Notes: generated by a model not told the origin, from the sequence alone. A stretch of 64,000 nt of DNA from an uncultured Chthonomonadaceae bacterium (GCA_963817895.1 CAWFQB010000004.1:832001-896000); one strand, 5' to 3'; counted from the stretch's first letter, positions 1 through 64,000 are shown. Program-made: numbers and translations.

Positions 1-461
1 TCCTTCAACTGAATGTAGGTCGCATCACGTTCCAGCCATTTTGTTTGATCTTGAAAATGCAGCAGATACCACAACTCAAAACTCGGGTTGGAGATTGCAA
101 GCCGAACATTATTGCTTTTCGCGAGATCAAGCGCCTCATCCCAATCCCGCTTGTTATGGTTATAATGTTCAACTCCGTCATAAACCGCCCAAATGCTGTC
201 TCCTCTGACTCTCTCATCCCAGTCGTGAAGCTGGAATTGTTTTTTACGTTCTGCCAGGGCAAATTCAACGATGTTGCGTGGGTTTGTCGCGCCGGAATGG
301 TGAACAGGAACTAATTGCTTAGATAGTCTCAAGTCCATCCGAAGGGCATTGAAGTAGCCAGTTTCCGTCTTTGCGCCTTCACAAACGATAACAACTTTTG
401 GCCTCTCGTCTTGATGCAGAGAAGTACGTTTAGATGTTGATCTATGGAAGCCGCCTGGCAT
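1..461 (-). CDS. RloB family protein (partial, runs off window start)
   Basis: Manual translation from ATG at 461, overlapping the upstream stop (TAATG): MPGGFHRSTSK...VIVCEGAKTETGYF...AISNPSFELWYLLHF. CEGxxTExxYF and SNPxFELW motifs are RloB-like. Missing from the ORF track because there is no stop in the window. Confidence 0.8.
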   Translation of the reverse strand, partial: MPGGFHRSTSKRTSLHQDERPKVVIVCEGAKTETGYFNALRMDLRLSKQLVPVHHSGATNPRNIVEFALAERKKQFQLHDWDERVRGDSIWAVYDGVEHYNHNKRDWDEALDLAKSNNVRLAISNPSFELWYLLHFQDQTKWLERDATYIQLK

Positions 462-1741
462 TAGCGCTCTCCTGTTGTAATCAGCGCAAACTCTTCCTCG
501 GAGGGCAGAACAGGGACTGCGCCGAACCGGCCATCGAAGTAGGACCTGTCAATAGCAGCATCGTTGCGCGGCTTAAAATCACTGAGCGGATAAAGTTCCG
601 TGCTGCCACTCACTCGTTTTTGTGTGAACCATATCTGGTCCCGACGCAAAAGTTGATTACGCTGAAGCGTGTTGTCGTGACTGGTAAAGATCAGCTGCGC
701 TCGGTTTGGGTTTGTCTTTGGGCTTTGGAACAGCGTTACAATTTCGCGAGCAATGTGAGGATGAATGTTGGAACCAAGTTCATCTATAAAGATTGCCCCT
801 CCCGTATCAAATGCCCTGAGCAAGTTGTCAGCAAGGACAAACAAGCGGCGTGTTCCAATGGATTTAAAGTGCCATGGGAACTTTGTGTCCTTCCCGTTGG
901 TTTCATGCCACGCATAAACTACCGGGCGATTCACGCCTGCTGCATCTAGTTCGAGAGCAATCTCAATCCGGTCAACACCTGTGTCAAACTGACGTACCAG
1001 CGTTGAAATTCTTGCAAGATGTTTCGGCTCTTGATAGGCGCGTTGGGCGGCCTGGTATTCGTCAAGCCAGTCCCATCCATGCCTGAATCCATATAAATGG
1101 CCTGCTATCCAGGATTTATATGTATCTACGACAGGTACGTTTAACCGCATCAAGAGGCCGATAAAAGTATCGCGTTCATGCAGACTGGTCTCGAGTTGAG
1201 TGTGTGACCCAACGAAGAGTTTGCCGTTTTTCCATTCATATTGCTTACTCGCTTCATTCCATGCGCGTTGATAAAGCAACCGATTCCTTTTTGTTGAAAC
1301 ATGGACACTGTACAAACTTTCCAGTAGAATACGTTCACGCCCGAGATGAAGCGTATACGTATAAATCGTCTGTTGGATAGCGACGCGAAGTTCAAATCGT
1401 ACAGGCTCTTTTTGCGTTGTTTCTTCAAGCATAAATGGATGAAATAACTGCCAGTTGGTGGCAGCATCGTCACGACTGACGACCATAAAATCAAGAAGAT
1501 GCCCCACAGCGGAAATGACATTACTTTTGCCGGAAGCATTCGCGCCGAATATACCGAGAACGGGAAGCAGTTCAAAGTTCCAGCCTTCCACAGCAACAGG
1601 GGGCGCAATTTCATCGTCTGGTGTAATGTAGCGCGTCGAGTTCTTTCCTGCCGGAACAGTCTTGGTTTTTTGCGCTACGGCGCTCAATGTGACCGGCTCT
1701 TTAATAGAGCGGAAGTTTTCTACCGTGAAATCTATGAGCAT
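461..1741 (-). CDS. AAA_21/RloA-type ABC-like ATPase
   Basis: N-terminal ENFRSIKE, Walker A GANASGKSN, signature-like SIGTRRL, Walker B IFIDEL, QLIFTSH and C-terminal GRFGAVP. Confidence 0.85.
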   Translation of the reverse strand: MLIDFTVENFRSIKEPVTLSAVAQKTKTVPAGKNSTRYITPDDEIAPPVAVEGWNFELLPVLGIFGANASGKSNVISAVGHLLDFMVVSRDDAATNWQLFHPFMLEETTQKEPVRFELRVAIQQTIYTYTLHLGRERILLESLYSVHVSTKRNRLLYQRAWNEASKQYEWKNGKLFVGSHTQLETSLHERDTFIGLLMRLNVPVVDTYKSWIAGHLYGFRHGWDWLDEYQAAQRAYQEPKHLARISTLVRQFDTGVDRIEIALELDAAGVNRPVVYAWHETNGKDTKFPWHFKSIGTRRLFVLADNLLRAFDTGGAIFIDELGSNIHPHIAREIVTLFQSPKTNPNRAQLIFTSHDNTLQRNQLLRRDQIWFTQKRVSGSTELYPLSDFKPRNDAAIDRSYFDGRFGAVPVLPSEEEFALITTGER

Positions 1742-2006
1742 TGAAATTTTATTACATCCTGATTTGCGTGAAAAAACAACGCAAATCGTGTTCTAAGGTA
1801 TGGTGAATATAGTGTAGCATGGAATTGCCCACAAGTTGTGGGCGATTTTCGAGTTAGTGATTTTGTGGCATAACGACGCGAACATACGTTTAATAGGGGA
1901 ACGCCACTTTCCGCTTTCCGCAGTATTGATAATGGAAAGCAGGTTTTTGGCAACGATTTAGCGAACTCAGGCACACATTGCGAAGAGAATGTTGGGGGTG
2001 AGTATA

Positions 2007-3230
2007 ATGGTGGCGAGTACGCAAAGCACAAATGAAGCGAGTGGCGAACAGGAGAGTGGAATTCAGCGCGTTTTTATTGTGGTGCTGGATGGGGTGGGGG
2101 CGGGGGAACTGCCGGACGCGGACAAGTACGGCGATGTGGGCAGCAACACGCTGGCGCATACGGCGCAGGCAGTCGGCGGGCTGAAGTTGCCGAACATGGG
2201 CAGGTTGGGACTGGGGCATATCACGGCGATTGAGGGGGTTCCGCCCGATCCCGCGCCAACCGGCTGTTGGGGCAAAATGCGGGAAGCTTCGCCGGGAAAA
2301 GACACGATCACGGGGCATTGGGAGATTGCGGGCGTGGTTTTGACGCATCCGTTTCCCACGTATCCGAACGGGTTTCCCCCGGAGGTTATGCGCGCTTTCG
2401 AGCAGGCGATTGGAACCGGGACACTGGGCAATTACGCGGCTTCCGGCACGACGATTATTCAGGAATTGGGAGCGAAACACGTTCGTACCGGGTTTCCGAT
2501 TGTGTATACGTCGGCGGACAGCGTGTTTCAGATCGCCATGCACGAAGAGGTGTTTCCGATTGCGCGGCAGTATGAGATTTGCGAACTGGCGCGGAATTTG
2601 CTGGTCGGAGAACATGCCGTAGGCCGCGTGATTTGCCGCCCGTTTGAGGGAGCGGAAGGCCGTTACAAGCGTACCGAACGACGCAAAGATTATCCGGTTA
2701 TGCCGCCGCCGACTGTGCTGGATGAACTTATGGCGGGAGGCAAGACCGTTCACGCTATCGGCAAGATTTACGAGATATTTGCCGGACGCGGCATTACAAC
2801 CTGGGATCACACGACCAACAATCCTGACCATATTGCCGCGCTGCTTCGCGCCGCGCAAACCAACGACAGCGATCTGATTTTTGCCAATCTGGAAGATTTC
2901 GACATGCTGTACGGACATCGCAATGATCCGCAGGGACTGGCGAACGCGCTGGAAGAATGGGACGCGGCCCTGCCCGCCATTCTCGACGCGCTGCGACCGG
3001 GCGACCTGTTGTTCCTTACCGCCGATCACGGCAACGACCCGACAACGCCCTCGACCGACCATTCCCGCGAGTATCCGTTTCTGCTGGCGTATGGCCCGAC
3101 ACTGCGCAAGGGGATTGATGCAGGCATCCGTTCCACCTACGCCGACCTTGCCGCCACCGTACGCGACGCCTTTCAACTCCCCCCCGGCGAACACGGCGCG
3201 AGCCTGCTCCCGGCAATCATTCCATCGTGA
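2007..3230 (+). CDS. deoB: phosphopentomutase
   Basis: VLDGVGAGELPDA, GKDTITGHWE, YTSADSVFQIA, DFDMLYGHRND, TADHGNDP, TDHSREY. Confidence 0.95.
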   Translation: MVASTQSTNEASGEQESGIQRVFIVVLDGVGAGELPDADKYGDVGSNTLAHTAQAVGGLKLPNMGRLGLGHITAIEGVPPDPAPTGCWGKMREASPGKDTITGHWEIAGVVLTHPFPTYPNGFPPEVMRAFEQAIGTGTLGNYAASGTTIIQELGAKHVRTGFPIVYTSADSVFQIAMHEEVFPIARQYEICELARNLLVGEHAVGRVICRPFEGAEGRYKRTERRKDYPVMPPPTVLDELMAGGKTVHAIGKIYEIFAGRGITTWDHTTNNPDHIAALLRAAQTNDSDLIFANLEDFDMLYGHRNDPQGLANALEEWDAALPAILDALRPGDLLFLTADHGNDPTTPSTDHSREYPFLLAYGPTLRKGIDAGIRSTYADLAATVRDAFQLPPGEHGASLLPAIIPS

Positions 3231-3381
3231 AATTTGGTATTCAGCAGGGGGGCGGCTGATAGTCTTGCCGCGTATAAGCAAACGTGTGCCTGTTGCGGAG
3301 TTGCGCATCGGCAGTTTCGGCTGCCTGTCTGACACTACACGGTACTATGCAGCATAGTGTCAGACAAGAGCGCAGCAAATT

Positions 3382-4350
3382 CTACCAGGCGTAATCTTCG
3401 GGGGCGGTTTTCTTGCCGGGGAAGATTTCGTTGAGCTTCTGGTTGGTTTCCTCCGAGAGAGTGATTTCGAGGGAACGGATTTGGCCTTCCAGTTGCTCCT
3501 GTGTGCGCGGGCCGATGATGGGCGCGGTTATGGCCGGGTTTTGCAGCATCCAGGCAATGGCGACATCGGCGGGCTTTTCGCCCAGTTCACGGCACAAGCC
3601 TTCCCACGCCTCGATTGCAGTCCGGTTCTTTTCCAGTTGCTTTTGAACGCCCTCGCCTGCCCGTCGCCCCTGATTCTCCTTTTCAATCACGCCGCCGAGC
3701 AACCCGCCGGCAAGCGGACTCCACGGAATGATGCCCACGCCGTATTTTTCGGAAGCGGGAATCACTTCCAGTTCGATATTGCGGTTGAGCAGGTGATAGA
3801 TGGATTGCTCCGAAATCAGTCCGAGCGTGTTCCGTCGTTTCGCCGCTTCGTTGGCCTGTACGATATGCCAGCCCGCGAAGTTGGACGAGCCGACGTACAG
3901 GATTTTGCCCTGCGCAATGGCGACCTCGAACGCTTCCCACAGTTCGTCCCAGGGCGCGTCCCGCCAGATATGGTGCATCTGGTACAGGTCAATGTAATCG
4001 GTTTTTAACCGGCGGAGGCTGTTGTCAAGTTCGCGGCGAATGGTCAGTTTGTTGAGACGGTTCTGGTTGGGCCAGTCGCCCATATCGCCGTAAAGTTTTG
4101 TCGCGATAATTACTTTCTCGCGCCGTCCGCCGCCCTGCGCCCACCATCTGCCGACGATCTGCTCCGTGACGCCTTCGCCCTTTTTCCAGCCGTAGACATT
4201 GGCGGTATCGAAGAAGTTGATGCCCAGGTCAAGGGCTTTGTCCATGATCTTGTAGCTGTCTTCTTCACTGGTCTGCGGCCCGAAGTTCATTGTACCCAGG
4301 CACAGCCGGCTCACTTTCAGCGCGGTACGCCCCATGTTTGTATACTGCAT
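3382..4350 (-). CDS. aldo/keto reductase
   Basis: VSRLCLGTMNFG, FFDTANVYG, IATK, DYIDLYQMH, PWSPLAGGLL. Confidence 0.92.
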   Translation of the reverse strand: MQYTNMGRTALKVSRLCLGTMNFGPQTSEEDSYKIMDKALDLGINFFDTANVYGWKKGEGVTEQIVGRWWAQGGGRREKVIIATKLYGDMGDWPNQNRLNKLTIRRELDNSLRRLKTDYIDLYQMHHIWRDAPWDELWEAFEVAIAQGKILYVGSSNFAGWHIVQANEAAKRRNTLGLISEQSIYHLLNRNIELEVIPASEKYGVGIIPWSPLAGGLLGGVIEKENQGRRAGEGVQKQLEKNRTAIEAWEGLCRELGEKPADVAIAWMLQNPAITAPIIGPRTQEQLEGQIRSLEITLSEETNQKLNEIFPGKKTAPEDYAW

Positions 4351-4454
4351 CGTGATCTCCCCTCCAAAATTTTGCTTTCACAGAGTATACGCGCCAAGGG
4401 GCATAGTGTCTGCACGGATCAGAAGGATGTACAGATCGCCTGGTTGTCGCTAAC

Positions 4455-5288
4455 CTATCGGCTTCCTGCCGGTTGCGGCGTCTGTGTTCTTCGCCTGAAA
4501 AGGGGCAGCCATTTTGTCTCCGAGCGCCCCTCCAGCGCCTTCTCAGGCTGATATCGCGTTACCAACCTGCCCAGGGTGAAGCCATAGACAATATGACCGA
4601 TCAGGCTCAGAATGAAGCTCTTGAGATTGAGAACAAACAGCATCTCCTCCCCTCGCGGAGAAATCTTCAGCGTCGCCAACAGACACAGCCAGATGAACAC
4701 TCCGAATGTCACCCCGATCTGAGAAAGGCGCTTTGCATCCAGACCCAACCGCAGATTCTGAGGCAGGCTCTGGCGGATCAGCGAGAAGGCAGCCACAAAG
4801 GCCATTCCCATTCCGCCTCCATTGCCCAGGTAACGCCACAGATACCCCACTGCCACATGACGCTGACCATCGCTCAAAAGCCAGCCGCCGATCCTGGGAA
4901 CGAAGTCGCTCCACAACCCTGCCAGAATGAAGGGCAGACGGACCGCATCGTAGCAGGTGACGGCGATAATGCCCATCAGAAACCCTCGCAGCATCAGTTT
5001 CCCATAAGCAGGCGAAACTACCCCCATCACCAGAGCAACGATCACCGCAGGAATAACAAGGAGCAGAGTTCCTATCGGAAGCGTTCCGACGCCGATGACG
5101 GCGAGGGCGAGAGCGGTGATGGGCGCAAAGCCGATCCCAAGCATCGCCGCCGCTCCGATCCAATCCTGATGCACCAACAGGGGCTGGTTGCGCGCGACCG
5201 TTGATTTAAGGTTTGCGTTGCCGGTGAGGAGCGAGGCGGAATGAGGGGGAGCTGTCAGGTTATTGACGTTGCTGTTGTTGGCGTTCAT
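4455..5288 (-). CDS. hypothetical multi-pass membrane protein
   Basis: ORF with about 6 hydrophobic segments and no recognised motif. Confidence 0.6.
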   Translation of the reverse strand: MNANNSNVNNLTAPPHSASLLTGNANLKSTVARNQPLLVHQDWIGAAAMLGIGFAPITALALAVIGVGTLPIGTLLLVIPAVIVALVMGVVSPAYGKLMLRGFLMGIIAVTCYDAVRLPFILAGLWSDFVPRIGGWLLSDGQRHVAVGYLWRYLGNGGGMGMAFVAAFSLIRQSLPQNLRLGLDAKRLSQIGVTFGVFIWLCLLATLKISPRGEEMLFVLNLKSFILSLIGHIVYGFTLGRLVTRYQPEKALEGRSETKWLPLFRRRTQTPQPAGSR

Positions 5289-5473
5289 GAGCAAGAGTCC
5301 TTGTAAGCGTATAGGCGCAGGTTCTCAGGTATTGACAGGAACTCGCCGTTGCAAATCGGAAAGGCGACATTGCGCGAATTATATACATTTCCTTGCTTTT
5401 AAGCCAATCTCCTGCAAGTTTACAAAGAATATGGTATTTATTCTGGCTTTCACTTGGCGTTCGCTTGTGAACA

Positions 5474-5505
5474 TCCCCTCTCCCCAAATGCCTGAGAGGG
5501 GAGAA
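5474..5505. repeat. partial CCCCTCTCC...GAGAGGGGAGAA palindromic repeat
   Basis: Hairpin core matches the copies at 27541, 53761, 15487 and 21862. Confidence 0.55.
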
Positions 5506-5593
5506 TAGTTACAGAATAGGGTAACAATTCGTTTCCGCGCGCATCCACGATTGAACAAATGACGTGCTTTGAACTATTTGAAGCCGGAGAGAA

Positions 5594-7744
5594 TCAGGCG
5601 CTATGCAGCAAGGAGATAACTGCATCGCCATACGCTTCCAGTTTGCGCGGCCCGATGCCTGCGATATGCTGCATAGTTTCCAGCGAATCGGGATTGAGTT
5701 GAGCAATGGATCGCAGCGTGGCGTCATGGAAAATAACATACGGCGGCAGGTTCTGGCGGTCAGCCTCAATGCGCCGCCATGCCCGCAGTTTTTCAAACCG
5801 GTCGTCTTCGTCGGCATCGTAGGGCGCATCCGTTTGCGAAACCTGTGTGGAATTGTCCGAGGAAGCGCGAATTGCGCCGCGCGTTCCTGTCGCGTTTTTG
5901 GAAGTGTTTTTCAGGGGATTGGCAAGGATTTCGTTCTGCTCATCCAGCGCGTCATGGCCTGCTCTGGTCAGGGCAAGGAGGGGATAATCGCCCTCCTGAT
6001 TGAGACGCAGCCATTCCTCCGTAACCAGCGTATCGAGAAACCCGCGCAGGGTTTTCAGGGTAAACCCGGCAAGCGCGCCATGATTACGGCAGCGGGCGGC
6101 AGGAACGGGACTGTCTGCCGCCCCGGTCAGCACTTTGGCAATGCCCGTTCGCCCAAGCGGAAATGGCAGGGAGGCAAGGCACTCCAATATCACGCGCCCG
6201 ACATCGGGAACCTGCGCGGATGTGGGAGCCGCTATGCGAACTGCCGCTTCCTGTACGCTGATCTGGGACGCGGTTCCCCGGCACTGGTCGCAGGCGTCGC
6301 CGCAGGGATCGAGCGTCTGGTCGAAGTGGCGCGACAGGGATACGTGGCGGCACTGCGAACCTTCGGCGTAGCCCATCATATCGGCAAGGCGGCGCTCCTC
6401 ATGGTCGCGGCGCGATTGCAGCAGAGTGTCGAGTTCGGCGCGGGCGGTCGGCGGGGCAGGCGGTATCTCAATCTGGAAGGCGTAGCCGCTTTCCAGATGC
6501 CGACGGGCCAGCCCGCAGCGTTCCAGCATGGAAATGGCGACGCGCAGCCGGGTGGCATGGTTCGGATCGTTCGCTTCCGCGCCGAACACTTCCCGCTGTA
6601 TTTCGTCGGGCGACACAAAGCCGGTTCCCCGTCCGATACGCGCTTTTAATATCCGGTACGTATCGCGCACATCGGGCAATGTCACCTCGTTTTGCCGTTT
6701 CCAGCGGTTCAGGTTGGTTTTATCGCTGCCCGCGATCAGCAGAACACAACGGGACAATTTGCCGTCGCGCCCCGCCCGTCCCGCCTCCTGCGTGTACGCT
6801 TCCAGCGACTCAGGTAAGGTGAAATGTACGACAAAACGCACGTTTGCCTTGTCCACGCCCATGCCGAACGCGACGGTTGCCACCATCACGCGGGCATTGC
6901 CGAGCATGAACCGCTCCTGCGTTTCCCGGCGCGTTTCCCTGTCCAGTCCCGCATGATAAAAGGCGGCGGAAATTCCCTGCTTGTTTAGCAGTCCGGTCAG
7001 TTGTTCGCACCGGTCGCGGGAATTGGCGTAAACGATACCCGCTCCGGGCGTTTCCTTACAGACGGTGACTAATCTGCGCATTTTTTCATCGGCATTGCCG
7101 CAGGGGAACACCTCCATGCGCAGATTGGGCCGGAACAGGGGCGCGGTGACAGGCTGAAGTTCGCGCCCCAATTGCTTGCCGATTTCGGACTGCATTTCGG
7201 TTGTCGCCGTTGCCGTTAGCGCAAGCACGGTTGGCGGCTGACCGCTTTCGTCCAGCAGTTCAATAGCCTTGCGGATGAATAGGTAGTCCGGGCGAAAATC
7301 GTGGCCCCATACGCTGATGCAGTGCGCTTCGTCTATCACGACAAGCGACAGCCCGACGCGCTGCAACAGGCGCAAAAATTCCTGCTGACGCAAACGTTCC
7401 GGCGCGGCATAAATCAGCCGGTACGTTCCTGTCTCGATTCCTTCCAGTCGCCGCGTCACTTCGGCAAAGTCCAGACTGCTGTTAATCAGAGTGGCTTGCG
7501 GGTACACGGCAGGCGGCAGGCCATCCAGTTGATCCTGCATCAGCGCGATGAGTGGAGATATGACAAGGGTAGGGTGGGGCAGCAGTAACGCCGGCAACTG
7601 GTAGCACAGCGATTTGCCCGCGCCCGTCGGCAGAACGCCCAATGTGTCCTGTCCCGCCATCACCTGCCGGATAATATCTTCCTGATAAGGCCGAAATTCG
7701 GCATGTCCGAAATTCGCTTCCAGCGCGGCGCGTAAATCTGTCAT
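5594..7744 (-). CDS. recQ: RecQ family ATP-dependent DNA helicase with RQC and HRDC domains
   Basis: LPTGAGKSLCYQ, DEAHCISVWGHDFRP, ATVAFGMGVDK, QEAGRAGRDG, Zn-binding CRH...CDQC, HRDC LPPYVIFHDATL. Start codon uncertain. Confidence 0.93.
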   Translation of the reverse strand: MTDLRAALEANFGHAEFRPYQEDIIRQVMAGQDTLGVLPTGAGKSLCYQLPALLLPHPTLVISPLIALMQDQLDGLPPAVYPQATLINSSLDFAEVTRRLEGIETGTYRLIYAAPERLRQQEFLRLLQRVGLSLVVIDEAHCISVWGHDFRPDYLFIRKAIELLDESGQPPTVLALTATATTEMQSEIGKQLGRELQPVTAPLFRPNLRMEVFPCGNADEKMRRLVTVCKETPGAGIVYANSRDRCEQLTGLLNKQGISAAFYHAGLDRETRRETQERFMLGNARVMVATVAFGMGVDKANVRFVVHFTLPESLEAYTQEAGRAGRDGKLSRCVLLIAGSDKTNLNRWKRQNEVTLPDVRDTYRILKARIGRGTGFVSPDEIQREVFGAEANDPNHATRLRVAISMLERCGLARRHLESGYAFQIEIPPAPPTARAELDTLLQSRRDHEERRLADMMGYAEGSQCRHVSLSRHFDQTLDPCGDACDQCRGTASQISVQEAAVRIAAPTSAQVPDVGRVILECLASLPFPLGRTGIAKVLTGAADSPVPAARCRNHGALAGFTLKTLRGFLDTLVTEEWLRLNQEGDYPLLALTRAGHDALDEQNEILANPLKNTSKNATGTRGAIRASSDNSTQVSQTDAPYDADEDDRFEKLRAWRRIEADRQNLPPYVIFHDATLRSIAQLNPDSLETMQHIAGIGPRKLEAYGDAVISLLHSA

Positions 7745-7904
7745 GGCCCTCATGCTCCCGTACCCTAAACTTAGTAGTTCGATTAGTTTGTCTACTCTAT
7801 TGTAGCACGGGCTGTTCATTCGTTTTGCAGGATTTTGCGCAAGAGATGGTTAAATCAATACCATTCGAGAAGGTCATTTTTGCCGTTCAAAATAAGGGAT
7901 CAAA

Positions 7905-8984
7905 ATGAGAATGTTTCACGCGAAGTTTGTGGGAATGTTTGTAGCCATGTCCGCTATTTGTTGCCTTGCGTCTGGAAAATTACCCGCGCAAAAAGCGGAA
8001 ACGCCGAAGGGGGAACAGGCGGTATTGGAACGCATATCCGCAAATTCGCTGCGCGGGCATCTCTCCTTTCTCGCCTCCGATCTTTTGGAGGGCAGGGCAA
8101 CGCCCTCGCGGGGATTGGATTTAGCGGCAGAGTACATTGCGGCGCAGTTTCGGCGGGCGGGACTGGAACCGGCGGGGGATGACGGCTATTTTCAAACCAC
8201 CATGCTGACGGCGCGGGGTTCCGACAAGCCGGAAAAAGTTCGCAATGTGATCGGGGTTCTGCGCGGTTCTGACCCGGCGCTGAAGGACACGTATATTCTG
8301 CTGACCGCTCATTACGACCATCTTGGTATGCGTCCTAACCCAGACGGAACCGGGCCAGCCACGATCTTCAATGGCGCAAACGACGATGGCAGCGGAACCG
8401 TGTCCGTGATTGAACTGGCGTCTGCATTGAGCGAAATGAAAACGCGCCCGCGCCGCTCCATCGTCTTTATGACCTTTTTTGGCGAAGAACGTGGCCTGCT
8501 CGGTTCCCGCTATTACGGGGCGCATCCGGTTTTCCCGGTCGCGAAAACCATTGCCGATATCAACCTTGAACAGATCGGACGCACGGACGATACGGAAGGG
8601 CCGCGCGTTGCGGGCGTGTCCATGACCGGCTTCGATTTTTCTGATCTCGGCGCGATCTTTCAGAAAGCCGGGAAGTCTGTCGGGGTTGAGGTCAGCAAGC
8701 ACCCGCGCAACAGCGACGCCTTTTTCGCCCGCAGCGACAATCAGGCAATGGCGGATTTGGGCGTACCCGCGCACACGCTTTGCACAGCCTATATGTTTCC
8801 CGATTATCACCGGCCCGGCGACCACTGGGAAAAAGTAGATTATGACAACATGGCAAAGGTAGACCGCATGGTAGCGCTTGGACTGCTGACGCTCGCCAAT
8901 TCCCCAAAAGAACCGATGTGGAACCCGGCCAATCCGAAAGCCACTCGCTATCTGCAAGCCTGGAAAACTCTGCACGGCGGATAA
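7905..8984 (+). CDS. secreted M28 family metallopeptidase
   Basis: Signal peptide, AHYDH, NGANDDGSG, GEERGLLGS, DYH. Confidence 0.9.
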   Translation: MRMFHAKFVGMFVAMSAICCLASGKLPAQKAETPKGEQAVLERISANSLRGHLSFLASDLLEGRATPSRGLDLAAEYIAAQFRRAGLEPAGDDGYFQTTMLTARGSDKPEKVRNVIGVLRGSDPALKDTYILLTAHYDHLGMRPNPDGTGPATIFNGANDDGSGTVSVIELASALSEMKTRPRRSIVFMTFFGEERGLLGSRYYGAHPVFPVAKTIADINLEQIGRTDDTEGPRVAGVSMTGFDFSDLGAIFQKAGKSVGVEVSKHPRNSDAFFARSDNQAMADLGVPAHTLCTAYMFPDYHRPGDHWEKVDYDNMAKVDRMVALGLLTLANSPKEPMWNPANPKATRYLQAWKTLHGG

Positions 8985-9033
8985 TCTAGTACAAACCGGG
9001 TGGCGGGCAGATTGACCTCCTCGTTTGCTTCCG

Positions 9034-9439
9034 CTATTCCTCCAGAAACGGCAGGCGCAACGCTTCCCGCAACGCGCGCAGTTCCTGCTTATGGCGGTAG
9101 GAGAGCCTGGCTAATATTTCTTCCCCTTTTGGTGTCAGCAACACGCGAACCTGACGCCGATCCTCACTGTCCGGCGCGCGCAGCGCCAATCCCGCCACTA
9201 CGCAGCGATTTACCAGACCAACCGCCGCATTATGCCGAATCTTGCAAGAACTCGGCAAGATCGGAAACGGACGCCCAATCCCGGCCTGCCTGCCCCTTCA
9301 CTGCCAGTAGCAACTGGTGTTGCTGTGGCGTCAATCCCTCGGAGCGCGCAGCCGTCTCGCTGAACCTCAGAAATCTGCGCATGCTTGCGCGAAATGTCGC
9401 CAAAGCTTCGTAATCCGCCTTTGTGACCTGTTCCGACAT
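9034..9439 (-). CDS. MarR family regulator (apparent frameshift near 9243)
   Basis: ORFs 9230-9439 (GLTPQQHQLLLAVKG...LAEFLQ) and 9034-9258 (IRHNAAVGLVNR...EDRRQVRVLLT) join if one base is removed. Divergent from the ClC gene. Confidence 0.82.
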
Positions 9440-9537
9440 GTCTCAGTCCTCCAATCTGCTGAAAATTATATCGCATTGTGATATAATTTAGTGTCTGCTT
9501 TTCCACATTCACGATTTTATACCCAGGAGGGTAACAG

Positions 9538-11475
9538 ATGTTCGGCGAGAGTTCCTCAGAGATTTCATCCCCCAGCGGCGTAACCGCGCAGACAGGCGGC
9601 CTTGCGGTTGCGCCTTCATTAGAAGATACATTGATAACCGATGCCAGCGCGGCTACTCAGCCGCCTGTGGGCAGAGTGGTGGATCGCCGCACTCTGTTGT
9701 TAAGCGCAGTCGCGGCGGGAGTTGGGGTTGTAGCCGCGCTGATAGCCCGACTGCTGACAGCCCTGATCGGATTTGTTACCAACCTTGCTTACTACGGACG
9801 CTTTTCGACCCGGTTTGTCTCTCCCGCAGACCATCATCTGGGCGCGTTCGCGCTGATTGTACCCGCGATTGGCGGCTTGATTGTCGGCTTCATGGCGCGT
9901 TACGGTTCCAAAGCCATTCGGGGACACGGCATCCCCGAAGCGATGGAGCAAATTCTGACGAACCAGAGCCGTATTCCTCCTCGCATCACATTCCTGAAAC
10001 CGCTTTCCGCAGCGGTTGCGATTGGAACGGGAGGGCCGTTCGGCGCGGAGGGGCCAATTATCGCGACGGGCGGCGCGCTTGGCTCCGTTATCGGGCAACT
10101 ACTGCATATTACGGCGGTGGAGCGTAAAATTCTGCTGGCGGCGGGCGCGGCGGCGGGCATGACCGCAACGTTCGGCAGCCCTCTTGCCGCTGTCGTTCTT
10201 GCCATTGAATTGCTGCTGTTCGAGTTCCGCCCGCGCTCCCTGATTCCTGTGGCTCTAGCAAGCGTGGTTGCGACCGGAGTTCGCTATGTTCTGGTGGGTA
10301 CAGCCCCCGCGTTTCCCATGCCGGACCTGCTGCCGCCGGGGAGCGCGGCGTTGCTGTTTTATGCTGTTTTGGGCGCATTGATAGGAGTGGTTTCTGTCGG
10401 CGTAACGCGGCTGGTCTATGCCGTTGAGGATGCGTTTGAGCGGCTGCCGATTGGGTGGGTATGGTGGCCCGCGCTTGGCGGTCTTGTGGTGGGCGTGGTC
10501 GGCCTGATCGCGCCGCATACGTTGGGCGTCGGCTATGACAACATCGAGCATATTGTAGGCGGCACATTAACCGGTAAAGCAGTGCTGTTTCTCTGTCTGA
10601 TGAAACTGATTTCGTGGTCTATCTCGCTTGGAAGCGGCACATCCGGCGGCACGCTGGCCCCGTTGTTTACTATCGGTGGAGGATTGGGCGCAGTCTTGGG
10701 CGGTATGGCCGTCGCATTATTTCCGCAGGCGGGAATTGACCCGCGCATTGCCGCGCTGGTAGGCATGGCGGCGATTTTTGCCGGAGCTTCGCGCGCCCTG
10801 CTCGCCTCGGTGATTTTTGCCTTTGAAACCACGCGGCAACCCCTCGGATTGCTGCCTCTGCTTGGCGGCTGCACCCTCGCCTACATGGTATCCTGCCTGC
10901 TGATGAAGCAAACCATTATGACCGAAAAGATCGCCCGACGCGGCATTCGGGTTCCCACAGAATATGGGGCTGATTTTCTGGCTCAGGTGACGGTAGGAGC
11001 CGTCGCTTCCCATTCCGTTACCGTTTTGAAAGCGGAAGAGGATATTCAGAAGATACGCGCTTGGATGGATTCCAACGCGCCGGAAGCGCAGCATCAGGGG
11101 TATCCGGTTATAGACGAGCAGGAGCGGCTGGTTGGCGTTGTGACTCGGCGCGATTTGCTGGCGCCTCAACTTTCGCAGGAGTCGCAAGCAGGGGCGCGCG
11201 TGGCGCGCGATCTGGTTAGACGTTCGCCGGCAGTTATCTTTGAAGACAACTCATTGCGAGAAGCGTCCGACAAGATGGTTCGTGAACGTGTGGGACGCTT
11301 GCCAGTCGTTGCTCGGAAAGAGCCGGCCCGAGTAATCGGTATCCTCACGCGCAGCGATCTGCTACAGGCGCACAGCCAACGCCTGGAAGAGCATCACCAC
11401 CGCGCCCGACATATTCGGTTACGGCAACTTCACCCCCGTATGGCCGCGCAAGAGGGGGAAAAGACTCCTCGATGA
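9538..11475 (+). CDS. ClC family chloride channel/transporter with CBS domains
   Basis: GHGIPE, GGPFGAEGP, SGGTLAPLF, C-terminal CBS pair. Confidence 0.92.
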   Translation: MFGESSSEISSPSGVTAQTGGLAVAPSLEDTLITDASAATQPPVGRVVDRRTLLLSAVAAGVGVVAALIARLLTALIGFVTNLAYYGRFSTRFVSPADHHLGAFALIVPAIGGLIVGFMARYGSKAIRGHGIPEAMEQILTNQSRIPPRITFLKPLSAAVAIGTGGPFGAEGPIIATGGALGSVIGQLLHITAVERKILLAAGAAAGMTATFGSPLAAVVLAIELLLFEFRPRSLIPVALASVVATGVRYVLVGTAPAFPMPDLLPPGSAALLFYAVLGALIGVVSVGVTRLVYAVEDAFERLPIGWVWWPALGGLVVGVVGLIAPHTLGVGYDNIEHIVGGTLTGKAVLFLCLMKLISWSISLGSGTSGGTLAPLFTIGGGLGAVLGGMAVALFPQAGIDPRIAALVGMAAIFAGASRALLASVIFAFETTRQPLGLLPLLGGCTLAYMVSCLLMKQTIMTEKIARRGIRVPTEYGADFLAQVTVGAVASHSVTVLKAEEDIQKIRAWMDSNAPEAQHQGYPVIDEQERLVGVVTRRDLLAPQLSQESQAGARVARDLVRRSPAVIFEDNSLREASDKMVRERVGRLPVVARKEPARVIGILTRSDLLQAHSQRLEEHHHRARHIRLRQLHPRMAAQEGEKTPR

Positions 11476-11551
11476 TGTTCCCACACTGTTTGGAACAGCG
11501 CGGGAACATTCCTGTGGTGGAACGTGTCGGCAGGAAACAGGAGGACAGACA

Positions 11552-11965
11552 ATGCCGGACGTAACAGGAATTCTGGAAACATCGCTATATGTTTCGGACA
11601 TAGATCGCTCTACGCGGTTTTATCAGCAGCTATTCGGGTTTGAAGTGATTCTGGAGGAAGAGCGGCTTCATGCCCTGAGCGTGGCGGGGCGGAATGTGCT
11701 GCTGCTGTTCAAGCGGGGCGCGTCCACGCAGCCGAGCGAATACCCCGGCGGCATCGTTCCGCCACACGACGGACAGGGGACACAGCATATCGCGTTCGCC
11801 ATTCCCCGTGAAGAATTGGAAAATTGGCGCGAACGCCTACAGCAATTGAATATCCCGATTGAGAGCGAAGTTCACCCTGAACGCGGTGGCACAAGTCTTT
11901 ATTTCCGCGATCCCGACGGTCACAGCCTCGAAGTCGCCACGCCGGGAATATGGACGATCTATTGA
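11552..11965 (+). CDS. VOC/glyoxalase family protein
   Basis: ILETSLYV, HIAFAI, LYFRDPDGHSLE. Confidence 0.88.
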   Translation: MPDVTGILETSLYVSDIDRSTRFYQQLFGFEVILEEERLHALSVAGRNVLLLFKRGASTQPSEYPGGIVPPHDGQGTQHIAFAIPREELENWRERLQQLNIPIESEVHPERGGTSLYFRDPDGHSLEVATPGIWTIY

Positions 11966-12029
11966 GGAGGTAGATAAGTAGATGGGTAGCCGGCATTTCT
12001 ACCATCTACCCATCTACTTATCTACCTCC
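11966..12029. repeat. 24-bp perfect inverted repeat built of GTAGATR-type 8-mers; possible bidirectional terminator
   Basis: ggaggtagataagtagatgggtag (11966-11989) pairs with ctacccatctacttatctacctcc (12006-12029), between the convergent VOC gene and queD. Confidence 0.85.
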
Positions 12030-12379
12030 CCTGTATATACACACCCACTGGTACACGTTTCCTGCACCACGATTTTACTGAGCAGGGGCAGGGTGGGGCC
12101 AAGTCGGTTCCATACCCAACGGGCAAGGTTTTCGCTCGTTGGGTTTTCCAGGCCTTCAATGTCATTGAGGTAGTTGTGGTCTAGCAGATCAAAGAGTGGC
12201 TGAAAGGCGGCTTTCAGGTCGGCAAAATCCATGACCCAACCTGTATGCGGATGAACCGGGCCACGCACATGCACTTCAATTCCGAACGAATGGCCGTGCA
12301 GACGGGCGCATTTGTGGCCGTCCGGCACATTGGGCAGACGGTGCGCGGCTTCAATGGTAAAGACTTTGTAGATTTCCAT
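12014..12379 (-). CDS. queD: 6-carboxy-5,6,7,8-tetrahydropterin synthase
   Basis: [49 protein letters not shown]. Confidence 0.95.
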
Positions 12380-12468
12380 ACCTCTATGATACCGCTTCCC
12401 CGCGAAAATCGGTTTCCTGTGAGGAAGTGAGGCGGCGGAAGTTCCTGTACGGTATGGAAGCGGAGGAT

Positions 12469-13323
12469 TTAAGAGGAAGCAGAAGCGTAAACGCCGTTGT
12501 AAACAAACTCGGCGGGGCCGGTCATCTGTATGGTTTGACTGGGCTGCCACGAAATGCTGAGTTCGCCGCCCTTGCTGGAAATGGTAACGGGTTTGTCGGG
12601 TGGAACCAAGCCTTTTACGATTGCCGCCACTGCGGATGCGCAGGCCCCGGTTCCACAACCCCACGTTTCCCCCGCGCCCCGTTCCCAAATGCGCAACTTC
12701 AAGCGCGACACGCCCTCACGCTCGCACCACATCAAACTGGTTCGTTCCGGGAACAACGAGTGGTGTTCCACCTGCGGACTGAGCGCGAAAAATTCCAGAT
12801 CGTTCGGCAAAGTCGGCACAAATGCCATTGTGTGCGTACTTCCCGTTGATAAAGCCGTAACAGTCAGAATTTGGCCGTCTTCCAACTCCAGCGGGTAATC
12901 CACAACCGGATTGAGCGCGACGCGCATGGGAATGTCCTGCGGCTCAAAACGCGGCAGTCCCATATCTACGCGAACCGCGTAAATCGTTCCTGCCCCATCG
13001 CGCAACACTTCTGCCGAACGAACGCCTGCCAGCGTCTGCACGTTCAGTATATCTGTTTGTACAATGCCGCGCTCTACCGCGAAACGCGCCAGACAGCGCA
13101 GGCCATTGCCGCACACATCCGGCGACCCATCCGGGTTGTACATCCGCATCAGAATGTCGGCAACAGGGGATGCATCCAGAACGAGCAGGCCGTCCGCGCC
13201 GACTCCCCGTTGTCGGTCGCACATCTCGACAGCCAGAGCGGGCCAGTTCTCTTTCCCGCGCCCATCCACGACCACAAAGTCGTTGCCCACGCCCTGCATT
13301 TTCGTAAACGGCACATCCGCCAA
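12469..13323 (-). CDS. dapF: diaminopimelate epimerase
   Basis: [42 protein letters not shown] start after a CAGGAG RBS. Confidence 0.93.
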
Positions 13324-13345
13324 ATTACACTCCTGAAAAATGCTT

Positions 13346-13494
13346 TCACCACAGAGGCACAGAGACACAGAGGTTTCACAGAGGAGAAAAGGAGAAAAGG
13401 AGAAAAGGAAAAAAGGAGAAATTAAACAATTCTTCTCTTTCTTTCCCTCTTCATTTCTCTGTGAAACCTCTGTGTCTCTGTGCCTCTGTGGTGA
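13346..13494. repeat. 38-bp perfect inverted repeat (CACAGAG units) enclosing an AGGAGAAA tandem tract
   Basis: tcaccacagaggcacagagacacagaggtttcacagag (13346-13383) has an exact reverse complement at 13457-13494. Confidence 0.92.
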
Positions 13495-13498
13495 GAGA

Positions 13499-14377
13499 TT
13501 AGCCTTTCAACGCTTCCGCGCCGCCAACGATTTCGGAAATTTCCCGCGTGATGCCGGCCTGCCGCGCCCGGTTCAATTGCAGGGTCAGCGTACTGATCAT
13601 TTTGCCCGCATTGTCGGTTGCGGAACTCATGGCGGTCATGCGCGAACCGTGTTCGCTGGCGGTGGCTTCCAGAATCGCCTGATAAACTTGTCCCTCCACA
13701 TAGCGCGGCAAAAGAGCGGCCAGCAGTTCGTCGGCGGACGGCTCGAAGATATAGTCTTCCTGTTCGCCGCTCTGAGTGGGGGTTGCTTCTTCCACTGTGG
13801 GCGTCTGGATGGGCAGCAATTGTACATCCATCGGCTTCTGCGTAATGGCGGTGTAGAAGCGGGTATACAGCAGGAAAAGCTGGTCTATCTCTTCAGTTTC
13901 AAACGCCTGCCGGACGATGCGGGTAATGTCTTTGGCTTCGGCATAGGACAGGCCGGTGTTGGGAATGGTGAATTCCTGCGCCACGTTGTAACCACGCCGT
14001 CGGAAGAACTGAATGCCTTTTTTGCCGACGAGATATAGCTTAACGCGGTCTTTGTCGTACTCTCGCAGCAATTCGTTGGCGCGGCGCAGCATGGCCGAGT
14101 TGTAGGAACCGGCAAGTCCGCGATCCGAGGTGACGATGAGAAAACCGATGTTGCGCGGCGTCCGTGAAGCGAGCAGGGGATGCTTGATTTCGCCGCCTAC
14201 TGCCGTTGCCAGACTGGTCATCATTTCGCGCATGGTTTCGGCGTATGGACGCGCCGCTTGTACGCGATCCTGCGCCTTTTTGAGTCGCGCCACCGCGACC
14301 ATTTTCATCGCTTTGGTAATCTGCTGAATGTTTTTGGCGACTTTGATCCGCTGTCGCACCTGTCGTATGGTTGCCAT
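13499..14377 (-). CDS. atpG: ATP synthase F1 gamma subunit
   Basis: NIQQITKAMKMVA, SDRGLAGSYN, SEHGSRMTAM, NRARQAGITREISEIVGGA. Confidence 0.97.
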   Translation of the reverse strand: MATIRQVRQRIKVAKNIQQITKAMKMVAVARLKKAQDRVQAARPYAETMREMMTSLATAVGGEIKHPLLASRTPRNIGFLIVTSDRGLAGSYNSAMLRRANELLREYDKDRVKLYLVGKKGIQFFRRRGYNVAQEFTIPNTGLSYAEAKDITRIVRQAFETEEIDQLFLLYTRFYTAITQKPMDVQLLPIQTPTVEEATPTQSGEQEDYIFEPSADELLAALLPRYVEGQVYQAILEATASEHGSRMTAMSSATDNAGKMISTLTLQLNRARQAGITREISEIVGGAEALKG

Positions 14378-14532
14378 ATCAAATCCTTGTCAAACTACGA
14401 ATGAAGTAAACTGCAAAATATCGAACCGCAAAGACGCAAAAGAAACCAAAGAGTAGCAATCACGCTACACGGTTCAGAATATGCTTACATGCGAATTGCT
14501 CAACTTTGCTTCGCATTTCATCTTCGGAAGCG

Positions 14533-14667
14533 TCAGAAAGCCGCATCCTCTACAAACTCACGTCCTCCAGCCATGTCAGGATGAGACGTAAGAATATGCC
14601 CGTTCCATGTGTGGTCGTGAAGGACGCAGGTACGCCCAAGCGGGTCAATGAGAGTTGTATCCGCCAC
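14533..14667 (-). pseudogene. possible truncated toxin-like ORF (RelE/PBECR-like N-terminus)
   Basis: GAGG RBS, then VADTTLIDPLGRTCVLHDHTWNGHILTSHPDM...AAF* (44 aa). The DPLGR...W.HI..HP.M pattern resembles small RelE/PBECR-like toxins. Confidence 0.35.
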
Positions 14668-14770
14668 TATTATTCTACCTCGTTTTGTCAGGAGTGGAGA
14701 AATGCCGCTTATCTACATGGTCGTAGTTCGCGTCTGATGCGCTACCAACTTTCTGACAGCAACTGCGCTT

Positions 14771-15340
14771 TCATAAACCGTATTCCGCTCTTACATTGTT
14801 CAACATATGCGCGTGCCAGGTTTTCTCATCCGACAGCGCGGGCGGATCAATATCACGAATCGCTTGCTCGTATCTTGTTGTATACTTGCGCCCTTTCTCT
14901 TTCCGTTCTCCAGCACATCCTTCTATCTCTATATCGTATATCTCTTCCGTAACGACACAACACTCTGCGTAATGCTGAATGGACGAATTGACAAAGATCA
15001 CTTCTTTCTCGCGTTCGGGGTCTGCTATGACTACAACCACTTGCCCGTTCTGTTCTTCGTCAAGACATTGATATACCCATCCGCCTATCTCTCCAAGTAC
15101 GCGATAACGCGCAAAAGAAGCCGGGAGTGGCCCTGTCTCAGACACGAGTTCCGTAAGACGCGGGAGAGTGGGCGTTATCGTGCTATAGTAAATAGCTCTA
15201 GCAAGTCCCGCTTGATTTAGAAACTGCTTGGTCTCTTCCGGCAGATTGGTTTTCTGTAGCGTGCTTTTGCGGATGCGTACCATGTCGCCCATATCCTTGC
15301 CCCATTTGCGCCATGCCTTTATGAGTTCCTCAGAAGTCAT
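14771..15340 (-). CDS. SUKH-4 family immunity protein
   Basis: LPEETKQFLNQAGL, YRVLGE, CLDEEQNGQVV, FVNSSIQHY, IDPPAL...W. Lower GC than the flanks. Start could be as far up as 15409. Confidence 0.72.
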   Translation of the reverse strand: MTSEELIKAWRKWGKDMGDMVRIRKSTLQKTNLPEETKQFLNQAGLARAIYYSTITPTLPRLTELVSETGPLPASFARYRVLGEIGGWVYQCLDEEQNGQVVVVIADPEREKEVIFVNSSIQHYAECCVVTEEIYDIEIEGCAGERKEKGRKYTTRYEQAIRDIDPPALSDEKTWHAHMLNNVRAEYGL

Positions 15341-15486
15341 CGCTGCCGCTCCATCAACTGTCCACAGCAACCATCCTGCAAAAAATATTTGTGAAAAAGT
15401 GCCGAACAAAGCGAAAAACTCGAAACCTTCGCCTTACTCCTTCTGTCTACAAGATACAAACGTCTACCGGTAGCCTTTCCCCACAA

Positions 15487-15538
15487 GTTCCCCTTCTCCC
15501 AGGCTTTTTTGGGAGAAGGGGTTAGGGGTTGAGGGCTA
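15487..15538 (-). repeat. TAGCCCTCAACCCCTAACCCCTTCTCCCA...TGGGAGAAGGGGAAC palindromic repeat
   Basis: Arms near-identical to the copy at 21862-21943, with a different loop. Confidence 0.85.
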
Positions 15539-15803
15539 CTTATAATAGGTTCTAAACAGCCATGTGGCGGGACATTGCGAATTCGCAGTTCCTGACAACC
15601 TGACAACTAACAACCTGACCCGGAAGGGAGGCGCAAGAAGATGCCTGTACACACCCGTTCGCCTTAACACTTTCGAGGTCACGACGCCTCTTCTTAAAAA
15701 CTTGACACAACGAGACACTGGGCTGGAAGCGCTGCATTGCCAATATTTCGACGCTGTCTCTACATACTCTCTTTTTTCTGCATACCCATTGCCCAACGTA
15801 ATT

Positions 15804-17075
15804 CTACCTTGTTTTGGTGCGGACGGCGGACAGCAGTTCGTCTACGAGGGCGTTGTTGGCTCCGGTTGGGTCGTTCGGGTAGCGGTCAGCAATGTCTAAG
15901 GCGAAACGGCGGAACTCGTCGAGCGATACGGCGCGTTTGCCGTTCTTTTCGGACAGGTAGGACGCGCCTACGATGGCGGAACAGTCGGCCCCGAATTGCG
16001 CGGTCATTATGCTTTGCTGGTTGTTCAGGATGCACTGGACCATGTTCTGGATTTCGCCATAAAACGAGGACGGCCAGTGCTGCCAGTTGGAACCGGACGC
16101 GCGGAACCGGCGGGTTTCCTGTCCTTTGATGTCGCACACGACGGCGAAACGCTTGCCGTCCTCCTGAACCATTTTGATGCTTCCGGTTGTGCCGATGTAC
16201 GCCGTATCGGGCGAATCCTGTTCGCTCCACGAGCCTTCGACGTGCGCGGTTGTCCAGGCGTTGGTTTTGGCGTCCTCAAAGCGGATGAGAATATGGGCGT
16301 CGTCGTCTACCGTGATGTGCTGGTATTTGCCGTCAATGATGCGGTCGGGCATACGGATGCTCATGCCGTACGGCGCGGCGGCTTTTACCAGCGTAGGCGT
16401 TTTGTCCAGTCCGGCAATGTACCACGCCGCGCCGATGGCATGGATGCCGTTGTCAAGCAACGCGCCGCCGCCGCCGAAATCGGAGTTCCAGAAGCGGGGA
16501 TTGCCCTCCGGCCCGCCGTGCGCCTGCGTCAGAAACATCATGGTCAGTTCGCCGATAGCGCCCGCGTCCACCAGTTTCTTGACCGTGTAGTAGTCCGGCT
16601 CGAACAGCCAGTTCTCGTTGTGCTGATAAAATTTGCCCGTGCGCTCAATCGTCTGTATCAATTGCTGCGACTCCAGCCAACTGCGCGAAATGGGTTTTTC
16701 GCACATGACGTGGAACCCGGCTTCCAATGCTTGAATTGCAAGCGGCGTATGCAGCAGGGGTTGGGTGCAGATGTCAACCAGATCGGGCTTGATAATCTCA
16801 ATCACTTCGCTGATGTCGTCGCAAAGCTGAATGGTTTCCAGATCGGATTCCAGACGCTCGGCTGCAAGGATGTCATTGGCTTCCAGCGCCTGCCGAATTT
16901 TCGCTTCCATCAATCCCTGATACTTTTTATAGGCGAGGTCGAGGGCGATTTTATCCGGGTCGCACAGAGCGACAAGCTGCGCGGCGGCAATATCCGGGTA
17001 GCAGGGCAGATGCGCCCCGCGAAAAATGTTGCCTGTGCCAATGGCGGCAACGCGAACGCGCGGCGCGGCTTCCAT
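15804..17075 (-). CDS. Gfo/Idh/MocA oxidoreductase (own RBS/ATG, but in frame with the upstream PspA-like ORF)
   Basis: VAAIGTGNI, HVMCEKPIS, GGGALLDNGIH. AAGGAG RBS upstream of ATG 17075. Confidence 0.88.
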   Translation of the reverse strand: MEAAPRVRVAAIGTGNIFRGAHLPCYPDIAAAQLVALCDPDKIALDLAYKKYQGLMEAKIRQALEANDILAAERLESDLETIQLCDDISEVIEIIKPDLVDICTQPLLHTPLAIQALEAGFHVMCEKPISRSWLESQQLIQTIERTGKFYQHNENWLFEPDYYTVKKLVDAGAIGELTMMFLTQAHGGPEGNPRFWNSDFGGGGALLDNGIHAIGAAWYIAGLDKTPTLVKAAAPYGMSIRMPDRIIDGKYQHITVDDDAHILIRFEDAKTNAWTTAHVEGSWSEQDSPDTAYIGTTGSIKMVQEDGKRFAVVCDIKGQETRRFRASGSNWQHWPSSFYGEIQNMVQCILNNQQSIMTAQFGADCSAIVGASYLSEKNGKRAVSLDEFRRFALDIADRYPNDPTGANNALVDELLSAVRTKTR

Positions 17076-18020
17076 GCGTGAAGTCTCCTTGCGAATCAGG
17101 TGGGTGGTATTTGGTGTTCGGTGTTCGGTGTTCGGTGTTCGGTTCGGCGATTGGGATGGTTCTGCTGTAAGTTCGTTTTCACCCTCAATGGTTTCGGCAG
17201 GGGATAGCGTCAGAGGCTGCGCGGCAATCTGAGCAACATCGCTTTTGCCCGGATCAACATCCGCGCCGGAATGAGCCTGTTCGGACTGTGTCATGCCAGT
17301 ATGCGCAGACGTGTTGGGCGCGGCATCCAGTTCAAGGTAACTGGCGCGGGCGGGAGGCAATTGCGGCGTTTGGGGAGATGCGACCGCTAATCCGAGATGC
17401 TGTTCCAGCGCGGCAAGCATCTGTTCGGCGTTCTGGTCATTATCAAGGGTTGGTTTTCCTGTGTCCTGTGTCCTGATGCCTGTTCCCTGTGCTGTTGTCG
17501 CCTGATTGCCTCGTGATGCGGTGACTTCTTCCCGCGCCTGCGCTTCCCGCGTCAGGTCAGCGATTTTACTGCTGGCGCGATCCCACAGGCTATCGGTTTC
17601 ACCCCCGCCGCCCGGTACATTAGCTTCCACCTGCGCGGCGGTAAACCGGGTATACCGCGCCTGTAATTCGTTGATGGTACGCAGCAGCGTGGCTTCGTCT
17701 TCTGGCAGGCGGATTTTGGCGGACTCGGCTTCCATTTGCGCCTGCGTCAACTGTGCGTCGCGTCCGCTCCAATTCTGCGGCAACGCGCGTTTGTTCCTGT
17801 TGTATTTCGTGCTGCAAGCCGGGGTTCTGCGCCCGTTCCGCCAGCGACTGCCGCGATCCAGTTCTGCGATTCGCTGTTCCAGCCGGGTCGCGTCCGCCTG
17901 AACTTTGTCGCGATACATCACGCGCAAAACGACGCTCTCGCGCAGGTCGCGCAAGGCGTCGCGTATTTCGGCCACTTGTTCACGAAGCGCCTGTTCCGGG
18001 GTTTGGCCGGGTTCGGGCAT
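17076..18020 (-). CDS. PspA/IM30-like coiled-coil region plus long linker, read through into the oxidoreductase
   Basis: Heptad-rich helical N-terminus (LREQVAEIRDALRDLRE...LEQRIAEL; DSLWDRASSKIADL...AQAREEV). Two compensating indels near 17760-17855 garble about 30 aa. Confidence 0.5.
17113..17145. repeat. (GGTGTTC)4 tandem heptamer inside a coding linker
   Basis: Four perfect units plus a partial unit; encodes PNRTPNTEHRTPN on the minus strand. Confidence 0.9.
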
Positions 18021-18032
18021 GGGGGAGCTCCG

Positions 18033-18119
18033 GGGAGTAGGTTGTAGGGAGTAGGACACTGCACAAGTTGAACAAGGCTTTTCCTACTCCCTACAACCTA
18101 CTCCCTACTCTCTACACTA
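18033..18119. repeat. TAGGGAG-heptamer hairpin (24-bp perfect IR) after the atpA stop
   Basis: gggagtaggttgtagggagtagga (18033-18056) pairs with 18082-18105. The repeat continues to the atpA TAG. Confidence 0.9.
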
Positions 18120-19821
18120 CGGCTTGAACTGCGCCTTAAACGCGGTAATGGCTTTCACGAGGCCGTCTTCCGTGTCTTTGTCCAGTTCTTTGGTGCGGCG
18201 CAATTTTTCCATGATGTCGGGGTAGCTTTCCGCCATGAACGGGTGGAACTGCTCCTCGAACTTGCGGATGGACGCGACGGGAATATCATCCAGAAAGCCG
18301 TTGTTGCCGGCATAGATGATCGTCACCTGCTGCTCGACGGGCATCGGATGGAAGGCGGGCTGCTTCAGCACTTCCACGAGCCGCAGGCCACGCTCCAACT
18401 GGTCGCGGGTCGCTTTATCAAGGTCGGACGCGAACTGCGAGAACGCCTGAACTTCGCGGAACTGCGCGAGTTGCAGGCGCATGTTGCCGCCCACTTTGCT
18501 GCCCTTCATTGCCGATACCTGCGCGGAACGTCCCACGCGGGATACCGAAATGCCGACGTTGATGGCGGGACGGACGCCCGAATAAAACAGGTCGGGTTCC
18601 AGGAAGATCTGCCCGTCCGTAATCGAAATCACGTTTGTCGGAATATACGCGGATACGTCCGAGGCCTGCGTTTCGATGATGGGAAGCGCGGTCAGGCTGC
18701 CGCCCGTTCCGGGAAGCATACGGATTTCCAGATCGTCCGCGTTGGGCATGGAAGCGAGTTCGGTTTTGGCGTGGTCGCGGCCTTCGCTGCTCTGGTAAAT
18801 TTTGCCGTCTACGCCCGTTTTCTCGCCGCCGTCCGCTTCCTTGTTCACGATGATGTAGTCTTCGCGGATTTTGGCAGGCGCGCTCCAGCAGGCGCGAATG
18901 GATGTAGAACACGTCGCCAGGATACGCTTCGCGTCCCGGCGGGCGGCGCAACAGCAGGGATACCTGGCGATACGCGACCGCGTGTTTGGAAAGGTCATCG
19001 TACACGACAAGCGCGTGCTGGCCCTTATCGCGGAAGTATTCGCCAAGCGTCGCGCCGGTGTAGGGCGCGATATATTGCAGCGGGGCGGGATCGGCGGCGG
19101 TGGCGGCTACGATAATCGTATAATCCAGCGCACCCGCCTCTTCCAGAATGTTGCGGACGTTTTGAACCGTTGTGGCTTTCTGGCCGATGGCGACATAGAT
19201 ACAGATAACATCGCCGCCCTTCTGGTTGATAATCGTGTCCAGCGCGACAGCGGTTTTGCCGATGCCACGGTCGCCGATAATCAACTCGCGCTGCCCTCTG
19301 CCAATCGGCACAAGGGCGTCAACGGCCTTCAAGCCCGTTTGCAGCGGCTGCTTCACAGGTTGGCGATCTACAACACCGGGCGCGCCCGCTTCGACATACG
19401 CATTCTGAGTGGTGATAATCGGACCTTTGCCATCCAACGGATCGCCGACAGCGTTGATAAGGCGGCCAAGCATGGCCTCGCCCACCGGCACTTCAATGAT
19501 CTTGCCGGTGCGTCGAACCGTCGTGCCTTCCTTAATTTGCGTGTCTGAGCCAAGAATGATCGCGCCGACGTTATCCTCTTCCAGGTTCAGGGCGAGGGCG
19601 CGAATGGAGGCTCCGTTTTCATCCGCGATGACGTTGTTGTCAACGTCCACGAATTCCAGCAGTTCCGATACCATGCAGTCCTTCAAGCCGTAAACGCGGG
19701 CAATACCGTCGCCGACTTGCAGCACGGTTCCCACGCCCACTTCGGCAAGCTGGTCGCGCTTGTTATATGTTTCGAGTTCACGCTCCAGAATGGAGGTGAT
19801 TTCTTCCGGGCGAATAGCCAT
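18117..19821 (-). CDS. atpA: ATP synthase F1 alpha subunit (apparent frameshift near 18878)
   Basis: [40 protein letters not shown]; the second frame gives [27 protein letters not shown]. Confidence 0.95.
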
Positions 19822-19839
19822 AAGTGTTTTCCTTCGATG

Positions 19840-20391
19840 CTATGCTTCCAAAAGCAATTGTTCGCGCAGGCGTTCCAGAGTACCCCTGACGCTGCCGTCT
19901 ATGATATTATCCTGCATACGGACGACCACGCCGCCCAGGATTTCGGGATCAACGCGCGTGGCAAGCTGAACATGCATGCCTGTTCGCTGTTCCAGACTGC
20001 GGATGAGAGCGGTTTGCTCGTCGGGCGTGGGCGCGACGGCGAATGTGGCTTCGGCGCGAACCAGGTGGCGGGCGGTATCGGCAAGCTGGCGCATTTCCAG
20101 TTCTACGCTCGGCAAAACGTCTTCGCGCCGCTTGTCAATGAGCAGATGCAGAAACGAAAGCGTAAGGCTGTCTATGGAATTGCCCAGCGTTTTTTGAATC
20201 ACATCGCGCTTGCGGCTGGCGGGAATCAGCGGGCTATGCCACAAATCTGTCAGGGCGGGCATTTGCCGCATCAAGTCCATGACGTTGTGAACGTCTTTTT
20301 CTACCTGATCCAGGCTGCCGGCGTTCTGCGCGGCGGCAAACAGCGCGGTCGCGTAGCGCCTGGCAGCGCGGATGTCTTGTCCTCCAGCCAT
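19840..20391 (-). CDS. atpH: ATP synthase F1 delta subunit
   Basis: AARRYATALF, VDPEILGGVVVR, IDGSVRGTLERL. Confidence 0.93.
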   Translation of the reverse strand: MAGGQDIRAARRYATALFAAAQNAGSLDQVEKDVHNVMDLMRQMPALTDLWHSPLIPASRKRDVIQKTLGNSIDSLTLSFLHLLIDKRREDVLPSVELEMRQLADTARHLVRAEATFAVAPTPDEQTALIRSLEQRTGMHVQLATRVDPEILGGVVVRMQDNIIDGSVRGTLERLREQLLLEA

Positions 20392-20393
20392 GC

Positions 20394-21167
20394 TTACGCT
20401 TCCTCCTGCCCGGTCGGGGCATTGAAACTGGTAAAATCGGGAAACGTGGTATCTTCCGTCGTAGTTGTGCCACTTGACGGCGTTCCGAATGACATAGCTC
20501 CCGATGTTAAGGGCGCAACGGGTGGCTGGTCGTCGGTGGCTGGCGACTGGCTGACTGCCCCGGCAGTTACCAGTTGCGACTGAACAATTGTGGGCGCGGC
20601 GGGCAGCACTGAAGAGGGCATACCGTTGTTTTGTTCGCTCCGGCCCTCATTGCCTTTATCGGCGACCTGCGCAATGAAGTTGTGGATGAGATTGCGCTGT
20701 ACCTGGTCATTGTTCTGCGCGCGAATGGCCTGTTCCGCCGCGTCAAGCGTGATTTGTACCATCTGCTGACGCATGATAATGCGCTGGCGTGTGCGTTCGC
20801 GTTCGATCTCTTCCTCGCCTCGCCGCTGAACCAGATGCGCGGCCTCGTTCGCGTCGGCAATGATGTCAGCGCGGGCGTTGTCGGCGTCACGAACGGCGGC
20901 GGCAATGCGTTCCCGCTGTTCCGCCTCGATACCAGCAATACGATTGGCATAATCGGTACGCAACTGCGCAATGTCGCGCAACTGGCGGTCAATCTGCGTC
21001 GTCTCGGTTTCGATGCGGGTGGCGCGGTCAGTCAGCATGCTCTTCGCGCCGGGAACCGCAAAGCGGTACAGCAGCAACGCCAACAAAATCAGACCGACAA
21101 GCGTTGCCAGCAGGTCTTTAGGATGCTCTACCAGAAATGGACCAAAACCAAAAGGATGTGCAGGCAC
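20394..21167 (-). CDS. atpF: ATP synthase F0 subunit b with a long disordered C-terminal tail
   Basis: N-terminal TM, coiled coil, operon position. Confidence 0.8.
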   Translation of the reverse strand: MPAHPFGFGPFLVEHPKDLLATLVGLILLALLLYRFAVPGAKSMLTDRATRIETETTQIDRQLRDIAQLRTDYANRIAGIEAEQRERIAAAVRDADNARADIIADANEAAHLVQRRGEEEIERERTRQRIIMRQQMVQITLDAAEQAIRAQNNDQVQRNLIHNFIAQVADKGNEGRSEQNNGMPSSVLPAAPTIVQSQLVTAGAVSQSPATDDQPPVAPLTSGAMSFGTPSSGTTTTEDTTFPDFTSFNAPTGQEEA

Positions 21168-21188
21168 GATGGAAACTCCATCTTCAAG

Positions 21189-21315
21189 GTAGGGAGTAGG
21201 GAGTAGGGAGCAGGAAGTAGAAAAACCTGTTTTTTGCTTTTTAGCAGAAATCGTGGACGGACAAACGCCGTATTGTGGCTTTTCTACTCCCTGCTCCCTA
21301 CTCCCTACTCCCTAC
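21189..21315. repeat. GTAGGGA-heptamer hairpin (35/36-bp IR)
   Basis: 21189-21224 pairs with 21280-21315. The TAG stop of the b' gene is the first repeat unit. Confidence 0.92.
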
Positions 21316-21818
21316 GCAATGGGTGTATTCTGCGCGATGCGCGTTTCGATGGTCTGGCGCAGGGCGGCGGTGTCGCCGGTGGAACCTAACGCGCTGTTGG
21401 CGGCGTTGGACGCGATACCGACGAGACGCGGGCGAAGGTCTTGAAACGCCTGAAGCTTTTCGCGCTGCATGTCGGCAACGCCCTGCTTCAGAATGGCGTC
21501 GGTTTGGGCGCGGGCATCGGTCAAAATGCGTTCGCGTTCTGTTTGCGCGGCTTTGATAGCGCCCTGAATGTGCGAACGCGCTTCGGCTTCGATCTGCGTG
21601 ATGCGTACCTGATAATCGGCCCGCAAACGCTCCATTTCGCGCTCGGTTTCATCTACGCGGCGGTGCGCGTCGGCGTTTTCACGGTCACGGCCTGCCAGAT
21701 GCGCCATCATCGGCTTCCAGAAAACCGCGTTCATGGCAAGCAGCAGGCCAAGAAACAACACGAGTTGCAGTAGGAAAATTTTAGGATCGAAGCGCAGGGC
21801 TTCTGTAATCGCTTGCAT
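21312..21818 (-). CDS. ATP synthase F0 subunit b'
   Basis: FLLQLVLFLGLLLAMNAVFWKP TM followed by a coiled coil; between atpE and atpF. Confidence 0.82.
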   Translation of the reverse strand: MQAITEALRFDPKIFLLQLVLFLGLLLAMNAVFWKPMMAHLAGRDRENADAHRRVDETEREMERLRADYQVRITQIEAEARSHIQGAIKAAQTERERILTDARAQTDAILKQGVADMQREKLQAFQDLRPRLVGIASNAANSALGSTGDTAALRQTIETRIAQNTPIA

Positions 21819-21861
21819 GCGTCTCCTTTGCTTTGATCTGGGGTGGGCCGCAGTCCAATAA

Positions 21862-21943
21862 TAGCCCTCAACCCCTAACCCCTTCCCCCATGTTGCGTAT
21901 TTCTGCTTCGCTTTGGAAATACGCTATGTGGGAGAAGGGGAAC
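21862..21943 (+). repeat. TAGCCCTCAACCCCTAACCCCTTC...TGGGAGAAGGGGAAC palindromic repeat inside an outer GCCGCAGTCCAA/TTGGACTGCGGC IR
   Basis: Same arms as 15487-15538. The loop carries an extra GCGTATTTC/GAAATACGC stem. Confidence 0.85.
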
Positions 21944-22013
21944 CATGAAGACTAGGTTCTGAGTTGGACTGCGGCGGCTGCGCTCCCCAAAACCGGAAAG
22001 CGAAAGTTACGTA

Positions 22014-22301
22014 TTAGCGGCCCATCGAAGACGACTGACCACTGGCCGCGTTGAGGGCGGCGGTGGTGTCAGGCAGTTTGCCGATGAGCAGGAAGAAGAC
22101 CAGCAGGGTGAAGATGACCAGCGACTCGATAAACGCGAAGCTGAGGATCATCGCCGTCTGAATGCGGCCCGTCTGCTCCGGCTGGCGAGCCATGCTTTCC
22201 AGACCGGCGGCAGCGGCGCGTCCCTGACCGGCAGCAGCCGAAAGAACCGCGACGGGAACGCCAAAACCAAGAGCGAGAGCCAGCGCCATGAAGTAAATCA
22301 T
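22014..22301 (-). CDS. atpE: ATP synthase F0 subunit c
   Basis: AAAGQGRAA, ARQPE loop, FIESLVIF. Confidence 0.95.
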   Translation of the reverse strand: MIYFMALALALGFGVPVAVLSAAAGQGRAAAAGLESMARQPEQTGRIQTAMILSFAFIESLVIFTLLVFFLLIGKLPDTTAALNAASGQSSSMGR

Positions 22302-22360
22302 TGTGTTTGCTTCCTTCTCTGTCCTGCGGACAGTAATCAAGTGGGTAATGAAACCGAAAG

Positions 22361-23286
22361 TTAAGCGCGGGGATAGGTGTATCCCGGCTCGTTGGAGTGA
22401 CCGTGATGCCCGTCGTCTATCGCGCCCTCCTCGCCATGCGGCCCCTCATGTTCGTGATGGGATACCAGCGAGATATAGATGCAGGTGAGCATCGAGAAAA
22501 CCAGCGCCTGTACGCCCGCCGTCAGCAGCGACAGCAGCAGAACAGGGAACTGTACCGGGAACAGGCCGAAGAGCGTGGAACCCGTCAGTTGCAGGGCCAG
22601 CCCGGTCAGAACGATGATAATAACGTCTTCGCCAAAGATGTTGCCGAACAACCGGATAGCAAGCGTGAACGGCTTGACGAGTTCGGAAATCAGTTCAATA
22701 GGGAACATCAGGGGCGCAAGCATCGGCATGGGACCCGCAAAATGCTTTAAGTGACCGCCAACCCCGTTTTGTCGCATCCCCTCATACTGCACATAGACAA
22801 ACACGATAACGCCAAGCGCGAGCGTAAGGGACAGGTTAGCGGTGGGGGAATGGAAGCCCGGCAGCAATCCCCACAGGTTAGATAGCAGAATGTAGAGGAA
22901 AATCGTGCCGACGAGGGGCGTGTACTTTTCGCCACCCGGCCCGATGATGCCGGTCGTGAAACCGTTCATAGACTCGACAATGTATTCTCCCACATTTTGC
23001 AGGCTCAATCCGCGTGGTATCCGCTGCAAACTGCGCCGCGCGAACAGCGCAAACCCGATCATCAGCAGCGCGACAACCAGCGAATTCCAGAGCAGCAGAT
23101 CGGGCGCGGGCAGTTCACCCGCAGGCGGTTCGGCTTCCGCTTCCGTTGTGCCCGTATGCGTTTCCGCTTTGCCTTCGGCGCGGCGCGTTTCGCCCTGCGC
23201 GATCATAATGCGCTTCTGGCCGATTACGGGGTACGTGCCGATCTGGCGTTGGGTAGTTCCAGTTTTGCGTCATGCTGTGGAGGCAT
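22361..23286 (-). CDS. atpB: ATP synthase F0 subunit a (probable 5' frameshift near 23230; main ORF from 23206)
   Basis: IPRGLSLQN, SPTANL, PIELISELVKPFTLAIRLFGNI, VQALVFSMLTCIY. GAGG-ATG at 23286. Confidence 0.92.
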
Positions 23287-23356
23287 AAGTGTCCTCAATT
23301 TGCTGTAGCGGCGTCAAAGATTATTACTATCGACGCTGCAACGAAATATCGGACTG

Positions 23357-23952
23357 TCAACCATCAACCAAAAACTTGCTAACCCTAGTTCCGGCGCGAA
23401 CTCCGGCGATACTTTGCGTAGCGTTCGCGGCTTTACCTGAATTGTGACCGGTTCTCGGTTCGGCTTCGGCTGCCGGTTCCGCTTCCTCAACCGGGGCTGG
23501 CTGCCTCGCGGAAGAGTAGTCGTTCCGCAAATTGCCTATAGCCTTCATGGTAATCGCGATGGGGGTCAGGCAGATGCCCGCGCAGCACGCCATCGCGGAA
23601 ACACCGGGCAGATGGGTCGCCAGATACAGCCCCATGCAGAAAATCGGCAGTTTCATAAACAGCGTCACAATCATCAGCAGGGACATGTGACGCGGCGCGC
23701 CCGACCAGGTGAGAAAAGGTACGGCAAGCATCAGCGAAATCATGCTGAACAGCGACAGCAGACGCGCCAATGAGAAATCCCCAGGCCCAATTCGTATGAT
23801 GGCTGCCGCAGCAGAGTACGAAAACAAGCAGCCCAAGCCAGAGGCTTGTTTTTACCGAACGAAGGCAGATGGTACTATCCTGCGTCTCTGGCCGCTTTCT
23901 CTGGTTGCGCAGTGTCAGGTGACTGCGTTTCGGACGTAGGATGGTTTGACAT
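23357..23952 (-). CDS. AtpI-like membrane protein (two apparent frameshifts)
   Basis: Hydrophobic segments in successive frames (LWLGLLVFVL..WAWGFLIGA; LLSLFSMISL..MKLPIF). GAGGA-ATG at 23952; operon position. Confidence 0.55.
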
Positions 23953-24044
23953 GAAATCCTCAATGGCAATCGGCCTTCATTATGACACAACACGCGCCGA
24001 TTCCGATACAATTTGCAAAATGTTTGTTTTCTTTCCCGATTGGG

Positions 24045-24422
24045 CTATTTGGGCTTGTCCTGATCGTTCATTTTGTTGATGACGTTGAGCAGACTGACAA
24101 CCCCTACAACAAACCCCAGGATAAAGAACACGACCATAATCAGGCCGTTTTTGTGAAAGCGATTTTCCAAAAACCAGCCGAGCAGTCCGAACAGAATAAT
24201 CGGCATGATGAACGAGGACGCGGCCTGGTAAGCCAGCGCGGAACCCCGAATATCAGGCGCGCTGGACGCGCCGGGTTTTGGCCGGTTCGGATGCGGCGGC
24301 AAATCCACCTTGATCCTGGGCGGTTCCGGCACATCATGCGGCAACTGCGGCACGGCTGGAAACCGTTTTAGCAGGGCATCCTCTTCGTCTTCTTCCGGCT
24401 GATTGTTCGGATTATCGGTCAT
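24045..24422 (-). CDS. AtpZ/AtpI family protein
   Basis: Two TMs (ASSFIMPIILFGLLGWFLE...FFILGFVVGV); first gene of the atp operon. Confidence 0.72.
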   Translation of the reverse strand: MTDNPNNQPEEDEEDALLKRFPAVPQLPHDVPEPPRIKVDLPPHPNRPKPGASSAPDIRGSALAYQAASSFIMPIILFGLLGWFLENRFHKNGLIMVVFFILGFVVGVVSLLNVINKMNDQDKPK

Positions 24423-24616
24423 AATCAGTGATCTGAATAGTTTGTGATGAATTTCACAACCTGCGCTGCAAATACGCGATAGGGGAGAATGGAAACCCAA
24501 TTTGCGCTTTTTACGCGCAACCTCAACTGGCAAATAGATTATTCAGTTATCCGCGCGCATGTCCTTCAAGTTCGCTTTCACATCCTTTGAAGGACATTGT
24601 GAATTCTCTCACAGAT

Positions 24617-24646
24617 AGTATAACACATACCTTTCGGCAGTGTCAA
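24617..24646 (-). promoter_or_regulatory. sigma70-type promoter of the atp operon
   Basis: TTGACA-18 nt-TATACT with a TGn extended -10. Confidence 0.65.
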
Positions 24647-24812
24647 CGCTAATTTCACCATAACAGGCGATTAGTTGTAAATATTTTGCGCCTGAAAGAA
24701 GCAAGGCGCGAAAAACGTTTTGCGTTGTTCGCGCCCTGCGGTCAAACATATTCTAAAGAAGAGGACACAACATGTTGTGTCCCTACGAACGCTTAATGCA
24801 ACCGTATTGTTC

Positions 24813-25983
24813 CTAATCCTTCGGGGTGAGCAGGTAGGCGTGAATGGAGTTGCCGACGACGCCATAACCCGCAATCTGGCCTTTCTCGTTGATGCCGCCT
24901 GCTACGATGAGTTGCCAGCCGGAACCGGAGGGGAGAAGGGTGTTGATGTCGGTGGTTTTGCCGTTTGCCCACAGGGTAGCGCGGAACACGCCACTGGCGG
25001 TTTCCGCTCCGCCCACAACCTGCCCCCTGCTATTGACGCCAAGCGCAAGGCTATTTTCGCCGCCCAATGTGCCGAGGTCTTTGATGCCGTCTGGCTGCCA
25101 GGCATAGCCGTGTACGGTTTCATCCCCTTTGAGGGTGGAGTAACCGACGACATGTGCCTTGTTGCTGATGCCGGTGGGACTGGAGAACGTGCCGCCAAGC
25201 GATGGAATGGCGCGGGACTGCTTGCCGCTCAACACAAATGTATGCACGCTTTCGCCATCTTCGGTAAAAATGCCGGCAATGTCGCTGTTATCGTTGATGA
25301 CTCTTGCGCCATTGTACTTGCCGGGGCAGGACGCGCTGATGTCGCGCATATTGCCCTCTTTCCACACGAACGCATGGGGAAGCCCCCCGGACGTAACGGA
25401 AATTCCAACTACTTCGCCCTTGTTGTTGATGCCATTCGCGGCGCTGAATTGTCCGCCAAGTGTGCCGAGTCGCGTCATTTTGCCGTTTTGCCAGACGAAG
25501 CCGCGAATTTGCCCGCCGCTGATGTCGGCAATTCCGACGACCTGCCCATTGTCATTAAGGCCGTTCGCGATGCTGAACTCGCCGCCAAGTGTGCCGATGT
25601 CGGTCATTTTGCTGCCGGAGTAGAAAAAGCCATGCACTTTTTCAAACTCTTCATCCGCGATTTCGCCCGATACCTGGCCTTTGTTGTTGACTTTATCGGC
25701 GAAACTGTACTCGTAGCCCGACACCACGCCAAGATCGGTGATGGAGTACGCGGCGCGAATAACTGGCTGAGAACCTCCGCGTCGTAAGGTGACAGGTGAC
25801 GGGCCAGAGCGTGAAAGCGCCTGCCGCCATTGCCAGCGTCAGAACCGCGAGGGTGGGACGGCGTTTGAAGTGGTACAGCCAGTAGCCCGCCAGATACAGG
25901 CCGACGACAAGGTAGCCGATGTTGCCGTGCCTGCGCAGCAGTCTGCGAAGTGGGACGGAGTTCAGAAATGGAACAGAATTCAT
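24813..25983 (-). CDS. HAF-repeat extracellular protein (apparent frameshift near 25740-25800)
   Basis: Repeated DLGTLGGxxSxAxGINxxGQVVG...HAF/HGF/HAY units; N-terminal membrane segment in another frame. Confidence 0.8.
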
Positions 25984-26005
25984 GGCACTGTGACCTTTCT
26001 GCTGA

Positions 26006-27418
26006 TTAGCGCGGCATGTAGACCGCTTTTTGCGCCGACGCTTTATTCTGAGACGCGGCTACGAGGGTTGTTAGTTTCGTCAATGTGGCGAGTTGCTGCT
26101 GCTGCGCCTGTTTTAGCGCAGCCAATTCCGCGTTCTGCTTTTGCAGGGCTGTTTTCAGCGTTGTAATTTCTGATCTCTGGTCTTCAGACTGATGGTGGGC
26201 TTTCTGAAGTTCGTTGAGCAGCATGGGCGTGAGCAGGTGGTAGTAGATGGTAAAGGGCTTGCCCTCTTTATCGTACTGCACGAGGTCAGGATAAACCTTT
26301 GCCACCTCTTCGGCAATCAGGCCGTATTGAAGCGCGTGGGCTCCCTTTTCCGCCGTGTCTTTGTATCGGAACGTAACGGGGCGCAGTTGCATCAGTTTGT
26401 CGCTGACATTGCCCATGTCCTGAATGGCGTCCTTGAAGCGGCGCGAAGAGGCAATTGTGCCGAGTTGCCCGTTCGCGTTGATGTAGACCGGGACGCCGCC
26501 GTTTGCCGTGACGCCGTTGATGCCCGCAATGTAGGCGGAATTTTGCAGACCGACTGTTCCGAGGCGAATAACTCCGGTTTCCCCTGTTGCGCCCGGATTG
26601 CCGATAGCGATGTTATTGTGGCCGGTGGTAAGCTTCTGGCCCGCGCCGAACCCTAACGCGACATTGTTATTGCCGGTCGTGTTGTTCAGGAGGGCGTAGT
26701 CGCCACTGGCCGTGTTGTAGGAACCCGACGTGTTGGAGGAGAGGGTATTCGCGCCGTTGGCAATGTTGTAATAACCCGTAGTGTTGGAGTAGAGGGCAGA
26801 GATGCCGTTGGCGATATTTTGTTCCCCGGAGATATTGGAGAAGAGAGCATAAGAACCGTTGGCCGTGTTGTAATTCCCGGTGGTGTTGGAGTTAAGGGCC
26901 TGATAACCAGTGGCGGTGTTGTTGAAAGCGGTAGTGTTGGAGATGAGCGCTTGACAACCATTGGCGGTGTTGTAATTTCCGGTGGTGTTGGACTGGAGAG
27001 CTAGACCCCCATTGGCCGTGTTGTAATAGCCGGTGGTATCAAGTTGAAGGGCTCGATAACCAGTGGCGGTGTTGCTGGAGCCATTGTTGGAGTAGAGGGC
27101 TTGTGAGCCATTGGCGGTGTTGGCACCACCGGTGGTGTTGGAGTAGAGAGCTTGAGAACCGTTGGCGGTGTTGCCGAAACCATAGATATTGGAGAGGAGG
27201 GCTTGAAAACCAGAGGCAGTGTTGTCATAGCCGATGTTGTTGGAGTTGAGGGCCTGGTAGCCAAGAGCTACATTAGAAGTTCTTGTGGCGGAGTTTGTTG
27301 ATCCGCCGGAAGCGAAAAAGGTTTGCTCATGCGAAATCAGCGGCACGACTAGCAGAGCGGATACAAGGGCGGCTTGCAGCAGGCCGGACCAAAACGGTTG
27401 GCGCGATTGGATGTTCAT
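26006..27418 (-). CDS. secreted NTAxG-repeat beta-solenoid protein with a C-terminal peptidase S74/intramolecular chaperone domain
   Basis: Signal peptide, about 15 14-aa repeats (NTANGxQALxSNTTG), SSRRFKDAI...LRPVTFRYK...YGLIAEEV, coiled-coil tail. Confidence 0.85.
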   Translation of the reverse strand: MNIQSRQPFWSGLLQAALVSALLVVPLISHEQTFFASGGSTNSATRTSNVALGYQALNSNNIGYDNTASGFQALLSNIYGFGNTANGSQALYSNTTGGANTANGSQALYSNNGSSNTATGYRALQLDTTGYYNTANGGLALQSNTTGNYNTANGCQALISNTTAFNNTATGYQALNSNTTGNYNTANGSYALFSNISGEQNIANGISALYSNTTGYYNIANGANTLSSNTSGSYNTASGDYALLNNTTGNNNVALGFGAGQKLTTGHNNIAIGNPGATGETGVIRLGTVGLQNSAYIAGINGVTANGGVPVYINANGQLGTIASSRRFKDAIQDMGNVSDKLMQLRPVTFRYKDTAEKGAHALQYGLIAEEVAKVYPDLVQYDKEGKPFTIYYHLLTPMLLNELQKAHHQSEDQRSEITTLKTALQKQNAELAALKQAQQQQLATLTKLTTLVAASQNKASAQKAVYMPR

Positions 27419-27540
27419 GAAAAACTCCTTCTCGGTTCGAGGAACAGGGCAGATCGGGATAGCGAAACAATCGTATGATGAATACGAGCAGCCGATTGCG
27501 ACAACTACAACAAATACGCGGAAAATGCGGAAAAGTTTAA

Positions 27541-27585
27541 CTCTCACCCCCGGCCCCTCGCCCAAAAACATGGGAGAGGGGAGAA
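27541..27585 (+). repeat. CTCTCACCCCCGGCCCCTC...GGGAGAGGGGAGAA palindromic repeat
   Basis: Same architecture as the copies at 53761, 15487 and 21862. Confidence 0.7.
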
Positions 27586-27594
27586 ATGAGCGCG

Positions 27595-27626
27595 AAAACA
27601 AAAAGGCTGGTCGTGTGACCAGCCTT
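27595..27626 (-). terminator. intrinsic terminator after tRNA-Leu
   Basis: AAGGCTGGTC/GACCAGCCTT stem followed by a U-tract on the minus strand. Confidence 0.75.
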
Positions 27627-27658
27627 AATACTTTAGTCTATCTATCTTTTGCGGAAGA

Positions 27659-27741
27659 TGCCCAAGAGAGGAGTCGAACCTCCACGCCCTTGCGAGCACT
27701 GGCACCTGAAGCCAGCGTGTCTGCCATTTCACCACCTGGGC
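27659..27741 (-). tRNA. tRNA-Leu(CAG)
   Basis: GCCCAGG...CTGGC TT CAG GT GCCAG, long variable arm, GGTTCGACTCC; CCA not encoded. Confidence 0.95.
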
Positions 27742-27944
27742 CTATCGAACTTAGGAACACAACATCCATTTCATTCAGGTTGATATATTATGCGGCCTAT
27801 GGTACAATTTGTCAAGACTGTAGGCGAACAAAGTAGAAACGAAAATGTTCGTTCTCACAGGCGCATAATTTAAGGGTGGGCGAACAGCGCAACGTATCTA
27901 TCCGCGCAAAAGCGTTGCTTGCAAAAGATTGGGAACCGTGACGC

Positions 27945-28904
27945 TTGATTCTCACTGTGACGCCAAATCCGTGCGTGGACAAAACGTACTGCGTGGATGG
28001 GTTTGAAGTGGATCGCGTCAACCGTCCGCAACAGACGTTTACGGGCGCGGGCGGCAAGGGAATCAATGTAGCCCGCGTGTATCAGACTTTAGGCGGGCAA
28101 GCCATCGTGACAGGTTTTCTCGGCGGCAGCAACGGGTGGATTGTGACGCGGGCGCTGGCGAGGGAACATATCAAGAACGAGTGCGTGAGCGTGGCCGGGG
28201 AAACGCGCCTGTGTATCGCCATCATCGACTCCCGAACCGGGACGCAAACGGAGATCAACGAGCGGGGGGCGGTGGGCAAAGACAACATCTCCGAACTTTT
28301 ACGGCGCGTGGAGCGTCTGTTGTCACAAATGCCCTTTCGTTTTGTCGTATTGAGTGGCAGCCTGCCGCCGGACGCGCCGGACACGATGTACGCGGATTTA
28401 ATCGGCATTTGTCGCAAAAAAGGAATTCGCGCCGCGCTGGATACCAGTGGCGCGGCACTGAAGCAGGGGTTGCTGGCCTGTCCCTGGATGGTCAAGCCGA
28501 ACCAAACGGAACTGGAAACCGCGCTGAATATTTCGCTGGACAGTCCGCAATCCGCGATTGATGCCGCGCAATATCTGCATAACGAGTATAATGTAGCGGT
28601 TGTGGCGCTGACGCGGGGCGCGGAGGGCGCAGTTCTAACAGCGCGGGGTGAAACCTGGCTGGCCGTGCCGCCGTCCATAGAATTTGCAAGCGCGGTGGCA
28701 TCAGGCGATTCTTTTCTGGCGGCGTTTTTGTGGGCATGGTCACACGGCGAACGTCCGGGCGACCCGGAGTACGCGCTGCAACTGGCAGTCGGCGCGGGCG
28801 CGGCCAATGCCGCTGTTATCGGGGCCGGGTTTTGTACGCGCGAACAAATTTTAACCCAAACGGAACGAGTAGAGGTGTGTCGTCATGCTGGCTTTTATAG
28901 ATAG
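27945..28904 (+). CDS. 1-phosphofructokinase family (PfkB) hexose kinase
   Basis: ILTVTPNPCVD, GGKGINVARV, SGSLPP, LDTSG, VKPN, ASGDSF. Confidence 0.9.
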   Translation: MILTVTPNPCVDKTYCVDGFEVDRVNRPQQTFTGAGGKGINVARVYQTLGGQAIVTGFLGGSNGWIVTRALAREHIKNECVSVAGETRLCIAIIDSRTGTQTEINERGAVGKDNISELLRRVERLLSQMPFRFVVLSGSLPPDAPDTMYADLIGICRKKGIRAALDTSGAALKQGLLACPWMVKPNQTELETALNISLDSPQSAIDAAQYLHNEYNVAVVALTRGAEGAVLTARGETWLAVPPSIEFASAVASGDSFLAAFLWAWSHGERPGDPEYALQLAVGAGAANAAVIGAGFCTREQILTQTERVEVCRHAGFYR

Positions 28905-29394
28905 TCCCATACAATTGCTGTTGGCCGCTGTGGTCATTCTGGTGGTGTTCGGGCCGCAGAAACTGCCCGAAATCGCGGGGCAGATTGGTCGCGCCCTGCG
29001 TGAACTCAAGCGCACAACGGGGGATTTGCAGGATTCGTTTAATCTTGACAACAACCATCGTTATGACCAGCACTATGACCCGCCGCACTATGACAGCTAC
29101 GGCAACCCGACCGCGAGTACGGACACCACAACGCCGAGCGTGCCGGAAAGCGATGTGTGGCAGCCGTCCACGCCCGAAACCAAGTCTATCGCCTCGTCCG
29201 CCAGCGAACCCGTACACGGGGATTTTGCCGCTTCCGCGCTTTCGGAGGGCAGCAACGATTATGTGTACGGAGTGACTGCCCCCTCCAATAGTGGAGCCTC
29301 CGCGTATGCCACGCCTTCCACTGCGGGAAGCGCGAACGGAATGGGTACGGCGCACGCGAGCGTATCGGATGTCGGCGTTTCGGCGCATATCTGA
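28885..29394 (+). CDS. TatA/TatB family subunit
   Basis: VILVVFGPQKLPEIAGQIGRALRELKR plus a long disordered tail. Confidence 0.85.
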   Translation: MLAFIDSPIQLLLAAVVILVVFGPQKLPEIAGQIGRALRELKRTTGDLQDSFNLDNNHRYDQHYDPPHYDSYGNPTASTDTTTPSVPESDVWQPSTPETKSIASSASEPVHGDFAASALSEGSNDYVYGVTAPSNSGASAYATPSTAGSANGMGTAHASVSDVGVSAHI

Positions 29395-29470
29395 GAATTC
29401 TGTGTTTGGTTTGTTTCCGGCGCATTGCCCTCTTCGGCAGCCCGATGAAGGATGAAGGAGAATCGTTACT

Positions 29471-29706
29471 ATGGTTACTCTCGCGAACATTATGAACAAC
29501 CCGACAGGCTTGATTATCCTGATCCTCGTCGTGGTTCTGCTTTTCGGCAGCCAGAAAATTCCCGAACTGAGCGAAAAGCATCGGCCAGGGCTAAGAAGGG
29601 ATTTGAAGAGGGCCTGAAGCCGGAAGATGATGAACTGCGCAAGGAACGCGAGCGTGAGACGGAAATCCGCCGACGTGTCGAAGAAGAGATGCGCGCCGGT
29701 AAGTAA
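29471..29706 (+). CDS. tatA: TatA/E family subunit (apparent indels near 29570-29590)
   Basis: LIILILVVVLLFGSQKIPEL, then AKKGFEEGLK in another frame. Confidence 0.75.
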
Positions 29707-29750
29707 ACACAAGCCTTTCACATAGAATTGGCAGGAGAATTGGTACGGAC

Positions 29751-29990
29751 ATGCACGTTTTGACTATACTGTTAAGCATCATAGAGTTTTTTGTAGCAAT
29801 TTCGCTGATTGCTATTGTGACGATGCAGGAGAGCAAGAACGACGGCCTACAGGGTCAGATTGGCACGGCGGCAACGTCGGCCTTCAAAGGCAAAGCGGGC
29901 CGCGAAGAGAAGCTGAACCTGCTGACCCGCAACATCAGCATCGTGTTTCTGGTGTTGTGCGTGATACTGGCGTACCTTGCCCACGCCTGA
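29751..29990 (+). CDS. secG: preprotein translocase subunit SecG
   Basis: Two TMs, QESKNDGLQG, REEKLNLLT. Confidence 0.88.
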   Translation: MHVLTILLSIIEFFVAISLIAIVTMQESKNDGLQGQIGTAATSAFKGKAGREEKLNLLTRNISIVFLVLCVILAYLAHA

Positions 29991-30155
29991 CGCGCGCCTG
30001 CAAATTTGGACTGCGTAAACACTCCACGCGAGACAAACACAAACGTTTTCTCGCGTGGTTTGTCGTTTGGCGCAGGGTTTGCGTATGTTCGTGAAGCCAT
30101 TTGCCGCTGCATCACGTACCACACATCAATACCAACTACTGAGGAGTCCTGCCGC

Positions 30156-33100
30156 TTGTCTATCCGTGATCGCAGCCGAAATACCGAGTCGAAAACTGAG
30201 GGCGTTTTATGCCTGCTTGTGCTGGTGTTTCTGCTTCCCCTGTTGCTGTTGACTTACCTTGCCAAAACCTCCGCGCCGATTCCTGCCAACGCCATTTATA
30301 TCAATGACAGCGATGTGACCGCAGAAACGTTGACGAGCGCGTTCGGCGTGGATAAAACCGTTGTGAACCGCTTGATTGAGGAACGAACCCGCCGCAAAGG
30401 TTTTGAAAGCGTCGGGCAAATTCTCGCGCTTCATTTACAGCCCCCAACAACCACAAGCCCCCAACCGCCAATTGCCAATCATCAGTTATCCTCCCCATTA
30501 CTGGAAGGAGAAAACGCGCGTGTTGTGGAAAGCCGGGTTCTGGTACGACACGCTTCGCAGGTATTTCGTTCATTCGGGCTTGTGGGAATTGTGTTGGCGC
30601 TGATGGTTTTCTTTTTGCCGATAGCGTTGCGACAGAAGTGGCGTGTTGGCGGCGATCCGTTTTTGCTGCCTTTAACGTTTTTGCTGTGCGGATTCGGCAT
30701 TGTGATGCTGTTCAGTTTGAAAGACCCACTGCGGGATGCAATGGCATATCGGCATCACGCGCAGGGTATTGTTATAGCGCTGGTGGCCCTCGCGTTCGCT
30801 TCCCGCCTGACGCCGCTTGCCCGCCAGAAAATCCGGCGCGTACAGTACGTGTGGGTGCTGGCGTCGCTGGCATTGGTCGGGATGCTGTTTGTGTTCGGCA
30901 GGGGGCCGGAGGGCGTAAAGCTGAACTTATTCGGCTTTTTCCAGCCCGTAGAGGCCATCAAGCTGATGCTCGTCTTCTTCGCCGCCGGGTATTTGTCGGA
31001 GCGGGCGGGACTGATTGCGGATGCGTCGAGCGCGTTCACGCCCTCATTCCTTAATAGTCTGCGCAAATCGGACGGCAAACCCCTGCTCGCGTTTTCGCTT
31101 CCCCGCCGACAAGATTTAGGCCCTGTTGTAGTGATGTTCGTGGTAGCCCTTGTGATGTTTCTGGTCATCAAAGACATGGGGCCGGGACTGTTACTGTTCG
31201 CTACTTTCATCGCGGTGTTGTACCTGACAACCGGAAAAAGCAGTTTTGTCGTTATCGGGGCTGTTTTGATGCTGTTGGGCGGGTATCTCGGTTATATGCG
31301 GCATGTGGGCGTGTTCGGCACACGGGTAGACATGTGGCTGAATCCGTTTGCCAACGCGCACCCGAACGGGATGCAGCTTGGGCAGGCGTACTGGGCATTG
31401 GCTTCAGGCGGATGGGAAGGCAGCGGTTTGGGGTTGGGGATGCCGAACCTGCTTCCACGCGGTCAGGACGATCTGGCGTTCATCAGTTGGTCGGAAGAGA
31501 CAGGATTGTTGGGCGCGTGGCTGGTACTGATTGTGTTTGTCGGATTGGTGTGGCGCGGCCTGCGTATCGCCCTTCGCGCCGGTTCGGACATGGATCGCGC
31601 CCTCGCGTTCGGCCTGACCGCCCTGCTGGGACTGCAAACTCTGCTGATTCTGGCGGGCGTGACCGGATTGTTTCCCCTGACAGGAATCGCCCTGCCGTTC
31701 CTCTCTTACGGGAACAGCGCGTTGGTGGCGGACGCTATTTTAATAGGAATGTTACGCGCCATTTCCGCCCCGACGACGGGCAGGGAAGCGCGGCCTGAAC
31801 CGGGCCGAGATGTAACACGCGCCGCGCAGACGTTCGGGTTTGCGTTGACGGCGGCATTGCTTGGGATTGTCGGCGTGTGGCGATTGGGGCAGATGCAATT
31901 ATGGCGTTCTAATGAGATTGCGCTGCAAACCATTTCCACGCCGGATAAAGACCGCGTGGTTCGCCCGCACCAGAACCCGCGCCTGCTTGCGCTTGCCAAC
32001 GCCATTCCGCGCGGCAGCATCTATGACCGGGCGAATCGCATACTGGCAACATCGCGCCCGGAAGAGATCAAACAGATTGCGCCGGAACGGGCGGTTCGTC
32101 TTGCGGACAGCCAGACGCGCCTGTACCCTTACGGCGCAGCATTGGCGCATCTTGTCGGGTACGTGGACGCCAATGTCGGCGGGCCATTCGGCATGATGGA
32201 ACGCGGCTACAACAATGATTTGCGCGGGTATGTAAAATTTTCTGATCTGCTGCCGGATTATCGGAACCGCAACCTGCCGGGGTATCAGCCGCGCAACGGA
32301 CACGACCTGCATCTTACCATAGACGCCAATTTGCAGCGGGACGCGCAGCAGATTCTAGCGAAAGCGGCGGGCAAGCAAATTGATAAAACTACGCATAAAC
32401 CGAAAGACCGGGCGGCGTTTGTGCTGATGTCACCGGAAACGGGAGATGTGCTTGTCGCGGCCACCTACCCGACCTTTGACCCGAACGCGCTCACGCCCGA
32501 ACTGTACCACAGCCTGATTCTTGGCCCGGACGCCGAGCAGGAACATCCGCTTATCAACCGGGCGATGAACGGCTGGTATCCGCCCGGTTCCACGATGAAA
32601 GTGGCGACTGCCGCGTTTGCCATTGACACGCTGCCGAACGCATTAGAATATCGCGTTGCCTGTAACCGCGTATCGGACGTGATACGCTGGCAGGCGGGCG
32701 GCAAAACATACGCGGTGCATGGCATCCACGATGATAAGGGCGACCCTGCGTTTTGGAACCATTGCGATGCCGAGGGGGTTTACGCAGTCCTCCAACATCT
32801 ATTTCGCCACGCTGGCGTCAACGCTGAACTCTCAGGCATTTCACGGCACGCTGACGAACCGCATGGGTTTTCGCCACATCCCCAAACAGGCCGCGTTTGA
32901 CGCCGACCTGCCGTATATCGGGTTCGGGCAGGGGCGGATGCAGGCGTCGCCGCTGGAAATGGCGCGGCTGGCTTCCGCCGTCGCCAACAACGGCGAAATG
33001 ATGGAGGCGCGAACCGTTTCCAGTCTGATTGATCCGGGCAAGGATGAGCGGGACAAAACGCGCAAAAAAGTGTTCGAGCCGAAACCGCTTGCGCAGTGCA

Positions 33101-33396
33101 TGAAGCGCGATACGGCGGAAACCCTGCGCGACCTGATGCACAGCGTCACTATCAGCGGCACGGCGGCAGGCGTGTTCAGCGATATACGCGTTCCGGTTGG
33201 CGGCAAGACAGGCACGGCGCAGAACGAGCAGTTCGACAAGGAGCCGCACTCGTGGTTCATCGGCTTTGCGCCCCTTGCGACGAAAACATTTCCGGTTGTG
33301 CCGAAGTACGCCTTTGCCTGCGTGGTGGAAAACGGCGGCTATGGGAAGCGCGTGGCGGGCCGCATTTGCGCTGATGTGCTGAAGAAGCTGTTTTAG
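30156..33396 (+). CDS. HhH-like module + SEDS (FtsW/RodA) + class B PBP transpeptidase fusion (apparent frameshift at the T-run near 32752)
   Basis: SEDS motifs FQPVEAIK, KDMG, SEETG, PLTGIALPFLSYGNS. PBP motifs PRGSIYDR, PGSTMK (SxxK), SSNIYF (SxN), GKTGTAQ, HSWFIGF. GAGGAG RBS before TTG 30156. Confidence 0.88.
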
Positions 33397-33465
33397 GGGA
33401 GAGTTTAGCCGCATATGAACGCGAATACACGCGAATGGAAATACAAATATCAAGGCGTTCGTAAA

Positions 33466-34239
33466 ATGGGCGTTCTGCTGTTGCTTATTGTTTTCTCTAA
33501 TGGCAAGCCTTATGCTAACGCGCAGCAAGGCAAGCCAACAGTAACACAGCCCTCGGTTGACTCGTGGACTGTTCCGGCGCAGTACCGGGGCAAGGCGATT
33601 AGCAGCGGCAGGCATGGTATTGCGATAAAGGCGGTTGCGCTGACGTTTGACGATGGGCCATCCGCAAATATCACGCCGCAAGTTCTGGCATTGCTGAAAC
33701 AGCATCATGCCCACGCGACGTTTTTTGTGATGGGGCAGAACGTGAAGCAGTATCCGCAACTGGTACGGCAGGCGGTTGTGGAAGGGCATGTAGTGGGTTG
33801 TCACACTTACACACACGCGATACGGCCTTCCCAATCAGTGGCGGAAAAAGAGATGCGGCAGACGCGGCAGTTAGTACGGCAGGTGATCGGGCGCGACCCG
33901 GTTTTGTTTCGCCCGCCGTATGGAGATGTGAAAAGCAACTATACCAGAATCGCGCGACAGGAAAAGGATGCCATTATCTTGTGGAGCGTGTCGGGCGCGG
34001 ATACCGCCACCCGCGATTACAAGGTTGTGCGCGACAATGTAACGGAAGGCATCAATTCCGGCGACATTGTACTGATGCACGACAGCAGCGGCAAAGCGCA
34101 CACTGCCAGAGCCTTACCCGAAATCCTCACCCGCCTCGAACAGCGCGGCTTCTCTTTCGTCACCATTCCTCAAATGCTTCAACTATCCGCACAAATTATT
34201 CGTTCTCAGAATTTCAGTGTGAAAAAGCAGGGTAGATAA
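33466..34239 (+). CDS. secreted polysaccharide (peptidoglycan) deacetylase, NodB family
   Basis: ALTFDDGP, HTYTH, FRPPYG, DIVLMHD. Confidence 0.9.
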   Translation: MGVLLLLIVFSNGKPYANAQQGKPTVTQPSVDSWTVPAQYRGKAISSGRHGIAIKAVALTFDDGPSANITPQVLALLKQHHAHATFFVMGQNVKQYPQLVRQAVVEGHVVGCHTYTHAIRPSQSVAEKEMRQTRQLVRQVIGRDPVLFRPPYGDVKSNYTRIARQEKDAIILWSVSGADTATRDYKVVRDNVTEGINSGDIVLMHDSSGKAHTARALPEILTRLEQRGFSFVTIPQMLQLSAQIIRSQNFSVKKQGR

Positions 34240-34738
34240 CCCTTGTCAAAGACCTTTGATACGGAAAAACGTTACGACGAAAAGCAAGAAGAATATTGCC
34301 AAAGCTGAAGTATATAGGTAAGCCACAAATCCGACTCCGAAATACTGAACGGTTAGTTTTGTCTTTGAAGTTTCAGGCAATTTGTCCAGTAGCTTATCTA
34401 AAACAAAAATCAAACATCAAACAATAAGAATGTTCTGTATGAGAATCCAAGCATTTGATGTAGAGCAATTTCGAAGCGTTACGTTTATCAAAGCCCAATA
34501 ATATCCCAACGCCAGAACGAAGCTGTACATCTGGATCAGACTTTGTCCAATATTCATAAAACCACGATGCCTAGATGTATAGGGCATTTCCTGCTCTCCT
34601 GTGTGCCTGTGGGTATGCAAGCACTTACGATAACAGTGCTTTGATGGTTTCGCAGGACAAAGCCGTAGATGTGGCGAATCTACCTTCAATCGGTTTCAAA
34701 CATCAAAACCGCACAATGAAATAGACTGAGGCAAAACC

Positions 34739-36220
34739 ATGATCGAACAGGGTGGATACATCAAGGATATATTGAGCAGCGCGGCGGGGCAGACTGTCAC
34801 GGCACATGGTTGGGTGAAGACGCGGCGTGATCAGAAAGGCGTGTTTTTTGCCCAACTCAACGACGGCTCGTGCTTTGCGGACTTGCAGGTTGTCATTGAA
34901 GCGGGCGCGATTGGCGAGGACACGCTCAAAGATATCACGACGGGCGCGTGTCTGCGCGTGACCGGTGAACTGGTGGATAGTCCGGCGGCGGGGCAGAGCG
35001 TGGAGTTGAAGGCTAAAGAAGTCGAAATATACGGTGTTGCCGATCCGGGCGCGTATCCCCTGCAAAAGAAGGGGCATACGATGGAGTTTCTGCGCGACAT
35101 TGCGCACCTGCGTACCCGTTCCAACACATTCGGCGCGGTTTTCCGGGTTCGCAACGCGCTGGCGTGGGCTATCCACAGCTTTTTTCAGGAGCGTGGCTTT
35201 CTGTACGTGCATACGCCTATTATTACGGCGAGTGACGCGGAGGGCGCGGGCGCGATGTTTGGCGTCACCACGCTCGACCTGATGAACGTGCCGCGCATCA
35301 AGGCGGAAGCGAAAGCAGTGGGCGGGGAAGGCAGCACGGATGGTTCCGTTGCCAGTGGGGAAACCAAGCCGGACGCGAAACAGACGGCGCGCGTCAACTA
35401 CGAGTCGGACTTTTTCGGCAAACCGGCGTTTCTGACCGTGAGCGGGCAACTGGAAGCCGAGATTTTCGCGCTCAGTTTTTCCAATGTGTACACGTTCGGG
35501 CCGACGTTCCGGGCAGAAAACTCCAACACGCCGCGCCATCTGGCCGAGTTCTGGATGATCGAGCCGGAAATGGCGTTTTGCGATTTGCAGGGGAACATGC
35601 GGCTTGCCGAAAGTTTCCTGAAAAGCGTCATCAGCAAGGTGATGGATACCTGTCAGGCCGATCTGGAGTTTTTCAACAAGCGCATTGATAACACGGTTCT
35701 GGAAACGCTGGAACACGTCGTCACCAGCGATTTCGAGCATGTGACGTACACGGAAGCGATTCGTATTCTGGAACAGGCGCGGGATGGCGGGGCGGCGTTC
35801 GAGTTTCCGATTGGGTGGGGCGTGGATTTGCAAAGCGAACATGAGCGGTACCTGACCGAGCAGACGTTCAAGAAGCCCGTGATTGTGACGGACTACCCCA
35901 AAGAAATCAAAGCGTTTTACATGCGGGCCAACGACGATGATAAAACCGTTCGGGCAATGGACGTGCTGGCCCCGCGCATCGGCGAAATCATCGGCGGCAG
36001 TCAGCGCGAGGAACGCCATGACGTGCTGCTGGAAAAAATCCGTAAGCAGGAGTTGAACGAGGCCGCATACTGGTGGTATCTGGAACTGCGCAAATACGGC
36101 AGCGCGCCCCACGCCGGTTTCGGGTTGGGCTTTGAGCGCCTGATGCTGTACCTGACCGGCATGAAAAACATCCGCGACGTGATTCCCTTCCCGCGCACTC
36201 CCGGCAGCGCGGACTTCTAA
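34739..36220 (+). CDS. asnS: asparagine--tRNA ligase
   Basis: [67 protein letters not shown]. Confidence 0.97.
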
Positions 36221-36287
36221 AGTGTAGACGTTAAATTAACATGCGGGAATGTCCAACCCACGTCGTTGGCTGGCAGGAGTAATCAAG

Positions 36288-36584
36288 ATGAGCGCAACTC
36301 AGGTAGAAACAACCATAAATTTAACCGAGGAGGAAGCGGAAAAGCTGCACTGCTTTCAGAACACCGTAGATGTCAAGACGCAGCGGCGTTTTCGCGCATT
36401 GAGGCGGCATCTGGAGCAGGAACAGTTGACCCATGAGGAGCATCAGGAGTTGATGGAACTGACAAATACTTTGGAGGGCATCAATGTTGCGCGTCTGGAG
36501 TTTTTGGCGGAAGTCGGCAGCCGACGCGGACTTCCGCTTGCAGATGTAATGCGCCTACTGAGCATACATTCGTTGCTGTCATGA
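36288..36584 (+). CDS. small helical protein translationally coupled to the HNH gene
   Basis: QRRFRAL...LTHEEHQELMELT..LE..NVARLEFLAE; ATGA overlap with the HNH gene. Confidence 0.65.
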   Translation: MSATQVETTINLTEEEAEKLHCFQNTVDVKTQRRFRALRRHLEQEQLTHEEHQELMELTNTLEGINVARLEFLAEVGSRRGLPLADVMRLLSIHSLLS

Positions 36585-37018
36585 GCGTAACGTATATTCC
36601 GGCGCGTCTGAGACGCCTTGTTGTCGCAAAAGCGCGAAATCGTTGCGAGTATTGTCTCAGCCCGGATGCGTATTCGACATTTCCCTTCCATGTTGACCAT
36701 ATCATTCCTGAAAACAGGGGTGGCAGCACAACAGAAGATAATCTTGCCTACTCCTGCGGCTGCAATAGTTTCAAAGGCCAGTTTACCGAGGGGCTGGATG
36801 CACAAACGGGCAGTGTAGCCCCTTTGTTTCACCCACGCCTTGACCATTGGCAGGATCACTTCGCATGGAGCGAAGATAATCTGGAGGTTGTCGGCCTGAC
36901 AGCGAAAGGGCGAGTTACAATTACGATGCTGCAAATGAACAGGCTTGGTCTTATTGGATTACGGCGTCTGCTTATAGTACAAGGAGAACACCCGCCGCAA
37001 GAGGAACAAAGACTTTGA
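36581..37018 (+). CDS. HNH endonuclease
   Basis: RCEYC, FHVDHIIP, NLAYSC.CNSFKG, LFHPR..W.DHF.W, GRVTI. Confidence 0.88.
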   Translation: MSVTYIPARLRRLVVAKARNRCEYCLSPDAYSTFPFHVDHIIPENRGGSTTEDNLAYSCGCNSFKGQFTEGLDAQTGSVAPLFHPRLDHWQDHFAWSEDNLEVVGLTAKGRVTITMLQMNRLGLIGLRRLLIVQGEHPPQEEQRL

Positions 37019-37152
37019 TACCTATATAATCACGCCTGATGAGCATGAAGAACATTCATGACGTGATCTCGGTTTCATGGACACATTGTAATGCCGACTT
37101 TCAAGCACGTTTAGGATTGAATGAAATTCAATCCTTGAGGGTTAGGTTCAAA

Positions 37153-38127
37153 ATGCTAGAAGAATTGTTCCGAGCAGTTAAAGAGGACGCACCAGCCATT
37201 ATACGAAATCTGGTGGCGTCTGGACAAGTAGATATCAACGCAACTGACAAAGAAGGACGCGCTGCGCTTCTCTTTGCTGTCGGAGATCGCATTCGTACCC
37301 ACGAACGAGTATTGATCGCTCTGCTTGAATGTGGGGCAAATATCAATGCGGTAGATACCAAAGGGCGCACCGCGTTGATCATTGCTGCACAGCAAGGCCA
37401 TACCCAAGTAGTAAAGTGGTTATGGAATAGAGGCGGGACCGCCGAACCAACTCTGCTTAATGCCGCTTTGTTATCGGGGCCGCGTGAAGTACAGGCCTTG
37501 CTTGATGCAGGCAACGACGTAAACGCGAAGGATATTGACGGCAATACAGCATTGGTATGGGCTGCAAGGCGAGGCCGTGTTGAAACGGTACTAAAGTTGA
37601 TTATGGCAGGCGCAGACGTGAATGCCGCTGACAATGAGGGTTACACCGTTTTGATGCGAGCCGTAGAAAAAGGTCATGTTGATGTTATACGAATGTTGCT
37701 CGAAGCGGGTGCTAATCCCAATGCAACGCAAATTTCGTATGTTGTTGAGCATACGCCACTTAGCGGTGCTTGCAACGCTGAGATTATCAAACTCTTGATA
37801 GAGAAAGGAGCAAGCGTTAAAAATCCTAGCGCTGTGTCTAAATTGTCTGTAGCTGTGCAGATGAACCTAATTGATGAGGCCAAAGTTCTTCTTGATGCTG
37901 GCGTTGACTTGAACAACCAAGATCAATATCGAGAGGGATTTACTCCATTGATGGATGCAGTTTATCAAGGTGACGATGCGATGGTACGCTTGCTGTTGAG
38001 GTACAATCCCGATGTTGAAATACGAAACGCTAGCGCGGAAACAGTGTATGATTTAGCGTCAAGGACATGGAACCAAGCAATTAGAGAATTGTTCTTTGAA
38101 AAACAAAATCATGGGAGCGATCTTTGA
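37153..38127 (+). CDS. ankyrin repeat protein
   Basis: Multiple GxTALxxAAxxG...GADVNA repeats. Confidence 0.9.
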   Translation: MLEELFRAVKEDAPAIIRNLVASGQVDINATDKEGRAALLFAVGDRIRTHERVLIALLECGANINAVDTKGRTALIIAAQQGHTQVVKWLWNRGGTAEPTLLNAALLSGPREVQALLDAGNDVNAKDIDGNTALVWAARRGRVETVLKLIMAGADVNAADNEGYTVLMRAVEKGHVDVIRMLLEAGANPNATQISYVVEHTPLSGACNAEIIKLLIEKGASVKNPSAVSKLSVAVQMNLIDEAKVLLDAGVDLNNQDQYREGFTPLMDAVYQGDDAMVRLLLRYNPDVEIRNASAETVYDLASRTWNQAIRELFFEKQNHGSDL

Positions 38128-39002
38128 TGACTAACTTGATGACGCAGACGCTTGATGATACGCACCCGAAAATCAAGAAGATGCTGATAGAGCGTCAGCA
38201 TAAAATGTCCGATGCCGAAAAATGGCAGCGCGTTACTGAATTGACACAGATGGTGGAGTTGATGGCGCGGGCGGATATTCGGGAGAAATACCCGGAGGCG
38301 ACAGAACGCGAGTGCCAATTGCGAGTTGCAGCCCGTCGTTTACCAGCAGATATAATGCGTAAAGCGTTTGGCTGTGACCATGCGAAAGGAAATTTGCTGA
38401 TGTTGCCGGAACCGATTGTAGCAACGAGTCTGGTGATTCGTGTGTTGGAACAGCAAGGGCTTGTATACTGGATTGGCGGATCAATGGCAAGTTCCAAGTA
38501 CGGCGACCAGCGTTCTACACAGGATGTGGATATTGTTGTCAAGATGCAAGCTGAAGATGTGCCAACGTTAGCAGAAGCTTGGCAGCAGCATTTTTATGTG
38601 GACGAGGAGTTGATGTACGATGCGATTAGACTTCAGAGTTCGTTCAACATTATTCATCTGGAAACGACATTCAAAGCAGATATATTTGTCGCTCGTTCAG
38701 ACGCATGGACCGAGGAAGAGGCTTCGCGACGCAGGTTGGTAGAGTTGATTTCTGGTCACGAGTCCACACTGTTTTATATTGCAAGCCCGGAAGACATGAT
38801 TTTACAAAAGCTGAATTGGTTTCGCATGACAAATGGTGTATCGGAGCGGCAGTGGCGTGACGTGCAGAAGATGCTTGAAATTCAATCGCAAAATCTTGAG
38901 TACGATTATCTACACTATTGGGCGGCGGAGTTGAATTTAACGCGATTGCTGGAGCAGGCTTTGAGCGCGGCAAACGCAGCCACATCAGAGTCGCTGTTTT
39001 GA
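38124..39002 (+). CDS. small helical protein plus nucleotidyltransferase (probably two genes, second from ATG 38400)
   Basis: IGGSMASS...RSTQDVDIVV NTase motif, SPEDMILQKL, RQWRDV. AAAGGA and TGATG at 38398-38402. Confidence 0.7.
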   Translation: MMTNLMTQTLDDTHPKIKKMLIERQHKMSDAEKWQRVTELTQMVELMARADIREKYPEATERECQLRVAARRLPADIMRKAFGCDHAKGNLLMLPEPIVATSLVIRVLEQQGLVYWIGGSMASSKYGDQRSTQDVDIVVKMQAEDVPTLAEAWQQHFYVDEELMYDAIRLQSSFNIIHLETTFKADIFVARSDAWTEEEASRRRLVELISGHESTLFYIASPEDMILQKLNWFRMTNGVSERQWRDVQKMLEIQSQNLEYDYLHYWAAELNLTRLLEQALSAANAATSESLF

Positions 39003-39015
39003 GTGAGGCGCATAG

Positions 39016-41146
39016 ATGAAAGCAATTTGTGGTTACATCGTTGTTTGTACTTTGTTTCTCGTGGCAACTATACAATCCTCATTGGCACGTCCTTTGATTG
39101 CTGTGTTTTATGTGGCAATGAATGGGCGAGATACGTGGTCGGGGAAACTGTCTGCGCCCAATAAAGCGGGTACGGACGGACCGTTCGCCACTTTGACGCG
39201 GGCGCAGCAGGAGGCGCGTAGCGCGAGGAGTGGAACGGAAAACTTCGGCTGCGCGCGTGTTTTTGTCCGGGGTGGCGCGTACTCGCAAACGCAGAGTTTC
39301 ACCTTGACGCAACAGGATAGCAGCCTGAGCAGTTCGCTTCCCACATTGTACGCCGCATATAAGGATGAGACGGTACGAATTATCGGCGGGCGGGATGTGA
39401 TGGGCTGGAAGCTGGTGACGGATGAGGCCGTGTTGAGCCGCATGGAACCGGAATGTCGCGGCAAGGTAATGCAGGCGGACTTGAAGACGCAGGGGATTAC
39501 CGACTACGGCGAGATTGCGCCCAATGGACAAACATTCGCGCCCGCGCTGCACGGCTTGGAAGTGTTCTTTCAATCCAAACCGATGCAGATTGCCCGCTGG
39601 CCGAACAAAGGCTGGTCGTTTATTGCCGACACGCCCAAAGGACAAAACGGCGGCATGTTCACGTATGACGCGGCGAAGACGAATGACCGTCCGGCAAGGT
39701 GGAAAAACGCGGAAGATGTGTGGCTACACGGCTACTGGTCGTTCGATTGGGCGGATTCGTACACCAAAATCAAGTCGGTTGATACTGCCGCTCACGCCAT
39801 TTATACGCAGGAACCGCACGGCGCATACGGATACACCAAAGGCAAGCGGTTTTACGCGCTGAACGTTCTGGAGGAGTTAGACTCGCCGGGCGAATGGTAT
39901 TTGGATCGCAAAGCGGGAATACTCTACTTCTGGCCGACCGCGCCGATTACGGATGCAGAGCGTGTTACGGTATCGCTGTTGGACGCGCCCTTGCTGCGAC
40001 TGGATGGGGCTTCCAACATCACCGTGCAGGGCTTTACGCTGGAAGACACGCGGGGAACGGCGGTTGAGATTACGGGCGGGGAACATAACCGGATTGCCGC
40101 CTGTACCATTCGCAATACCGGGTTGGTGGGCATCAGCATTGACGGAGGCAAAGACAACGGCGTGGATAGCAGCACCCTGTACGATACGGGGCAGGGCGGT
40201 ATCAAATTGAATGGCGGCGACCGCAAAACGCTTGTGGCGGCGGGCAATTTCGCGCATAACAACGAGATACGCGATTACAGCCGTTGGGTGCGCTGTTACC
40301 GACCTGCGGTAGAAGTGAACGGCGTCGGCAACCGCGTTTCTCACAATCTCATTTACAACGGCCCGCACAACGCCATTCAGTTGAGCGGGAATGAGCATGT
40401 TATCGAGTACAACGACGCGCATAACGTGTGCCGCGAAACGGGCGACGTAGGCGCGTTCTATATGGGGCGTGACTGGACGATGCGCGGCAATGTGATTCGC
40501 TACAACTTCTTCCACAATCTGGGAGGATCGAAATCCGAGTTCGGCGGCGAAGGGTTTTTCGACGCGATGGGCGTGTATCTGGACGACGCGGCCAGTGGCA
40601 CAACCGTTTTGGGGAACGTCTTTTACAAAGCGGGGCGAGGTGTTCTGCTCGGCGGCGGGCGCGACAACGCCATAGACAACAACCTTTTCATTGAGTGTTC
40701 GCCGTCCGTGCATGTGGATGCGCGGGGAATCGAGCTGGGCCAAAAAGTACATCGAACCGGGCGGCGAGTGGCAGATGCAGCAGAAGCTCGCGGCAGTGGA
40801 TTACCAGAAGCCACCGTACAATGCCCGTTATCCGAAACTGGCGACGATAATGGAAGACAATCCCTATCTTCCCATAGGGACAACCGTAACGCGCAACATA
40901 AGTATGGGAGGAAAATGGCTGGAATTGCAGGACGGGCTGAACGACAAAACCGTGAAGATGGCAGACAATGTGGTTGAGGCTAAGTTTATTCCTGATGCGT
41001 TAGGCAATGATCGGTCTCAACTGGAAAGTATTTTATCCCGGCAGTATGCAAGCCATCATATACCCCTGGCGCAGATGGGATTGATGGTAAACGCCTATCG
41101 CAAGCGCCTGTCTTCTCCGACGACAGGCAAGTTGGAAGGTCGTTGA
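39016..41146 (+). CDS. secreted right-handed parallel beta-helix protein (apparent frameshift near 40733)
   Basis: Signal peptide, DGPFATL, ARWPN, ELDSPGEWY, DVGAFY, GVYLDD; C-terminus in ORF 40691-41146. Confidence 0.82.
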
Positions 41147-42243
41147 TGGTATCTAATGGCGTAGCACTGCAATGGGAAGGGAAGCGGGCGGCGAAACAGA
41201 TGGTTCCGCCGCCTGTTTTAGGTTGCGTGGAGGAGTATGGAGCGATTAGTGAGGATGGTTGGATAAATCGTCTGATAAAGGGCGATAATCTGAGCTGTAT
41301 GGCAGCGTTGCAGGCAGAATATGAGAATAAGTTCGCGCTAATCTATCTTGACCCTCCGTTTTGCACCGGTTCAGATTTTCACATGTCCTCAACAAAAAAA
41401 CAGGCGGGAAACAGAAAGGTTTTGAGTAGTGAATCTGCTGACGATGCAGCAGGACAGGGGGCAGTTCCCGCATATACGGATAAATGGAATGGCGATCTGG
41501 CAACGTACCTGCAATGGCTGTACGACCGGCTAGTATTATGCCGGAAACTTTTGGCGGAAGATGGCGTTTTATATCTGCACTTGAACTGGCAGGCGGCGCA
41601 TTACGCGAAACTGCTGCTGGATGAGGTTTTCGGAATGGAGCGGTTTCAAAATGAAATCGTCTGGTGTTACCGGGAAGCGATTAACTCCAAGAGACGCTGG
41701 AACCGCAAGCACGACAATATTTTGTTTTACAGCAAGGGCGAACGCTTTACGTTCAATTACCAGACGGCGCAACAGCCGTATGCCGAGTCGAACATCCGCA
41801 AGTACCGACACCGGGATGAAAAAGGCGCGTATCGCCTGATGGGCAGAGGGATTGTAAACAGTCCCTTACGTTGCAAGCGCGACCTGCCGCTGGAATACGA
41901 GACGCTGTACCCCGGATTGACGTACCGGCACTATTTAGGCGGTGGCACGTTGCCGGTTGACTACTGGATGATTGACATCGAGAATCAGGCAAGCGCGCGG
42001 AGGACAGGGTATCCTACACAGAAGCCGGAAGCTCTGCTGGAGCGCATTCTGCTGGCCTCTACAAACGAGGGTGATCTCATCGGCGATTTTTGTTGTGGAA
42101 GCGGAACTACGCTTGCGGTGGCGCAAAGGTTGGGGCGCAGATGGATCGGCTGCGATGTGGGCGATATGGCGCTGCAAACGACGCGCAAGCGCCTGCTGGA
42201 AGTTGGATCAGCCTTCTCACTGGAGATGGTAACAGAAGTATGA
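41146..42243 (+). CDS. site-specific amino-DNA methyltransferase (beta class)
   Basis: LIYLDPPF catalytic motif precedes the SAM motif DFCCGSGTT; YPTQKPEALLERI. Confidence 0.9.
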   Translation: MVSNGVALQWEGKRAAKQMVPPPVLGCVEEYGAISEDGWINRLIKGDNLSCMAALQAEYENKFALIYLDPPFCTGSDFHMSSTKKQAGNRKVLSSESADDAAGQGAVPAYTDKWNGDLATYLQWLYDRLVLCRKLLAEDGVLYLHLNWQAAHYAKLLLDEVFGMERFQNEIVWCYREAINSKRRWNRKHDNILFYSKGERFTFNYQTAQQPYAESNIRKYRHRDEKGAYRLMGRGIVNSPLRCKRDLPLEYETLYPGLTYRHYLGGGTLPVDYWMIDIENQASARRTGYPTQKPEALLERILLASTNEGDLIGDFCCGSGTTLAVAQRLGRRWIGCDVGDMALQTTRKRLLEVGSAFSLEMVTEV

Positions 42244-42305
42244 AACCACCTGGCGCGGTTGATTAAGCAGACAAAAAACGATTAATTCTTTTTTTAAGGC
42301 TGCTC

Positions 42306-42334
42306 TTGACAATTTGGAGGGGCGGGTGTATACT
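42306..42334 (+). promoter_or_regulatory. rrn promoter P1
   Basis: TTGACA-17-TATACT with an AT-rich upstream element. Confidence 0.8.
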
Positions 42335-42398
42335 ATCCTTGTCTTCAGAAATGTACAGTGACAACCTCAAACGTTGAGAAAAACTTGAAAAAGCGCTC

Positions 42399-42427
42399 TT
42401 GACAAATGCAGTGAAGTGGTGTACAAT
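42399..42427 (+). promoter_or_regulatory. rrn promoter P2
   Basis: TTGACA-17-TACAAT. Confidence 0.8.
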
Positions 42428-42964
42428 ACTAAGGCTTGAACGAAAGACGCCCCGGAAACAAACTCCGAAGTGCTGTGCCAGAGAGTTCTCCTCCCGACAC
42501 AACCCACAGTGATAGAAACATTAAAGTAGTCTGGAATGTTCAACGGCTGACGCTCTCAATGTTAGAACGTTAGCTTGCTGTTGATCCTTGAGAGTCGCGT
42601 GTGAAATTTTGAGTTTCGTATACACGTGCCATAAGTAACTTTACAAATGTGGAGAAATTCACTAAAGATGGGCCAGGTTTCTGCAAAGGCTGTTCGCAGC
42701 CGATGCAAAAATAATGTTCAACATCTGACTGCTTCGGCAGTCAGTTCGCATCAAGTTAAATTGATGGAGAGTTTGATCCTGGCTCAGGACGAACGCTTGC
42801 GGCGTGCCTAAGAAATGCAAGTCGAGCGGAAGCAGCAATGCTTTAGCGGCGAACGGTCGCGTAACACGTAAGCAACCTGCCCGAAAGACCGGGACAACAC
42901 TCCGAAAGGGGTGCTAATACCGGATGTGCCCACTCTCTTGCATGTGAGGGTGAGTAAAACGCGC

Positions 42965-43060
42965 AAAAAACAGATATTAGGTAGTAGATATTAGATATTA
43001 GGGAAAGCCCGGTTGGGTTCGCTCTAATATCTAATATCTAGTATCTCCTATCTGTTCCTG
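42965..43060 (+). other. intervening sequence/extension in 16S helix 10 (V2)
   Basis: About 95-nt hairpin with (TAGATAT)n/(ATATCTA)n arms at the h10 position. Confidence 0.85.
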
Positions 43061-43320
43061 TGGCGGCTTTTGGAGGGGCTTGCGGCCTATCAGATAGTTG
43101 GTGGGGTAACGGCCTACCAAGTCATCGACGGGTAGCTGGTCTGAGAGGATGGTCAGCCGGACTGGGACTGAGATACGGCCCAGACTCCTACGGGGGGCAG
43201 CAATTAGGAATCTTGTACAATGGGGGCAACCCTGATACAGCGACGCCGCGTGAGGGAGGAAGGCCTTCGGGTTGTAAACCTCTTTTAACCGGGAAGAAAC
43301 AAATGACGGTACCGGTGGAA

Positions 43321-43366
<46 letters not shown>

Positions 43367-43596
43367 GGCGAGCGTTGTCCGAAGTTACTGGGCGTAAAGC
43401 GCGCGTAGGCGGGTTGGCAAGTCCGCTGTGAAAGCCCGGCGCTTAACGCCGGAGGGTCGGTGGATACTGCCAGTCTTGAAGGTGCCAGGGGAAGATGGAA
43501 TTACCAGTGTAGCGGTGAAATGCGTAGATATTGGTAGGAACACCAGTGGCGAAGGCGGTCTTCTGGAGCACTCTTGACGCTGAGGCGCGAAAGCTG

Positions 43597-43630
<34 letters not shown>

Positions 43631-43713
43631 CAGCCCTAAACGATGGATACTAGGTGTCGGGGGTATCGACCCCCCCGGTGCCGCCGCTAACGCAGTAAGT
43701 ATCCCGCCTGGGG

Positions 43714-43777
<64 letters not shown>

Positions 43778-43877
43778 TGTTTAATACGTCACTAACCGTA
43801 GAACCTTACCAGGGTTTGACATGTGAGGCACCGGCATGAAAGTGTCGTTCCTAGCAATAGGACCTCAACACAGGTGT

Positions 43878-43943
<66 letters not shown>

Positions 43944-44194
43944 TCCTATGTTGCCAGCGAGTGAAGTCGGGAACTCTTAGGAAACTGCCGGGGTAACTCG
44001 GAGGAAGGTGAGGATGACGTCAAGTCAGCATGGCCCTTACATCCTGGGCTACAAACATGCTACAATGGACGGTACACAAAGGGATCCGAGACCGCGAGGT
44101 GGAGGCAATCTCAAAAATCCGTTCTCAGTTCGGATCGCAGGCTGCAACTCGCCTGCGTGAAGCCGGAATCGCTAGTAACCGCAGATCAGATAAG

Positions 44195-44242
<48 letters not shown>

Positions 44243-44280
44243 CTTGAGTTGTCTGCACCCGAAGTCGGTGGGGTAACCCG

Positions 44281-44373
44281 CAACTGTAGGTTGTTAAGGT
44301 TTGCGGGTTGTAGGTGGTTAGGGAAGCGTTCCCTAAAAGCTTAGAACCTTAGAACCCTAATCCCCTAGAGTTG
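44281..44373 (+). other. intervening sequence/extension at the tip of 16S helix 44 (V9)
   Basis: About 90-nt imperfect hairpin of degenerate 8-mers replacing the usual tetraloop between TAACCC and GGGAGCCAGCCG. Confidence 0.85.
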
Positions 44374-44412
44374 GGGGAGCCAGCCGCCGAAGGTGTGGGG
44401 AGCGAGAGGGAC

Positions 44413-44467
<55 letters not shown>

Positions 44468-44695
44468 TGGACGCGGAAATTATGTGGGATGTTTGAGGCT
44501 TACGTTCTGCTCTTCGGAGTGGCAACGCTTGAACATGATCACCTTCCCTCCTAGGTCGGTACTTGGTCCCATCAAGTAAAGTTACGGTACGAATACGAAC
44601 CAGAACAACGCGCGCGACTCTGAAGGATGAACAGTAAACCTTTCAACGGCCCCGGCAACGGGGCTGTTGGATTGTGCAATCAAATATTGGCGTTC

Positions 44696-44769
44696 GGGCT
44701 TATAGCTCAGCTGGCTAGAGCGCACCCCTGATAAGGGTGAGGTCCTTGGTTCAAGTCCAAGTAGGCCCA
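44696..44769 (+). tRNA. tRNA-Ile(GAT)
   Basis: GGGCTTA...CACCC CT GAT AA GGGTG...GGTTCAAGTCC. Confidence 0.95.
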
Positions 44770-44821
44770 TCCGTTGACGATTTGTAAGCGTCAATTGTGG
44801 ATAACTATGGTCTGATATTAA

Positions 44822-44893
44822 AGCGGCAGAGTGAAACGGTTTCACGTGAGGCTCATAACCTCAAAACAGTAGGTTCAACTCCTATCGCCGCAT
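44822..44893 (+). tRNA. atypical tRNA(CAT), Met/initiator-like
   Basis: AGCGGCA GA GTGA AACGGTT TCAC G TGAGG CTCATAA CCTCA AAACA GTAGG TTCAACT CCTAT CGCCGCA T folds as a cloverleaf. Confidence 0.78.
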
Positions 44894-44940
44894 TTTCGGG
44901 AACGTTTCCAGGCAGTACATTCGTATTGATCTGAGGAAAC

Positions 44941-45013
44941 GGGGGCTTAGCTCAGTTGGGAGAGCGCCTGCTTTGCAAGTAGGATGTCATCGGTTCGAGT
45001 CCGTTAGCCTCCA
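44941..45013 (+). tRNA. tRNA-Ala(TGC)
   Basis: GGGGGCTTAGCTCAG...CCTGC TT TGC AA GTAGG...GGTTCGAGTCC; G3:U70 pair. Confidence 0.95.
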
Positions 45014-45047
45014 CCTAATACAGCCTGAAAAATCTTTATAATCAGCC

Positions 45048-45076
45048 TTGACATCGCGGCGAAGATGGTGTATATT
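45048..45076 (+). promoter_or_regulatory. putative internal promoter upstream of 23S
   Basis: TTGACA-17-TATATT with the same GGTG before -10 as P1 and P2; boxA-like GAACCTTTACAA at 45231. Confidence 0.65.
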
Positions 45077-45681
45077 ATTGAGCCGCTGATTTGCAGGATG
45101 GAAGTTGAGCTGAAAAGCTGAAACATACACTCCCAGGCAGTAAAGATTTAGCAGGCAACACAGAATTAGTTCGGACATGTTCCGAATTGATAAAGGCGCT
45201 TTTTGTTAAACAACAGGAAGCAACGCCTTTGAACCTTTACAACGGAATAGTGAAGTGTGTAGAGAGATGCAGGGGTAATGAGCATCTTGCGCTGATCTAC
45301 GATTTCAAGGCGTACACAGGTTGGTTCGGTCTTGTTCCTGCTTTAGCGGGGGGCAGGGTTGCGCATATCTTGTGGCGTCGGAGCGTTTAGCAGTGTGAGT
45401 GAAGATAGATGAATGTTGTATTGAGGTTGGAAGTGTTCGAGTGTTGTCTAAGGTGTTTAAGCGCGAGTTTGTAGGTGTAGCGCGTGTTTGCGGCAGCGGA
45501 CGCGCTGCGCAGTTCCTCTTGGTTCTCTCCTTCGGGTGTGGCATTGGGTTGCTTGTGTTGAAGGACTTTCTTGAAGGTTCTTTAGTGGAAGCGGCTTGCG
45601 CTGTGCTATGTTGGGGGAAGCGGGGTGGGCGGCGCGGCGGCGGAGTTGGTTGCAAGCGCGTTTGTTGTGAGTGGAAGAGTG

Positions 45682-48659
<2,978 letters not shown>

Positions 48660-49142
48660 ACTCTTCTGTTCGCAAGAGACGCGGTTGTGGCCGGTTTGCC
48701 GCTGTGCCGTCCTCCCGGCTTTCCCACAAGCGTAAGCAGTGGAGACAAGCGCCTTTTCCGAACCAAGCGAAAGCAAGGGCGGGCAAGGTGGGAAGACGAC
48801 GCAAACAGCAGCAGAGCCGCAGGCGCAGACAGCGCGGACGAAACGAGCTTACAAGCGAGCGCAACACAGAACGTACAGACAACGCGCAGGAGCAATCCTG
48901 CACGAACACAGTACAACACAAACAACGTTCAGCTAAGGAACCAACGTCCCTTATTTGAACAACCCGCATCTTGCACACACTTCGGTTCTTCCAAGTCCCG
49001 CTTCACGGCGCGGCTTGGAAGAACGTTCCGTTGTAGAACCCTTTTCGCATGGTTGAATATTGCCCCTGTTGAGGCGTGTTCTCAAATGCGCAGTTTGCAT
49101 CCAGACTTGGCACTCTCCCGACTTGTGGGAGTGTGCGCCGGT

Positions 49143-49260
49143 TTCTGGTGGTCATAGCGTCGGCGTCCCACCCGTTCCCATCCCGAACACGGTCGTGAAA
49201 GCCGGCTGCGCCGACAATACTTGGGGGGAAACCTTCTGGGAAGATAGGTCGCCGCCAGAA
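49143..49260 (+). rRNA. rrf: 5S rRNA
   Basis: TCTGGTGGTCATAGC...CCCATCCCGAAC...GGTCGCCGCCAGA. Confidence 0.95.
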
Positions 49261-49267
49261 TAATCAT

Positions 49268-49306
49268 AAAGAGCCAGATTTTCCACATGGAAAGTCTGGC
49301 TCTTTT
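49268..49306 (+). terminator. rrn intrinsic terminator
   Basis: AAAGAGCCAGATTTTCC/GGAAAGTCTGGCTCTTTT. Confidence 0.85.
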
Positions 49307-49385
49307 GCGTTTCACCGTAATCTCACGCGCAGGGAAAACGGGTATAATACAGTTCCCTGCTGATTGGCAGCGGGGAACAAGCATT

Positions 49386-50158
49386 ATGAAAATCATCATT
49401 GTCATTCCCACCTATAATGAAGCGCAGAATGTGCCGCTGATCGCTCCCCTCATTGCTCAGGCGGTGCCGCAGGCGCATTTGCTGTTTGTAGACGATGCTT
49501 CCCCCGATGGAACCGCCGACATTGCGGAACGTTTGTTTGCCTCCGATCCGATTTACAGAAACTATCGCGTATTCCGACGTTCGGGAGAGCGCGGATTGGG
49601 AAGGGCGTATCGCGAGGCTTTCATCAAGGTTCTAGCTGAAGGTTACGACCGTATCATTCACATGGATGCCGACCTGTCTCACGATCCCGCCTATTTGCCT
49701 GCCATGCTTGCGGCCAGTCAGGATGCCGATCTGGTTATAGGTTCCCGCTACGCGCCCGAAGGGGGAGTGCGCAACTGGCCGCGTTACCGGGTTCTGATGT
49801 CGCGCTTTGCCAACCGTATGTACAGCGCATTGCGGGAATTCCCGTTGCGGATGCCACTTCAGGGTTCCGTTGTTGGACAAGCCGCGCTCTCGAAGCCGTC
49901 CACATGGAAACTTTCAAATCGGAAGGCTACTCGTTTCAGGTGGAAATGAGTTACCGGGCGAGCCGCGCGGGAATGAAAATTGTGGAAGTGCCGATAATCT
50001 TCACAGATAGGCAGTTCGGTCAATCCAAAATTTCCCGCAAAGTGCTGATTGAATCCGCAATCATCCCATGGAAACTCCGGGCGCAATCGTGGCACCCCTT
50101 GCCGAAACACAATGAGAAGTCACTGAACAACATAAGCAACACTAAGACTTCTGGATAA
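49386..50158 (+). CDS. polyprenol monophosphomannose synthase-like GT2 (apparent frameshift near 49817)
   Basis: IPTYNE, VDDASPDGT, MDADLSHDP, IGSRY; second frame DATSGFR, GYSFQVEM, EVPIIFTDR.GQSK. Confidence 0.87.
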
Positions 50159-50182
50159 GTTACCAGGAAGGAAGATACCATT

Positions 50183-51268
50183 ATGAATCGCATCTATAAC
50201 TTTAGCGCCGGACCGGCCATTTTCCCTTTGCAGGTTCTCGAAGAGGCCAGTCAGGGAATTCTGGAGATAAATAACTCCGGCATGTCCATCCTTGAAGTCA
50301 GTCACCGCGGCAAGGACTACGAAGCCGTGCATTATGACGCGATGCAGCGTCTGCTGCGCATCTTGGATCTGTCTGCCGATGAGTATACTGTAATGTTTCT
50401 CGGCGGCGGCGCAAGCACGCAATTCGCCATGCTGCCGATGAACTATCTGCGCCAGGGACAGACAGCCGATTATGTGAATACGGGCGAGTGGGGCACGAAG
50501 GCCATCAAAGAGGCGAAATGGTTCGGCACAGTTAATGTTGCCGCTTCATCTGAGGATGTCAAGTTTTCCGCCATTCCCAAACAACTGTCGCTCACGCCCG
50601 ACGCGCAGTACGTCCATATCACGACGAACAACACCATCGAGGGTACGGAGTGGAGCGCGATACCGGACACGAACGGCGTTCCTCTGGTGGCCGACATCTC
50701 TTCGGACATCATGGCGCGTAAACTGGATTACAGCAAGTTCGATCTGGTGTACGCGGGCGCGCAGAAGAACGCGGGTCCGGCGGGCGTAACGCTCGTTGTC
50801 GCGCGAAAAAGCTATCTGGAAACCGCGCAGGACGATGTTCCCGCCATCCTCTCCTACAAAACTCACGCCAAAGCCGATTCGCTGTACAATACGCCGCCCG
50901 TGTTCGCGATCTATGTGGTGGGATTGGTGCTGAAGTGGATTGAGGCGCAGGGTGGGTTGACAGCGGTGGAAGCCAATAACCGCGCCAAAGCTGCCTTAGT
51001 GTACGATGCGCTGGATGCCCATGCCAATGTTTATGACCCGGCTGTGACCGATAAAACCGACCGTTCGCTGATGAACGTCACCTTCCGGCTCAAGAACGCT
51101 GATCTGGACAAAGAGTTTCTGGCCGGGGCGCAGGCGCGACGGATGGATGGCCTGAAAGGACACCGTTCCGTCGGCGGCTTCCGCGCCTCCATTTACAACG
51201 CTTTCCCCAAAGAGGGCTGTCAGGCGCTTGCCGACTACCTGAACGAGTTCGCGGCGAAAAACGCCTGA
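50183..51268 (+). CDS. serC: phosphoserine aminotransferase
   Basis: YNFSAGPA, EVSHRG, NNTIEG, YAGAQKNAGPAG, YNTPP, GHRSVGGFRASIYNA. Confidence 0.97.
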   Translation: MNRIYNFSAGPAIFPLQVLEEASQGILEINNSGMSILEVSHRGKDYEAVHYDAMQRLLRILDLSADEYTVMFLGGGASTQFAMLPMNYLRQGQTADYVNTGEWGTKAIKEAKWFGTVNVAASSEDVKFSAIPKQLSLTPDAQYVHITTNNTIEGTEWSAIPDTNGVPLVADISSDIMARKLDYSKFDLVYAGAQKNAGPAGVTLVVARKSYLETAQDDVPAILSYKTHAKADSLYNTPPVFAIYVVGLVLKWIEAQGGLTAVEANNRAKAALVYDALDAHANVYDPAVTDKTDRSLMNVTFRLKNADLDKEFLAGAQARRMDGLKGHRSVGGFRASIYNAFPKEGCQALADYLNEFAAKNA

Positions 51269-51286
51269 TGATTGAGGAGTAATACC

Positions 51287-51520
51287 ATGCTGACAGCAGT
51301 AGAAGGCGTGTACCGCAATGGCATAATAGAACTGCTTGAAAAAGTCAGTCTGCCGGAAGAAGCGCGAGTTGTCGTGACTGTGATGCCTCCTTCTCCCGGG
51401 TTGGTTGATTTACAGGCAAGAGGAATCACTCGCGAGGAGGCCGCGAAACTGCGCGGTCAGTTCGAGGCGTTTGCCGAAGATTGGGATCGTCCTGAAATGG
51501 ATGTTTACGATGCTCTGTAA
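51287..51520 (+). CDS. putative antitoxin (AF2212/DUF104-like)
   Basis: AVEGVYRNGIIELLE...RVVVT, acidic DWDRPEMDVYD tail; overlaps the toxin start. Confidence 0.65.
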   Translation: MLTAVEGVYRNGIIELLEKVSLPEEARVVVTVMPPSPGLVDLQARGITREEAAKLRGQFEAFAEDWDRPEMDVYDAL

Positions 51521-51857
51521 ACGCGGTGATGTTGTTCTGGTTCTGTTTCCTGAGTCAATTTTGCAGTCAGCAAAACGTCGGCCTGTTCTTGTTGTTCAGG
51601 CCGACGATCTTGGTACAGGTTTAAGGCAAGCCGTAGTTGCCATGATCAGCAGCAATATGGCGCGTTTGGGGCATTGAAGCCGTGTGGGTATAGACATTTC
51701 CACACTAGAAGGCCAGCAAACCGGCCTGAAAACTGATTCCGTTATTATGACGGACAACGTTGCAACCATTCTCGAAACACGTTTTGAACGTAAGTTAGGG
51801 CAGTGGAACGACATGACAGCCGTAGATATTGCTTTGCGTCATACGTTGAAATTGTGA
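51510..51857 (+). pseudogene. PemK/MazF toxin with an in-frame TGA at 51675
   Basis: KRGDVVLVLFP...KRRPVLVVQ...GH*SRVGI...TGLKTDSVIMTDNVAT...ALRHTLKL. Confidence 0.8.
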
Positions 51858-51939
51858 CAACGCGATTTCGGCAAAACGGTTAAAACTTTTTTGAGTTTCC
51901 TATACTCTATCTTGCTTCCCGCTTACAAGGAACTCCGGC

Positions 51940-53253
51940 ATGAATGATAAAACGAATACGCTGAAACGTACACATGTATTCGTCGGCGCTATCCTGATTC
52001 TGCTGGGCGTTTTTGTTTGCTGTAAATCCGGTTTGGGGATGGGATACGATCTGGCTCCGATTTACGTGATAAGTTTGGGGCTGATGCAGGGCAGGAACGC
52101 TTATGCCGTGGATGTTGAAACCGACCTCTTTGATCGCTACGTTCACGTTGGACACCGCGAGTTGGGCTATCCTCCCTCCTGCGCGTTTGTGATTGCGCCC
52201 CTGACGGCGGTTCCGTACGAAATTGCGCGGTTGTTGTGGTTGGGAATACTGATTGCCTGTATTGTGGGTGCGGCATGGGCCTTGATGAAAGCGTTCGCGC
52301 CCCAAAGCAGTCACGGTCAAATCCTGATTGCCTGCGGTCTAATGCTGCTTTGCGCGGGAACCCGCTGGTGCATGACTTTTTTGCAGGGCGCGCCCGTGAT
52401 ACTGCTGTGTCTGGGACTGTTTATACTCGCGTTGAAACAGCATAATGGACGCGCTATGTTCGCGCTGGCGTTTCTGGCAGTATGTTACAAACCTACGCTG
52501 GCATTGCCGTTCCTCATTTTACTGCTTGTACAGCGACAATTTAAGCTGCTGTTCGGCGTACTGGCGGCGGCTGCCCTCTTGAATATTATCGGGTTCGCGA
52601 GAATGGGGGGAATGGCGGCGTTGCAGGCGTATCGCGTCGGTATCGCGAACTTTGAATCGGTGGGAGGCAATTCCGCCAACCCATTTGCCGAAGGCGCAAT
52701 GTATCGTTGTGACTGGGTGCGGATGGGGTCTGCGCTCATGGGCAGTGACGCGATTGGCTATCAATTAGCCGCGTTGCTGACAGTGTTGACCCTGCTTTAT
52801 CTGGGCTACGCGGGATGGCGCGTCGAGAAAAATGGGCGAACGTTCGCAATGGCAAAGGCATTTCTCGCGCCCTCGGTCTGCCTGACGCTGCTATGGGTGT
52901 ATCATCAGCACTATGACATGCTGCTGCTTGTCGCGCCCTTCATGGCATATCTGTACAGCAGTGATCCGAACCGCAGTGACGCTGATTGGCGGAAACAGCC
53001 CGAAGTAGCCCTGTTTCTAGTCTGTACCCTCTTCTTCGTAGGATTGTACCCACTGGCGCAGGGCCGTCTCGTGTTGCTGCGAATTCTCGGACAGGACGGC
53101 GACATGCTGATGCGCTACGCGGTTCCTCTGCTGACATCCCTTCTGCTGATCGTTTCTTTATTCATTCTCGATGCTGAAATCAAACGTGATCGCGAGGTTC
53201 CGATTGCCGATGCGGATAACGCGAATGAGCCACCTATCGCCTTACCCGCGTAA
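51940..53253 (+). CDS. GT87/DUF2029-like GT-C glycosyltransferase
   Basis: Polytopic; DL..IY, GRNAY, YPP, YKP, HQHYD. Confidence 0.75.
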   Translation: MNDKTNTLKRTHVFVGAILILLGVFVCCKSGLGMGYDLAPIYVISLGLMQGRNAYAVDVETDLFDRYVHVGHRELGYPPSCAFVIAPLTAVPYEIARLLWLGILIACIVGAAWALMKAFAPQSSHGQILIACGLMLLCAGTRWCMTFLQGAPVILLCLGLFILALKQHNGRAMFALAFLAVCYKPTLALPFLILLLVQRQFKLLFGVLAAAALLNIIGFARMGGMAALQAYRVGIANFESVGGNSANPFAEGAMYRCDWVRMGSALMGSDAIGYQLAALLTVLTLLYLGYAGWRVEKNGRTFAMAKAFLAPSVCLTLLWVYHQHYDMLLLVAPFMAYLYSSDPNRSDADWRKQPEVALFLVCTLFFVGLYPLAQGRLVLLRILGQDGDMLMRYAVPLLTSLLLIVSLFILDAEIKRDREVPIADADNANEPPIALPA

Positions 53254-55073
53254 AATCATAGATGAGAAACGTCGTCGTTTGCGCAGTCGGCTGCATTTGA
53301 CGCAGGCAGGCGACAAGCGACTGCTTGGAATCATTGTAACCGCCGTAAACCTGCGTTGCGCTTGCCGCCAGGTACTTTCCCCGTAAAGTGGCTTGTACTT
53401 CCTGTACGTCGCGCGCCGTTAATGCCTCATGCGGTATGTCCGTGAAAATTGTATGCGCCGGATCGTAACCGAAATACCACAAACACAACGGTTTGTCAGT
53501 ATGCGCCCCCTGCCACTGCCGCAATTCCAACAATCCCTGTCCCCAATCGTAGTTTGAATCGCTGACAAGCAGATACCCCTTACGCGGATCGCCCCACAAA
53601 CCATTGGTATACGCCAATCCATTCGGCCACCATTGAACAGCCGCAAAGGTTGTCCATACAAGCCCCAAACATGCGACTAATAACGGCAACCGCTCTCGTA
53701 CACGCTGAAATAGTGTAGTTTTCCATGCGTGGTCTGCACCTTGCGCTTGCCGCATCTGGCTCCCCTCTCTTAGCGCGTTGCGCGGCAAGGAGAGGGATTG
53801 GGGGTGAGGTTCCTCCTCTTCCCTTGCCGCGCAGACAGCCGACGCCGACAACCCCACAATGCCCATGCAAATTGCCGGAAACAGAAAACGAACGCCGATT
53901 TGCACATGATAGGTAATACTGAGCGCAAACTGAATCAGGGCGCACAGACACGCCCAATTGAGCAGGTAGCGGCGGCGACAAACAGCAATCACAACAGGCA
54001 GCAACAGCAGGGGCAGGGACAATTTAACCGTCAGCAGTATCGGAAAGTACCACCACACATAATGCGGCCCGGAGTGTCCGAGCAGATACCAGCCCTGCCC
54101 GTGACTGTTATGCTGAATTTGCCGAACAACGCCGTCCGCCGCGTTCGCATATAATCGAAGGTGATCCGCCAGCCAGACGAAAACCGTTCTTTTAGCCCCT
54201 GTCGACAAAGAATGGGCGCGGCGAACCAGTCCCGCGTAAGGCAGCCAATCCGTGCCGCAATAAACAAACACAAGCAACGTCCCCACACCAACAATCCAAC
54301 TCATGTCTTTCCACAAAGTTGGGTGTTCGGTGTTGGAATTGTCGATTGCCGATTGAGGATTTTCGATTGAGGATTGAGTTCTCTCCTTTTCTCCTTTTCT
54401 CCTCTTCTCCTCTTCTTCCTCCTTTTCCTTTTTCCCTTTTCCCTTTTCCCTGTACTGGATTGCCAGCATACACAAAATGCCGAAGACGAGGCCGGAAGCT
54501 TTACACAAGACCAGCGCGGCGAACCAGAGGGTAGGTAAGGCGACCCGCCGCTTCCAATCCTTGCCGCGCCCGTCCTGAAAATGGTAGCAAAAGGCGAGCA
54601 GGCAGGCGGATACGGAAATATCGGTAGTGGCAAGCGTGGCGTGGGCAAGCAGATTGGGTTCGCAGGCAATCAGGCCGACCGCAAGCCGCCCCGCCCATGC
54701 GCCGCCCAATTTACGCCCGATGAGACGGGCATAAATCAGCAGCAGCCACCAGAAAACAAGGGTTCCCATTCGCGCCCAATGCAGCGGCGTCGCCAGATCG
54801 GTAAACGGATCGAACCGCGTATGGCTGAAGCGTTCCCATAAAAACAGCGGTAGCGTTTCCACATCAACGGGCAGGGGCATGGTTCCCAAAAGCAGACAGA
54901 CCCTGATGGCTAAAATCTCGCCAGCAATGCAGCCCCCGCTCCACATAAATCCACTCGTCAACAGTTCCGCTCAGATGCCGCGAAGCCGTCAGACACCAGA
55001 CGGTCGAAAAAAGGCCCCATGCGAAAAACCATAGCCAATCGCCCGTATTTTTGTATCTTTGCGTGATTTGCAT
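53234..55073 (-). CDS. GT39/ArnT-like GT-C glycosyltransferase (apparent frameshift near 54895)
   Basis: TVDEWIY, EPNLLAHATLATTD, WWYFP, QIGVRFLFP, SDSNYDWGQGL. Confidence 0.8.
53761..53810 (-). repeat. CCTCACCCCCAATCCCTCTCC...GAGAGGGGA palindrome inserted in frame
   Basis: Encodes PHPQSLSLPRNALREG inside the GT39 protein. Confidence 0.75.
54318..54451 (-). repeat. composite in-frame tandem-repeat insertion
   Basis: (AGGGAAA)n, (AGGAGAAA)n, (AATCnnn)n and (AACACCn)n run back to back. Confidence 0.85.
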
Positions 55074-55512
55074 AATTGCGTATGAAGAAGGAATTGTTTA
55101 TACGAATGGAACACACCCTGAAAGCAAAGCGAACTATCTGCACTGTAATTCGCCACAGGGCAACGAAGTCCCTGCTGTGACAAAAATGAAGAATCCAGTG
55201 TCAGTAAATATGGGGAAGCCTCTTCAAACATCCATTACAGGCGATTATATGCTGGGATGGAAGCGTGTCAGGCAGTAAAAATCGCAAGTCTTGATTTTTG
55301 TGCGGCGTTGTGATAATATGAGGAGGAATTCCGCTCCCCTTTGGTGAACTATTGCATTATCATGCAAAAACGCGGCGTACCCCCTTGCCGTGACCTGAAC
55401 ACGAATAACATATAACCGTCGAAACGAAGAACAAAGACGTTCCGCTTCGCTCTGCGTTCGCTCGTTGCCCCGGAACCTTTGTAGAAATTATCCCCGGAAA
55501 GGGAAGTCGTCC

Positions 55513-58500
55513 ATGCCTTCTGGCAAGAGTTTTTATGCGCGTGTGTCTGCGAGTGTCCTTGTTGCCTCACGTCGCCTGCTTCTGCTGACCCTGTTGGTTA
55601 TGACTGTTTTCATCGTCAGCGGCGGGCGCGGAAGTTGTGCCGACGTACCCCCAAAGTTTCAGGAGGCGTATAAAAAGTTCAGCAGTCAGGTTTCCACCGC
55701 CAATTTGCGGTCTACGGTCAACGCGCTGTCCGGTTTCGGCTCCCGCATTGCCGGCTATCCCGGCGACAAACAGCGGCGGATTACGTTTCGCAGCAGTTGC
55801 AATCCCTCGGCCTGCAAAACTTCCAGACGGATACCTTCGCCGTCACCGTTCCTTACGACCTCAGCGTAGACAATCCGGCAGAGGGCGCATTTGCCCAAAT
55901 CGTGGAGGGAACAGGAACACCCAACACCCAACACCCAACACCCGACACCCCTCTCCGCATGTACCCGCTCTGGCCGAACCTTGTCCGCACTCCGACCCTG
56001 CCCGCCAATGGCCTGACAACCAAACTCATCTATGTCGGTGACGGCAAACTGCACAACTTCAACGGCAAGGATGTGGATGGCAGCGTTGTGATGGTGGATT
56101 TCAACTGCGCGGGGGAGTGGCTGAACGCGCCGCGATTGGGCGCGCGGGCCGTGATCTTTGTCGCGCCCAACAGCACCATGCGCGGCGAAGCGGAAGCCAA
56201 GTTCGTTTCGATCCCCATTGCAATACCCCGATTTTACATGACCAAGCAGGATGCCGCGCCTCTGCTTGCCGCCTGCGCGAGTGGTCAGCCCCCAACCGTG
56301 CGCCTGACCTGCAACATGCCGTGGAAAACGCGCTCCGCCCGCAACTTTGTGGGCGTGATACCCGGAACCGACCCCAAACTCAAAGACCAGATCATTGTCG
56401 TGCAGTCGTATTACGACTCGACAAGCGTTGTGCCGGCTCTGGCTCCCGGCGCGGATACGACGTGCGGGTTTGCCGCGATGTGCGAGATGATCCGCGCCTT
56501 CAAAGCCAATCCGCCCGCCCGCACCATGATGTTCGTGGCGACAAGCGCGCACTTTCAGGGACTTGCAGGGCATACGCGAGTACGTGGAAAAGCATATTGA
56601 CTCGTGGATGCCGTCCAGTTTCTTCAACCGCAAGGCCGAAACACCCCCGACCATTTACCTGTGGGCCGGGTTGGACATGACCAGCCAGACTCGCAGTTTC
56701 GGCATCTTTTATAAAGGATGGTTTTACGATTACCGCGAGGATATTCAGGGCCGGTTCAGCGACATTGCCCGCGTGTGTCGCGAAAACGCCGAAAAAGTGG
56801 GAACCACGCTCGGCTTCGATTCCAAACGCTATTTCAACGACGGCGTAAATCCGGTTGACGGCAAGAACTGGCGCAACTTCATTCCCGGCAAGCCCGCGTT
56901 CGACTCGGAAGCCGTCACGATGGCGGGCGGAAACGGCGTGACGTTTGCCAGCACGGATGACAGCCGCGCCCTTGTGGATACGCCCTTTGATACCGTAGAT
57001 AAAGTCAATATCGCCAATCTCGCGCAGCAGTGCCGTTTGCTCAACTGCTTGATGTGGCACATCGTCACGGATACGAACGCGCAGGGCGACATCAACGCGC
57101 AGCGGATGCCCATTACCGACCCATCCAAATGGTCGCGCATGGCGCTTCAGGGCGGTTTCGCCACCTTGCAAGGCCGCGTTCAGATGTTCAACCCCAAGAA
57201 ATCGTTCGTTGCCAACGCCGATCCAAAACTCGCCAACAGCCTTGTCGTCGTGCGTAACCGCAACAAGTCGTTTATGGGCGTTCGGGGCAACATGGTGCAG
57301 CGAACCCAATGGACGCTGCCCGACAGAATCGATTCCATACCACTCAACCCGGACGGTATGCCGTCCCGTACCAATGCGGACGGCGACGCGCTGGATCAGA
57401 AACAACAACCCGGTTCCCCCTTCCAACTTCTTCGCGTTTCACGGCGTCGCGCCCCTGACCGCTTACGGACAGAACAAGCCTGCCCGCTTAGGCGCGTACC
57501 ATCTGGATGACCGCGACAATATTCCCGACCAGACCGACCCGACCGGCAAGAAAACGCTCGTCAACAATCTGCGCGGCGAGATAGATTACGCGCCCGATTT
57601 AGGGACGCAGGGCGCGAAGTACATTCCGCTCGACGTGATGGTGACGACGGCTACCAAAGAAACGCCCGTTATCGTGTTCCGCTGCGTCCCGACCGCCATT
57701 TATGACCTTGTGGATCAGCAGTCGCTCCGCGCCCTGACTTCGGTTGACGTGTACGATGGCGAAAGCAACGGCGAACCGCGCATGTTCGGTTTTGCCATTG
57801 ACCCGCAGGACCCTTCGCTTGTCGGTTCGTATGTGGAAGACGTTGCCGTGCTGTTTTCGCAACCCGGCAGCCGCCTGAAAATCGCCATGAGCAGCGGACC
57901 GGGCGCGATACGCCTGCTCCTCGTCAACTCGCAGTACGACCCGTCCGACCCGTTCAACAAGCAGGGCAAATCGCCCAACCCGGATGGCATCGGCTACCTT
58001 GTCGCGGGCAACCCCAAAGACCAGCAGAACGCCGACCTGCTCGGCACGTCCGGCGATTTGAAGTACAACGAGGCGCAGGAGATTGCCCGTTCCGGCGCGA
58101 TTTACGATACGGCTCTGCACGTCGCCGAAGACATGTGGAAACTGGACGACGCCCGGATGCAGCGGCTGGCGAAGTACAAAATTCTGAACATGAACGGCAA
58201 GGAGGGCATCTCCGACCTGCACCGCAGCGCGATGAAGGCGATTGAGAACTCCTACAAAGCGCGTGACGCCAAAGATTGGGAACGCTTCGATTCCGAGTCC
58301 CGCGCCGCATGGGGCTACGAATCCCGCGCCTACCCGGACGTGCAGACAATGGCGCTGGATGTGGTCAAAGGCGTTATCTTCTACCTTGCCCTGCTGTTGC
58401 CGTTCGCGTATTTTATGGAACGCCTGCTGTTCGGCTTCTTCGACCTGAAGCGTCAATTAGGGGCTGCGTCGCTGATCTTTATCTTCATCTTCCTTGTGTT

Positions 58501-60443
58501 TTCGCAGATACACCCCGCGTTCGACATTCTGCAAAGCAGTCCGATGATCGTGCTGCTGGCCTTCATCATGCTGTCGCTGTCGTGCATCGTTATCGGCCTG
58601 ATTTCCGGTAAGTTTGAAGAGCAGTTGAAGCAGATGAACCAGAGTTCGGGCGGCGTTCACAAGGCCGACATCGGGCGCGTGTCCGTTGCGGTTGCGGCCT
58701 TTAACTTAGGCATCTCCAACATGCGGCGGCGCAAAGCCCGCACGTTCCTGACCTGCGCCACGCTCGTGCTGCTGACGTTCACAGTTCTGTCGTTTACGTC
58801 CGTCGTGCAATCGCTGCGCTTCAATCAGGTTCCCGCGCCCTCCGATCACGGCCCGCGCTACAACGGCATTATGATTCGCACCGCGCTGTGGGACCCCTTG
58901 CAGGAACCCGCGTACCGCCTGCTTGCCGACGAGTACGGACGCGACCACGCGGTTGCGCCCCGCGCATGGTTCTTCGGAACGCAAATGGGCGAGCAGTCGT
59001 TCCTCAACCTGAAACGCGCCGACAAATCCTACGACGCCAAAGCCCTGTGCGGCCTGTCCCCGGAAGAGGTGAAACTGACCCATCCCCAGGACGCGCTCGA
59101 ACCCGGCGGACGCTGGTTTATGCCCGGTGACACCTATGTTGTGATTCTCCCCGATACGATTGCCTCCGTCCTGCGCGTGGACAACAAGGACGTTGGCACG
59201 GCGAAAGTGACGTACAGCGGCGTGGAATACACGGTCATCGGGATTCTCAACTCGCAGAAACTCAAAGACCTTGCCGACCTTGACAATGAAATCATCACGC
59301 CCGTTGATTTCATCGCCATGAACAAGCAGAACCGGGGCGGCGGGGGCGGCGACACGGGTTTCAAAGAGTACACGCATCTGGAACCGGATCAGGTATTCTT
59401 TGTGCCGTACCAGACAGCGACAAATCTTGGCGGCGAACTGCGCTCCATCGCCATTGACTTCGGCAACCCAAAATCGGTATTGGAAGACCTGAAGCCCCTG
59501 ATGCACCGGCTTGGCCTGAACCTGTACGCGGGGCAGATTATCCAACCCGGAAATAGACGGGCCGACGCGGGGGCACATTGACCGCTTCTCGTCCATTGCG
59601 GCCACCAACTCGCACGGCATGGAACTGGTTTTCTTCCCGATTCTGATTGCCAGTATGATCGTTCTCAATACGATGCTCGGCTCCGTGTTCGAGCGCGTCA
59701 AGGAAATTCATATTTTCTCGTCCATCGGACTGGCCCCTTCGCACATCGGGATGTTGTTCATTGCCGAAGCGCTTGTGTATGCCATTCTCGGCTCCGTGCT
59801 TGGCTATCTGCTCGGCCAGTTCACCAGTAAAGTTCTCGTGTTCTTCGGCTGGCTGCCCGACCTGTACCTGAACTTTTCCAGCACGAGCGCGGTTATGACG
59901 ACGCTGATTGTGGTTGCGGTCGTGCTGTTGTCCACGCTTTACCCCGCCCGCAAAGCGGCGGAAGTGGCCTCTCCGACTTCGGACCGAACCTGGAAAGTGC
60001 CGGAACCGGACGGCGACCACTGGAAAGTTCCCCTGCCGTTCGCGGTTACAGGCGATCAGGCGGCGGGCATGAACAGCTTTTTGGGCGAGTGGTTCCGCGC
60101 CTATGAGGAATACAGCATCGGCGACTTTGTGACGCAGGGCGTTGTCAGTGAAACGTTCGACGCCGAGTACGGCATGGGATACCGCATCAAGAGCATGGCG
60201 TGGCTGGCTCCGTTCGATTTAGGCGTATCTCAGCGCGTGGCGATTGAAACTCTGCCCACGCCAACGACCGACGTATACGAAATTTTCCTGCTCATAGACC
60301 GCGAATCCGGCGACATCACCAATTGGAAGCGCGTCAACCGCCGCTTCTTGAACACCCTGCGCAAGCAGTTCCTGATCTGGCGCACACTAAAGCAATCCGA
60401 CCGTGACCGCTACGTTCATCAGGAAGAGACGACAGTGGCTTAA
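55513..60443 (+). CDS. giant PA/M28-like + FtsX/MacB-type permease (about 4 apparent frameshifts near 55770, 56570, 57420, 59560)
   Basis: Signal peptide, M28-like fold (QSYYDS, APGAD, TSAHFQGL), SNMRRRKARTFLT, VLNTMLGSVFERVKEIHIFSSIGLAP, YPARKAA. Confidence 0.78.
55916..55950 (+). repeat. (AACACCC)n heptamer in frame
   Basis: gaacacccaacacccaacacccaacacccgacaccc encodes TPNTQHPTPDTP. Confidence 0.85.
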
Positions 60444-60460
60444 AGGCTGCAATCCAATAG

Positions 60461-60510
60461 GCCGGGTATTGAAAATACCCGGCAGGAAAGCGCAAACGTC
60501 CTAGGGACGC
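60461..60510. other. REP-like/terminator hairpins
   Basis: GCCGGGTATT-GAA-AATACCCGGC perfect stem plus a CGTCC/GGACG stem just after the permease stop. Confidence 0.5.
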
Positions 60511-60667
60511 GAATTCATGCTTATTGTGATAGGCTCTAAAAGGCCGCAACTCAATATTTCTCAGCAACCTACGCGCTGCTTCTCACGCCGCCTGCGTTGC
60601 GCAGGCCACTCAGAAGCGGACATCAACCCATAGTTTGATCGTGACGCGGGATGAGAAGGAGAACGAC

Positions 60668-61081
60668 ATGAACGATGGTGGAGGACTCATAGGAAGTTTG
60701 CTCGGTTTGGGCATCATTGGGGCGATACTTGCGGTTGTGTTGATAATTTTTGTGGGACTGGTCATTGTTTTCGGCCTCCCTCAGCATACCTGCGCTCAGA
60801 AGTTGGGCCATAGCAAACCCTGGATGGCTTTTCTGCCGATTGCGCATGTGGTTCAACTGTTTAATCTCGCGGATCTGTCCGGTTGGCTGGTACTGCTTGG
60901 CTTTGTACCCGTCATAGGATGGATAGCCATCGTGTTGCTTGCCATCTATTCATGGATGAAAATCGCGGAGAAAATAGGACATCCGGGTTGGCTGGCAATT
61001 CTGATGATAATACCAATACTTGGCATCGTCATTCCGTTCTATATCGCGTATGGCACTCCTACGGAAGCGCAGCGCTACTAA
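60668..61081 (+). CDS. DUF5684-like membrane protein
   Basis: KLG..PWMAFLPI, KIG.PGWLAILMIIP; 3-4 TMs. Confidence 0.7.
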   Translation: MNDGGGLIGSLLGLGIIGAILAVVLIIFVGLVIVFGLPQHTCAQKLGHSKPWMAFLPIAHVVQLFNLADLSGWLVLLGFVPVIGWIAIVLLAIYSWMKIAEKIGHPGWLAILMIIPILGIVIPFYIAYGTPTEAQRY

Positions 61082-61135
61082 AGAGCGTTTTTCGCAACGC
61101 TGTTCGTGTGTTGAAAACACCCGGAGCCGCAATAT

Positions 61136-62290
61136 ATGAGTATTCTGTCACGTTCCTTGCTAATGTTATTCCTGCTGCCACTGCCGGCTATATCTCACGC
61201 CGACAAAGCGGGCGACGCGCTGCTGCAAAAGTGCTTTGAGGCGACAACCAACGCTTCCACACTGGAGGCCGCGTTTACGCATCAGCATAAGGAAAAGGGG
61301 CAGATGCAAACTCAAACCGGAACATTGCTGCTGCAAAAGCCCAATCGGGCGCATATTGTCGTCAACAGCCGCAAGGGGCAGGGCAGTAACATCGTTATCA
61401 ACTCGGACGGCAGCAAGTTCACCACATACACGTATGCGGACAACGCTTTCGCGCAGGAACCGTCCGACCCGAGCGGCGGCAATGTCGCCCGCAACAACAT
61501 CAACGAAACGAAAATTTTCTTTTTTCCCGATTACCTGAACCGCCTGCGCTCCATGGCAACGGGGGCGCGTATTACCGGGGCCGTATCCGTCGGCAACACG
61601 ACCTGTAAAACGCTGGAAATTGCTGGCCTGCCGCAAAAACTGAAATTGTACGTGGGCAGTGACGGCATTATTCGGGGTATGTTGGTGGAAGGCGCGGATT
61701 TCCGCGATGAAACGCATCTGACGGACGTGAAAATCGGCGCAAGTTTAACGCAAACCGCCTTCAACTGGAAACCGCCCAAAGGCGCGAAAACAGTAGCGCA
61801 GGTCGCGGCCAGCGAAGCCGCGCAGGAACAGGCGGCGGCGCAGGGAAGGCAAGCCGTATCCCTCCTGCCTGTCGGCAAAACCGCGCCGGACTTTACGCTT
61901 CCTCTGGCAACGGGCGGCACGCTGACGCTTTCACAGGAACTGAAGAAGAACAAAGTAACCCTTGTCAACTTCTGGGCATTGTTTTGCGGGCCATGCCGCG
62001 AAGAGTTGCCCCACTTGAGCAAAATGGCGGCGCAGTACCACAGTCAGGGGTTCAATGTCGTATCCGTCAATACGGCGGGAGACACGCCACAGGCGATCAC
62101 CAAAATGTTCGGGGAAAAGCAGATCAATCTGCGCTCCCTCATAGACAAAGGCAGCGTATCGGGAAAGTACGGCATTCAGGCCATCCCGACCAACTACGTG
62201 CTGGACCCGAACGGCAAAATTTTAGCGACGTTTGAAGGTTTTGATGAGAACGGTATTCGGCAGGCGCTGGCAAAGGCCGGAATAAAGTAG
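61136..62290 (+). CDS. LolA-like (DUF2092) + TlpA thioredoxin fusion
   Basis: Signal peptide, LLLQKPNR...SDGSK...FNWKPP (LolA-like), APDFTL, NFWALFCGPCREELP, IPTNY. Confidence 0.8.
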   Translation: MSILSRSLLMLFLLPLPAISHADKAGDALLQKCFEATTNASTLEAAFTHQHKEKGQMQTQTGTLLLQKPNRAHIVVNSRKGQGSNIVINSDGSKFTTYTYADNAFAQEPSDPSGGNVARNNINETKIFFFPDYLNRLRSMATGARITGAVSVGNTTCKTLEIAGLPQKLKLYVGSDGIIRGMLVEGADFRDETHLTDVKIGASLTQTAFNWKPPKGAKTVAQVAASEAAQEQAAAQGRQAVSLLPVGKTAPDFTLPLATGGTLTLSQELKKNKVTLVNFWALFCGPCREELPHLSKMAAQYHSQGFNVVSVNTAGDTPQAITKMFGEKQINLRSLIDKGSVSGKYGIQAIPTNYVLDPNGKILATFEGFDENGIRQALAKAGIK

Positions 62291-62397
62291 GGAGTGGGGA
62301 GTGGGGAGTAGGGGAGCCTTGTTTGCGGATTGCGTTGTAGCAAAACCCGCAAAACTTTGTGTCAAGGCTACTCTCTACCCCCTACTTCCTACTCCCC
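62287..62397. repeat. GTRGGGA-heptamer imperfect hairpin starting at the TlpA stop
   Basis: gtaggga gtgggga gtgggga gtagggg agccttg ... caaggct actctct accccct acttcct actcccc. Confidence 0.8.
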
Positions 62398-62400
62398 GGA

Positions 62401-64000
62401 ATGGAGCAGGGAGTGGCGGAAGGAAGTGAGATTGCGCAAATACGCCAGCAGGTAGAAGCCGAAACCCGCGAGGAGGGCGATACCGGGCAGACGATGCAGT
62501 TCGAGGAGGGCTTCAGTGGCAAAACCGTCATTGGCGCGCTCTTCGTGGCGTTCATCATGTTGCCGGGCGCGTTGTACCTGGGACTGGTGGCGGGGCAGGG
62601 GCTTGGTCCCGCTGCGGAGTGGGTCACGATAGTTCTGTTTGCCGAAATCATGCGGCGGTCGTTTTTGCCGCTGAAACGGCAGGAAATCTATCTGCTCTAC
62701 TACATCGCGGCGGGCCTGACCGGGCTGGAAGCCAGCAAGGGTATTTCGGGCGGGCCGTTCGGCTCCCTGATCTGGAACCAATACTTTGTTACGTCGCCAC
62801 AGGCGGGGCTTGTCGCCAGAGACATCCCGCACTGGGTCGTTCCGCCTGCCACGTCTATCGCGCTACAGCAGCGCACGTTTCTGCACGGCGACTGGTTCTG
62901 GCCCATCATGCTTCTTCTTTTAGGAGAGGTATTGGGACGGTTGAACTGGATGAGTTCCGGTTACTTTTTGTTTCGCGTCACCTCCGACATTGAGAAACTT
63001 CCGTTTCCCATGGCCCCGGTTGCGGCTTCGGGCGCGACGGCCCTTGCGGAAGCGGCCAGTAAGGAAGAGTCGTGGCGCTGGCGCGTGTTCTCCATCGGCA
63101 GCGTTATCGGCCTGATCTTCGGCTTTTTCTACATTGCTATCCCCGTTTTTACGGGCGTCGTGTTCAACAAAGCCTTTACCCTGATTCCGATTCCGTTCTT
63201 CGATCTGACCACGAATACGGAGAGCATCCTTCCGGGCGCGGTTGTGGGCATATCTGGCGACTTGACCAAAGTGCTGACGGGCTTCATCATTCCGTACCAC
63301 ATCGTTCAGGGTTCGCTGATAGGTTCCATTCTGTGTAAAATCGTCCTCGCGCCGTTCCTGCAAAAAGCGGGCGCGTTCGGCACGTCCGAATCCAACGGCT
63401 GGACTCCGGGCATGGACGCCCTGTACACGCAGCAGGCCACCAATATTAAGTTCTGGTTGTCGGTCGGTATCGGCTTGCAGGTCGCCATTGCGATAATCGG
63501 CTTTTACAGCGTGTTCCAGTCCATCGGCGCGTTACGGCGCGAAGCGCGGGATCGGGGCCTGATGCTGAAAGTGCCAAAAGGACGCGGCGATGTGAAATTG
63601 GGTATTCCGCTCGTCATCTGGCTGTCCATCACGATTTTTTACATCGGACTGTGCAAGGTGATGCTCAACATACAGGGCGCGGCGCATCCGGGTGAAAACC
63701 ATAACTTCCCGCTGTGGATACTGATCTTCTATGGCCTGATTTGGTCGCCCGTGAACAGCTACGTATCGGCTCGTATGATCGGTCTGACGGGTTCGGGCGT
63801 GTCGTTCCCGTACCTCAAGGAAGTCTCGATTATGAAATCGGGCTACCAGTACGTGGACATATGGTACGTCCCAATTCCTCTCAACGATTACGGTGCGTTC
63901 GCGCAGCGTTTCCGCGAATTTGAACTGACGGGAACCAAGTTCGGCAGCATCGTCAAAGCTGAATTCTTGATGTTCTTCGTGATCACGGGAGCCAGTTTCG
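62401..64000 (+). CDS. OPT-like polytopic peptide transporter (partial, runs off window end)
   Basis: Manual translation: MEQGVAEG...FEEGFSGKTVIGALFVAFIMLPGALYLGLVAG...AAEWVTIVLFAEI...DIEKLPFPMAPV; no stop seen to the window end. Confidence 0.7.
   Translation, partial: MEQGVAEGSEIAQIRQQVEAETREEGDTGQTMQFEEGFSGKTVIGALFVAFIMLPGALYLGLVAGQGLGPAAEWVTIVLFAEIMRRSFLPLKRQEIYLLYYIAAGLTGLEASKGISGGPFGSLIWNQYFVTSPQAGLVARDIPHWVVPPATSIALQQRTFLHGDWFWPIMLLLLGEVLGRLNWMSSGYFLFRVTSDIEKLPFPMAPVAASGATALAEAASKEESWRWRVFSIGSVIGLIFGFFYIAIPVFTGVVFNKAFTLIPIPFFDLTTNTESILPGAVVGISGDLTKVLTGFIIPYHIVQGSLIGSILCKIVLAPFLQKAGAFGTSESNGWTPGMDALYTQQATNIKFWLSVGIGLQVAIAIIGFYSVFQSIGALRREARDRGLMLKVPKGRGDVKLGIPLVIWLSITIFYIGLCKVMLNIQGAAHPGENHNFPLWILIFYGLIWSPVNSYVSARMIGLTGSGVSFPYLKEVSIMKSGYQYVDIWYVPIPLNDYGAFAQRFREFELTGTKFGSIVKAEFLMFFVITGASF

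What the first reader, a model, noticed from the sequence alone, without database searches (positions are those of the whole stretch)
11966..62397. Window-wide family of tandem-heptamer/octamer hairpins in rRNA, at gene ends and inside reading frames
Seen: ~60-150 bp hairpins whose arms are tandem 7-8-mers (TAGGGAG, TAGGGAT, TAGATAT, GTAGATR, CACAGAG) occur at 11966, 13346, 18033, 21189 and 62287, and inside rRNA at 42965, 44281 and 46955. Single-arm tracts (CCGAACA, AACACCC, AATCnnn, AGGGAAA) lie in frame in at least three proteins. The units differ but the architecture is shared; no transposase or target duplication is evident in the window. Established: cyanobacterial STRR heptamers exist, and Coxiella/Leptospira 23S IVSs encode four-helix-bundle (S23/IVP, Avd-like) proteins. 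Inference: these are ORF-less relics of one mobile or templated-synthesis system that targets RNA-tolerant sites, linking STRR-like repeats to rRNA IVSs.
Basis: partly seen in the sequence, partly recalled or inferred. Interest (0 to 1): 0.85.

Follow-up and report, generated by a model that had tools for sequence, protein, structure and literature searches.

The report
Repeat-armed hairpins that overwrite each other
This bacterium's genes and ribosomal RNAs carry hundreds of small hairpins built from repeated 7-10 letter words, gene-less copies of a tiny mobile cassette with no known jumping enzyme, and a close relative has hairpins at the same spots but mostly with different words, so the elements seem to keep replacing one another.

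Summary
All eight hairpins and four in-frame tracts are real. Genome-wide there are 1,173 period-7 and 506 period-8 arrays (shuffled: about 4 and 1) and at least 543 hairpins, with the G-rich arm 5' in 531. Both four-helix-bundle (IVP) genes and all four GxxExxY genes of this genome sit between the same kind of inverted arms. The rRNA copies are lineage-specific helix-tip insertions; one is at 23S helix 45, like the heptamer-armed Coxiella IVS. The scan found this cassette system before on other genomes. Added here: of 105 hairpin sites traceable in a congener, 98 are also occupied, but only 7 of 87 hairpins keep the unit, and loops rarely align. Gene-bearing cassettes and gene-less hairpins swap at the same sites. 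One loop family carries at least six arm units. Best model: non-autonomous derivatives of IVP and GxxExxY cassettes, renewed by break-and-copy from donor arms at stop codons, helix tips and existing hairpins. Insertion and turnover are shown by comparison; the enzymology and rRNA excision are inferred. No reads were laid.

The parts
11963..12030 (.). Hairpin with GTAGATRR octamer arms between two convergent stop codons; same unit family as the arms of the genome's IVP cassette at C1:1459254
   Evidence: congener G002 has a TAGTCAG hairpin at the same site
13346..13494 (.). Composite hairpin between atpG and dapF: outer CACAGAGR arms with nested AGGAGAAA arms
   Evidence: outer arms near-identical in G002, a period-10 hairpin in G001, none in G009
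17113..17143 (-). In-frame single arm (AACACCG units, PNTEHRTPN) in a linker of a GFO/IDH/MocA fusion protein
   Evidence: G002 has AAAATCG-type units here
17457..17491 (-). In-frame degenerate arm (ACAGGAC-type) in the same protein
18033..18105 (.). TAGGGAG/TAGGTTG hairpin at the atpA stop; member of a 22-copy loop family
   Evidence: TAGGCAT hairpin in G002 and a TTGTTGT-type hairpin in G001
21189..21315 (.). TAGGGAG hairpin between the two b-subunit genes of the atp operon; the upstream stop is inside the arm
   Evidence: TAGGCAT hairpin in G002, plain short hairpin in G001
42969..43056 (+). TAGATAT hairpin inserted in 16S rRNA, helix-10 region (helix name recalled)
   Evidence: absent in 13 of 13 other-genus relatives with the anchors, TAGGCAT-type in G002, non-tandem insert in G001
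44282..44372 (+). Degenerate hairpin at the tip of 16S helix 44; its right arm resembles that of the IVP cassette at C2:440314
   Evidence: absent in G001 and 8 other-genus relatives, TGATGAA-type in G002
46961..47050 (+). TAGGGAT hairpin in 23S rRNA at E. coli positions about 1164-1184 (helix 45)
   Evidence: TAGTCAG arms in G002, TAGGGAG-type in G001, absent in G005 and G013
47656..47659 (+). Empty 23S tetraloop that is replaced by an AGGGAAC-armed hairpin in G002 and a non-tandem insert in G001
54338..54451 (-). In-frame composite tract in a PMT_2-like membrane protein: G-rich arms (AGGGAAA, AGGAGAAA) followed by C-rich arms (AATCnnn, AACACCS)
   Evidence: a different mix of units in G002
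55916..55950 (+). In-frame single arm (AACACCC x5) in a loop of a PA/M28-domain protein
   Evidence: no repeat here in G001, G002, G005 or G013
62290..62396 (.). TAGGGAG/TGGGGAG hairpin whose first unit supplies the stop codon of a redoxin gene
   Evidence: TAGGCAT hairpin in G002, empty in G009

Best explanation
The hairpins are gene-less, non-autonomous derivatives of two small mobile cassettes: [G-rich tandem arm]-gene-[C-rich tandem arm], carrying either a four-helix-bundle IVP/Avd-like protein (7-8 nt units) or a GxxExxY PD-(D/E)xK nuclease (9-10 nt units). SHOWN by comparison: the shared architecture; insertion at stop codons and rRNA helix tips with no duplication at the clean rRNA junctions; copying of whole elements between loci; reoccupation of old sites by new unit families; independent exchange of single arms. 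INFERRED: a break is made at a stop-codon region, helix tip or existing hairpin (best candidate GxxExxY, or a host structure-specific nuclease). Each free 3' end then copies inward from a donor arm, G-rich strand first, and the ends are rejoined, as in abortive gap repair. One donor gives a perfect hairpin, two donors give a chimera, repeated rounds give nested arms, and a full copy moves the gene. The IVP pentamer would bind the 3-5 units of its own arm family and promote their use as donor. Selection then removes stop-containing arms from reading frames. In rRNA the stems are probably cut out by RNase III or tolerated as expansions (untested).
For: Arms around genes: IVP 14 of 16 and GxxExxY 20 of 23 scored loci in this order, control 0 of 300. 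GxxExxY homologues from many phyla: 50 of 69 have arms, mostly the same GACAGGATT-like unit. Swaps at one site: two of three G002 IVP cassettes face gene-less hairpins in G000 and one faces an empty site; G000's IVP at C1 faces a gene-less hairpin in G002. Site reuse: 98 of 105 sites hold arrays in G002, 7 of 87 with the same unit; junction table 105/15/64/287, odds ratio 31. Unit spectra are species-specific, e.g. TAGGCAT 0.1 versus 28 per Mb and TACGAGA 23 versus 0. Loops align in 4 of 79 against 33-39 simulated at the 34% third-position divergence. One loop family occurs at 22 loci with at least six arm units, and at C4:186688 the loop is kept while both arms change from a 7- to an 8-mer. 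An orthologous GxxExxY cassette keeps gene and right arm but has a new left arm. Polarity: G-rich arm first in 531 of 543 hairpins and in composite arrays 248 versus 1. G001 has no PF05635 match and few 7/8-mers but six GxxExxY matches and 9/10-mers. The GxxExxY model has the PD-(D/E)xK fold with invariant E76 and K78 and near-invariant D66.
Against: No activity was tested and no reads were laid. The five most abundant unit families of G000 have no resident IVP gene with that unit, though the assembly is 81% complete. G005 and G023 have an IVP match yet no 7/8-mer arrays in 100 kb each. IVP has no known catalytic activity, so the nuclease or polymerase for the 7/8-mer class is unidentified. 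Most loops are unique (400 of 442 singletons) and were not traced to cassette ends. At 45% divergence with 5% indels the simulation reproduces the low loop alignability (6 of 79), so fast loop decay in place is not excluded. Three GxxExxY cassettes are vertically conserved between congeners. The congener is too distant (83.5% flank identity) to fix junctions outside rRNA.
Confidence: 0.62

Rival explanations
1. RNA-templated end-healing. An Avd-like IVP pentamer holds arm RNA for a host polymerase or reverse transcriptase that writes G-rich units onto both 3' ends of a break, in a telomerase-like way; loops are filler DNA.
For: Strict G-then-C polarity; independent arms, only 77 of 406 internal deviations mirrored; 3-5 units per arm in 398 of 480; weak match of IVP to the Avd model, E 1.7e-4, below cut-off; Avd binds RNA with its RT (10.1101/2023.10.23.563531, abstract); bias to stop codons and rRNA helix tips.
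Against: Non-periodic multi-unit arm patterns and loops are copied faithfully between loci, which needs a long template. The only RVT_1 match in G000 is a 503-aa protein with no arms noted near it.
Confidence: 0.2
2. Host-selected regulatory hairpins (terminators, RNase III or stability sites, protein-binding sites), kept at fixed positions and refreshed by slippage and gene conversion; the small genes are passengers or readers.
For: Strong site retention; position inside operons such as atp; published proposals of regulatory roles (PMC4679880 abstract; PMC2700814 passages); 83% site conservation between two Xanthomonas species (PMC4692102 passages).
Against: A T-tract follows only 33 of 543 hairpins. 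No enrichment between convergent genes (70 of 512 versus 839 of 6,157). Other genera run the same operons without them. The same arms sit in rRNA tips and protein loops. Genome-wide unit sweeps and cassette/hairpin swaps need a donor in trans.
Confidence: 0.13
3. MITE- or REPIN-type elements moved by an unrecognised transposase elsewhere in the genome.
For: Dispersed whole-element copies, nesting and a tie between protein and arm sequence resemble REPIN-RAYT (PMC3116915 passages). Three Y1 transposase genes exist in G000.
Against: The Y1 genes are flanked by other, non-tandem palindromes. No duplication at clean rRNA junctions. Single-arm exchange with loop or gene retained is not what cut-and-paste gives.
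Confidence: 0.05

Closest known systems
ORF-bearing 23S rRNA intervening sequence of Coxiella burnetii (S23p/IVP; PMC4990558, passages read)
   Same: Helix-45 site, terminal inverted repeats, tandem heptamers in the arm (GACAGAT), PF05635 four-helix-bundle family; origin called unclear by the authors.
   Different: Here the rRNA inserts are gene-less, also occupy 16S helices, differ in unit between congeners, and are a few of hundreds of copies at gene ends and in proteins. RNase III excision is shown there and untested here.
GGGAATC heptamer repeats of Xanthomonas and Nostoc (PMC4692102, passages read); TAACTGA repeats of Beggiatoaceae (PMC4679880, abstract, introduction and passages); paired hepta/octanucleotide sites of Geobacter metallireducens (PMC2700814, passages)
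   Same: About four units, frequent inverted pairs, G-rich strand just after stop codons, depleted between divergent genes, also inside genes.
   Different: Read there as G-quadruplex or regulatory sites. In the passages seen, no link to IVP or GxxExxY genes and no unit replacement at retained sites. Most units here cannot form G-quadruplexes.
REPIN-RAYT (PMC3116915, passages read)
   Same: Non-autonomous inverted doublets, each family tied to a rare gene flanked by the same repeats; insertion into or next to existing elements.
   Different: Arms are tandem words, not REP palindromes; the linked genes are not Y1 transposases; arms are exchanged singly. A separate REP-like family near Y1 genes coexists in this genome.
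Cyanobacterial STRR heptamers, small dispersed repeats, and Rickettsia palindromic elements in reading frames (recalled; primary papers not read)
   Same: Heptamer arrays in structured RNAs and at gene ends; in-frame insertion in protein loops.
   Different: No associated protein known to me; not compared by sequence here.
DGR accessory protein Avd (10.1101/2023.10.23.563531, abstract)
   Same: Related four-helix-bundle family (weak NF033474 match); IVP's solved relative is 2GSC, described as a pentamer in PMC4990558.
   Different: No RT, template repeat or variable repeat lies beside the cassettes.

Membership tests
rRNA intervening sequence (IVS) | Lineage-restricted stem-loop insertion replacing a helix tip in the rRNA gene | tested here: met
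   Three sites filled in G000, empty in other genera; tetraloop replaced at a fourth site in G002
rRNA intervening sequence (IVS) | Excised from the precursor by RNase III without religation | not testable with these tools
   Needs RNA data for this organism; no reads were laid
ORF-bearing IVS (S23p type) | PF05635 gene inside the rRNA insert | tested here: not met
   Inserts are about 90-100 bp; the two PF05635 genes lie between protein genes
MITE / IS-derived non-autonomous element | Terminal inverted repeats shared with a transposase-encoding element | tested here: not met
   Clean arm-bracketed small ORFs in G000 were IVP and GxxExxY; one IS-like ORF inside arms at C2:121357 looks like a later insertion into a loop
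MITE / IS-derived non-autonomous element | Target-site duplication | tested here: inconclusive
   None at the clean rRNA junctions; intergenic flanks at 83.5% identity are too diverged
REPIN-RAYT | Repeat flanks a Y1 (RAYT) transposase gene | tested here: not met
   0 of 3 PF01797 genes have tandem arms
REPIN-RAYT | Dispersed inverted doublets with families tied to a rare gene | tested here: met
Rho-independent terminator | Short GC stem followed by a U-tract | tested here: not met
   At least 5 T in 8 nt after 33 of 543 right arms, at least 5 A before 44 left arms
Slippage-generated simple sequence repeat | Units arise locally and independently, with no fixed partner or polarity | tested here: not met
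   Few genome-wide unit families, inverted partners, polarity 531 of 543 and 248 versus 1
Homing endonuclease element | Encoded nuclease cleaves the empty allele and repair copies the element | not testable with these tools
   GxxExxY has the fold and residues (top Z 8.6, rmsd 2.6, 94 aligned); cleavage untested; IVP is not a nuclease family
Diversity-generating retroelement | RT with Avd and TR/VR pair | tested here: not met
   Single RVT_1 gene is on another contig from both IVP genes; NF033474 21.8 bits against cut-off 80
Cyanobacterial STRR | The described cyanobacterial heptamer consensus families | not tested
   Search for STRR papers returned 0; comparison is from recall

The most novel reading that the evidence does not exclude
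An undescribed class of selfish DNA that spreads without a transposase by rewriting DNA ends. Small Avd-like or PD-(D/E)xK proteins recognise their own tandem word and direct copying of that word, possibly from RNA, into breaks at stop codons, rRNA helix tips and rival hairpins. Unit families then sweep a genome and overwrite each other at fixed sites. rRNA IVSs, the puzzling excess of bacterial heptamer repeats and repeat-coded protein loops would be outputs of one process.
Probability: 0.45. Interest if true: 0.92.

Novelty: categorically new. Interest (0 to 1): 0.8.

Why it matters
It would give one origin to three old puzzles: rRNA intervening sequences, the excess of 7-nt tandem repeats in bacteria, and two large protein families of unknown function (TIGR02436, TIGR04256). 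It makes them testable, because each protein comes with its predicted binding word. It also implies a sequence-writing or targeted-conversion activity that reshapes hundreds of gene ends and protein loops per genome (421 arrays fall inside predicted genes here). The parts are separately in print and the scan has noted the cassette before. I class it as new because the tested features fit no described mobile-element family; that class depends on the inferred mechanism, and subscription literature was not searchable.

Tried and rejected
Assembly artefact: rejected on comparative grounds, although the assembly has frameshifts. Terminators: rejected. Fold-back copying of one arm from the other as the main route: only 77 of 406 deviations are mirrored. 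DUF559 and Y1 genes as partners: their flanks are other palindromes. Other cargo genes: a scan for arm-bracketed ORFs gave 24 candidates in G000 and 10 in 1.63 Mb of G002; by eye none showed a further tandem-armed small-gene family, but they were not scanned against Pfam, and the scan missed two of the six known cassettes. Loops as captures from elsewhere in the genome: 14 of 341 have a hit elsewhere, mostly arm-like or loop-family matches. tmRNA has no size increase. RNase P RNA was not found in G000. Sequencing runs: four small-share holders, no RNA holder listed; nothing was laid. Searches did not help with taxonomy. Literature: searches found no paper linking tandem arms to IVP or GxxExxY genes beyond the Coxiella IVS; 'GxxExxY' occurs in 3 library papers (2 listed, seen as listing only). 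Supplements were not read; those of PMC2700814 and PMC4692102 may list neighbouring genes that bear on novelty. Hjc-type resolvases appear in the fold list only at Z 5.5-6.7, tied with many others, so no cruciform specificity is claimed.
Full report
Observation. The eight hairpins are at the stated places and fold into long stems. Three lie in rRNA genes. The rest sit at gene ends, two of them between atp genes. The single-arm tracts read in frame in three proteins, in loops that vary among orthologues. The window lies in a 7.48-Mb, 14-contig assembly, G000. It is probably Chthonomonadaceae (Armatimonadota), judged from the titles of two close GxxExxY homologues. The assembly has frameshifts, for example atpA in two frames, but the repeats recur in the second rRNA copies and in an independently assembled congener.

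Genome-wide scale. There are 1,173 period-7 and 506 period-8 arrays against about 4 and 1 in shuffled sequence. Of 2,064 merged arrays, 976 have an inverted partner, 837 within 150 bp. A strict caller gives 543 hairpins with median length 109 bp, arm 31, loop 47 and arm identity 0.94. It catches only 5 of the window's 8, so 543 is a floor. The G-rich arm is 5' in 531 of 543. Adjacent arrays of different families follow the same order, 248 G-then-C against 1 C-then-G, which ties composites and single arms to the same design. Arms have 3-5 units in 398 of 480. With my own rough gene calls, 413 of 512 intergenic hairpins lie between co-directional genes, 70 between convergent and 29 between divergent genes; the background is 839 and 836 of 6,157. 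In long co-directional spacers 64 of 114 lie within 25 nt of the stop and 23 near the start, with about 20 expected at each end. The adjoining stop is TAG in 207 of 363 against 25% overall. T-tracts are rare (33 of 543). Of 935 period-7/8 arrays outside the called hairpins, 421 fall inside predicted genes, dominated by units that are stop-free on the coding strand.

Gene-bearing members. Both PF05635/TIGR02436 genes and all four GxxExxY genes of G000 are bracketed by such arms. One IVP has the octamer family of window 11966; the other has arms like the 44281 insert. Among relatives I scored the 16 best of 37 PF05635 matches and the 23 best of 30 PF13366 matches: 14 and 20 have inverted arms, period 7-8 for IVP and mostly 9-10 for GxxExxY, against 0 of 300 random intervals. 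For one GxxExxY, 50 of 69 homologous loci from many phyla have arms (11 of 80 dropped for short flanks), mostly the same GACAGGATT-like word. Word and protein therefore travel together. Close IVP homologues carry related but different words. G001 has no PF05635 match and 21 period-7 arrays per Mb in 432 kb, against 157 in G000 and 303 in 1.63 Mb of G002; four other genera have none in 100 kb each. Against the simple story, two of those four have an IVP match, and G000's five commonest units lack a resident gene.

rRNA. The 16S helix-10 insert is absent in 13 other-genus relatives and the helix-44 insert in 8 plus G001 (helix names recalled, positions). The 23S insert maps to E. coli about 1164-1184, the helix-45 site of the Coxiella IVS, which has tandem GACAGAT heptamers before its S23p gene (PMC4990558, passages). 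Congeners fill these sites with other words: TAGGCAT-type, TGATGAA-type, TAGTCAG, TAGGGAG-type. At 47656-47659 G000 keeps a plain tetraloop that G002 has replaced by an AGGGAAC hairpin, with no duplication.

Turnover at fixed sites, the main addition. In the window, 11966 becomes TAGTCAG in G002, and 18033, 21189 and 62287 become TAGGCAT; the G002 elements at 18033 and 21189 share one loop in opposite orientation, so whole elements are copied. In 1.63 of about 8 Mb of G002, 105 G000 hairpin sites could be anchored on both sides at 83.5% identity: 87 hold a tandem hairpin, 11 an array with unmatched arms, 4 other sequence and 3 are empty. Only 7 of 87 have the same unit and 13 differ by one edit; the unit caller is noisy, so a few more keep the family. 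Units at shared sites are closer than permuted pairs (2.51 versus 3.32 edits). Over 471 conserved gene junctions, arrays are in both genomes at 105, in G000 only at 15, in G002 only at 64 and in neither at 287 (odds ratio 31). Unit spectra are species-specific. Loops align in 4 of 79 in the same orientation, against 33-39 simulated at the observed 34% third-position divergence and 24 of 55 for ordinary spacers; only much faster decay (45% plus indels) would match. Single arms also change. One loop family occurs at 22 loci, window 18033 among them, with at least six arm words, and at C4:186688 the loop is kept while both arms go from a 7- to an 8-mer. An orthologous GxxExxY cassette has a new left arm. 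Two of three G002 IVP cassettes face gene-less hairpins of other families in G000 and the third faces an empty site; one G002 GxxExxY cassette faces an empty site, while three GxxExxY cassettes are conserved between congeners. G000's IVP at C1 faces a gene-less hairpin in G002.

Mechanism. Polarity, chimeras, nesting, single arms and the lack of duplication all follow if both ends of a break copy inward from donor arms and rejoin (inference; abortive gap repair is recalled from eukaryotic transposons). Arms are not simple mirror copies of each other (77 of 406 deviations mirrored), and complex arm patterns are copied between loci, which favours a long donor over a short reiterated template. 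GxxExxY folds confidently (pLDDT 92) into the PD-(D/E)xK fold with the D...ExK residues conserved and is the obvious cutter. IVP matches 2GSC and weakly Avd and more likely binds arms; the 3-5 units would suit a pentamer (inference). The only RVT_1 gene is unlinked, so an RNA-templated version remains a rival. No activity was tested, and without reads rRNA excision and population polymorphism are open.

Comparison and novelty. Heptamer arrays with four units, inverted pairs and stop-codon bias are published for Xanthomonas and Nostoc (PMC4692102, passages), Beggiatoaceae (PMC4679880, abstract, introduction and passages) and Geobacter (PMC2700814, passages), as regulatory or G-quadruplex candidates. 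REPIN-RAYT is the nearest working analogue (PMC3116915, passages), but the Y1 genes here have other flanks. Nine searches found no paper joining these pieces; most subscription papers are outside the library and supplements were not read. Earlier scan notes describe the same cassette on other genomes, one mentioning other hairpins at the same spot; a word search for turnover found none. Verdict: real, an undescribed cassette-plus-hairpin system with measured overwriting at retained sites, mechanism inferred; interest 0.8.

Noticed in passing
window 18117-19821: atpA is split over two reading frames; other genes also look frameshifted (for example around 55465-57510), probably long-read indels.
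   Followed up: no
window 15491-15530 and 21865-21940: A separate palindrome family with a CCCTTCTCCC/GGGAGAAGGG core (315 occurrences in G000); similar palindromes flank two DUF559 genes. It may be a third cassette class.
   Followed up: partly
window 60454-60545: REP-like element with 22 BLAST hits in G000 and many in G002; by eye its core resembles the palindromes around the Y1 transposase at C5:223662, a likely REPIN-RAYT pair.
   Followed up: partly
window 15552-15790: A 240-bp repeat with 47 BLAST hits in G000 and many in G002, containing short CCTGACAA-type units; class not determined.
   Followed up: no
G001:C2:5449023-5449465 and G002:C46:28064-28509: RNase P RNA is 443-446 nt in the two congeners against 356-364 nt in two other genera, suggesting an insert of hairpin size; sequence not seen.
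   Followed up: partly
L002 versus L025 (G002 16S copies): The helix-44 region is 138 nt in one copy and 76 nt in another: a deletion variant or an assembly collapse.
   Followed up: no
window 45990-46030: An enlarged 23S region that carries AGGGCAC-type arms in G002 and differs between G001 operons.
   Followed up: no
window 26713-27253: 51-bp tandem repeats inside a Peptidase_S74-domain protein; unrelated to the hairpins.
   Followed up: no
L212 (G002:C24:82671-83578): Where G000 has an IVP cassette, G002 has a two-gene module with a MazF-like ORF (label recalled) followed by a lone TAGGCAT right arm.
   Followed up: no
G000:C2:121357-122591: An IS-like ORF (label recalled) lies inside AGGGTTTT arms, probably an IS inserted into a hairpin loop.
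   Followed up: no
G000:C6:132948-133580: The only RVT_1 gene (503 aa) lies next to a 663-aa gene with SWIM- and BRCT-like ends (labels recalled).
   Followed up: no
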